Assembly (NCBI GenBank): GCA_951406725.2
Contig: OX597830.1
Coordinates: 8,122,001-8,186,000 of the forward strand
Length of the DNA stretch: 64,000 nt
Reading direction: 5' to 3'
From: Octopus vulgaris
Lineage: Eukaryota
The notes under the pieces were generated by a model, which ran no database searches, had not been told where the DNA came from, and was given only the letters and a program-made list of their open reading frames with translations. A program made the translations under genes and the position numbers. Of the stretch, positions 1-64,000 are shown one piece after another (positions within the stretch are counted from its first letter, which is position 1; the number at the start of each line of letters is the position of its first letter).

Positions 1-1447
1 AGCAGTTCGGAAAAAGTAACCAATAGAAGAAGTACCGGGTTTTTAAAAAAGTACTGGGATTGATCCATTCGACTAAAAATCCTTCAAGGTGGTGCCCCAG
101 CATGGCCGCAGTCTAATAACTGAAACAAGTAAAAGACATTACTACCACCACCACCACTACTACTACTACTAATACTAATACTAATACTATTATATAAATA
201 ACTTCCGTGAAGTTTCTGACTTTTAAATGAAGTGAAATAGTTTCTGTCTGGAATCGAAACCGCGTCATAGATTTGGATCTGTGCTGTACTAACAACTACA
301 ATAATAACACTCATAGCTAATAGCAATTATTATTAATTAAGAATACACGAAACCCGAAGACATATGAAGGTTAAAGGTCTTTTGATCAACATACATACAC
401 GTGTAAACACACTCACACACAACCATACACATACACATACACACTCTCTTTCCACATGTCTTCATAGATACATTGACACTCAAGCACACATATACATACA
501 CACCACACACACGCACACAAACACATACACACACTTATACGCAAACACCAACAACCGACTCGAAAACACACGTTCCAACGCCTACAACGAATACTGAACA
601 CGTGACCCGGAAGTTAAGGGTCCTCTATTTTCGTTTCTTGGTCCTCCATTACCAACAACAAAAACCATGACGTCGATGAAGGCGACGATTCTTTAATTAT
701 ATAATAATTATTATCTCTTAATTAAATAATCATAATAATTATATAAAAAAAATATAACGAATGCAGCGAAAATGAAGCAAATATTTTATCTCAGAAAAAA
801 ATATATCAAAGAAGTCTTGACCATCGGAAAATAAAGATGAAGAATGAAATACAAGCGGAAGTAGCAACGCTGTCGCTAGAGGGCGGTAGCATGTCAGAGG
901 CAGCAAAAATACGTTTCTAGAACCTTCCACGTCCACTACTTTTGTATCCGTTTCCGGTTGCAACAAAACCATGGATACGCATACACATGCAAGCACGCAC
1001 ACTCACACACACACGCACGCACACACGTACTTATATTTACAGACACGCACATACATATACATAATGTTCATAATAATAATAGTAATTATAACGATGATGA
1101 TGATGATGATGATAGTAATAATAATAATAACAATAATATTAACAATAATAATAATAATTAGTAGTAGCAGCAGAAGCAGTAGTAGTAGTTGTTGTTGTTG
1201 TTGTTGTTGTTGTTGTAGTAGTTTTCTTTATCAGCCAGAAGAACAATATATATACACAAATATTGGCCACAATGACGAAATCTGAGATGTTTATGTATAA
1301 TGCACACGCTCAATATATACATATATATATACATATATATATACCGGAGTAAACACATAAATGTGAAACAAGGTGGAAAAAAGAGTACTCAAATACTAGG
1401 GGTAGAGTAATATGCTTTATTTTAAGCAGCAGAAAATTCAACAAAAT

Positions 1448-1485
1448 CTGTTACTCTGAGTTTCTCGTTGCCGTTCATCAGACAG
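1448..1485 (-). ncRNA. Minimal type-I hammerhead ribozyme motif in a short element within (TA)n
   Basis: Minus strand reads CUGU-CUGAUGA-ACG GCAA CGA-GAAAC UCAGA GUA-ACAG. Core boxes are intact, helix I is CUGU/ACAG, helix III is near-palindromic and helix II is weak. Confidence 0.6.
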
Positions 1486-1539
1486 TTTTTGCTAGATATA
1501 CATATATATATATATATATACGTATATATATATATATAC

Positions 1540-1606
<67 letters not shown>

Positions 1607-1985
1607 TTCACACATATGTGCATATGGTTTTGCATATAAGCAAAAATTCTGGTAATAAAATCTCTGAGAGATCAGTGCAGTAGTTGTATTGACAGGTAAT
1701 ATTCGTAGCCACTTTAACATGGCTGTCCGCTCGAGCGGACTCTACTGCGATTTTTTAACCCCAAGTGGACATCTCCTCTAGATGGTTAACGATGCACAGC
1801 TGCAGTCGATAAAATTGCGATCTGCTATCATCTCTAGCAGACGAGGTGTCCAGTATTGAGGAGTGGCAGAAATAGCCCGAAACCAGGACTCGTATACTGG
1901 TGGTAGGGGTTCGCTCCCCTGCTCATAATTTTATCGGTTGCAGCTTAGAACGACTTCAAAAATATTTAAAATCAGTGCGACCCAA

Positions 1986-2146
<161 letters not shown>

Positions 2147-2206
2147 TGCTAAATTTGTTGCTGATAATAAGCACATATTAGCATCACAATCTCTTTTTTC
2201 TGTTCT

Positions 2207-2263
<57 letters not shown>

Positions 2264-2289
2264 TAATAAATAAAACATATGCATATATA

Positions 2290-3559
2290 CGAGAGGCGTT
2301 CAATAAGTAATGCCCCTGACCCACTTCCCATAGCAGTAGAGCAACGAAACTTGGCACAGTTATTAGTCTTTTTCTACATAGGAACTACCCAGAGTTACGC
2401 ATTTCTCCCATCGTTTGATGCGGCTCTGGAGACCGTTTTTGTAGAAGAACCCAGCTTGGTCCTCCAACCTCAACGTGACTTCAGAAATCAAGGCTGCATC
2501 ATCTGGGAAACGCTTTCCTTTCAAAAACAACTTCATGATTGGGAAGAGGTGAAAATCAGAGGGTGCAAGGTCAGGAAAGTAGGGGGGATGGGGAGGAGTT
2601 CATAGCCATACGCCTGTGCTTCTGATCTGGCGACAAGCGAGTTGTGGACCGGAGCGTTGTCCTGCAGGAGGAGGATGCCTTTGCTGATCTTGCCCCGCCT
2701 CTTGATTTTGATAACTTCTCTTAATTTCCTCAAAAGTGAAGCATAATAGGCTCCTGCAATTGTGGTACCCTTTGCCAGGAAATCTGTCATCACTACTCCG
2801 TCCTGGTCCCAGAAGACTGTGAGCATGACCTTGCCAGCGGAAGGCTGCACCCTTGCCTCTTTGGAGGGGTGAGTCACGGTGCTTCCACTGCATTGACTGG
2901 GCTTTGGTCTCTGGATCATCGTGATGGACCCAGGTTTCATCCTGTGTAATCAGTCTTTTGAAAAATTTTGACTCATCTTCTTGGCACATCTCCAAATTCA
3001 CCCTCGAGCACTCGACGCGTTCTTGCTTCTGGAAAGGCATGAGCAACCTGGGAATCCATCTGGCAGACACCTATGCAAATGGTCATGAATGATAGTTTCC
3101 ACAGACCCGGTACTAATCTTGACCTCATGGGCTATTTGGCGAATAATTATGCGTCGATCTTCCAAAATGGCAGCCTCAACTTGACGGACAGATGCCTCAT
3201 CAATGGCAGAAGGGGGCGACCAGATCTGGGAGCTGTTTCCACAGAGTTCCGACTATGTTTGAATTCACGATGCCAGCATTTTACAAGGTCATATGATGGG
3301 GCATCATCATTTTCCATAAAAGTTACTTTCATTTCATCAAAAGTCTCCCGTGGTCTGCATCCTTTCAAATACAAAAACCGGATCACTGCTCGACACTCAA
3401 CAGGCTCCATTTCACACTTGACTCGGGTCAAACACCTGTAATTCAGAGCTGTAATTTGCCACTTACTCTATAGAGATATGAATGATTGCACATGCAAAAT
3501 TTCAGCTAGATCAAACAACTGCAAGTTGGTCAGAGGCATTACTTATTGAACGTCCCTCG
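2290..3559 (-). mobile_element. Full-length but frameshifted mariner transposon (D,D34D; irritans/Hsmar2-like ends)
   Basis: About 32-bp TIRs (CGAGAGGCGTTCAATAAGTAATGCC... and CGAGGGACGTTCAATAAGTAATGCC...) flanked by TA. The transposase is split over ORFs 3147-3431, 2600-3070 and 2533-2940, with WIPRLL, QDETW, QDNA and a PYFPDLAPSDF motif. Confidence 0.92.
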
Positions 3560-3871
3560 TATATACATATATGTACGTACCTACCTCTACATGTATATAT
3601 AACACAAGGAAAAAACCCTTCTTCAGTCGCCATGGTTTCATCTACTCTATGTTTTGGTGTCTGGGGAGAGTCATTTTCTTTTTGTGCCTTATAATGTAAC
3701 ACACTATAGAAAATAAAAATAAGAAATAAGTGGAAATTTTACCGGTGAGTGTGTTAAATAATAAGGCACTAAAAGAGAATGACTCTCCCCAGACACAACA
3801 GAATATGCTTCAATACACGAACTCATATAAAGAATCTCGCAAACCAAATCAAAAAACGAAATATGTATACA

Positions 3872-5575
3872 CTGTTTCTCCGAAAATAAAACCCGGTCTT
3901 ATATTTATTTTACATCCAAAACACGTACTAGGGCTTATTTTCGGGGGATGTCTTATATTTTTGCGGAAAAAATACAAGAAAGACAAAAAAGTCTCATGTC
4001 CTCGTGTAAAAGGAAGAAAATTGTAAAAAGGAAGCCCGTGTTTTTCGTTATCATAAGTTTATTTGCTTCTTGTTATTAGTCAAGTACAAACATTTCATCC
4101 TCTTCTGGAGCATAGTCATAAATAAACTGAATTTCATACAAATCCATTTCCTGTAGAATCATGAACCTCAGTATCTCATGTTTGGCAATATCACTCTCCT
4201 TAAATGAACACTTTTTGTCCAAGCACCCTGCATGTAGTGCATCGGCAATGCAACTGTCGGTACTTTTATTCCATGAATTCTTCACCCAATTCACTTCTTG
4301 GAGGCTGGATTTGACAAAATTTCTTTGCAGATTTCATTCCATTCGATGTTCGATATATTCATTCACTTCCATCCGCAAATAATACTTGAAGGGCTCGTTC
4401 ATTACAAGATCTAAAGTTTGTAAATATCAAGTCATTCCTACGGGAATCAGAAAGGAAAGTTTTCATATCTTTTGCGCGATGAATACTGACCGAATCCCAG
4501 ACTAAAAGACCTCTTTGAGAACCACGTAAAACAAGTAGCATAGTTAAGTCAACCCATTTCCTCATAACAGCTTGTGTACACCAAGCCTTTTCCGTTTCAA
4601 GGACATAAATACCCAAACTCGTTCTATTTTCTCATTTTTGCCCTTTGTGATGATAAGCGGTGGGACTTTTATTCCATCAAGACGAATTGCTAAAATACAA
4701 GTAACTCTTGAACTTACGTAACCCGCTGAAGCAACGTAGATTGACGAGGCACCTGTCTGTTCAATTGTCGTTTTGGATTCTTGGCCCATAAATACTGAAG
4801 TCTCATCCATAGCAATTATATGGGGAGAGATTGTATTTAGAAAAGTCGATGCCATCAACGAAGGACTTGAATGCAAGAGCACGTTGAATCGCTTCAGCAT
4901 CCTCAAGCTTGAACAGTCTTGTCGATCTTCTTAGAGAGAGCTCACATAGCCGAAAGAAGTTGTCCAACCAATGAGGTGATGCTTTGAATATTTCCGAGGG
5001 TATATCCATCTGTGGTGTCATTGCAAGGGCAAATTCTTGAATATCAACCCTGCAAACAACCAAAGCCTTTGTTCTTCTGTTAGCAATCGGTTCTTCTGTT
5101 AGCAACCCATCCTAAGGTGATCTCTTCCAGCTCCGAAAATAACGGTTGTCGACCTGATCCACGCCTGCGTTCCTTAGCAACTCCCTCATCCACCTGTCTG
5201 CTGAGATTATCATACTCTGCTCGCCATTATCGAACCATTCAGAGATCCAACATCTTCTCATTACAGAAAGCTGAAAGATTCTTCTTATGTGACTCTTCTA
5301 CAATTTATTTCTTGTACTCCACGGAATAACTCTTTCTTTTTGCACTCATCCTTCCTGGGGGGCAAGGGAGTCAAGCCAAGGGAGTCAGCTCCGAGCATGC
5401 GTACTTAGTGCAGACTTTAGCCAAGCTAAGGTAGTTGGTTTATTTTGATCTTGCTAACAATCTGATGCATTTTGACTAGGTCTTATTTTCGGGACTGGGC
5501 TTATATTAAAGACATCCTGAAAAATCATGGTAGGGCTTATTTTCGGAGTAGGCTTTATTTTCGAGAAAACACGGT
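3872..5575 (-). mobile_element. Degenerate pogo/Tc2-type DNA transposon (CENP-B-type HTH plus DDE_1 transposase pseudogene)
   Basis: Fragmented ORFs contain FKASPHWLDNFFR..LSLRRST, IAMDET and VWDSVSIHR. Imperfect TIRs (C.GT.TT..CGAAAATAA) and repeated subterminal CTTATTTTCGG motifs are present. Confidence 0.8.
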
Positions 5576-5578
5576 GTG

Positions 5579-5619
<41 letters not shown>

Positions 5620-5639
5620 TTATCGTTGTTGTTGATCAA

Positions 5640-6003
5640 GCGTGACTGTGTGGTAAGAAGCTTGCATACCAACCACATGATTCCAGGTTCAGTCCCACTG
5701 CCGTGGAACCTTGGACAAATGTCTTCTACTATATATATGTGTGTATGGCTGTGTGTGTGTGTGTATTTGTATGTGTGTGTCTGTGTTTGTACCCTCACCA
5801 CCACCACCACCACCACCATCGCTTGACAACCGAAGCCGGTATGTTTATATCCCCGTCACTTAGCAGTTCGGCAAAATTGTCCGACAGAATAAGTCCTAAG
5901 CTTACAAATAATAAATCTTGGGGTCGATTGCTTCGACTAACACCCTTTAAGGTGGTGCTCCTGTATGGCCGCAATCAAATAACTGAAACAAGTAAAAGAA
6001 TAA
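5640..6003 (+). mobile_element. tRNA-derived SINE, family A (CORE-like centre)
   Basis: A/B-box-like head TGTGTGGTAAG...GGTTCAGTCCC and tail ...CTGAAACAAGTAAAAG. Many related copies occur in the window. Confidence 0.75.
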
Positions 6004-6017
6004 AATATATATATGTT

Positions 6018-6143
<126 letters not shown>

Positions 6144-6175
6144 TATTCAGAGAGCGAGAGAAAGAAAGAGAAAGA

Positions 6176-6460
6176 TCGGATCTTTTCCTTTTGATGGACG
6201 GAATTTCTAGTTAACTAAACAATTTGAAACTTCGTATACTGGTAGAATGTGTCAAAAGAAAACATTATTGTAAACAAAATTGAAAACAAAATGCTGGCAT
6301 TTCATTGGTTAAAATTCGAAAAATTAAACTACGTTAAACTTACAAATTACAATTTTGTTTTCAATTTTGTTTACAATAATGTTTTCTTTTGACACATTCT
6401 ACCAGTATACGAAGTTTCAAATTGTTTAGAAAATTCCGTCCATCAAAAGGAGAAAATCCG
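6176..6460. mobile_element. MITE-like foldback element with about 115-bp inverted arms
   Basis: About 6176-6291 is the reverse complement of about 6352-6460, with no coding capacity. Confidence 0.7.
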
Positions 6461-6855
6461 AAAGATCAAATGGAAACCTTGAATATATTGGTCCCTGCCC
6501 TACGAGCAACCAGTTCTCGTCCCCTTTCTCAGAGGCCCAATTTTTATAATGCAGCATGTACGGCGGCACTGCGCAGTTTTTTCAATAAAATGCTCAATTT
6601 TGAAACATTTTGGAAACATAGGCTTGGGTCTGTGAGTTGAAAATTTTCTACGAACGTTAGAGTCGTGTGTGTGTGTGTGTGCGCGCGCAAAAGTTTATAT
6701 ACGTATATTATATGTATGTGTGTGTGCGTATGTGTTTATACACACACACACACACACACACATATATATTTATATGCACATTCCATTTTTCCTGACCATC
6801 AAATCTGATACAACCTGCTTTCTACCTCGTCCTAGTTTTTTTTTCCTTTGGTGCC

Positions 6856-6919
<64 letters not shown>

Positions 6920-7321
6920 TATATGTGTGTGTGTGTGTATGTTATATATGTGTGTGTGTGTGTGTATGTATGTTATAAATATGTGTGTATGTATGTATGT
7001 GTATTTATGCATGTTTGCATATATGTAACCCCTCCACCCGCATGATGTGTGTGTGTGTATAAGTAAGATAGGTGTGTAAGTAAATACGCGATAGCAAAGA
7101 AGAAAAGATATGATGTGTACTTAGATAAGACAATTAACTCACAAACACACACGGACGCGCATGCGTATGAAGGACAATAAATAAAGCAACAGATAAAGTC
7201 AACGTAAGAATTTTTATTCAAATACACACATCCGGTTGTGTTCATATCTTCACCAGAACAGGAAACCATTTCGTTTTTTAGCACTTTAAAATAACAGAAG
7301 AAAATAATAATAATAATGATG

Positions 7322-7385
<64 letters not shown>

Positions 7386-7868
7386 TAATAATAATAACAA
7401 TAATAATAATAATAAGGATAATAATAATAATAATAATGATAATAAGGATAATAAAAATAATAAGAAGGATAATAATAATAATAATTACAGGAACCTCATT
7501 GTGTCTGTAGGGTTTATATAAACAGATCAGCGACAGGAAATGGAATTCACGAGATTCTTTATTCAAATCCACTACAATTGTTTCTACTTTAAACAAGCAC
7601 CTCACTATATCTGCTCGTGCTACCAGATTTACTTCGGATATAACGAGGTACTTTATTTAGAAACTCACCTAAGGAGGCGCATTCTATACCTGTGATGCAA
7701 GACAATTGACTGCACACCATCTCACCTATGAGCTACAGGTGCGAGATAGAGTCGAAACAATTGTAGGGGATTTGAATAAAGAATCTCGTGAATTTTATTT
7801 TTTGTCACTGATACATACATACATACACACATACATACACACATCGACAGGCAGGCAGACAGGCAGAC

Positions 7869-9412
<1,544 letters not shown>

Positions 9413-10230
9413 CTTTTCAATAGTCAAGACTATTAAAAAGTTTGCAAGACGCAACGAAAATTTTAGGAAAATAAAAATAAGAAATAAGTGGAAATTTTAC
9501 CGGTGAGTGTGTTACATTATAAGGCACAAAAAGAAAATGACTCTCCCCAAACAAAACAGAATATACAAATATATATATACATAAGTGTGTATGTGTATGT
9601 GTGTATAATATCTGAGTAATAACCTTATAACAGGCATTTCAAAGCTCCTATACTGTTATCGGCTACCATGTGCCATCATACAGCAGGGTCATTCTTTTTA
9701 CAGGATATACATGGGGAACTCTGTTAGAGTATGCAAAATTTATATGAAAATTTATAAGCCAAGACGGAATGAATAGGATTTGATTGCACACAACAATTGT
9801 TTCTGCGGTGGTAACAGCTGTTAGTAGCTGAGTTTCCATTATCATAATAGTACATAAATTATTTTATAAATAATTTCTTAAATAAATATGATCCACCATC
9901 AGCTATGTACCGATGTAAAGATTTCAATTTACCCCCACCCCATTTCAAGCTATCTCCACATATCTGAAATCGATTTCAGATTACCGGGGAGGTAACCTGA
10001 TTTCAGATTACTCCCGCGCTGTTCACATTCCACCTTCGATGATTTTTCTAAAATAATAAATTCTAAGACCTCCTGATATTTTTATAACATTAAACACAGA
10101 TTATATTCATGATTGTAAACTAATTTTAAAATATGAAAATAAGACAAAAATGTTAAATTTTTTTAAACACTTTTATGATGGTAACGAAATGTATTTATAT
10201 ACATTAAAACATCCCAGCAATTTTTTTTTC

Positions 10231-11091
10231 TTAGATTTTCTTGATTTTCGTAATTTGTTTTTCGTTTTTTACTTGCTCAATATATCGAGTGAGGTTGATA
10301 GCATTTACTTTCTTTTCTAGTATTTTATTGTTATCTGAAAGTCGAGAGGTATTTTTGCCACAAACTTCTGCAACAGTGTAAGGACCTGTGCGGCGTTCCG
10401 TAAAATGTCCCCCCTTTCTGTCCTCTCGAACAACCTGTTCCTGTTTTCTATCGTATTCTCCTTTTTGAACGGATTCAGCTATTCTAATATTGGAGGCAAC
10501 TCGAGAAATCATACTGTCCCAAATAGCTGCCATAACATCATTTTTTCTAGATATAGATCGATCATTTCCAAAACTGTCCCGATCTTTGGCAGTTGGGTTG
10601 TGCTGTAGTTCTATAAAATTTGAAATGGGTAAAATGTGTTGAAGAATGTTTGGCTGTTCGATATGTAAGCAGAGCTGCAGGTAAGCATTCAACCCAGTTG
10701 TCACGGTCCTCGAGGGATTTGAGACAAGCATCTTTTACAGTGCGATTCTGTCGCTCGACGAGGCCATTTGCTTGAGGGTGATAAGCACCTGTTATGTGCT
10801 GCTGCGTTCCTGTCAGTTTGTGTAGTTCTGCAGACACTCTGTTTACGAATTCCCTTCCTTGGTCATTTATCTGAATTTTAATACAGCCATGCCGAGACAA
10901 ATAACATCCTCGACGAGAAAGATTCCCACACTTTCCGCTATGTGGTCTTTGGAAGGTCGAGACTCAGGCCATCTGGGAAAGGAATCCAGTGCAACAATAA
11001 TCATCATCTGTTTTCGACAAATTAGTGACATCGACACCAGTTTGGGCCATCGCTTCTTTTGGCCCATGAACAGGATGAAGCTCCCCAACAT
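10231..11091 (-). mobile_element. Decayed Gypsy/Ginger-type DDE integrase
   Basis: INDQGREFVN...GAYHPQANGLVERQNRTVK integrase core (ORF 10562-10900) and a downstream GPY motif (RTGPYTV in ORF 10231-10731), frameshifted. Confidence 0.8.
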
Positions 11092-11769
11092 TCATTTTAT
11101 GCCTAGAGTAGAAAAGAATGATCAACTCTGCTATCGCCACAGAGCAGAGAGAGAGACTCTCTCTCTCTCTCTCTCTCTCTCTGCTCTGTGGCGACAGCAG
11201 AGTTGATCATACACAAGAGTTGATCATCCACTCACAAGGCTTTGGTCGGCCCAAGGTTATAGTAGAAGGCACTTGTGCAAGGTGCCACGAAGTAGGACTG
11301 AACCCTGAACCATGTGGTTGGGAAGCAAGCTTCTTACCACACTGCCACACCTGCAACTCATTCGTTTCATTCTCAAAGAACCTGTTTAATTCCTGTCAGG
11401 ATTTTGATTTTTGTGATGGAAAAAACGGGATTTCAGGGTCCTTTGTAGTTGTCTGTTGATACTAAGTGATAGCAACAACCAGTGAGTCGCGTAGAACGAG
11501 AGGAGCGCCTTCTATACAAAACCAATCGAATCACAATCCTCTTAGAATGGTTGTTCAGTTCCAGATATTAGTTTCAAATTCTGGCACGAGGCTAAGGGAA
11601 AAGGAAGAATCTGGTTACATCGACCCCAGTACTCGACTGGTACTTATTTTATCGACCTCCAAAGCACGAAAGGCAGAGTCGACTTCGCCAACATTTGAAC
11701 TCAGAACATAAAGACAGACGATGCATTTTTCCCTCCGTGTTAGAAATTCCGCTGGCTCGCTACCTTAGA

Positions 11770-12190
11770 TACGAAAATATTGATAAATTTTACCTTTGAT
11801 ATTTTCAGTATCAGACCCCATTCTTTCTGTTGCATGTTGAAGGACCAAATTGTTTCAAATAGAAGCTGAACAACCTGTTCCAATTAATGATCTCTTTTGA
11901 AACATATTCTTCAAATTTCCAAACACGTTATTAATGTCTTCATTACCGCCGAGTCTTGCAAACATTTGTGTTGCAGTTGTCACCTGTGAATTCAACACAA
12001 TTCTCAGAAAGACCACTTTTCTCCAGAGATTCCTTGACATAATTAGCGATTGTATCCAAAGACTCATTAGCCGTGTTCTTTAACTCAATCAGTTTTCGCG
12101 TAAACCACCATTATTCTTCCAGTCACAACACAGAATAATTGCAGAAAATTGTGATAGCTTCCAGCTATATCAGGTTATACGTTAACAATA
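11770..12190 (-). pseudogene. Degenerate hAT-like transposase fragment
   Basis: Minus-strand frames give FTGDNCNTN, NNVFGNLK and LIGTGCSASI, resembling the GDNxNxN...GCxAH region of hAT-superfamily transposases. Confidence 0.5.
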
Positions 12191-12543
12191 TTGTCTTCGT
12201 GTGGTTAAGAAGGGCGATTTACAAATACATGGTTTTGGGTTCAATTCTACTGTGCGGCATCTCAGGCAATTGTCTTCCAATATATATATACGCGTCGACC
12301 AATGCCTCGTAAGTAAATTCGGTAGACGGAAACAGTCCGTCGTTTGTGTGCGTGTTCTTTTATTTGTTTCAAACATTTGGGTGCGGCCATGCTGGAGCAT
12401 CGCCTATAGTCGAACAAATGGATCCCAGAACTTATTCTACCGAACTCTTTGGCGAACCTCTAAGTTACGGGGACGTAAACACACTAACACCAGTGGTTAA
12501 GCGATGGGAGGAACAAAGACAGACACACAAATACATACATACA

Positions 12544-12602
<59 letters not shown>

Positions 12603-12789
12603 TAAGCAATTAAGGGTTTAGCAACGAATTGCCTTACCGCACACCGAATTTAGAAATAGCAGTCAAAGAGATTATAGCTATTTCTTCTACTAAAAGGGAG
12701 ATCACAGTAAAGACACAGCATTTGAAAGGCAAACACAAACAGGTAAGAGAGAATGAATTAACGGCAATCTATCATACAGTTTTAAGTCA

Positions 12790-12881
12790 CCTACGGACGT
12801 ACGTTTCGAGATCAAGTCTTAGGAAATCATAAGAATTAGATAATTCTACCTTACCCAGACTTCTTCTCTCATCAGCGCAGG
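12790..12881 (-). ncRNA. Type-I hammerhead ribozyme motif (mirror copy in the other arm)
   Basis: Exact reverse complement of 12977-13068. Confidence 0.8.
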
Positions 12882-12976
12882 ATACAAACAATCATGAATG
12901 ATTGTATATTGAATTTTGAGATACTAGAAGGCACCAACTCAAAATTCAATATACAATCATTCATGATTGTTTGTAT

Positions 12977-13068
12977 CCTGCGCTGATGAGAGAAGAAGTC
13001 TGGGTAAGGTAGAATTATCTAATTCTTATGATTTCCTAAGACTTGATCTCGAAACGTACGTCCGTAGG
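12977..13068 (+). ncRNA. Type-I hammerhead ribozyme motif (intact core)
   Basis: CCUGCG-CUGAUGA-GAGA...UCUC-GAAAC GUAC GUC-CGUAGG: 6-bp helix I, long helix II, palindromic GUAC helix III, predicted cleavage after C13062. Confidence 0.8.
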
Positions 13069-13923
13069 TGACTTAAAACTGTATGATAGATTGCCGTTAA
13101 TTCATTACCACACAGTTACTTCTGCGCCTAAATATGTGTGTGTGTGTGTGTGTGTGTGTCTTTTTGCTTGTCACCCCACCCCACCAGCATCACTTGGCAA
13201 CCGGTGTAGGTTTCTTACGTCCCCGTAACTTAGCGATTCGACACAAAAGACCGATACATAAGTCGCAGGTTTCAAAAGAAAACAAGTACCGGGGTTAATT
13301 TTTTCGATTAAAACCCTTCAATGTGTTGCTCCAGTGTGGCCGCAGACCAATGACTGAAACAAGAAAAAGATTATAGATTAAAGATTAAAGACAAAAGATT
13401 ATGCTGTTGCTGATCTGGCGGTGATCGTTAACGGTTACAACAGAATCCTCTCTGGGTTAGATTTTGAAAATATGAAACCAAACGTTTTTTTTTTTTTGTT
13501 TTTTTCTGAAAAACTGAAACAAGAGCGTTTAATGTCCCAGGAAGAATCTAAACAAAAGCGTCGCTTATTTCTGTACGAAGTGTGGCACTGACAAATGAAG
13601 AGGCTATCAAATATTTTATTCAAACGGTCACAAATGTTATTGAAGCTCCATCACACTATTTTAATTTCCGTATTTTATGTGTATTCTTTCTAAAACTGGG
13701 ACAAACACGTCTTGACACTTTGGGCACCAACCTAGCCAAGACCGTCCTTGGTTCTAATGACACCAACTTACTTTTTGAAAGAGATTTAAATTAAAATTTT
13801 CCATCAGAACTTAATGTTAATTCATTTCCAAACACCAACTTAATAATGACAAAGTTATTTTACAAATTACGGAGATGTACTTGCATAGCAAGTGACCTGA
13901 TCTGAGAACGTGTGCTGGAACGA

Positions 13924-14066
13924 AAACAATTGCAGCGTGGAAGGTGTTTGTAAGCCATTTAAAAAGCACACAAAAACCGTTAGATTCACTTCAACTTGAA
14001 GTGAATCTAACGGTTTTTGTGTGTTTCTTAAATGGCTTATAAACACCTTCCACACTGCAATTGTTT
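13924..14066. repeat. Near-perfect palindrome with about 71-bp arms and a 1-nt loop
   Basis: AAACAATTGCAG...GATTCACTTCAA C TTGAAGTGAATC...CTGCAATTGTTT with a few mismatches. Confidence 0.85.
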
Positions 14067-15749
14067 ATTTTGCAAGGTTCTCCATTATTGTTTTTAATCA
14101 ATTAAAATTTTCTTCATGCGAGATGTATTTTGGAAATTATAATTTTTTCGAAAATTCTCAAATGGGGATCGCTGCAAAAAACATATTTATCCTTTTCTGT
14201 TCCATTACAATAATAAACATTTTAGTTTTTTTGAAACTATCAAATTCGAATGTGTATGAAATATCAATGAATGATATAGAAGGGAAATGCCAAAAAGAAA
14301 ACCGAAAACCGTTTCAAAACAGTCAATATTTTTGTAGTTCAGAATATGACATAAAATGTCTTCTAAAATTAGCCAAGGATAATAATGACAAACTTTAATT
14401 ACCAAATATTGTTAAACACACCTCAGCAAATGCAATCTGCATAAGCAATTCACTTTAAATATATCGAACAACCAACATTGAGACTGTTTTTAGCAGATCC
14501 CCAAATGGGGCTCATAGCAGGCAATGGGTTAATAATGACTAAGTTATTTTTTTGATTCATCATTATTTTCATAATTAATCAAAACGAATGCAGGGGATTT
14601 CAAAGGAAATATAACGGAAGGGTTAAAGTAATCTGCATAAAAAAATTTTGAAGAAAATTTCGTGTTAATTTATGAGCAAAACATCGCATTATAAGGACCG
14701 AGTTATTTTACCAAATTCTTTATTATTTTGAAAACTAATGAAACAAAGCAGAGTGTTTTAACAGAAATATGGTAACAAAATAGTTACTGGGGAATAAACT
14801 GAAAGTATAGACCGGTTCCAAAGGATCACACACTGGTCCTTTGACACCTTTAACAGAGCTCATTCTGTAGCAAATGGACCAGGTCCCTAGTTTAAGAATA
14901 CTTTCCTCCTTCCCATTAACCAGTCTTGAAGGCTCTATAAAGGGTCATAGGCACAGCCTCCCTTCCGGACTAAAAGATGATAAAAGGATGACTACTAGAA
15001 CGAACTTTTTCGGTTCCTATCCTATAGACACAACAGACTTTTCTCCAGAGCTTAGGTCTGGAAATTCCAGGCGATAAAAATGCAAATAATCAAGTCTATA
15101 TGACATGGTTTATTTCGAAAAATTGTATCAAAAACGTTTTTAAAGGTAAAACTGTTCTTAAAAACCATTTAAAAGAAGGGCTGGGGAAGAGGCAAGATTT
15201 TTTAAAAGCCTACAGGATATATCTAAACTTGATGGTCTGCACAGAAGGTGAGGGGCGGGGAGACATTTTAAGTAATTAGCAATTAAAAATGATAGCCAAA
15301 ACATTCAACGTCATTGATAATAATGATTATCATGGCGATGGCGGCGGAGATGATGATGATGATGATGATGGTGGTGGTGACGACGAGGAGGTGGAGGAGG
15401 AGGGTAGACGATAACGACGACCATGATGACGTGGTGGTGGTGCTAGTGATGATGATGATCATGAAGATAATCATGATTTTGGTGGTTGTGGTGATGATGA
15501 TGATTATGATGGTGATGGTAATGATGATGATGATGATATTTACCAATTCCACGATATGCTGTCTCATTTTCTTCGAGATTTTCCTAAAAGCACCTTTAAT
15601 ACTACAACATTTCTTTAAGCCCTCCCTTACTGCCTCACTCTCAGAGAAAGGAATATGTGTGTGTGTGTACGTACGTATATGTGTCTGTATGTACATAACT
15701 ATGGGTGTATATGTGTGTATATATACATATATCTATATACATGTATGAA

Positions 15750-16030
15750 GGTGCGTGGCTTAATGGTTAGGGCTTTCAACTCACAATCGTAAGGTCGTGA
15801 GTTCAATTCCCGGCGATGCGTTGTGTTGTTGAGCAAGACACTTTATTTCACGTTGCTCCAGTCCACTCAGATGGCAAAAATGAGTGGCACCTGTATTTCA
15901 CTCTCTGTATCATGTTGAATCTCCCTGAAAACTACGTTAATGGGTACACGTGTCTGTGGAGTACTCAGCCACTTGCACGTTAATTACACGAGCAAGCTGT
16001 TCCGTTGATCGGATCAACTGGGACCCTCGT
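15750..16030 (+). mobile_element. tRNA-derived SINE, family B
   Basis: Head GGTGCGTGGCTTAATGGTTAGGG...GAGTTCAATTCCCGG. Related copies are at about 33875-34220 (-) and 43780-44162 (-). Confidence 0.75.
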
Positions 16031-16304
16031 CGTCGCAACCGACGGAGTGCTTCTTTTACATACATATATACCTATAAACGCGGAGTAGATAAAACAAGGA
16101 ATAACTTATGAAGGGAATGTTCTTTATGTTGAATGTCTCGTTTCTCTGCTGGTTTGGCGTTTTTTATCGTTATTCGAAAAAAAGTTCGTTTTCTATTATT
16201 TTGTTTTTTAAAATTCTCGTTTCTCATTCTGTCCACGTTTTTTTTAATGTCCTGTACCCATATATACATATATATATACATATATATGTATGTATATGTG
16301 TATA

Positions 16305-16364
<60 letters not shown>

Positions 16365-16366
<2 letters not shown>

Positions 16367-16600
16367 TAAAAACGGTAAGATAACAAAAGAAAGAAAGAGA
16401 CCTCAATATTATGTAAATAGAGGAAATTTATCTATAAAATAATATGTTACATTACTCAATAGTCAAGATAAAACTCTGAGTTTCAGATGCCGAAGTGGGA
16501 ATCCACAACACCATCTCTTCGGTTATCTGGATTTCCACTTCGGCATCTGAAACTCGGAGTTTTATCTTGACTACTGAGTAATGTAACATATTATTTTATA
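16365..16600. mobile_element. Hammerhead-bearing foldback element inserted in (TA)n (copy 1)
   Basis: Inverted arms at about 16433-16505 and 16528-16600. Minus strand 16466-16528 reads AGAUAA-CCGAAGA-GAUG...CAUCU-GAAAC UCAGA GUU-UUAUCU. Same family as 58465-58700. Confidence 0.7.
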
Positions 16601-16619
16601 TATATATATATATATATAT

Positions 16620-16850
16620 ATTTCTTTAGTGCCCACAAGGGGCTAAACATAGAGGGGACGAACAAGGACAGACAAACGGATTAAATCGATTACATCGACC
16701 CTAGTGATTAACTGGTACTTAATTTATCGACCCCGAAAGGATGTAAGGCAAAGTCGACCTCAGCGGAATTTGAACTCAGAACGTAACGGCAGACGAAATA
16801 CGGCTACACATTTCGAACGGCGTGCTAACGTTTCTGCCAGCTCGCCGCCT
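16620..16850 (-). mobile_element. tRNA-derived SINE, family C (GCCTTTCATCCTTTCGGGGTCGATAAA central domain)
   Basis: Reverse complement of the family seen at 50008-50240, and the most abundant repeat in the window. Confidence 0.75.
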
Positions 16851-17022
16851 TCATATATATGTGTGTATATATGTATGTATGTAGTTTATGTCCAGTTAAA
16901 AGAAGAAAAGAAATAGAAGTAAGGAAGTTAGCAATTATCTATAAGCAACAAATTGGTCATCTTCACTTCCTACGGCCGTTTCAATTAATACTCAATAATT
17001 ATATTACTATATGATTAATATA

Positions 17023-17416
17023 GGCGTAGGAGTGGCTGTGTGGTAAGTAGCTTGCTTACGAACCACATGGTTCCGGGTTCAGTCCCACTGCGTGGCACCT
17101 TGGGTAAGTGTCTTCTATTATAGCTTCGGGCCGACCAAAGCCTTGTGAGTGGATTTGGTAGACGGAAACTGAAAGAAGCCCGTCGTATATATGTATATAT
17201 ATATTTGTATGTGCGTGTTTGTGTGTCTGTGTTCGTCCCCCCAACATCGCTTGACAACCGATGCTGGTGTGTTTACGTCCCCGTAACTTCGCGGTTCGGC
17301 AAAAAAAAAGACCGATAAAATAAGTACTAGGCTTACAAAGAATAAGTCCTGGGGTCGGCCAAAAAGGCGGTGCTCCAGCATGGCCACAGTCACATGACTG
17401 AAACAAGTAAAAGAGT
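17023..17416 (+). mobile_element. Full-length tRNA-derived SINE, family A
   Basis: GGCGTAGGAGTGGCTGTGTGGTAAG head, CACCTTGGGTAAGTGTCTT centre, internal microsatellite and GAAACAAGTAAAAGAG tail. Confidence 0.8.
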
Positions 17417-17535
17417 ATATGCCTATTGTTTCTGGGGGAATTTCATTCCCCAAAATTAGGTATTGAACCATCCCTTCAAGAGGTTAACATATCCGCTTAT
17501 TAAATTATATATATATATATAGACAGACAGATAGC

Positions 17536-17603
<68 letters not shown>

Positions 17604-17607
17604 TAGA

Positions 17608-17643
<36 letters not shown>

Positions 17644-17749
17644 GAGCTAGATAGATAGATAGATAGGCAGAGGGTGTACGAGAGAGGGAGAGACAGAGAA
17701 AAGACAAACATACAACTCCTCTACAACTCTCATAAAGATAATCTTTTTG

Positions 17750-17960
17750 ACTCCACTGGCAATACATCAATTACCGTTACATAATACAGGAGGGTTTTCT
17801 GCCGCACCTTGTATTTTCCTGCAGTACCTTGTACTTAAAACACATCATAGTGCGTTAATAGCCTAAAATCATTTCTTCAGCTCTGAGTAGAATCAGTATC
17901 CACTATTTTCGCTTCATAAGACTTCTCGTTCAAAGCGCACGAAATTTCCAAGAACCTAAT
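17750..17960 (-). pseudogene. Decayed N-terminal fragment resembling KRBA2/Ginger2-type integrase proteins
   Basis: One minus frame reads DFRLLTHYDVF*VQGT...TLLYYV, similar to the DYR...YDV..VQGT...YYV motif I recall from KRBA2-like proteins. It contains stops. Confidence 0.35.
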
Positions 17961-20347
17961 AAATTATCTAAGGGAAGTTACTCTTGTTTATTATTCTCTT
18001 GTTCTCTCCCCTTCTAACCAACACTATATCGTTTTCACTTACTGCCCTGCTGTTCCTCGCGGGGCAATTGCTATTATTAGGAGGAAGGACAAGACTCATA
18101 TGTTTAGGGGACGTTTTGCACGTTGGTGTAATGGTAGGTTGGCACTCCGGGAGAAACTTGGTTTTGTCACGAGAAAACCAGTAAGTGGGCAAGGGAGTTG
18201 CTAGAAGTAGCAGCCAGCTTAGCCGCCAGTCATACATACTGCCAATCAGAAACAGTAGCCAAATCTTCCTCAAATCACACACTACCAAATTAGACATAAC
18301 AGCCAAATCTCCTTCAGATCAGATCTTACTGTAGAGAAATAGCAGCCAAATCTTTCGTACACCCCAGTGTTTGATTTAATAAAAGGAACGAACATTGAGT
18401 GGTGTAGTCTGGGATAAACTGTGTCTGAAATTATTAAATGTTTGTTGCTGGATCATGCGTGACCTAGGGCTAAAAAATAACAGCAACAATACCAACATGA
18501 ACAAGAAGCATACCATCTATAATAATCCTTTCTACTCTAGGCACAAGGCCTGAAATTTGAGGGAGGGGGTAAGTCGATTACATCGACCCCAGTGTATAAC
18601 TGGTACTTAATTTATCGACCCCGTAAGGATGAAAGGCAAAATCGACCTCACTGGGGTCGATGCAGGCCTTGTGTCTACAATAGAAAGGATTGTTATTATT
18701 ATGAAGCTGTTGATGGTGATAAAGTAGTAGTTAATACCATGCAGCTTTTCCAAGTAGGAACATGTAGCCCACATGACAACAAGCTGCTACATGTGGCATA
18801 ACATTGTTAGTTTTACTGTAGAACAAACCCCTTCCCACCTTCTCACCCCTCCATCATCTACCTTATTATTCATGTCTCCTCCTCATGTGACCACCCCCGC
18901 CAACGATTTCCTGTTTATATAACCAAAAAAAAAAGTTTCATTTTGTACCATCTCTTCTGACATTACACAGTCTATCTTGGACTACATTATGTCATGTGTC
19001 CTTATTGGCTAGTACTTATTCTATCGCTCCCTTTTGCCGAACCGCTACGTTACGTGGATGTAAACACACCAGCATCGGTTGTCAAGCGAAGTTGGGGGGA
19101 CAAACACACACGTACATATACATATATACACATATATACGACGGGCTTCTTTCAGTTTCCGTCTACCAAATCCGCCCAGAAGGCTTTGGTCGGCCCGAGG
19201 CTATAGTAGAAGATACTTGCCCAAGGTGCCACACAGTGGGACTAAACCTGAGTGTAAACATGTGGTTGGTAAGCAAGCTACTTACCACACAGCCACTCCT
19301 GCGCCTATGAATTTTCTACGAATATGTGTTATATCATGTAGATTCCGAATATACAAAATTTGGGAGGGGGAGTGTTTTAGGAGGGGTGAAGGTGGGGGAT
19401 TTCGGAAATTTCACCGGAGTCCAATTCAATTCGTGTTAGCTTTCAAGAAAATGGATATTTTTTAATAAAATTCTCTACAAGTATACCTCGGATTATGTAG
19501 ATTCCGAGGATATAGGAATTTGGGAGCTGTTCCCCATCTGCGGGTGTTTCTGAACCAAGTCATCCATATTTGTTACATTTTCTCCGTTTTGTGCGTTTGT
19601 GCATCCATAGAATTCTACCACCCACGCCCATACACCAAACGCGCGTACATGTTTACCACTTTAGAGACATCAGATCTTATAACTATGCCTTTGATGGTCA
19701 CGACCTGTTGTGTTGTCGCTAAAGTGTCAAAGATTTTGATAAACTTGTCTACAGAAAGGGTGTAAAGAATTCTTATTTCAATAATTTATTCGCCCCACGT
19801 TGGGGAATCACGGTACTAGATTAAAGCAGTCCAGATATGACCATCCCATTTTGTATTCAGACATTAGTGTATCTAAGAAGACATTACTGTATTGTGTATT
19901 ATTGTTTAGCCCTAGGCCAGACCTGACCATACCAGCAGACATAGGTGTTCCAAATATGATCATCCCATCTTTTATCCAGGCATAGTCAATCTAAGACTAC
20001 AATATCTAATGCGTCCTTCTTTGCTACTGTATAACCCCAGGTCAATCTTTATCCATAGATCTAGATGTTCCATATGTGACCAACTCATCTTTTATTCAGA
20101 CTTTACACAGTGTATCTAGCACTATATTATCTTTAACCCTAGGTCAGTCCTGATCCAGAAGACCTAGGTGTTCCAGATATGACCATCTCATCTTTTATTC
20201 ATAGTGTATCTAGGATTACATTAATCTCATGTGTCCATCCTTGTTGCTGTTTAACCCCAGATCAGTCTTGTTCCAGATGTGACCATCCCGCCTCCACCCT
20301 CTCCATTGTGTTGGCTGAAAATCTTTTGGTCTTTTGTTTGGAAACAG

Positions 20348-20480
20348 GTTTATTGGAACAAAGATGGTTTCTTGAAGCTGAAGTTGGCAGACTTTGGTTT
20401 GGCTATGGAAATAACAGAAGACATTTATACGGTGTGTGGCACACCGACATATGTGGCACCAGAGATCCTAACACAAGAAG
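20348..20480 (+). pseudogene. Duplicated DCLK3-like kinase exon (DFG...APE) in the inverted arm
   Basis: Nucleotide-identical by eye to 45635-45767, with cag/gt splice sites kept. No upstream DCLK3 exons are present in this arm. Confidence 0.85.
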
Positions 20481-21380
20481 GTCAGTAATGCCCTTATATG
20501 GGATGAGGGTGGGGGTGGGGACGACAGGGTGGAATTGTTGTTTGCATTTAATACACACTGATGTGACACATGCTTAACAATTTACAAATACGAGTGTGTG
20601 TGTGTGTGAGCACACATTTACACACAGGCATGTGTTTATACATACATGCACACACAAAGTATGTATTTATACAAATATATACATCTACTTAAACACACAC
20701 ATACATCTATTTATACACAAACACATGCAGGCGTGTGTTTATACATATATACACATACATCTGTTTATAGATACAGAAGATATTTAGAGGAGCTGATGAA
20801 TAAAATATGATAAAAAGGAAAATTATATGCGCACACACATATGTATATGTGTATGCATATATATATATATATATGTATATACGTTCCACATTACACACAG
20901 CCTTGTCACACTGTGTCATGCTGAATCTCCCCAAGAACTACATTAAGAGTACACGTGTCTGTGGAGTGCTCAGCCACTTACATGCTAATTTCACAAGCAG
21001 GCTGTTCTGTTGATCGGATCAACTGGAACCCTCGTGGTCGTAACCAATGGAGTGCCACGACTGGTGAGGCTGATTGAGTTCCAGTGGGTGGCAGGATTGG
21101 GGAGAAAGGATTGGCTACATTAACGCATGGTTCCAGAAACAATACACAATAGATGGAAAGAGGCTTGAAACATCCGGCAAGTTTGGACAAGGGTGATGGA
21201 GAAGCTGTGGTAGTAACAGGAAGTGGAGGGGACACAGGGAGTATTGTAGTTTGTTGGTGGAACGAACAATGTGTGGACAATAGCATGTGTGTGTGTGTGT
21301 GTGAGAGAGAGAGGCTGTTCCTTCCTCAGACAGGTGAAAAGGGTTCTAAAAATGAATGGTTTCTCTTTGATCATTTGCAG

Positions 21381-21595
21381 ATGCTAAAGGTCTCATTCGA
21401 CATCTTCTAGTGGTCGACCGAAGACGGCGTTACACAGCTGTTGACGTACTCTGTCATCCGTGGATCCTTTGTGGTGGCAACATTACATGGATTCTCCATG
21501 GACAGGAGTTGGCCAACAACCAGAAAAGACTCCGTGAAAAGTTGAGCAGTGATGGAAGAAAATATTTGAATAATTTCAAAAGACAAAAAATATGA
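21381..21595 (+). pseudogene. Duplicated terminal DCLK3-like exon in the inverted arm
   Basis: Matches 43258-43472 except for a K-to-R change near the stop. The ttgcag acceptor is retained. Confidence 0.85.
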
Positions 21596-23138
21596 AAAAC
21601 AAAATAACCAAAATAACAAAAAAAAAACATTTTTGTCTTGTGTTTTTCTTTTAATATTTGATATGATCCAAGATGGCAAGCTAGCAGAATCGGTATGGCA
21701 CCGAGCGACATGCTCCGTGGCATTTCATCTGTTTTTTCATTTTGAGTTCAAATTCTGCCACAGTTGACTTTGCCTTTCACCTTTTCAGGGTTCATGAAAT
21801 AAATACCCATACAGCACTGACCTCCACCCCTGAAATTACTGGCCTTGTGACAGAATTTGAAACCATTATTATTATTATTATTAATGGTGGCAAGCTGGCA
21901 GAATCGTTAGCATGTTGGATAAAACGCTTAGCGGTATTTCGCCCATTGCTACATTTTGAGTTCAAATTCTGGGTTTGAACTCAGGATGTATAAGGCTACA
22001 ACAACATTCAGCAACTTATTTAGTTCTACCCTCTACCAACGTCTAACAATCTATTACTACTACTACTAATAATAATAATAAATGGTTTCTGGTTTAGTCA
22101 CAGAGACAACAATTTCAAAAGGAGGGATTTAGTTGATTCCGTTGACCCCAGTATATGACTGGTACTTCATTCTATCAACTCTAAAAAGTGAGGTTAATCG
22201 TGATGGGATTTGAATTCAGAATGTAAAACGTAGGAACAAATACCACAAGGTATATATTTCTGATGCTCAAACAATTCTGCCAGCTCATAATAATAATAGT
22301 AATAATCATAATCCTTTCTCATTTTAGCACAAGCCAGCAATTTTTATGGTTGGAGAAGTTGATTACATTGACCCCCCCACCTCCAGTACTCAACTTGTAC
22401 GTATCTTATTGACCCTTATTGAATGAGAGGTAAAGTCGACCTCAGCAGCATTTCAGCTCAGAACATAATCAGGTATGACCAAAAGCAAAATGGTGCCAAC
22501 CATTCTGTCTAGTACAGTAAGAATTCTGCTAGCTTGCCATTATTTTAATACCATTTTATTCTTCCATGTTTCCATGGATTGGACAGATGTTCTACAACAC
22601 AACCCTTCACCATTTGAAGTTCAACCACCTTGAGGGATACCTTTTTTTTCCACTTCTTTCCTGGTCCCTCTCCATGTCCCTCTCTTGCAGATTTCATCTG
22701 TTTAAATCACGTAGCTTTTCTTTTACCAAACAACCATGCTAAATGCTTAGAGGTATTTCTCCCTTTGATTCAGGGATGTATGCAGCCCCATCTCCTCCCC
22801 TAAGCACTACATCCGACATCACCCATTCCTAGTTTTTCTCTTTCAGCTCGTTTCAATATCACAGAGAAAATATAATAAAAAAATAAATTCATTTTATCAA
22901 ATCTATTAACAAAAATAATTCTATCCATTTCACAAAAAATGTCAAACTGTGAGTGTAAAAGATTTTCATTTCTTTTGTTTGGTGAAGAGATACATTTTAT
23001 GAGGTTGCACAAATCTGTATTTTAAATTAAAAAACAAAAATTGCCCTGAAAATCCTGTGAAAACAAACCCCTGTACCCAATCCCTTATTTGTAAGGACAA
23101 TTAAAATTCATACCATTATATTTATCATTCTTTAAATT

Positions 23139-23326
23139 CTATAAACGACTCGTGAGGCACTCTGCATGCCCTACTAGGGATAGTGGAACAGTTCGATAAA
23201 TCCATCTCTCTTTCGGATCAAGATGATTCAGAAAATTACCAGACGAACGGATCTCATCCCTGGTGAAAGGTAAAAACAATTCTTCATACTCTTCTTCGTT
23301 TGGCTTCTCAGGGTAGAGGTAGTCAC
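23139..23326 (-). CDS. NUDT19: NUDT19-like acyl-CoA diphosphatase, exon 3 (terminal, ends SRL-stop)
   Basis: ttgcag acceptor at 23327-23329. The phase-1 join gives LP-GDYLYP, the conserved NUDT19 LPGDxLY motif. The C-terminal SRL is a canonical PTS1. Confidence 0.85.
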
Positions 23327-24889
23327 CTGCAAGAATAAATTGTAACTGAAGACCTGAGTTCAAACACAACTAAAGTTTAGCTGGACTTCACCTTTTTTTG
23401 TTTTTTAATTAGTGACACCAGTTTTAAAGAAAGTGTTATTTTAAAACAAGAAATTGTTGCAGTGAAATATTGCAATTATTTTGATGTTGTGCAGTGGTAC
23501 TGCAAAGAGATCATTGCAGTCTAGGGTATACAGGTTCAATCCTAGGGCATGATAGTGAAGACAGGATAATCATCTTATTAAAGTTGTCTAAATTCTAATG
23601 AAAGCCGTCAGTAGTCTGTGAGACAACCAGTCCCTGTGTCTGTGTGTATAGATCATCATCATCATCATCATCATCATTTAACGTCCATTGTTCATGCTGG
23701 CATGGGTTGGACGGTTTGACCAGGGGTGGCAAGCTGGAAGGCTGCACTAGTCCCCAGTCTGCTTTGACCTGGTTCCTACAGCTGGATGCCCTTTCTAGTG
23801 CCAACAACTCTGAGAGTGTAATGGGTGCTTTTATGCGCCACTGGCACAGGTGCCATTTGCTTGACACCAGTATCTGCCACATCTGTGATTTTGCTCAGCT
23901 GGATGGGTCTTCTTCCCATTGATGACATAATGCCAAAGGTCTCGGTCATTGCCTCCATGACTTTCAACAATCGAAAGGATCTTTTCATGTGACCCTAGTA
24001 CCATCCACTTTGCCTCTGTGAGGTGCAATCCTCAAAAGGTGCTTTTTATGTGCTACTGGCATGGGTGCCAGTTATGTGACACCAGCACCAGGCATGACTA
24101 CGATTTCACTTGGCATCCGTTTTCCATGCTGGCATGGATCAGACGGTCTGATAGGAATCTTGCAGTCTGGGTCACATCAAGTACATTCATATGTAAAGTG
24201 GTGTCTCGCTAAAGATCTTGATTCTGGAGCAGTCATGTTGTTACTTGCCCACTTCATTTAGGGAATATATACGTATTTTACACTACGTAACACTGCGCAA
24301 TTCCTGAAGTAGATCCAAAGGAAATGTACCCCAACTATGGATAACATCAGGTAGCCCAAACTGTAGCAGTGCTTTACTCAACACATCAGCATAGTACCTC
24401 TGGATCATTGGGCGACATGCTGTGCTTGAGTCAAGTACATCAACCTATTTAGTCAAGTACATCAATATCAAAATCAAATCAAACCACAATCAAATGGAAA
24501 TTGTAGTCGTGGCTGATGCCAGCACCAACTGACTGGCTCCTCGTGTCAGTGGCACATAAAAAGCACCATCCGAATGTGGCCAATGCAAGCACCACCTTGA
24601 CTGACTCCCGTGCTGGTGGCACGTAAAAAGCAACCACTACACTCTCGGAGTGGTTGGCATTAGGAAGGGCATCCAGCTGTAGAAACACTGCCAGATCAGA
24701 CTGGAGCCTGGTACAGCCTCCTGGCTTCCCAGACCCCAGTTGAACCGTCCAAACCATGCCAGCATGGAAAACGGACGTTAAACGATGATGATGATAATAT
24801 ATATCTACACATTTTTTACATGTATATATATTTTTTATACATTAAAATCTAAGGTTTTATCTATTTATTTGAATCATTCTCTCCGTCTC

Positions 24890-24950
<61 letters not shown>

Positions 24951-25689
24951 ATATGCATATATATATAATTAATAAAAAATGGAGAAAAAAGACAAGAAAC
25001 AAACAATACGAAGACATGGTAGATGCAAAGAATTAATAAGACACTCAGGGAAGGAAAGAAATGGTGTTTATGTTTCGAGCAAAACTCTTCTTCGGAAAGA
25101 GGAGACGGAGGAAAGCCCAAGAGAAAAGAAAGACAGAGGAAATTAATCACCAGCAATCCACATGTAGCTACATTTTGGAATATATATATATATGTGTGTA
25201 TATATATAAATAAGCATGTATAAAGTATAAGTGTATGTATAAAACATTGTATATATAAGAGGTAAGTTACAGCGTTTAGACAGTACAATCTTCTTTCATC
25301 CAAGCAAGATATTTAATCACAGACAGAGCATAATGACTCAGCAAATAGTTCTTAATTACTAATTAAGTTTCATCAATTCATTTTCACCGTAATAATAATA
25401 ATTATTACATATAAAACAATTCGTCTAGTAAAACAGACACAACCTAATTAGGAATTAAGGTCTTTTATTATGACATTAAATACGATAGCCATTGACGGTC
25501 ATTTACGTATACACACACACAAACACATACACCAGGGAGCTCAGAATCATCGTTGCTATCACGAAAGAACAGCATTGACGGTTTGACACATTCAAAGACA
25601 GTGATGTAAAGGGAATAACTCTATAGAACTAACATTGTCGGTCCATTTGAAATGACCAACAGCAGGTCACAGACATACACATATATATA

Positions 25690-26257
25690 TTGGGTTGTCC
25701 GGAAAGTTTGTGCTGATTTATAGTAGCTTACCTTTCGACTTATTTTAGAACATGGTTGAGTCCATAAAATAGGATTTGACTACACCTCCATTTAGAGCAC
25801 AGTTTAAGCTATCTTTTCACGGAAGAAGATTTATGTTCCTATTACCTGTGTTAATTATGTAACCCTTTAAAATGAAAGATAAGAAAGTTCATTTTCGGCA
25901 CTTGATACTTTAGGAAACAGACAAAAATTGCTGCAGCTCGGCTGGGATGTGTTACCCCACCCTCCATATTCACCAAATATTGCTCCTTTGGATTTCCACT
26001 TATTCAGGTCTCTGCAGAATAGTCTTAATGGTAAAAATTTCACTTCCTTGAATGACGTAAAAAAAGATACCTTGATGAATTCTTTGCCATGAAACTACAT
26101 CAATTCTGGGAAGAGGGTATTTTCAAGTTAAAGGAAAGATGGAGACGCATTGTGCAACAAAATGGTTCATATTTGGTTGATTAAAAATGTAATGGCAAGT
26201 ATTTATTGACTTTTTTCTTTCCTTTAAAAATCGGCATGAACTTTCCGGACAACCTAA
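25690..26257 (+). mobile_element. Internally deleted mariner element
   Basis: TIRs TTGGGTTGTCCGGAAAGTT and AACTTTCCGGACAACCTAA flanked by TA. Retains the MKDKKVHFRH start and GWDVLPHPPYSPNIAPLDFHLF. Confidence 0.85.
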
Positions 26258-26321
26258 TACATATGAATAAATGTAAGGACGCGAGCTAGGCAAGTCGATA
26301 TAAAAAAAATGTACATATGTA

Positions 26322-26551
26322 TTGATTAGTGCATAATTATTGCAGCTTTTTTTCAACAAAAACAATAATATTTAACAAAAAATCTTTAAATGATGGTCTG
26401 ACCGTCTGCCAAGCAAATGGGAAGCAGTAATTGAAGTAGATGGTGAATATGCTCCGGAATAATCCTTTAAAGATGTTTTTGTTACATTGCTGTTATTGTT
26501 TTTGTGGAATAAAATGTTGAAAAAAACCGCAATAATTATGTACCATCCCAA
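26322..26551 (+). mobile_element. Short mariner-derived MITE
   Basis: Imperfect TIRs (TTGATTAGTGCATAATTATTGC and GCAATAATTATGTACCATCCCAA) and a transposase C-terminus DRLPSKWEAVIEVDGEY. Confidence 0.65.
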
Positions 26552-27065
26552 TACATATATATACATAAAAGCCCGGTTTACATAGAATAGAAATGATATG
26601 AGGGAGTAAAGAAGTTGAATAAGAGTTTCACAAATCAAATAGCTGTTTCTGGGGTTTTGGTGATCCAAAATAATGATTGTAAATTGATTTCATCATCGGA
26701 TAATACCAGCCTCCATCTTCAGGGAAGAATTTTACATTTGAGACATTGACAAAATGTATTTTAAAGATGGAATGATTTTGGACAACCAAGCCCCAAGAAA
26801 CAGCTGTTGGGCTCATAAAACTCTTACTCAACCCCTTTAAATCTGGATATCATTGCTATTCTGTGTGAGTCGGACTTCTTTTATATGTATATATATGTAC
26901 ATTTTTTGTATTAAATGCGTTTAATATTCTGTGTAAATCGACTTACCTAACTTGCTTGTCCTTACATTTCCTCCTCTACATAGTCAAGTTCAAATCTCTT
27001 AAGCATTACAAAGTGTATTCAGTACCGAGAATACCTGTCTAATCTATCTCTCTCTCTCTCTCTCA

Positions 27066-27105
<40 letters not shown>

Positions 27106-27110
<5 letters not shown>

Positions 27111-27833
27111 AAGAGATTAAACTATGAGAGTAAGAAACACAGGTGTCTTGGTATAAGGGAGATACATGACTACCTGTGTTTTAGAAGATAAGATGGGAGC
27201 CAGAGCCAGCCCTCAAGGGGTACATGTGGTGGAATTAATTAGCTCTGTGCAAAAAAATGCTGCAATATTTTCAGTGGGTTGCACTCACCCCACACAATTG
27301 CTGACCTTGTGCTAAAATTTGAAACCAATGTTTTAAGGGTCATAGCACAACCTGTCACTGGTGCAGGAATATTCCATGTCAATACCGTTTTGCTTGGCTG
27401 TAGTAAAGGTCTGCTGTAGACATTGTTATATAATCTGTCATCAGCTTTAGAAGATGTTTGTAAAACTCTTATTCATAATCACCCATGGGTGTGTGGTGAA
27501 GAAGCTCTCTTCCCAGCCATGTGGTTCCGGGTTTAGTCCCACTGTGTTGCACCTTGGGCGAGGGTCTTCAACAATATATATATATGGAGGCGCATGGCTT
27601 AGTGGTTAGGGTGTCAGCACTATGATTGTTAGATTGTGGTTTCAGTTCCTGGACTGGGTGACATGTTGTGTTCTTGAGCAAAACACTTCATTTCACATTG
27701 CTCCAGTCCACTCAGCTGGCAAAAATGAGTAACGCTGCGATGGACTGGCGTCCAGGCCAGCTGGGGGACACATACGCCATAGAAACCAGGAAACCGGGCC
27801 CATGAGCCTGGCTAGGCTTTAAAAGGGCACATT

Positions 27834-27915
<82 letters not shown>

Positions 27916-28637
27916 AATGTGCCCTTTTAAAGCCTAGCCAGGCTCGTGGGCCCAGTTTCCCGGTTTCTATGGCGTATGTGTCCCCAGCTGGACGCCAGTC
28001 CATCGCAGTGTTACTCATTTTTGCCAGCTGAGTGGACTGGAGCAACGTGAAATGAAGTGTTTTGCTCAAGAACACAACGTGTCACCCAGTCCAGGAACTG
28101 AAACCACAATCTAACAATCATAGTGCTGACACCCTAACCACTAAGCCATGCGCCTCCATATATATATATTGTTGAAGACCCTCGCCCAAGGTGCAACACA
28201 GTGGGACTAAACCCGGAACCACATGGCTGGGAAGAGAGCTTCTTCACCACACACCCATGGGTGATTATGAATAAGAGTTTTACAAACATCTTCTAAAGCT
28301 GATGACAGATTATATAACAATGTCTACAGCAGACCTTTACTACAGCCAAGCAAAACGGTATTGACATGGAATATTCCTGCACCAGTGACAGGTTGTGCTA
28401 TGACCCTTAAAACATTGATTTCAAATTTTAGCACAAGGTCAGCAATTGTGTGGGGTGAGTGCAACCCACTGAAAATATTGCAGCATTTTTTTGCACAGAG
28501 CTAATTAATTCCACCACATGTACCCCTTGAGGGCTGGCTCTGGCTCCCATCTTATCTTCTAAAACACAGGTAGTCATGTATCTCCCTTATACCAAGACAC
28601 CTGTGTTTCTTACTCTCATAGTTTAATCTCTTAACAT
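27106..28637. repeat. 1.5-kb near-perfect palindrome centred on (TA)n in NUDT19 intron 2
   Basis: About 27106-27838 is the reverse complement of about 27911-28637, with roughly 7 substitutions and one small indel. Confidence 0.93.
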
Positions 28638-28983
28638 CTGGTATGAAGCCTTGCTCCCCCTCCTGCCACTTTGTCAAGGGGGCTTTTTTAAAATCTTTTT
28701 CATTTTCCTGCTCTTTTCCTCTATTGCAAGCGACTTTGTGACCTCAGTAGTACCAATGATGCAAAGACAGCACCCAGTACACACTGTGGAGTGGTTGGTG
28801 TTAAGAAGGGTATGCCGAAGATGGTATGGAAACTCAAGGAAGCCCTGCAACTAACCAAATCCTGTCATACTGAAACCTTATTGTTGCAACCAAGGGTGAA
28901 CCAGGAACTGAGATGAGAAGAAGAAATGTTCTCAACAGGAAAATAAATAATATATAAATATAAAAAAAAAAAAAAGAAATTAC

Positions 28984-29176
28984 CTGGTAAAAAAACCAAT
29001 ACCCCATCTTTGCAATTGATTTTCACAGGTAAGAATCTCTTGGGTTGTAAATAGGGAATCGAGGTGACCGAATTGTGAAGGTCTTCCCAGCTGGAGGAGT
29101 TCAGGTGGTAGATCTCCCATAATTGCGGAGGGAAAATATGAAGTTTCTGTGAGAAATATTCCATTGGTGTTAACCA
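28984..29176 (-). CDS. NUDT19: NUDT19-like, exon 2
   Basis: gtccag acceptor and gtaat donor, 193 nt. Encodes WLTP...IFPPQLWEI...RFLP...DGVLVFLP, matching the NUDT19 W.SP...PPQ.YE...LP pattern. Confidence 0.87.
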
Positions 29177-29594
29177 CTGGACAGGAATATAAAAGAAGAT
29201 GATACACATTATATCAAAATTATATTAAAATTAAGGATAAAATCTATATTAGATTTTATCAGGGAGTTAGCATGCAATCAACCAGTTAAGGTTAAATTAA
29301 TCAATTTATAAATATCTATCAAGGGCAACAGAATATGTACACAAGTTGCCAATGTCTAAAATCTACCTTAAAATATCACCATAAAGTATAAACGCATGCT
29401 GAACATGTGTAAATAAATGAAACAGATTCATGAAATGGTTCAATTACACATCAATTGCTTTCAAGATTAGGGGGTAATCCCTTTTTCTGTCATCAATGTA
29501 ATATAACCCAATCAATGCATATCAACACAAACAAAATACACACCCATGAAGCAGAACGGCTCCACAGCACAAATACACCGTTTGAACTTATATA

Positions 29595-29805
29595 CTCTTT
29601 TATTAGTTTCAGTCATTTGACTGCGGCCATGCTGGAGCACCGCTTTTAATCGAGCAACTCGACCCCGGGACTTATTCTTTTGTAAGCCCAGTACTTATTC
29701 TATCGGTCTCTTTTGCCGAACTGCTAAGTAACGGAGACGTAAACACACCATCATCGGTTGTCAAGCAATGCTAGGAGGACAAACACAGACACACAAACAC
29801 ACACA

Positions 29806-29840
<35 letters not shown>

Positions 29841-30002
29841 GACAGGCTTCTTTCAGTTTCCGTCTACCAAATCCACTCACAAGGCTTTGGTCGGCCCGAG
29901 GCTATAGTAGAAGACATTTGCCCAAGGTGCCACGCAGTGGGACTGAACCCGGAACCATGTGGTTGGTAAACAAGCTACTTACCACACAGCCACTCCTGCG
30001 CC
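29595..30002 (-). mobile_element. Full-length SINE family A inserted into an older foldback element
   Basis: Reverse complement of the 17023-17416 family, interrupting an inverted repeat (about 29400-29594 vs 30135-30285). Confidence 0.8.
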
Positions 30003-32378
30003 TATATACAGAATAAGAATTCAAAAATCTCATTTCATTTATTTCAATCACATGTTAATAACCAAATATTATTAACCAAATATTATTAACATGTGATTGA
30101 AATAAATGAAACGAGATTTTGAATTTTTGTTTTGTATATAAGCACAAACAGTGTATTTGCACTGTGGAACCATTCTGTTTCATGGGTGTATATTTTGTTT
30201 GTATTTATCTGCATTGATTGGGTTATATAACACTGATGATAGAAAAAGAACCACTTGATGAATCCGTTTCATTTATTTGCATGTGAGTTTATACTTTGTG
30301 GTGATGTAACAGCTGATTGGGTACCACTTTTGTAATGTGGTGTATTATCTTATTTATATGCTTTCTACTGAGATAGATAATAAATATATTTTATCTCTTA
30401 AGAATCTATATTGATAAACCCATCACTTATAACTTAATTATAAGTGCTATCACTAAACATAAATCCTAACTCAAGCTACATAAATGCCGTAGTGAAAAGT
30501 ATATATATCAATACATTTGAAAGGACATGTTGAATGTGCATGTATGTTGAAGATAAGTTTGTGTTCTTTTTCACCGCTATAAAAACAGTTTCATAATTGC
30601 AGAAATAAATTTCATTAACAGGTTGGAAAGAAGTGAAGAAAGAGAAAATATTTACTACATTGGTTTATTTATGTACATTTAATATTTACAGTACATTTAG
30701 GAGTAAGGCAATTTGTCATAGAGAATTACGACCAACGAATACTAGTCTAAGTGTCGTGAAGTCTATTGATAATCAAACATCACTATTGTGAGTGTTGTGG
30801 AGTTTAGTAACAACCAACTGATTAATTTCCCAAAAATCAGGGTTTTTAAAACTGCTCATACCTGAATTCTAAGAACCGTATTTCATGAAAGAATTCTCTT
30901 TAATGAAAGTTTAGAATTCTAATATGGGCAGTAATTTTAACCAATCATGACCATTGCCTTTTACGACTAGCTGGTTGCTCGCTACAATGATAACTTGAGG
31001 TAGATTTTAGACATTGGCGTCTTTTTCTAGTTGGTGACTTGTATACATACTTGCTTGTGAAAACTTGTTGAGGCAAGTGAAATCGATATCGAAATCAAAT
31101 TCGATGACTGGCCTCCATGCTAGTGGAGTGCTAAGAGAACCATACAGTGAGATCGGGGCCAGAGCAACAAGCTGGCCTCCAAGCCAATGGCGTTAGGAAG
31201 GGCATCCAGCCAGATCAGATTGGAGCCTGTTGCAGCCATCTGGTTTGCCAGACCTCAGTCAAATCGTCCAACCCATGCCAGCATGGAAAGCAGATGTTAA
31301 ACGACGATGATGATGATATGTATCAAATGATAAGAAGAAGACAAAGAAAATTCTTTAAGACATCTTTAATAATTTGTAGTAGTTTAAGACAGACTGCCCG
31401 TGGGGGCTCATCTATAAGGACGACATAGTATTTATAGCAGAGACTCTGGAAGATTAAGAGGAAAAAATTCCAAAATTTAGAATTGCAATGTCTTAGTGTT
31501 GACTTAGAGAAGAAAGTAGAAGAGAAGAAAGAAGTCTGATAACATCCGAGAAATGGGTCGATCATTATTTAGGACAGGAGTTAGTAGATACCTTGATGTA
31601 GTGTAGCCTGGTGCATCTATTGATGCCCAAGAATTGTAGTGGATTTGAAGACAAGTTGATGCTGAATAAATATTTTAGCTGTGGAGTAGTGGTCCATCAC
31701 AACACCATTAAGGGGAAGTGATTTTGTAGCAATTTAAAAGTAGTTTCTTTTCGGGGGGGGGGTAAAGATAGAAAGTGTAGAGGCCCAGGATTAGAAAAGG
31801 GCTGAATAAGTTTAGGGAGTTATTACCTTAACTGACAATAAGACAATTTCTCTGAGTGAAGAAGATGCACGTGTACAAAGTGTAATGCTGTATGGGTGGT
31901 GAGAGGGTGGGCCCTGAAAGGCAAAGGTTGGAAAAGAACGAAATGAGGACAATCTGTTGCATAACAAGGCAGTCACGCTAATCCTGCCTGAGAATTACGT
32001 TAAGGGTACACGTGTCTGGGGAATACTCGACCACCTATACTCCAATTTCAAGAGCAGATTATTCAGCAGATCGAACGAGCGAAGTTGTATCTTCACACAC
32101 ACACGCACACATTGTTTGTCTTTATACCAATCCAATATTAATTAAACTGAAGAATTAAATATTTTTTGGTAGAATAATATGTTTACTAAATTTTTGAGAG
32201 AAGAGGAGGGACAATGACTTTGAAATATCAAACAGTGGACGAAAACTAGCAGGCCAAGATTTTAAGGGCAACACCCACGGACATCCTAGATACACGCGAG
32301 CGCATTCTTTTTTTTTTCTTTTTTTTTCAATATTTCTATGAACAAACAATCACCATTATGAAAGTATTTTTCACTAAC

Positions 32379-33215
32379 CTTGTAGTCGACGTATTCCATC
32401 CCATCTAAGCGTATGTGTGGATGTTGGTGTTCATCAAGAAATGTTATATAAAACACTGTGTCGAATCGTTTACTTGTGGCGTGGGTTGGCGTCAACCAGT
32501 TGGACCATTCGGACAGGGCTGTTATGTCGGGAACAAGCTTCAATTCTTTACACATGAATAAAAAATTTTCTGGGTTCTCCACAACACTTTGTCTCCAGAA
32601 TTCCGACAAATCAAGTGGCAGGTGACATATTTTCGGTATACACCGCCTCCTGAATACTTGTCCATTTCTTGTGTCGTGGTTTTGCATAAAAGATTCCTCT
32701 TTGTCTTCGTCTGTTTTATTTTCTTCTGCTTTTCGTGCAAACAAGACACCGATTTCTTCGAATACCTCTCGAATGGCTGTGATACGGAAAGCCACTTCGC
32801 TGGGTATTGCACTAAACTCCGGCGACCTCTGTCTCCGGTACATCGGGGTCCCTTGGTTATTATCACCAACACAATTCTTTCTCCGATTGTTCTTAAAGAA
32901 ATTCACCATTTGACCTTCGGGTGTTTGCTCTTCACCTTGTTTAAGGGAACCCATGCTCAGCACATCCAACCACTGGGCAGAGAAATCCGCCTCTTCGGCC
33001 GCTCCACCTGGAAATACGTGAGCTTTTGGGAAATTGGATATGACAGCAGTTCTCTCTGCCATAAACACTTGGAAATTCGTCTCGGGTGGTCGCGGGGTGT
33101 TTTCTTGAGGCGGTGGCACCGCGGCCACCTCTTTGTAACATTGTTTCGGTTTCAGCCGCCTCACAATTATAAGGGCCGCAGATTCCTTCCAACAACGGAG
33201 AACAGTTGCTGCCAT
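32379..33215 (-). CDS. NUDT19: NUDT19-like acyl-CoA diphosphatase (Nudix hydrolase), exon 1
   Basis: ATG at 33215; WKESAALI, FPKAHVFPGG..EEADF, a split Nudix box ...AIREVFEEIGV, WSNWLTP and RFDTVFY; donor AAG/gttagt at 32379/32378. Confidence 0.92.
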
Positions 33216-35069
33216 TTGTGGAATAAACTCCTGGTTCCTGTCTTAGCAGTGACGGATATCAATGTTTGACAAAATATTTCAAACTAGGACACATGTGTGT
33301 GTGTGTGTGTGTTATTGTGTGTTAGTCGATGACAAATGTTGCAGAATGCGACATCAAAATCCACTGGGAGAGAAATATTAGTTGCGACTTCGTAAAGCCA
33401 TTTGCCTGGTGTTGTCTTCTTTTTTCTTTAATCTTTAATCCTTCTTCTTTAACCTTTACTCTTTAATCCTCAAGAATGCGAAACGTCTTGTTGTTAAGGT
33501 TTAACAGTTACCTCCCTTACATCTGCAAACGGTGACACCCAAGATACGACCACTTTAACAGAGATTCCGGACTTTACCGTCTGACAGAGAAACTATTTCG
33601 GAATGAATACTTAACGATGCGATTGATTTTTTTCTTTTTGTGTTTCTAGTTGTATTCGATAAAATTTGAATACAATTTATAATCCATTAAATTATTTTCT
33701 TCTAATTGTATTCTTAGTTGGGATTTCTGCTATTATTAGGTTTACGGTTATTGTCTTACGATAAAAATTTAAGAATAAAGTTTAGGATCTTGGAAGAGAG
33801 CGAGAGAGAGAGGGTTGAAATTACCGAAAATTTCTGATTCCTTAAATAATACATGGTCATAATTGGAAACTGACGCGTCACTCCGTCGGTTACGACGACG
33901 AGGGTTCTAGTTGATCCAATCGACGGAACAGCCTGCTCGTGAAATTAACGTGTACCCACAGATACATGTAGCCTTAACGTAATTTTCGGGGAAATTCAGC
34001 GTGACACAGAGTGTGACAAGGCTGGCCCTTTGAAATTACAGAGTAAGAGAAAGTTGAGGTGAAAGGGTTCAGCAAGGTTCACCCTCGCCCCTTGCTGGAG
34101 CCTCGTAGAGCTTTAGGTGTTTTCGTTCAATAAACACTCACAGCGTCCGGTCTGGAAATCGAAACCTCGATCGTACGACCGCGTGTCCGCTGCCCTAACC
34201 ACTGGACCATTGCGCCTCCACAACTGAAAACTATACAAGCAACAAAGAACAAAACAAGACACGAGACCGTAAAAGCAGATTCTCACAGATAAACTGTTCC
34301 TACGTAGCACCAGATACACAAAATTAACCGACCATTCAACAAATAGGTTTTTAAACATCATTCTACGGCGGAATTGGTTCAATTTCTAATCCTGTTTTAA
34401 CAAGGAAAATTTGAAAGGATAAATTTGAACAGTTAGTGATATTCGTTTCTACTCTAGGCACAAAACCCGAAATTTGGGGGGGGGGCAGTCGATTAGATCG
34501 ACCTCAGTACGTAACTGGTACTTAAATTATCGACCCCAAAAGGATGAAAGGGTAAGTCGACCTCGGCGAAATTTGAACTCAGAACGTAACGGCTGACGAA
34601 ATACCTATTTCTATTTCTTTATTGCCTACAAGGGGCTAAACACAGAGGGGACAAACAAGGACAGACAAATGGATTAAGTCGATTACATCGACCCCAGTGT
34701 GTAACTGGTACCTATTTAATCAACCCCGAAAGAATGAAAGGCAAAGTCGACCTCGGCGGAATTTGAACCCAGAACATAAAGACAGACGAAATACAGCTCA
34801 GCATTTCGTCCGGCATGCTAACGATTCTTATTTCTTTCTTGCCATATTTCTAGTGCAATACAATTCCTTTATTTCAATCGATTTTGAAAATTATGAAACA
34901 AATTCTTCATTATCAGATTAAATCGGTGTTTGGAAGAAAGGTTGATATAGGCGCAGGCATGGCTGTACGGTAAGACGCTTCCTTCCAAACCACATGGTTC
35001 CGGGCTCAGTCACACTGCGTAGAACCTTGGGGAGGTGTTTCTGCTAGAGCCACAGGCCAACAAAAGCAT

Positions 35070-35295
35070 TTTTCTGCTGCACCTGGGATGAATGTGGGAG
35101 GTTTTTCTGCCTCACCTTGCATCAATGTGGGAGGTTCTTATGCCGCACCTTGCATCAATGAAGCAGGGGTTTCTGCCCCACCTTCCAACAAAGACCCTAT
35201 GTAAAAGGGAGGCTTTTCTGCCGCACCTCACATCAATGTGGGAGGGTTTTCTGCCACACCTCGCATCATTGAAGCAGGTTTTTCTGCTGCACATT
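35070..35295 (+). repeat. Degenerate minisatellite, about 33-bp unit GGAGGGTTTTCTGCCGCACCTTGCATCAATGTG
   Basis: About 6-7 copies, visible as the repeating WEVFLPHLASM peptide in ORF 35092-35313. Confidence 0.8.
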
Positions 35296-35907
35296 GCATT
35301 TATTCATATATAAATATGTGTGTGTGTTTATGTATGTATGTATTTTTATATACGTACACATACATAGCTATGACTAATGCTATGAAGTTTACCTGTTATT
35401 TGTCATTTCAAATGGACTACATTTGTTGTGTAGAGTTACTCCCCTTACATCACGGTCTTCGGTAAAAATGAATTGAAACTTAATTAGTAATTAAGAACTA
35501 TTTGCTGAGTCATTATGCTCTGTCTGTGATTAAATATCTTGCTTGGATGAAAGAAGATTGTACTGTCTAAACGCTGTAACTTACCTCTTATATATGCAGT
35601 ATTTTATACATACACTTATACTTTATACATGCTTATTTATATATACACACATATACATATATTCCAAAATGTAGCTACATGTGGATTGCTGGCGATTAAT
35701 TTCCTCTGTCTTCCTTTTCTCTTGGGCTTTCCTCTGTCTCCCGTTTCTGAATAGGAGCTTTGCACGAAACGTAAAACACCCTTTCTTTCCTTACCTGAGC
35801 AATTTATTAATACTTTGCATGTACCCCGTCCTCGTATTGCTGTTTGTTCTTGTCTTTTTTCTTCATTTTTTTAAAAATAATTATATATATATGTATGCAT
35901 ATATTCA

Positions 35908-35939
<32 letters not shown>

Positions 35940-36935
35940 GATAGAGAGAAAGAGAGAAAGAGAGAGAGAGAATGATTCAAATGAATAGATAAAACTTTGG
36001 ATTTTAATGTATAAAAATATATATACGTGTAAAAAGATATGTGTAGATTTATATATATCATCATTATCATCGTTTAACGTCTGCTTTCCATGCTAGCATG
36101 GGTTGGACGATTTGACTGAGAGCTGGCGAACCAGATGGCTGCACCAGACTCCAATCTTGATCTGGCAGAGTTTCTACAGCTGGATGTCCTTCCTAACGCC
36201 AACCACTCCGTGAGTGTAGTGGGTGCTTTTTACATGCTACCAGCACAGGTGCTAGGGGAGGCTGGCAGCGGCCACAATTGGTTGGTGCTTTTTACCGGCA
36301 CAGAAGCCAGTCAAGGTGGTGCTAGCATCGACCACGTTCGGATGGTGCTTTTTACATGCCACCGGCACAGGTATCATAGCTACTGTTTCCATTTGATATT
36401 TATTTCGATGTTTATGTATATATATATATATATATATATATTGTACATTAAAACCCAAGTTTTTATCTGTTTATTTGAATCATTGTCTCCATACCTGCTC
36501 ACTGCTCACCTGGATTCTCCTTGTAGCCATTCTTTAAGCTGCAGACTTGGTCCTCAGTAAAGTTATCAGTCTTTAAATAAAACCATTTGAGCATTACTAA
36601 GTGTTATTTTTAATCTAAGATTCTCTCAATCTCATCTGTTGATTCTATATATATATAAACTATGAGAACCAGAACCAGTTTCGTGTCTTATGCTTATCAA
36701 ACTTCCAAGGTCTCAGATTTCCATAGAGAGAGAATTTTTGCTAAATCTTGGGGACACCATTTCTGTCACTGGTACTCCTAGTTTATTATATAATATTGTA
36801 ATACAAGTCTTTGTTTCATTGTGATCTTAATATTAGCATAAATTTTATTATACAAACCTCCTGTGCATTTTTACCATATTTTCCTTTCTTAAATATCTAC
36901 AACCACGTGTAAACAAGAACTGCCACCTTTATGTG

Positions 36936-36968
<33 letters not shown>

Positions 36969-39900
36969 AATCATAATAATAATAATAATTTGAGGGAAAA
37001 CTTACAGGGAAAAATTCAATTTAGAAATACTAAATCAAATTTCACAAAATATAATATATATATAAAAACTAGAAAAAAAACACCTTTTATCAATTCAAAA
37101 TTATTATATACAAACTGCCGTTTATATAGAGAGAGATTTATTGTTATTTTATATTTAATATTTCTATTATATGTATTGATAAAAGGTGGTTTGTTCTACT
37201 TTATATATATATATAGATAGATAGATAGATATACACAATCATATAACACTCATGTTCCATGCTGGCAGAAGTGTATAACTTTATACACATCCACATATAA
37301 GTGATTATGTGAGTATACAGGGATAAAGTTATCTAGGTGGGTACCATGGTAGTTCTGAGATAGACTCCAGGTTACGGCTAACCTCATCAAGTAGTGATAA
37401 GAATCAAAGATTGCTTAGTGTTAGCAATCATGCTATAATTTTTCTGATGGATAACTCTGGGTTCACTTCTCTGGATTATGAAATTTTTCAGGAGTGTAGA
37501 TTCCAAACAGTTATATAGAATATGGAGAATGGTATATCATCAATTTTTTCTTTTTAATTTTACAGTTGATCTAATGGCAAAATTAATTGCTTACAATAAT
37601 GACCAAATAATTATGCTGACCAACTGTAAAATTAGTAGAGAAATTTGAAACGGTGCCAGTCTCCATAATCTTTGTAATTGTTTGAAATATATATTCTTTT
37701 ACTTGTTTCAGTCATTTGACTGCGACCATGCTAGAGCACTGCCATTAGTCGAACTAATCGACACCAGGACTTATATTTTGTAAGCCAGGGACTTATTCTA
37801 TTGGTCTCATTTGCTGAACCACTAAGTTATGGGGATGTAAACACATCAACATCAGTTGTCAAGCAATGGTAGGGGGATGAACACACACACACAAATATAT
37901 ATGTCTTCATATATATATATAAGTATCATCATCATCATCATCATCATCGTTTAACGTCCGTTTTCCGCGCTAGCACGGGTTGGACGGTTTCGACCGGGGT
38001 CTGGGGAGCTAGGGACTGCCCCAGGCTCCAGTCTGGTCTGGCAGTGTTTCTACAGCTGGATGCCCTTCCTAACGCCAACCACTCCGCGAGTGTAGTGGGT
38101 GCTTTTTACGTGCCACCTGCACAGGTGCCAGAGGGGTCTGGCATCGGCCACGTTCGGATGGTGCTTTTTATGTGGGGGGGGTGCAGGAATATAGGGGAGC
38201 ACCAGTGGGGAGGGGTGGTTCAGAGAAATGATGACAGGTTGTAGGCAAGTAGAACGTAGGATATCAAGAGAGGGGTAATGCATGGTAAAATAGCGTATTG
38301 AAGAGGGGGGTTCGAAGAGTAGACACCTATAATGGTGGTGGGAGAAACGACATCCGGTATAGATGGAGCAAAAATAGAGATATCCGGTATTGGTGGTGGG
38401 GGTGGGCAGGGCGGGTGCACCGCGATACACGAAGGTCGATCATAGACGAGAGGAGAAATGAACAAATCAGACAAAATAGATAGAAATCAGATAAAATAGT
38501 TAGATAGATAGAGAAACATGTATGATCAGTCTAGGAGTGAAAATAGGCATTCAAACTTATCTGTGCACGGGATTATATAGCTGGTAGATGAGGTAGATGA
38601 ATGAGAGAGAGAGAGAGAGAGCACATGTTGTGGGTTGCCTTCTAAGTAAAAAGTTGTCCGGAAGAAGGATTTTTGGAGAAGGCAGAAGTGTATTAAAGGA
38701 AAAAGGTTTCAAGATGGCGAATCGAAGGTCGATCATATAACGAGAGAAGAAATGAACAAATCAGACAAAATATAATAATAATAATAATAATAACAATAAT
38801 AATGAATGACAACAAAAGAATAGGACCTAGATATTAGATAAATAGAAGAATTTATATGTATAGTTTATACAACAATCAATAATAGCCAATGAGAATGCAT
38901 CGTGGCCCTTAGCTCCAGCATTTGAAAATCTGAGTCCTGTTATGACAACTTACTGATTGTCCTACACTATACATACAAACACACACATATATATGATAGG
39001 CTTCTTTCAGTTTCCATCTACCAAATCCACTCACAAATCTTTGGTCGACCTGAGGCTATAATAGAAGACACTTGCTAAGGTTCCACACAGTGGAACTGAA
39101 CCCAGAACTATAAGGTTGGGAAGCAAGCTTCTTACCACACAGCCACTCCTATGTAATATTTCAGGCTAATGAGTATAAGTCAATTAGTATGCTGATGTGT
39201 TGAGTAAAGCACTGCTACAGTTTGGGCTACCTGATGTCATCCACAATTGGGGTACATTTCCTTTGGATCTACTTCAGGAATTCTGCAGTGTTAGTTAGTG
39301 TAAAAGACGTATATATTCCCTAAATGAAGTGGGCAAGTAACAACATGACTGCCCCAGAATCAAGATCTTTAGCGAGACACCACTTCACGTATGGATGTAC
39401 TTGATGTGACCCAGACTGCAAGATTGATGCAACATAATATGAGGCACAGCACCTCACCCATAAAGGGTGGATGCAGGATGGGTCGAAACAATCGTCATAC
39501 AAAATTAGTAGTTATACCAATTCCATCTTCTGTTTACTTAATTGATTATTATAGATACACACACACACACACACACATAGCAAATAAGAAAATGGAGGAG
39601 CATGTTTTTTAATAATACTTGTATTCTTATTTTTATATGCATTGAATAATATGCTATATGTGTGTATGTTATTATAATAATTATCATTATAATAAATAAA
39701 TAACTTATCAATTTTAATGTCCTAAAGTTGATGAACCAACTATTGTTCCCCTCCATTTTCGTATTTGCAATATAAATTAATGGTAAAATATCTCTTTACC
39801 TTCACTCATTTAATACACTAGGTAAGTTAATTGCAATGCAATAGAAAAACACTTGTGTATTAATAATTGGGTATTCTACCAACAGTATATTGGATGGATA

Positions 39901-42000
39901 TTATCCCTTAATGGGTTGGATCCACAACCCCTAACGTTCTTGGAGTATACATATATATATATAAATAAATAGGTATTAATCCCAACTGCAACCTGCCAAA
40001 TGAGCTTAATGCATGAAGACTGATCAATCAATTTGTACAGCAACAGACAGTGTTCTGAGTCATGTCCCTCCTTAAGAAACAAACTAACAACAGCCAAAAT
40101 ATACGTAATTTGCAACACAGCTCCATAAAACACTGGATGCAGCTCTCCAGATTACCAATTCCTATCAAACCGTCCAACCCATGCCAGCATGGAAAACGGA
40201 TGCCAAGTGAAATCGTAGTGAAGGCTGGTGCTGGTGTCACATAACTGGCACCCATGCCAGTAGCACATAAAAAGCACCTTTTGAGGATTGCACCTCACAG
40301 AGGCAAAGTGGATGGTGCTAGTGGCACATGAAAAGATCCTTTCGATTGTTGGGCCTCATGGAAGCAATGACCGAGACCTTTGGCATTATGTCATGCTTGG
40401 GAAGAACACCCAACAAGCCAAGTAAAAAATTGCAGCTGTGGCAGATACTGGTGTCGTGCAAATGGCACCCATGCCAGTGGCACGTAAGAGCACCCATTAC
40501 ACTCTCAGAGTGGTTGGCACTAGAAAGGGCATCCAGCTGTAGGAACCAGGTCAAAGCAGACTGGGGTCTAGTGTAGCCTTCTAGCTTGCCAGCCCTGGTC
40601 AAACCGTCCAACCCATGCCAGCATGAACAATGGACGTTAAATGATGATGATGATGATGATCTATACACACAGACACAGGGACTGGTTGTCTCACAGACTA
40701 CTGACGGCTTTCATTAGAATTTAGACAACTTTAATAAGATGATTATCCTGTCTTCACTATCATGCCCTAAGATTGACCCTGTGTACCCTAGACTGCAATG
40801 ATCTCTTTGCAGTACCACTGCATAACATCAAAATAATTGCAATATTTCACTGCAACAATTTCTTGTTTTAAAATAACACTTTCTTTAAAACTGGTGTCAC
40901 TAATTAAAAAACAAAAAAAGGTGTGAATTCCATTTAAACTTTAGTTGTGTTTGAACTCAGGTCCTCAGTTAATAAATAAGGGATTGGGAATAGGGGTTTG
41001 TTTTCACAGGATTTTCAGGGCAATTTTTGTTTTTTAATTTAAAATACAGATTTGTGCAACCTCATAAAATGTATCTCTTCACCAGACAAAAGAAATGAAA
41101 ATCTTTTACACTCACAGTTTGACATTTTTTTTGAAATGGATAGAATTATTTTTGTTAATAGATTTGATAAAATGAATTTATTTTTTTATTATATTTTCTC
41201 TGTGATATTGAAATGAGCTGAAAGAGAAAAACTAGGAATGGGTGATGTCGGATGTAGTGCTTAAGGGAGGAGATGGGGCTGCATACATCCCTGAATCAAA
41301 GGGAGAAATACCTCTAAGCATTTCGCATGGTTGTTTGGTAAAAGAAAAGCTACGTGATTTAAACAGATGAAATCTGCAAGAGAGGGACATGGAGAGGGAC
41401 CAAGGAAGAAGTGGAAAAAGAAGGTATCCCTCAAGGTGGTTGAACTTCAAATGGTGAAGGGTTGTGTTGGAGAACATCTGTCCAATCCATGGAAACATAG
41501 AAGAATAAAATGGTATTAAAATAATGGCAAGCTGGCAGAATTCTTACTGTACTAGACAGAATGGTTGGCACCATTTCTTTTGGTCATACCTGTTTATGTT
41601 CTGAGCTGAAATTCTGCTGAGGTCGACTTAACCTCTCATTCAATAAGGGTCAATAAGATACGTACAAGTTGAGTACTGGAGGGGGGGGTCAATGTAATCG
41701 ACTTCTCCACCCATAAAAATTGCTGGCTTGTGCTAAAATTAGGAAGAATTATGATTATTATTATTATTATTATTATTATTATGAGCTGGCAGAATTGTTT
41801 GAGCATCAGAAATATATACCTTGTGGTATTTGTTCCTACGTTTTACATTCTGAATTCAAATCCCATCACAATTAACCTTACTTTTTAGAGTCGATAGAAT
41901 GAAGTACCAGTCATATACTGGAGTCAACGGAATCAACTAAATCCCTCCTTTTGAAATTGTTGGCTCTGTGACTAAACCAGAAACCATTTATTATTATTAT

Positions 42001-42038
<38 letters not shown>

Positions 42039-42688
42039 ATAGATTGTTAGACGTTGGTAGAGGGTAGAACTAAATAAGTTGCTGAATGTTGTTGTAGCCT
42101 TATACATCCTGAGTCCAATCCCAGTTAAGGTCAGCTTTACTTTTTATCCTTCCCAGTACTTTGGGCCACTTAAGTATTGGAATGGAGAAGAGAGAGCAAA
42201 AAATTTTAATAGTAATTTCAAATTTTTGCCACAAGGGTAGCTTGTAGCAGGTGGGGATGAGTTGGGTACATCGACCCCTGTACTTGTTTCATCAGCCCTG
42301 AAAGGATGAAAGGCAAAGTTGACCTTGTTTCATCAGCCCTGAAAGGATGAAAGGCAAAGTTGACCTCAGTGGAAGTTGAACTCAGAACGTAGTGATTGGC
42401 GAAATACCGCTAAGCGTTTCATCCAGGATGCTAACGATTCTGCTAGCTAATTGCCTTAACACTAATAATAATAATGGTTTCAAATTTTGCCACAAGGGCA
42501 GCAATTTTGGGGGAGGGGGTGAGTCAATTACCTCAACCCCAGTGTGTAACTGGTACTAAATTTGTCGACCCCGAAAGGATGAAAGGCAAAGTCGCTCACA
42601 GAAGAATTTGAACTCAGAACGTAGCAATGGCCAAAATGCCACTAAGCATTTCATCCAGAATGCTAACAATTTTGCCAGCTTGCCACCT

Positions 42689-42722
<34 letters not shown>

Positions 42723-42961
42723 CAATAATGATAATAATAATAATAACAATAATGATAATAATAATAATAACAATAATGATAATAATAATAATAATAACAA
42801 TAATGATAATAATAATAATAATAATAATAATGATAATAATAATAATAATAATAAATAATAATAATAATGATAATAATAAGCACATACCCAAGGCACACAG
42901 AGCTGCACTCGGTAGTGAAGTGAAAGCACGCTATAAAAATAAAACTACTGAATAATAAAAA

Positions 42962-42993
<32 letters not shown>

Positions 42994-43257
42994 GTTTCAA
43001 ATTCTGTCACAAGGCCAGTAATTTCAGGGGTGGAGGTCAGTGCTGTATGGGTATTTATTTCATGAACCCCGAAAAGGTGAAAGGCAAAGTCAACTGTGGC
43101 AGAATTTGAACTCAAAATGAAAAAGACAGATGAAATGCCACGGAGCATGTCACCCGGTGCCATACCGATTCTGCTAGCTTGCCATCTTGGATCATATCAA
43201 ATATTAAAAGAAAAACACAAGACAAAATGGTTTTTGTTATTTTGGTTATTTTGTTTT

Positions 43258-43472
43258 TCATATTTTTTGTTTTTTGAAATTATTCAAATATTTTCTTCCA
43301 TCACTGCTCAACTTTTCACGGAGTCTTTTCTGGTTGTTGGCCAACTCCTGTCCATGGAGAATCCATGTAATGTTGCCACCACAAAGGATCCACGGATGAC
43401 AGAGTACGTCAACAGCTGTGTAACGCCGTCTTCGGTCGACCACTAGAAGATGTCGAATGAGACCTTTAGCAT
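43258..43472 (-). CDS. DCLK3: DCLK3-like kinase, terminal exon
   Basis: ttgcag acceptor. The phase-1 join gives ISK-YAKGLIRHLLVVDRRRRYTAVDVLCHPWI (kinase subdomain XI), with the stop at 43258. Confidence 0.88.
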
Positions 43473-44506
43473 CTGCAAATGATCAAAGAGAAACCATTCA
43501 GTTTTAGAACCCTTTTCACCTGTCTGAGGAAGGAACAGCCTCTCTCTCTCACACACACACACACACTACAATACTAACATGTTCAAATCTACTCTACTCC
43601 CTGTGTCCCCTCCACTTCCTGTTACTACCACAGCTTCTCCATCACCCTTGTCCAAACTTGCCGGATGTTTCAAGCCTCTTTCCATCTATTGTGTATTGTT
43701 TCTGGAACCATGCGTTAATGTAGCTAATCCTTTCTCCCCAATCCTTGCCACCCACTGGAACTCAATCAGCCTCACCAGTCGTGGCACTCCATTGGTTACG
43801 ACCACGAGGGTTCCAGTTGATCCAATCAACAGAACAGCCTGCTTGTGAAATTAACGTGCAAATGGCTGAGCACTCCACAGACACGAGTACTCTTAACATA
43901 GTTCTCGAGGAGATTCAGCGTGACACAGAGTGTGACAAGGCTGGCCCTTTAAAATACAGGCACAAAAGAAACAGGAAGAAAGAATGAGAAAATTTATGGT
44001 GAAAGAGTACAGCAGGGTTCACCAACCCTACGCCTGCCGGAGCCTCGTGGAGCTTTAGATGTTTTCACTGAATAAACACTCACAATGCCTGATCTGGGAA
44101 TCAAAACTGTGATCCTACGACTGCGAGTCCATTGCCCTAACCACCGGGCCATTGTGCCTCCACAGCGTCACTAATATGGTGAGGATGAAGCAAAGGTCAC
44201 AGGTTAGAAACACTATCAATTTCTTCCCAGACGCATATAAAGAAATAATTTCCATTATCACACACATCCTTTGCATTATACAGACATCATTGCATAATTT
44301 TTGTATAAAATGATTATGGATTAAATGTTTATTATATGAGATCATTAAGACCAATATCACACACATTTAAGTACAAGCATCAGCACTCGTGTAAATACCT
44401 GGACAAGCTCTGGGGTCAATCTAATCAATAATTAACACCTTCCCACTTAATTCCTGCATTTGTACCAATGTAATGAACAAGAGTTGATTATACAACTGCT
44501 ACTCAC

Positions 44507-44674
44507 ATTTCGAAATTTGATCCCAATACGGGGTTAGGAATTCGTATTCTCCTGACTTGATTTTTTCGAAAAGATCCGACTGTCGTCTGTCATGGCTATG
44601 AAATGGTGGGAAGCCACACAGGAGTATAAAACAAATCACACCGGTTGCCCACATGTCCACTTCAAGCCCATAGC
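44507..44674 (-). CDS. DCLK3: DCLK3-like kinase exon (subdomains IX-X)
   Basis: ttag acceptor and gtgagt donor, 168 nt. Encodes GYGLEVDMWATGVICFILLCGFPPF...YEFLTPYWDQISK. Confidence 0.9.
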
Positions 44675-45028
44675 CTAAAGAACATTTACAATAATAAAAA
44701 AAAAAGAACATCATTTATCATCATTGTTTTAGAATTCAGATTGTCAAATGTAACACTCATTTATTTACACATGGCTATGTGGTAAGAAGCTTGCTTCCCA
44801 ACCACATGGTTCTGGGTTCAGTCCCACTGCGTGGCACCTTGGGCAAGTGTCTTCTACTATAGCCTCAGACTGACTAAAGCATTGTGAGTGGATTTGGTAG
44901 ATGGAAACTGAAAGAAGCTCATCTTATATACATATACACGTGTGTGTGTGTGTGTGTGTTTGCATGTTCTGTGTTTGTCCCCACCACCATCGCTTGATGG
45001 AAACTGAAAGAAGCCCATCATGTGTGTG

Positions 45029-45059
<31 letters not shown>

Positions 45060-45634
45060 CTTTGTGTCTGTGTTTATCTCCCAACATCACTTGACAACCG
45101 ATGTTGGTGTGTTTGCATCCCTGTAACTTAACAGTTTGGCAAAAGAGACCAATAGAATAAGTACTAGGCTTACAAAGAATAAGTACTGTGTGTGCATATA
45201 TGTATAAACACATGTCAGTGTGTGTGTATATATAAACACAGATGTATGTGTATATATGTATAAATACACGCCTGTGTATGCATGTATGTATAAACACATG
45301 CCTGTGTGTGTGTATGTATAAATACAGATGTATGTATATACATGTATAAATACACACCTGTGTGCATGTATGTATAAATACATGCCTCTGTGTGTGTGTG
45401 TGTGTAAGTAGATGTATGTGTATATTTGTATAAATACACGCTTGTGTGTTTGTGCATGTATGTATAAATACATACTTTGTGTGTGTATTGTATGTATAAA
45501 CAGATGCCTGTGTGTATATGTGTGTATGTACACACACACACAGAGTTTACGTCAGTGTGTATTAAATGCAAACAACAATTCCACCCTGTCGTCCCCACCC
45601 CCTCACCCTCATCCCATATAAGGGCATTACTGAC

Positions 45635-45767
45635 CTTCTTGTGTTAGGATCTCTGGTGCCACATATGTCGGTGTGCCACACACCGTATAAATGTCTTCTG
45701 TTATTTCCATAGCCAAACCAAAGTCTGCCAACTTCAGCTTCAAGAAACCATCTTTGTTCCAATAAAC
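45635..45767 (-). CDS. DCLK3: DCLK3-like kinase exon (subdomains VII-VIII)
   Basis: aaacag acceptor and gtcagt donor, 133 nt. Encodes LKLADFGLA...[15 protein letters not shown]. Confidence 0.92.
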
Positions 45768-47502
45768 CTGTTTCCAAACAAAAGACCAAAAGATTTTCAG
45801 CCAACACAATGGAGAGGGTGGAGGCGGGATGGTCACATCTGGAACAAGACTGATCTGGGGTTAAACAGCAACAAGGATGGACACATGAGATTAATGTAAT
45901 CCTAGATACACTATGAATGATGTCTGAATAAAAGATGAGGTGGTCATATCTGGAACACCCAGGTCTTCTGGATCAGGACTGACCTAGGGTTAAAGATAAT
46001 ATAGTGCTAGATACACTGTGTAAAGTCTGAATAAAAGATGAGTTGGTCACATATGGAACATCTAGATCTATGGATAAAGATTGACCTGGGGTTATACAGT
46101 AACAAAGAGGGACACATTAGATATTGTAGTCTTAGATTGACTATGCCTGGATAAAAGATGGGATGATCATATTTGGAACACCTATGTCTGCTGGTATGGT
46201 CAGGTCTGGCCTAGGGCTAAACAATAATACACAATACAGTAATGTCTTCTTAGATACACTAATGTCTGAATACAAAATGGGATGGTCATATCTGGACTGC
46301 TTTAATCAAGTAGATCAGGGCTGACCTATGGCTAAACAATAAGGACATATGACATAATGTAGTCCAAAACAGACTGTGTAATATCAGAAGAGATGGCCAT
46401 GTCTGGAACCCCTAGATGTGCTAGATGAGGCACAGTGTACCTAGGACTACAGTAACAACTCAGTGAATTAACAAAATGAGCTGAAACTTATTTTGTTTTA
46501 TAAACAAGAAATTGTTGGAGGGGGTGGTCACATGAGGAGGAGACATGAATAATAAGGTAGATGATGGAGGGGTGAGAAGGTGGGAAGGGGTTTGTTCTAC
46601 AGTAAAACTAACAATGTTATGACACATGTAGCAGCTTGTTGTTGTCATGTGGGCTACATGTTCCTACTTGGAAAAGCTGCATGATATTAACTACTACTTT
46701 ATCACCATCAACAGCTTCATAATAATAACAATCCTTTCTATTGTAGACACAAGGACTGCATCGACCCCAGTGCATAACTGGTACTTAATTTATCGGCTCC
46801 GAAAGGATGAAAGGCAAAGTTGACCTCAGTGGAATTTGAACTCAGAACACAAAGATAGATGAAATACTGCTGAGCATTTTGTCCAGTGTACTAACGATTC
46901 TGTCAGCTCGCTACCTTAATAATAACAACAATAATAACGATGATGATGTTGATGATGTTGATGATGATAATGATTGTGATGATGATGATGATGATGATAA
47001 TGAAAATAATTATAATAATGATTTCAAATTTTGACACAAGGCCAGCAATTTCAGGGGAGGGGGAGGTAAGTTGATTATATCAACCCCAGTGTTAAACTGG
47101 TACTTTATTGACCCCGAAAGGATGAAAGCCAAAGTCGACCCCAGCAGCATTTGAACTCAGAACATTAAGACAAAGAAAAAGCCACAAAGCATTTTGCTTG
47201 ACATGCAAATGATTGTGCCAGCTCATCACCTTAATAATAATAACCCTTCCTTCTAAAGGCACAAGGCCTGAAATTTGGGGAGAGGGGACTAGTCAATTAC
47301 ATTGACCCCAGTGTTTCACTGGTACTTAATTTATCAACTCCGAAAAGATGAAAGACAAAGTTGACCTCGGTGGAATTTGAACTCAGAACGTAGCAGAAGA
47401 TGAAATACCACTAAGCATTTTGCCCAGCATGCTAACAATTCTGCCTGCTTGCTGCCCCAATAATAACGATAATAATGATAATGATAATAATAATAATAAC
47501 AA

Positions 47503-47859
47503 CAAGAGCAGTCAGAGAGCACAAACTCCACCAACATCTTCTCAATGATTAGCCAGAGATGATTTTTAAAATGAGAATATCTGTAATAAATTCAACTGCA
47601 TTCACAGACAAAAATGCTAAAATGAACCCGGCTGCTCTCAAAAATTAAGTGAAAAAAAAATGGGAAAATAATCCAGAATCCTTGTTCAGTGCTGGATCGA
47701 TCCCAAAATCTAATCAATTTGTGCCAGTCATGAGGCCAAACATCCCTGAAAGTTTCATCTGAATCCATCCAGCGGTTCTTGAGATATCTTGTCCACAAAC
47801 AAACAAACAAACAAACACAACTGAAAACAATACCTCTGCCTTCGCTAAGGCAGAGGTAA
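47503..47859. mobile_element. Non-autonomous DNA element with a terminal GC-rich hairpin (Helentron- or CryptonV-like; family uncertain)
   Basis: Ends with (AAAC)n and the hairpin TACCTCTGCCTT-CGCT-AAGGCAGAGGTA. No coding capacity. Confidence 0.4.
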
Positions 47860-47905
47860 ATAATAATAATAATGATAAAATTGATTAAAGACTAATTAAT
47901 CTTAC

Positions 47906-48052
47906 CAATAGATTCTCAGGCTTGAGGTCCCTGTGTACAATCCCCATGGAGTGTAAATAAAAGAGAGCACTGCCCAAGTCTTGAACCATTACCGCTGACT
48001 GTGGTTCTTCAAATTTCACACTCTGAGTGATGGCATCGAATAGATCACCTCC
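47906..48052 (-). CDS. DCLK3: DCLK3-like kinase exon (subdomains V-VIb), not in the supplied ORF track
   Basis: tgtag acceptor and gtaaga donor, 147 nt. Encodes [49 protein letters not shown]. Confidence 0.92.
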
Positions 48053-48090
48053 CTACAATGGAGAGAGAAGCAGCAGGAAGTGACATCAGT

Positions 48091-48223
<133 letters not shown>

Positions 48224-49121
48224 TCATCATTATCATCAGCTTCGTTAAGATTCATAACTGTCATAGCTAATTAAGTAATTTATTAATCATTGATCACAAC
48301 AATCATCATCAGTCATAATCACCACCAGTCATCATTATCGTCATCAAAATCATCTTCGTAATTAACACCATATTAACCATCGTTATAATTATCATCAACA
48401 ACATCATCAACAATAACAGACCATGGCCACCTCCATTGACTCTGATAATGATTGTTGTCATCCAGCAACTTCATAATCAACATCAATCACAATAATCATC
48501 AACCATAATCATCATCAATCACCATTATTGTCTTCATAAAACGTCTTCACATCATCATCATATCATACTAGCTATCATCATCATCATCAACAACAACAAT
48601 AGCTATCATGATGTGTTCAAAGCCATCCACACCAACACCACCACCACAAACACAATCAACCATCCTCCTCTTCCTCTTCCTTCTCCTCCTCATCATCATC
48701 ATAAATATAACTGAAATTTAGTTGATGGAAACTACATAGAATCCCATTTTGTAGATATATCATCGTCATCCTTATACTTATGTCGTTTTTCCCCTCCATG
48801 CTAGCTGTATGGGTTGGAAGAGATACACTGAGGCAGCATTCTACAACTGGATGCCTTCCCTGTCACTTAGCCTTGTTCTTAAAGTAACATACATCTCCCT
48901 GATCTTCACACACAACAAAACCAACAGGACACAAAGTGTGATGTTTACAGCAGATGTAAACAACTGTCTCTGAAAACGAAATACAAAAACCAAAGGGTGT
49001 GTGTGGCACCTTGGGCAAGTGTCTTCTATAATCTCAGGCCGACCAAAGCCTCGTGAGTGGATTTGGTAGACGGAGACTGAAAGAAGCCCAGCGTGCAGTT
49101 TAATAAATTGTATTCAAGACA

Positions 49122-49199
49122 AGTTCTACTGATGACATATGGATATGTTATGTAAGTAAAATGCATAATCCATTAATAGTGAAACAATTGTCTAGAATT
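49122..49199 (+). ncRNA. Type-I hammerhead ribozyme motif in a DCLK3 intron (antisense to the gene)
   Basis: AGUUCUA-CUGAUGA-(AUGGAU.../...AUCCAU helix II)-GAAAC AAUU GUC-UAGAAUU, with predicted cleavage after C49192. Confidence 0.7.
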
Positions 49200-49505
49200 A
49201 ATCTACATTTTGTTATTTTTCATTTGTCCTGCTCGTTTATGTTAAAAGTTGTGCTGATTCTCCTTGGAAACAATTTTTTAGTGGTTGATACCATAGCGGA
49301 TCTATTTTTAGAGCAAGAGTCGACCATATAGTGGTCACTCTCTTTGTAAAAATACCACTAAAAATCAAAGCAACAGCTTCATAAAATCCACCAATTTTAT
49401 ACTGTACCTGTATAGGTAGAAGTCTTGCTGGCCACCTCATTATTACTGCTTATAATGGTAATAATACTTCACACATTTAAATTTATATTTATATATATAT
49501 ATATA

Positions 49506-49542
<37 letters not shown>

Positions 49543-49628
49543 GGGAAGATTAATTCCGAATCCACAGGAATGAGACATTCAAATTAAAGATGCTAAAGTG
49601 AACTTCTCTCAATATTTTATTCATATAT

Positions 49629-49851
49629 ATAAAAGTATTTTTAGAGACAGAACCACGCTCAACTCAATCAACATTGAAAGATGATATTATACCCGACCAA
49701 GCCATCAAATATTAAATATTATACTCTCTATATCTATTCAGAATCTCAATATAGTAAATATAATATTTAATATTTTATGGCTCGGTTGGGTATAATAATC
49801 TTCCAATGTGGATTGAGTTGAGCGTGGTTCTGTCTCTAAAAATACTTTTAT
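49629..49851. repeat. Foldback element with about 95-bp imperfect arms
   Basis: ATAAAAGTATTTTTAGAGACAGAACCACGCTCAACTCAATC... pairs with ...GATTGAGTTGAGCGTGGTTCTGTCTCTAAAAATACTTTTAT. Confidence 0.8.
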
Positions 49852-50007
49852 TTATATGTGTGTATGTATGTATGTATATATTGGTGTGTGTGTGTGTGTG
49901 TGTGTCTGCCCCCCCCCACTCCTTGACGACCTTTGCTGGTGTGTTTATGTCTCCATAACTTAGTTCTTTGGCCTAAGAGACCAATAGAATAGGTACTAGT
50001 CTTATAA

Positions 50008-50240
50008 GGCGGCGAGCTGGCAGAAACGTTAGCACGCCGGGCGAAATGCTTAGTGGTATTTCGTCTGCGTTACGTTGTGAGTTCAAATTCCGCCGAGGTC
50101 GACTTTGCCTTTCATCCTTTCGGGGTCGATAAATTAAGTACCAGTTACGCACTGGGGTCGATGTAATCGACTTAATACCTATATCTGTCCTTGTTTGTCC
50201 CCTCTGTGTTTAGCCCCTTGTGGGTAATAAAGAAATAGGT
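50008..50240 (+). mobile_element. SINE family C nested inside a family A SINE
   Basis: GGCGGCGAGCTGGCAGAAACGTTAGC...GAGTTCAAATTCC head. The flanking motif AATAGGTACTAGTCTTA occurs on both sides, like a target-site duplication. Confidence 0.75.
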
Positions 50241-50350
50241 ACTAGTCTTACAAAGAATAAGTCCTGGGGTCGATTTGCTCGACTAAAGGCGGTGCTCCAG
50301 CATGGCCAGAGTCAAATGACTGAAACAAGTAAAAGAGTAAAAAAAAAGAG

Positions 50351-50400
<50 letters not shown>

Positions 50401-50419
50401 AAAGCATGAAGCTACTTAC

Positions 50420-52257
50420 CTTTACTAATTCCATAGCTAAGTAAATCCTATCTGGAGTTTCAAACTCTTCATACAGTTTGACGATGTTGCTATGTCTACA
50501 GACGGTCAGAATACAAATCTCATTCTCTACCATTCGTTCTTTACCGATTATTTTGTTCTTGTCGATGATCTTCATGGCTACTTCGCAGGGCAGACCCTGC
50601 TTTCGCTTGGCTTCTCGCACCTCAGCAAAGTTACCATAACCCAATGTCCTGCCAAGGTAGTACCTATCCAGGATGTCGTTGTTCAATACTTGGTACCCCA
50701 GTTTCGATTTCCTGGCTGGAAAGGGTTCAAGCTCAGACAGCTGATCGGTCTTCATTTCATTGGACGATGACAACATGTTGGGGGTTGTGTTTGAAACGGA
50801 GATAGTAGCAGTAACTGCTGCAGGGGTCTTGGTAGTAGTAGTAGTCGTAGTAGTAGTAGTAGTAATATCAGCCACAGCAGTAGTAGTAACAGTAGTAGTC
50901 AAAGCTGTGAAAGAAATAGTGGTAGGAGGAGACATTCTGGCTTTAGTGTTGGTATTGGCTGTGTTGTTGTTGTAGTTGTGAATGACATAAGGGGGGAGGT
51001 TGTCATCAGATGCAAGGTCAGTGATGGAGAGGCTGGTGAGATCTGTAGACGAAATTTTTGCCATTAGCTTCGACATTGTCTCAATTAACACATCGTTGTT
51101 GACCAATGGCTTGACCAAATTTTCTTTGTCTTCGTTCGCAATGTTCACCGATTTATCCTGGCAGCCCTTCTTGACCCTCATTGTCTTGTTTTTGTTATTA
51201 TTGTCAGCATCCTTGTCTCCATCACATCTGATTTTTCTTCCTCCTCTGCTCCCTTTGCCATCATCACCACCACCACCACCACCTACACCACTGATGTTGT
51301 TGTTGTTGTCACTGCTGTTATCATTATTCTTGTTGTTCTTGTTGTTTCTGACCGAAAAACCCTTATTGCCCTCAACCATTTTCTTCTGGCGCTTCCTCAC
51401 TTCAACATCCTCTTCGTATAACACTCGATCTTTAAATCTATCAGCTTTCAGCATCATCCGGAAATTCTTTCCTGGATTCAATCTGCTGCTGGCCAATTCT
51501 GTAGAATATGCAGGGGTTCTGGCATCACTGGAAGATATGTAATCATTCATGATAACCTTCTTGCTGCTTTCGCTGCTACCGAAACCACTATCGAGTTTTT
51601 CCGACTTGTATTTAACGTCATGAACTAAACGGCGCCTCTTCGTCTTCTGCCATTGTTTCAAAAGACTTTTAGCATACGGACTATTAGGGTAGAGTTCTTG
51701 TATAATGTCTTGTATATCGCCATCGCATATCTGCTCATTACCAACCGCTAAGAACACATCGTCTTCACGAAAAAAATCATTGATGCCATGGACTTGTTTA
51801 CCACGTAAAGAAAGCAATCTGTGGAATCTTTTGTTTTGCCATTTGGCACCAAAAGATTCTGATATGTCTCCCATAATTTGTTCAAAAGACTGAATCGTTT
51901 GACGATTAAGGAACATTTTAATTGTGTTCCTTGGGTAAGATCCATAACGAACCACAGTAATTACTTTGGGTCTACGCTGGTTGCAGTTGTTCTCTGTCAC
52001 GGGCACCTGATTACCACGATTATAGGAAGCACCAAGACCCACCAAAGGTTTACGGACTTGTTGGTGCAGCTGTTGTTGTTGTTGTTGATGTTGTGGCTGT
52101 TGGTGTTGGTGTTGTTGCTGCTGTTGCTGATGATGGTGATAATGATTATTTGCATGGAAATAACGTCCTGGATGAAATGCATTGTAAGAGTTAACAGTTT
52201 GTGAAATAGCTCCATTGTTTCTGTTGAGTTCCAAGTTGAGTGACTCATGAGGTCGTC
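50420..52257 (-). CDS. DCLK3: DCLK3-like kinase, large exon (DCX domain, low-complexity linker, kinase subdomains I-V)
   Basis: Long open frame with a single DCX-like domain (RPKVITVVR...QSFEQIMGDISE...DFFREDDVFLAVG), GYGNFAEV, AMKIIDK, ENEI and HSNIVKLYE. tttgcag acceptor at 52258-52260 and AAG/gtaagt donor at 50420. Confidence 0.92.
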
Positions 52258-52539
52258 CTGCAAAGAGATGAGAACGTAAACGTTAAGTATAAGAGTGTAG
52301 TCAGTGAGTGGGAGTGAGAAAAGCGAGTGGGAGTGTGATCAGTGAGTGGGAGTGAAAAGAGCTTTTGTTTATTTTAATGTTTATTGAGGAGAGAAGGTAG
52401 CACCCATCAACCCCTCACAGGGCCACTGAGCCTGAAGGGAGGGAGAGGAAGGGAGGGAGGGAGGGATGGGAGGCAGAAAGTAGTGGTTAACAGCATGGGC
52501 TACTAACCCCAAGATTCTGAGTTCGATTCCAGGCAGTGA

Positions 52540-52602
<63 letters not shown>

Positions 52603-52654
52603 CAACATCGAAAAATACTTTAGGAATGAGAATCCAGGTTTGAAATTTCCCCAA

Positions 52655-52700
52655 GAAACCTGATGAAGGCTGGAGAGTATATCAGCCGAAACATTGTGTT
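52655..52700 (+). ncRNA. Degenerate minimal hammerhead motif downstream of a tRNA-like SINE head
   Basis: GAAAC-CUGAUGA-A-GGCUG(10 nt)CAGCC-GAAAC AUU-GUGUU. Helix II is perfect, and helices I and III each carry one mismatch. Confidence 0.55.
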
Positions 52701-55700
52701 AACAACAAACAAGATGAGGACAAATATCCGTTGAATGTAAATAATGTACACAATACTTCATCTCTTAAATACAGAACGGTATGATCTGGATGTTTTAAAC
52801 AGAGTGGATCTGCTCTGCTAAAGGCATCGAAGGACCAAATAATGTTGTTAAAACAGGCAATGGATGAAGTCTAGCCCTGTGCAAGCAGAGGTGAAAATAG
52901 TAAATGAAGACAAGACTATGTGAAGAAACATGCTGGACTTTGCAATAAAGGGATGAAGAACCAAAGAAAGCAACCTGTAGCACTTGTTGGATCCCAAACT
53001 ATTAATTGTTTATGGCACAGATGTGAAAATGAAGTTTAACCCTTTTGATACCAACCCGGCTGAAACTGGTTCTGGCTCTGTTGTACAAAATGTCTTCTTT
53101 TCAAAAGTTTTGAATTAAAATCTTCCACCAAACCTTAGTCACAATTTATGTTCCTAACAATAGCTTAATTATAACCAAATTATTTTACTAAATTCTTTGT
53201 TATATTTAGAATTAATTGAAAGAAACACAGAACATCTCAACAGAAATACAGTAACGAAAGGTTTAAGGGACTGGAAGTGAATTTGAAAGTGTGAAACATT
53301 TTCTATTGGCTAGATTGAGAATGGTGGTTCTAAACCAGGTTCCATATGGCCCTTAGGGATCCGTATGGCCCTTAGGGGGTTCATATGGCTTTTGGGGGTC
53401 CATATAAGATTTTGTTGTTAAAATTTATCTACAATAAAATCAGTTATATGCACAAAATATCTTAACGATTTTTTTATACAGTTCCTAATAAGATTCAATT
53501 ATAAAAGTACAACAAGATTTTTTAAAGAGCGAATGGTGAGAAAGGTCCATAGGTAAAGAATGGTTGAGAACCACCGTTATAGAGGAAAGGGTTCTGCCCA
53601 TAGACAGTGCAGAAACTCAAAAGAGATGTGTGACCAATAGGGTTGATGCTCCCTTTTAATAGCTGCAAGTTGACGCCTGCATGTAAAACATGGCCAAGGA
53701 GGGATTCCAGAGGGATGACATTCTAGGGAGGGAAGGATAGGAATAATGGTTCTACTGTTGGAGAAGACAATCCTGGCATGACATCATTGGGAAATGTTCT
53801 AGAAGTTCCTGTTGAAGGAATCAATGAAGCTTAGGTGTGTTGTTTGCATGAAGATGATGCTTATGTGTCAAATGTTAGGAAGGAATGAAGAGTGATGAAC
53901 ATTGCTGAAGATATTGAGAAGAATCTGTGGGACAAAACCAGACCTTGAGGTAATGGGGTAGATTCATGTTGACAGAGGGCGTGCCACGACGAGTCTCAGT
54001 AACATATACTGCAATGATGCCACAAAAAAACTCCAGTCCAAGAGACAAAAGACAGTTGAAATCCATAAATGGGCAGTTTATTTCTTAGAACCTCATGTGC
54101 CAGGTACAATTTAACCCTTTCGACATCAAGCCATGTGGAACCAATCTTGGTTATGAGACAAACTTCCTGGTTGAAAATGTAAATTAAAATCTTCTGTCAG
54201 CATTTCTCATATTTATGATCCCAAACATTAGCTTAATAATGACGAAGTTATTCCGATTGTGGCAGGAAATTCTTACTGATAAATTGGTGCCTGGCAACAA
54301 ATAGAATCACATTTATTGCAAGATAAACTAGTACCAGGCAACAGCAAATAGAATCACACTTATGGCAGGAATTCTCTTCTGATAAACCATTCCCAGCAAC
54401 AACATCTAAATTATATTATTAATATTTGCCAAACTGTAACATTAAACCAACAACCATCTGTTGTTGTTGTTGTTGTTGATTAGGACCAAGTTAGCTCTGA
54501 TTGAGCACACTTATGAGTAATGCCATTCCAATTGTCAACTTCCGTCTTTTTGTATATCTAAGACTACATTATTTGGGAGATCCTTCTTGTCTTACAATAG
54601 CAGGTTGTGATTTGAAAGAGATTTAGTTACTAATTCTATCAACCAACCACTTACAGTAGCAATTTTCAACCATTTTCAATCCATACTATAGTAAATATGG
54701 TATTAAATGTGTTAAATTTAAATGTTTGTGTGTCTGTGTTTGTCCCCCTAGCATTGCTTGACAACCGATGCTGGTGTGTTTACGTCCCCGTCACTTAGCA
54801 GTTCGGCAAAAGAGACCGATAGAATAAGTACTGGGCTTACAAAGCATAAGTCTCGGGGTCGATTTGCTCGACTAAAGGCGGTGCTCCAGCATGGCCGCAG
54901 TCAAATGACTGAAACAAGTAAAAGAGTAAAAGAGTAAAACATCCATGAACCATTGATGAGGAGTCTGCAGGTCCAGTACTCAAAATATCATTTTAGTTTT
55001 ATAGCCAATATTATTGGGGTAACAGGGTGTGTAGTAACCTGGGTGGAAATCAGATTGCTGAAATTAGATTCCTGGGAATGAGCTTAATTCTATAATGCAT
55101 ACTTTACAGAGCATCACTCCATCAGCAGCGATAAAGAATTTGCAATGATTTATGAAAATTTAAAGGGTGGGTGATTATGCAAAAGATGACAAAAGGAACA
55201 AGAACTCCTTTTCTTAACGAGATACCTTAAAAAAAAGACAACATTGTTAATGAGCTGAGCTAATGATCAGTCAATATAGATTCAATGATTCCAATCATCA
55301 TCATCATCATCATCGTTTAACGTCCGTTTTCCATGCTAGCATGAGCTGGATGGTTCGACCGGGGTCTGGGAAGCCAGGAGGCTGCACCAGGCTCCAGTCT
55401 GATCTGGCAGTGTTTCTACAGCTAGATGCCCTTCCTAATGCCAACCACTCCGTGAGTGTAGTAGGTGCTTTTTACATGCCACCAGCACAGGTGCCAGGGG
55501 AGGCTGGCAGTGGCCATGATCGGTAGGTGCTTTTTACGTGCCACCGGCCAAGTATCACAACTACAATTTCCATTTGATATTTATTTTGATGTTGATGTAC
55601 TTGACTCAATAGGTCTCCTCAAGCACAGCAGGTCACCCTATGATCCAAGGTAAGCGCAGCAGGTCGTTCTGCAATCCGAGGTACTTTGGATGGGCTGGGG

Positions 55701-55805
55701 CTATGCGAAACTGGTGCAGGTAGCAGCCATGAACTCACATTATTTGTCGGGTCTTTGCAGTCACAGCATATCTCCATCAGAAAGAGAAAACATTATATAC
55801 ATATA

Positions 55806-55843
<38 letters not shown>

Positions 55844-57007
55844 TGTGCATGCATGTGCACACATACATACACATGCACATTCAATTAGTACCATGAAAAT
55901 TCATAAGACATTTCAGAAATTCTCCGTTTGAGACTCCTTGTTTAATCATGTATACACAATCACATATGAAATACATATGCATACACACACACACACACGT
56001 ATTGGCTGTTTCAAATTTTGGCACAAGGCCAGCAATTTCCAGGGAAGGGCTTAAATCGATTACATCAACCACAGTGCTCAAATGCTCTTTATTTTATCAA
56101 CCCCAAATTTGACCTCAGAATGTAAAGGCAGATGAAATGCCTCTAAGCTTTGTTTCCAGTGCAGTAACAATTTGACCACCTTGCACACACACACACATAC
56201 ACACACATTGGTTTCAAATTTTTGCACAAGGCCAGGATTTTAGGGAAGGGAGTAAGTCAATTACACCAACCACGGTTCTTAAACCCTGGATGCAACAACT
56301 GAAGCAGATTCTGTGAAATTTACCTTGAAAATGCCACACCTGTATTAAGTAGCTGTCCAAAAATGTCATCATTATGTTGTCAACCTATAAAGTACGATAC
56401 CATGACCAAAAACACTATACAATATATGCTGTAGGAAGTACAGTCCTCAAGGCAAAAATATTAGAACTTCCAGTGATGTGGAGGGCAAACTCACAGATAG
56501 AATTAAAGACTACTGGCGGGACATTCTTGTGAAACCCTCAGACCAGACATGATGATCTGGGAGAGAGAAAAGTAAAGGTGCACAATAGTGGTAATCACTT
56601 TGCCAAACTGGGTGTTAATTTAAATATAGGTTTAGTTGTATATCTGTAATTTATTGGGGTACATGGGTATGTAACTAACTACCTCAGTGCCAATCTTAAG
56701 AAGTTGGGTTTCGCAAAACCAGAAAGGTTGTATCTGGATGAAAGTAGGGCCTCGTAGTAGGAAAAAACGAGTCAAGTTGGAATATGCAAGACTTTATAAG
56801 CAATACAGAAATTTACGAAAGTGAAGAAAGGAGGTTTCTATAATATCATCATCATTTAATGCCTGTTTCCCATGCTGGCATGGGTTGGACGGTTTGACAG
56901 GAGCTGACCAGTTGAAAGGCTCTTCACGCTCTGTGTCTGTTTTGGCATGGGTTCTACAGCTTCATGCCCTTCCTAACAGAGTGTACTGGGCGCTTTTATG
57001 CAGCACT

Positions 57008-57418
57008 GGCACAGGTGCTTTTTACGTGGCACAGGTGCTTTTTATGTGGCACAAGTGCTTTTTACGTGGCACAGGTGCTTTTACGTGGCACAGATGCTTT
57101 TTACATGGCACAGATGCTTTTCACGTGGCACAGGTGCTTTTACGTGGCACAGGTGCTTTTTTTACGTGGCACAAGTGCTTTTTACGTGGCACAGGTGCTT
57201 TTTACATGGCACAGGTGCTTTTTTTACGTGGCACAGATGCTTTTTACGTGGCACAGGTGCCTTTTTACATGACACAGGGGCTTTTTTACATGGCACAGAT
57301 GGTTTTTATGTGGCATAGGTGCCTTTTTACATGACACAGGGGCTTTTTTACATGGCACAGATGGTTTTTACGTGGCACAGGTGCCTTTTTACATGACACG
57401 GGGGCTTTTTACGTGGCA
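57008..57418 (+). repeat. Minisatellite of about 20 bp (GTGGCACAGGTGCTTTTTAC) amplified inside a SINE
   Basis: About 20 tandem copies following the CATGGGTTGGACGG...GCCCTTCCTAAC SINE segment. Confidence 0.88.
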
Positions 57419-58415
57419 CCAGCACTCAAAATCCTATGTTTTGAATAGTCCATCGTTTGTGTTGGCTCGTTTCCTTTGTATAATATTTGATTTCCAATGC
57501 AGTAACAGTAAAGAATGGCCAATGCAAAGCGTGGAGGGTTCAAACTCATACGACAAGGCCACTATCAGTAAATTATTCTCATTCACAAACAGGAAGTAAT
57601 CTTGGTGGCCACATAATTCCTTTTTCGTTATCTTCAGGACTCTTCCTGATTAGAAAACTATAGATACAAACCATTAATGCAATTGTGAAAATCCGTAAAA
57701 CATTCTAGAAGTTTAGCAAGTCATAAGTGAACGTACACCTCTGTCTTCTTTCTTAACTCCCATCCCACCTACAGAACTACATTCCCGCTTGACTCCTAAC
57801 TGCCTTCTTCATTTTCCTTTTTCTTTCCTCCAACCACTTTTTCTTACTCACTCTTTCCCTATACTTTTCTCCTCTTTCTGATCAAAGACTAGTGTCCGAA
57901 ACATCAAGACTCTTAGCTTTCTTCCTTTCTTCTTAAGTGTGAAACTAATACATTTGTTAAAATTTATCCCTCCCATGTTAACTTCTTTTTTGTGTTCATT
58001 ACATTTGATATATACATGCATATATCATCATCATCATCATCATCATTTAACATCCATTCTCCATGTTGGCATGGGTTGGATGGTTTGACTGAGAACTGGC
58101 TCAGCAGAAGCCTGCACCAAACTTCTGTGTCTGTTTTGGCATGGTTTTTACAGCTGGATGTTCTTCCTAACACCAACCGCCCAGCAAAGTAGACATCATC
58201 ATCATCATGATATATATATATATATATATAATGCCACATAAAACCAGTGGAAAATTTCGGGGGAAGGAGTAAACCAATTACATCAACCCCAGTGTTCAAC
58301 TGGTATTTATTTTATCAACCCTGAAAGGATGAAAAGCAAAGTCGACATCAGTAGAATTTGAACACAGAACATGAAGTCAAATGAAATGTTGACTATTCTG
58401 CCAGCTTGCCACCTC

Positions 58416-58464
<49 letters not shown>

Positions 58465-58466
<2 letters not shown>

Positions 58467-58700
58467 TAAAAACGGTAAGATAACAAAAGAAAGAAACAGA
58501 CCTCAATATTATGTAAATAGAGGAATTTATCTGAAAAATAATGTGACAATTATTCAGTAGCCAAGATAAAACTCTGAGTTTCGGATGCTGAGGTGAAATC
58601 CACACCACCATCTCTTCGGTTATCTGGCCAGATAACTGAAGAGATGGTGTTGTGGATTTCCACCTCGGCATCTGAAACATTGTCACATATTATTTTACAG
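58465..58700. mobile_element. Hammerhead-bearing foldback element in (TA)n (copy 2 of the 16365 family)
   Basis: Same GGTAAAAACGGTAAGATAAC start. Minus-strand motif at 58564-58625 and an inverted partial copy at 58630-58678 with canonical CUGAAGA. Confidence 0.7.
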
Positions 58701-58719
58701 ATATATATATATATATATA

Positions 58720-59180
58720 TAAATTAAATTAGAGATAAAACCACTATTAGGCAAATCAAACAATGAAAAACATAAACCAAAACATAGAAATAAAATTAAT
58801 TAATATAATATACAAAATATATAAAATATAAAATTCAAAATTTAAATTATTTGAATTTAAAGTTAAAAATTTTAAATTATTAATTTATATTTATAAATTT
58901 ATATATATATATTATATTCTTATTTTTATTTTTTATATATATATTTATTTATTTATTAAATATATATAACTATCAAAAAGCATAAAAAGTAATATAAGAT
59001 AAAAAGTAAAACCACTACGATCGTTTCATGCCCATAACCTAATTCGAATAACAATAATTTAAATTCAATTAATAATTCGAATTATGATTATAGTATATTA
59101 ATTAATTTTATTTCTATGGTTTGGTTTATGTTTTTCACTGTTTGATTTGCCTAATAGTGGTTTTATCTCTAATTTAATTA
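58720..59180. repeat. AT-rich foldback element with about 90-bp arms
   Basis: AGAGATAAAACCACTATTAGGCAAATCAAACA... pairs with ...TGTTTGATTTGCCTAATAGTGGTTTTATCTCT. Contains a half hammerhead (GAAAC GAUC GUA, minus strand, 59011-59027). Confidence 0.75.
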
Positions 59181-59252
59181 GATTTAGTAAAATTAGATTT
59201 AGTCCTAAATCTAATTTTTCCCTGTAAGTTTGGATTTACTCCCTAATATTAT

Positions 59253-59283
<31 letters not shown>

Positions 59284-59429
59284 CAAAGTTCTGCTTAGGC
59301 TTAGTGGTACTAATAACTTGATGTTAGAACTTAGTACACATATGCTTCAGAAAAAAAGCATTAATCAAAGTGATAAAGTGATACACAAGCACCAAACTCT
59401 GAGTGCATTCTATCCCATAGTAGAATCAG

Positions 59430-59479
<50 letters not shown>

Positions 59480-62400
59480 GTACATAGCAGCAGCAGCAAC
59501 AGCATTGTTTTCAGCTTTCCTGTGCATTCATGGGTCAGCTGGCTGGACGCCTTTCCTGTCACCAACCGTCACCTAATTCCAGTTAATATTTCTCCCAGGC
59601 CAGACATGTTTTCATGACAAACTGGAAATGAAGGATAACCTACTTGTATGACAGTGACACTCACAGCTATCGTGTGATGCCAAGAGAAAGGAGACCCAAA
59701 CACACACACAATATACTTCGATGAGTTTCCTCTTGACTATATCTGCTCACCAAAGTCTTTGGTCAGGAAGGAGATATAAAGGAAGACACTTGCCTAAGGT
59801 GTCACACCGTAGGATTGAGCACAAGAACATATGCTTGCAAGGTAAACCAAACTTCTCAACTGCACAGCCATATCAGTGCATATATGTCTGTGTGTGTGTG
59901 AATATATATATATACACATGCACATTTATATCAATACATACATACCTGCATACACTCATACACACATGTACACACACATGCACACACATTGCCAATACTG
60001 TGACATAAAAGATAGAAAATCAAAGAGACTAAAATAAATTTTATGAAAATAAAATTCTTTTTGCAACAAATGATGACTGAACTTGAAAGAATTCTTCACT
60101 TGGAAGAAAAGATGAGGATAATTCTTTGATAATAAAACATTCCAAGAAGATGAAAAGAGACAGCAGAGATGATTGGATGGGGAAGTGGAATGCGAGTCAG
60201 AAAATTTACATATGGAAACAAGGAAATATTGGAATTCTGTCACAGAATTTTCTAAAGAGTTCAAAAATGTCAGGAAAGAAACCAACTCAAAAATAGCTGC
60301 AAAAATATTGAGTGAGAGAGAAAATATATACCTATATTCTTTTATTCTGTTGTTCTTTTACTTGTTTCAGTCATTTGACTGCGGCCATGCTGCAGCACCG
60401 CCTTGAAGAGTTTTAGTCAAACAAATCAACCACAGGACTTATTATTATTTTTTTTTTTTAACACCTTGTGCTTATTGTTTTGGTCTCTTTTGCCGAACTG
60501 CACAAGCTATGGGGATGTAAACACACCAACACAGGTTGTCAAACTGTGGTAGGGGGACAAACACAAACACACAGACAGAAACACACTCACACAGACATAT
60601 ATATCTATATAAATACATTCAGTGGGCTTCTTTCAGTTTCCATCTACCAAATCCATTCACAAGGCTTTGGTCAGCCTGAGGCTATAGTAGAAGACACTTG
60701 CCCCAAGGTGCCATGCAATGGAACTGAACCCAGAACCATGAGGTTGGAGAGCAGGCTTCTTACCACACAACCACTCCTGAGCCTATATGTGTGTGAGTAC
60801 ATGTGTGTGTGTGTGTGCTATTACGTATGTGTGTGTATCTGTGATTGTTTATCACCCCCACCACTTAACAACCTCTGTTGGTATGTTTACATCCCTATAA
60901 TGTGGTGGTTTATCAACAGAGACCAAAGGAATGCTAAGTACCACACTTAAAATAAGTCCTGGGATTGATTCGTTTGTCTAATCCTATAAGGTGCCCCAGC
61001 ATGGGCACAGTCCATAATATACATATGATTTGAAGGTGGGAGTAGGGAGAGGGAAAATAATAAAACAGAAAATGGAATGAGGGGGGGGAACATTACAAAT
61101 AAAAGTTATATTAGACAGTGTAATCCTTGAAGTGCCATGTTTGAATATAAAGGAGTGATGGTCACAATCTTCAACCCCCTGGGTCTGCTCTATCATAGTT
61201 GACCTACTATTAAAGCAACAACAACAACAACAGTGTTTTCGTTATATCAACTGCACTGACTGACCTGCACTAATCACTGACCCAACACATTTTACTGACT
61301 TAATAAGCAATTAATCATGTTTTGCTTTTTGTTTAGTTTTGATTTTTACTTGTTTCAGTCATTAGACTACGGCCATGCTGGGGCACCATCTTGAATGAAT
61401 CGAACCCCCCCCCCCCACTGCACCCCACACCCCGTACTTATTTTTTTAAGCTTGGTACTTATTCTAGCAGTCTAAGCTATGGGGACATAAACACACCAAC
61501 ACTGGGTACCAAGCAGTAATGAGGGAACTAACACAGACACAAAGACACAAAGGTGGCGAGCTGGCTGAAACATTAGCACACTGGGCGAAATGCTTGGTGG
61601 TATTTCGTCTGTCTTTACGTTCTGAGTTCTGAGTTCAAATTCCACCGAGATCGACTTAGCCTTTCAACCTTTCGGGGTCAATAAATTAAGTACCAGTTAC
61701 ATACTGGGGTTGATATAATCGACTTAATCCGTTTGTCTGTCCTTGTTTGTCCTCACTGTGTTCAGCCCCTTGGGGGTAGTAAAGAGATAGGTATTTCTTC
61801 TGGCTCTTTACGTTCTGAGTTCAAATTCCGCCGAGGTCAACTTTGCCTTTCAGCCTTTCAGGGTCGATAATTTAAATACCAGTTATGCACTGGGGTCGAT
61901 ATAATCGAGTTAATCCATTTGTCTGTCCTTGTTTGTCCCCTCTGTGTTTAGCCCCTTGTGGGCAGTAAAGAAATAAGAAGCTTGCTTACCAACCACATGG
62001 TACCAGGTTCAGTTGCACTGTGTGGCATCTCAGGCAAGTGTCTTCTACTATAGCCTCGGGCTAGAGTAGAAAGGAACCCCATATTCATAAACTTACGCCA
62101 GTAAACTACCAGCAAAATATGAAGAATCTATAGTAGAAATCTTTTTTGGGAGTTTTTCCAAATTAAAGGACGAAATATAATTCAACCTTTTTACATACAT
62201 ACATATCTGCAAATATATATATATATATATATATATTAGCACGCCGGGCAAAATGCGTAGCCATATTTCGTCTGCCATTACGTTCTGAGTTCAAATTTCG
62301 CCAAGGTCGATTTTGCCTTTTATCCATTCGGGGTCGATAAATTAAGTACCAGTTACGCACTGTTTGTCCCCTCTGTGTTTAGCCCCTTGTGGGTAGTAAA

Positions 62401-62885
62401 GAAATATATATATATGTTTCCCCTGCTTGACCAAACAATGATATTATCTAACCCTTAATACGATGGGGTGGTGAAAAGTTCCTGGTTTTGGGTAAAACAA
62501 TTACAGGAGAGTCAATTAATTATGATTTTATTTAACATATTTCCCTTTTGGATTCCTGTAAAAGAAGAACTCAGAAGGTTGGGTCTCCAACCAAGCTTTT
62601 CACAATACCCTTAAAGCCAAGAGCTTTTCAGCACTCCCTTGTATTTGGAGTTAGATAATATATTTTCTAATCACCATATTTCAATTCACTCTGTTGTGTG
62701 TGTGTGGGGGGGGATTCCCTTCCTGTCACCAACTCTGGCCTGGTGCCATGTAAGGTAAATATCTCCCTATGACCAAACATGTTTCTGTAGAATCCTAGGA
62801 ATGAATGATACTTACTTGTATGGCAGTGACACTCACAAGTATCATCAGATGTCGAGACAAGGTGGCACAAATACATACACATATG

Positions 62886-62918
<33 letters not shown>

Positions 62919-63207
62919 GATAATAAAAGTGGAGAATATAATTACAAACTTACAGGGAAAAATTCAATTTAACAATTCCAAATCAAATTTCACAATATAT
63001 GATATATGTATATAATTAAGAGTGAAAGACTTTATCTATATCATATAGAAAATTTAAAGATATAGTCCCAAAACATGCATAGTCAATTTAATGTATATTT
63101 AATTTAGGGATTTTTTGAATAATATTTATTATAGAATAGTTAAATTTTTCTATATGATATAATGTCTTTCACTATTGAATTACTTAATAAAGGTTATTTC
63201 TCTTAAT

Positions 63208-63248
<41 letters not shown>

Positions 63249-63249
63249 T

Positions 63250-63495
63250 TGCTGCAGCAAGTATAGATGGGCTGGACATGTCGCCCGGCTCACCGATAAT
63301 CAGTGGACGCACACAGTTGTCAAGTGGTACCCGTGCGAGTGGAAAAGACGACCCGGAAGACCTCCATGACGGTGGAGTTACGATTTCAGGAGGACGATTG
63401 GGATCACGTGGATGAGAAAGGCGCGATCCAGAGAGGAGTGGACAGCGTGCTGTGACCAGCAGGGTCAAATGGACGCCTGACGGACTGGTCGGTCA
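63250..63495 (+). mobile_element. 3' fragment of an RTE-clade LINE in (TA)n
   Basis: KYRWAGHVARLTDNQWT...WYPCEWKRRPGRPP*RW matches the characteristic RTE ORF C-terminus. Confidence 0.8.
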
Positions 63496-63498
63496 AGG

Positions 63499-63532
<34 letters not shown>

Positions 63533-63665
63533 TCATCATCATCATCGTTTAACGTCCGCTTTCCATGCTAGCATGGGTTGGACGAATGACTGAGGGCTGG
63601 TGAACCAGATGGCTGCACCAGGCTTCAATCTTGATCTGGCAGAGTTTCTACAGCTTGATGCACTT

Positions 63666-63700
<35 letters not shown>

Positions 63701-64000
63701 ATCAATTCAATAATGAAAAGTTAAATTATACCATTTAGAAAAATTACTTATTATAGAAAGATTAAATATAAGATAAAACATATAACAAGGATTAAGTAAT
63801 GTGCAAAATAATAAATAAAATGTATATATTTAATCGTTATATGTTTTATCTTATATTTAATCTTTCTATAATATGTAATTTTTCTAAAAGGTATAATTTA
63901 ATTATTCATTTTTGAATTAATAAAAGATGGGTTTTTTTTCTAATTTATATATATTATATTTTGTGAAATTTGATTTAGTATTTCTAAATTGAATTTTTCC

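Follow-up and report, generated by a model that had tools for sequence, protein, structure and literature searches.

A probable recent inversion with one-sided inverted duplication at the NUDT19 and DCLK3 genes of Octopus vulgaris

The window, 64,000 nucleotides of Octopus vulgaris contig OX597830.1 (positions 8,122,001 to 8,186,000) free of N and gaps, contains NUDT19 and DCLK3, both on the minus strand, in a layout denoted A–C′–B–C–D. NUDT19 comprises three exons which splice in frame to encode 405 amino acids and a stop codon. The coding part of exon 1 (32379–33215) and exon 2 (28984–29176) lie with the promoter in segment B (26274–35296), the presumed inverted single-copy segment, and the coding part of exon 3 (23139–23326) lies in arm C′. 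Exons 1 and 3 have one genome match each, arm C′ holding the sole copy of exon 3. The 3′ UTR (21894–23138, minus strand, at least 1.25 kb) is covered by two contigs of run X10 at a depth of about 35–36. X10 is RNA by prediction only, a guess, no listed run being recorded as RNA. One of its contigs, of 2,278 nt, lies on 22380–23329, departs from the genome right at the acceptor of exon 3 and continues for 1,328 nt upstream, off the tested stretch; these 1,328 nt fit exons 1 and 2 plus about 300 nt of 5′ UTR. Exon 3 in C′ is thus directly observed in use by a spliced, RNA-like contig. A Pfam NUDIX search of the genome returned six other matches and missed this NUDT19 gene.

The five DCLK3 exons found in the window splice in frame and join into one open frame, so that intact reading frames of both genes are directly observed. 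Segment D holds the large exon (50420–52258), encoding the DCX domain and kinase N-lobe, and the catalytic-loop exon (47906–48052). The other three lie in arm C: the working copy of the DFG-motif exon (45635–45767), a 168-nt kinase exon (GYGLEVDMW..., 44507–44674) which is the sole genome copy, and the working copy of the last exon (43258–43472). The most 5′ DCLK3 exons of the public model P0163 (residues 1–133) have no match in the window. The start of a 653-nt X10 contig coincides with the acceptor of the last exon, 21381, and the contig extends for 409 nt beyond; it shows one difference over a stretch in which the two arms differ at one site.

Arms C′ (18649–26273) and C (35297–46772) are colinear reverse-complement copies, as seen directly by self-BLAST and global alignment. 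C′ combines the working 3′ end of NUDT19 with DCLK3 relics, and C combines the working 3′ exons of DCLK3 with a relic of NUDT19 intron 2 and 3′ UTR. The original prediction had placed the inverted copies at about 18649–25670 and 35385–46772; they are borne out, with refined ends. The inner ends extend to 26273 and 35297 on the basis of a 13-bp word occurring at just two places within the window, and thus beyond an insert at 25688–26259, present in C′ only, which has terminal inverted repeats of about 21 bp and which, from its TA-flanked layout, we take to be mariner-like (the family name is a candidate). Counted over ungapped blocks of at least 40 bp, with large arm-specific indels outside the count, the arms are 95.8% identical (210 mismatches in 4,950 aligned columns, 4.2%), and the global alignment contains many arm-specific inserts and gaps. 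Divergence climbs from about 2% in the outer part to 6–10% in the inner part; differences are fewest in exons and most in introns. A 401-bp arm probe matched in full at two of 40 scored places in the genome, these being the two arms, the other 38 being repeat matches of at most 88 bp. The inner part is partly dispersed repeat, yet the partner arm is its sole full-length match (91% over 386 bp); the remaining matches, of 46 in all, are shorter pieces of at most 87% identity.

Each arm has lost an exon, as had also been predicted correctly, and both deletions are seen directly in the assembled sequence. Arm C lacks the 250 bp at 23093–23342 of C′, comprising the acceptor and the whole of coding exon 3 together with 46 nt of UTR. 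The deletion junction lies at 40971/40972; TTGTAA occurs at both flanks in C′ and the joint has AT replacing G. About 1.4 kb of C (43944–45342), including the 168-nt DCLK3 exon, is missing from arm C′, the site of the absence being 20776–20897. Two relic DCLK3 exons persist on the plus strand of C′: the DFG-motif exon (VYWN..., 20348–20480), with intact splice sites and zero differences from C, and the last exon (21381–21595), which keeps its splice sites and has one substitution, K to R, relative to both C and the O. sinensis model. The relic exons have barely diverged, with one difference in 350 positions versus 41 in 2,062 of non-repeat flank (Fisher p = 0.024); if the relic branch alone is drifting, p is 0.14 at the flank rate and 0.005 at the overall rate. 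Their low divergence counts against a model of inversion followed by decay. A random 250-bp deletion would cover exon 3 with a probability of about 0.7% (post hoc, per deletion), which is no more than a hint of targeted removal.

At the outer junction J1 (A/C′) two SINE copies meet, each at a different point within the element, with 2-bp microhomology (CA). A truncated SINE-like repeat (18519–18648, plus strand) ends at J1, and its positions 18581–18594 form a 14-bp inverted repeat with 18649–18662, the first 14 bp of C′. A second SINE-like repeat (46759–46918, plus strand) spans the C/D edge, its first 14 bp being copied into C′. Ectopic recombination between SINEs is ruled out by the joining of the J1 copies at non-homologous positions. 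J1 may have been trimmed later. The inner junction J2 (B/C, 35296/35297) joins a 33-bp minisatellite (35069–35292, plus strand) to intron sequence with 3-bp microhomology (CAT). Both junctions are taken from the assembled sequence, and microhomology of 2–3 bp is too short to separate template switching from end joining or chance. A search for a split element marking an old A–B adjacency gave SINE matches only, and a J2 minisatellite unit in A (17788–17815) is ruled out as such a mark by lying on the same strand. A search of 33250–39300 gave no trace of a second B. Segment B also contains a second near-perfect palindrome.

Contigs from four of 24 listed runs were compared over 3,971 bases, with one run and one animal each for organisms B and C; contig depth serves as a rough measure rather than a copy number. 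In organism C (run X6), a single 1,140-nt contig at depth 10 is unbroken over both edges of the exon-3 deletion, and the other seven listed pieces have depths of 3.0–11.5. In organism B (X4), a contig at depth 79 is unbroken over the left deletion edge, and the eight listed pieces, at depths of 40–91, show no doubled class. Organisms B and C thus look single-copy here. In organism A (X1), three of the eight listed pieces, which are flanking, have depths of 31.9–38.3 and the five over 22088–23411 depths of 9.3–13.1, and a contig breaks at the arm-diagnostic site 23381/2. GC bias was ruled out as the source of this step (rho 0.38, p = 0.35, eight pieces). The match of X1 to the window is imperfect, its low-depth zone being about 1.3 kb against a deletion of 250 bp, and 24156–24285 is deep though only 19% of its 31-mers are common to the two arms of the window. 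The exon-3 deletion joint itself is not among the joints listed from the runs. X1 is perhaps not independent of the source of the window. Together, the single-copy look of organisms B and C and the roughly threefold depth step in X1 make it probable that the duplication is both real and young.

The layout points to an ancestor in which the two genes converged, since C′ holds DCLK3 3′ exons on the plus strand tail-to-tail with NUDT19 exon 3 on the minus strand. The original prediction of ancestral convergence is supported by this layout and by the single-copy look of organisms B and C. Its expectation that relatives would be convergent and single-copy holds for copy number, whilst orientation is deduced from the C′ layout. 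NUDT19 and DCLK3 have neighbouring accession numbers in both O. bimaculoides and O. vulgaris, although such numbers carry no strand, and none of 47 distant kinase loci on metagenome contigs had a NUDT19 match, which is uninformative since most of the contigs are short. We consider it likely that an inversion of about 9 kb, with a one-sided inverted duplication, recently turned a likely convergent pair into the present tandem. The ancestral order would have been A–B(reversed)–C–D. Breakage or template switching may have struck a DCLK3 intron at 46772, NUDT19 intron 2 at 35297 and the region upstream of NUDT19, with repair at microhomologies yielding A–C′–B–C–D; the non-homologous junctions with short microhomology lend support to the proposal that a staggered break or a template switch was at the origin. 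As the stagger takes in both 3′ ends, each gene would have kept a full copy. It had also been proposed that exon loss made both arms necessary. This is not supported: a gene can draw only on the arm that follows it in its own direction of transcription, which made both arms indispensable with the flip itself and obliges whatever exon losses survive to be reciprocal. The losses are decay, their reciprocity forced by selection; the unused halves would have decayed afterwards, with only reciprocal losses surviving. What the losses do alter is the outcome of crossover between the arms. In a crossover simulation of three zones, exchange was harmless only in the roughly 2.1 kb between the two deletions: a crossover there is predicted to restore convergence, one to the inner side to break NUDT19 and one to the outer side to break DCLK3. 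As the arms differ about as much as alleles or sister species, they probably derive from two haplotypes, perhaps through repair on the homologue or through later exchange with uninverted chromosomes.

The same allelic character would be expected had two haplotypes of a single-copy region both been kept in the assembly and joined in inverted orientation, an artefact that we regard as quite improbable. Exons differ least and introns most, as between alleles, and the second palindrome in B is of note, as palindromic layouts can come from fold-back reads. The species heterozygosity is given as 1.22% in the part of the genome report drawn on here (bioRxiv 10.1101/2023.05.16.540928). At the 21 diagnostic sites organism C carries the C allele at six and the C′ allele at 12–14, an allele-like pattern also expected from a haplotype artefact. 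Against it, each haplotype would have to lack a functional copy of one of two conserved genes, the B/C adjacency is absent from either arrangement of a simple inversion, the window has no gap, and the X1 depth step (flanks about three times exon 3) and contig break are seen in neither X4 nor X6. A real event that was older or multi-step is unlikely. It might be older than the divergence from organisms B and C, in which it was then lost or never fixed, or have been a whole inverted duplication of segments B plus C that later lost the second B, with gene conversion keeping the outer part similar. Over about 860 bp the arms differ at 21 sites, versus 11 at which organism C differs from C′, and the inward rise in divergence and the many arm-specific inserts and gaps would fit greater age. 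However, organism C is also 3–4% off C′ in the inner intron (6/138 and 4/130), so the gradient follows background variability, and the search for a second B was negative (organisms B and C being one animal each).

A recent inversion might also be one state of a young, still-evolving orientation switch, with both orientations segregating and the exon-3 relic removed more than once, a reading we hold as doubtful. Arms 9 kb apart could flip NUDT19 both ways, with harmless flips confined by the two deletions to the 2.1 kb between them. The exon-3 relic would have been removed by a loss of 250 bp here and perhaps, in X1, by one of about 1.3 kb that ends at 23381, with selection against the relic acting, for instance, to free the neural kinase DCLK3 of antisense or cryptic-splice interference. 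If true, a convergent gene pair has been caught mid-uncoupling. It is very improbable that the arms are retained for regulatory RNA, DCLK3 read-through pairing with NUDT19 RNA or folding on itself as a substrate for ADAR. The NUDT19 3′ UTR overlaps the duplication for at least 1.25 kb, about 0.6 kb of DCLK3 UTR would suffice for overlap (42680 in C pairs with 21894 in C′), one public predicted model splices from within exon 3 to 10611, across the whole of C′, and some animals edit sense–antisense pairs (PMC9989829). The animals named there as enriched, in the part of that study drawn on here, are however ctenophore, sponge, nematode and sea squirt rather than octopus. The suggestion that kilobase complementarity could be a source of dsRNA finds no support in its original form, as the same pairing, at 100% identity, was already present in the convergent ancestor and the required read-through was not seen, the DCLK3 contig ending 27 nt past the stop codon. 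The NUDT19 RNA-like contig has three differences in 950 nt, two of which also occur in DNA runs, and no majority-level editing cluster is present in this 3′ UTR contig (950 nt, one contig set, strandless); minority variants are lost in contigs, where low-level editing could go unseen. No dsRNA was seen either.

The mechanism class is established, and the octopus locus would be a further example. In the sections of Ranz et al. (2007, PMC1885836) drawn on here, staggered-break inversions with inverted duplications are described from the Drosophila melanogaster subgroup, and five 3′-overlapping antisense gene pairs were uncoupled likewise, all with inverted duplications. As there, a non-repetitive inverted duplication flanks the presumed inversion, a single breakpoint is duplicated, as in 12 Drosophila inversions, and the copies decay through substitutions and deletions. 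The octopus duplication lies at the segment ends, its breakpoints are not at homologous inverted-repeat positions, and it occurs in the derived lineage only, judged from contigs and depth in one run each over 3,971 bases. By contrast with the Drosophila cases in those sections, the duplicate is longer (about 5 kb aligned, with spans of 7.6 and 11.5 kb, versus at most about 1.9 kb), arm identity is 96% rather than 88%, both staggered breaks are intronic, so that the copied region took in coding exons from each of the two genes, and the inverted segment is just about 9 kb, leaving the arms close and able to recombine (PMC1885836). For inversion O7 of D. subobscura, repair in trans with the homologue or BIR/MMBIR template switching has been considered (PMC7584159, in part). 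There too inverted duplications can be footprints of template switching, with a micro-inversion or palindrome nearby, and involvement of the homologue would explain allele-like arms here. O7 is, however, a large inversion with intergenic breaks, and the part of the homologue was shown from uninverted haplotypes, whereas here it is inferred. ADAR-edited cis natural antisense pairs, as far as described in the sections used of PMC9989829, likewise involve neighbouring genes with complementary 3′ regions, but NUDT19 and DCLK3 lie on one strand and no editing was seen. A literature search, with most subscription papers outside its reach, found no paper on the octopus NUDT19/DCLK3 locus and nothing combining cephalopod, inverted duplication and inversion breakpoint.

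The rearrangement apparently came after the O. vulgaris group had radiated; the O. vulgaris/O. sinensis split is placed at 2.5 million years in the part of the genome report used (bioRxiv 10.1101/2023.05.16.540928). The locus would be a clean, datable example of an inversion which cuts inside two genes while sparing both, and the costs and benefits to a gene pair of undoing convergent transcription could be tested here within one genus. In practical terms, relic exons identical to working ones can mislead DCLK3 read mapping, probe design and editing calls.

The inverted duplication at the NUDT19/DCLK3 junction is in all likelihood real. Self-alignment of the window gave one long inverted match of strictly colinear pieces, running from 18649/46772 to 25667/35391, and an arm probe found full-length genome matches at the two arms only, bearing out the inverted copies, C' and C, of the original prediction. 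Just beyond a TIR-bounded insert, a 13-bp word occurs at 26261 and 35297 and nowhere else in the window, so that the inner arm ends move out to 26273 and 35297. Global alignment of the arms contains 210 mismatches in 4,950 columns, with blocks of at least 40 bp taken in and shorter ones left out. The window has no Ns.

NUDT19 was named by homologue search (99% identity to an O. sinensis model), and exact splice sites give a 405-aa product on the minus strand. The second gene is a DCX-kinase with DCLK3 as its closest named molluscan matches in the homologue search; exact splice sites yield an open frame, also on the minus strand. For the listed exons, public O. vulgaris models and the window are 100% identical. 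One public model, P0162 (509 aa), has a predicted splice that would link a GT within NUDT19 exon 3 to 10309–10611, over all of C'. The reciprocal exon absence originally noted also holds: 23093–23342 of C' is absent from C, which thereby has neither the exon-3 acceptor of NUDT19 nor any of that exon's coding sequence, and about 1.4 kb including the 168-nt DCLK3 exon is missing from C'. TTGTAA flanks the exon-3 deletion on both sides, and the joint carries AT instead of G. NUDT19 exons 1 and 3 and the 168-nt DCLK3 exon are each single-copy in the genome. In O. bimaculoides, DCLK3 models P0123, P0169 and P0170 lack most or all of the 168-nt exon, and the end of exon 1 stands twice in NUDT19 model P0168; these oddities are probably assembly or annotation faults.

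Within C', DCLK3 3' exons on the plus strand face NUDT19 exon 3 on the minus strand, a layout that would preserve the ancestral arrangement. Two new junctions would convert A – reversed B – C – D into A – C' – B – C – D, B holding NUDT19 exons 1–2 and D the 5' part of DCLK3. At J1 (A|C'), a SINE in A is joined to the first 14 bp of the SINE at the C|D edge; the two elements meet at non-homologous positions and share 2 bp. At J2 (B|C), a 33-bp minisatellite is joined to NUDT19 intron 2, with 3 bp shared. Such junctions would fit either end joining after staggered breaks or two template switches, and the sequence does not tell these apart. Inversion with one-sided duplication is the probable origin. 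One unit of the J2 minisatellite (35069–35292) also occurs at 17788–17815 in A, 0.85 kb from J1 and on the same strand, and three other loci of the family were found among eight candidates scored.

Ranz et al. 2007 (PMC1885836) describe 29 inversions, 17 of them with inverted duplications, which often affect a single breakpoint and reach at most about 1.9 kb, and five antisense-overlapping gene pairs uncoupled in this manner; homologue repair and template switching appear as further routes in PMC7584159. Compared with these accounts, the octopus locus has the same working and the features tested, with the outgroup orientation of B presumed, but differs in duplicate size, in its two intragenic breaks and in its short spacer. 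It seems likely to belong to this established class. The literature search found no paper on the locus, nor on such a case in cephalopods.

Divergence between C' and C is 0–0.5% for the relic exons, rising to about 2% for non-repeat DNA of the outer part and 6–10% for NUDT19 intron 2. Contigs of four runs, among 24 listed, were compared with 20890–24860, J1 and J2 lying outside that range. Two other octopus-group organisms, B and C, differ from C' at 11/717 and 19/1,114 bases, respectively. At 21 diagnostic sites (22531–23644) organism C agrees with arm C at 6 and with C' at 12–14, and shows a third allele at 1, a tally drawn from 17 of its 19 differences. Divergence between the arms is therefore of the order expected between alleles or sister species, and we read it as the mark of a young event with two haplotypes as its source. 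The rival is an older duplication with conversion keeping the arms alike. An allele-like difference is also expected of an artefact, an explanation we consider improbable. Five exon-3 variants at 23260–23295 are common to organism C and one organism B haplotype, suggesting polymorphism shared across species.

In organism C (one run) a single 1,140-nt contig of flat depth spans both edges of the exon-3 deletion; judging from contig-graph branching, a second arm carrying that deletion should break it. In organism B (one run) the left edge is crossed unbroken, with no doubled depth class among the pieces listed. Run X1, from organism A, has depths of 31.9–38.3 in three of its eight listed pieces and 9.3–13.1 in five, although the tool warns that contig depth is no measure of copy number, and joints and pieces are those listed only. 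Its contigs break at 23381/2, an arm-diagnostic site. GC was ruled out as the cause of the step. Taken together, the contigs favour additional copies of the flanks, lacking exon 3, in organism A only. Since the low-depth zone (22088–23411) is wider than the window's 250-bp exon-3 deletion and one deep piece has few words common to the window's two arms, the second arm in X1 is not the same as the window's; the zone, ending at 23381/2, may reflect a different, larger exon-3 deletion. In X10, an RNA run by guess, a 2,278-nt contig with C' alleles departs from the genome at the NUDT19 exon-3 acceptor, and a 653-nt contig departs at the DCLK3 last-exon acceptor; its single difference is what arm C or an ancestral allele would give.

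Since an arm serves a gene only if it lies downstream in that gene's orientation, both were required from the start, and later losses can have struck only the unused half and hence are reciprocal. Exon loss was thus not, as had been proposed, what made both arms necessary. What the losses alter is the outcome of crossover between arms: simulated at 20000, it removes the 168-nt exon from DCLK3; at 23500, it leaves exon 3 on the wrong strand for NUDT19; at 22700, both genes are whole and convergent again. In the outer zone 1,292 bp align, with a longest identical run of 313 bp; the zone between the deletions has 2,148 bp and 229 bp, and the inner zone 1,972 bp and 119 bp.

The suggestion that the arms could form edited dsRNA is not supported as proposed: they are complementary, but that complementarity is ancestral, the DCLK3 contig ends 27 nt past the stop, and no majority-level editing cluster was visible in the NUDT19 3' UTR contig of X10. 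With the NUDT19 3' UTR extending at least to 21894, overlap would take about 0.6 kb of UTR on DCLK3. The new element would be a hypothetical fold-back within a read-through transcript longer than 20 kb. A more obvious candidate ADAR substrate than the C'/C arms is a palindrome in NUDT19 intron 2 (27106–28637), whose 733-bp arms (720/733 columns identical, 98%), centred on (TA)36 at 27839–27910, would make a long pre-mRNA hairpin. Its outer part has full-length genome matches at its two arms only, and it may mark another fold-back event or else an artefact of the reads.

Segment A holds broken frames at 2366–3467, 8398–9328 and 10565–10963, which we take to resemble mariner transposase, LINE-type and integrase remnants. 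A tandem array of 20/41/62 bp occupies 57007–57419 within a DCLK3 5' intron.
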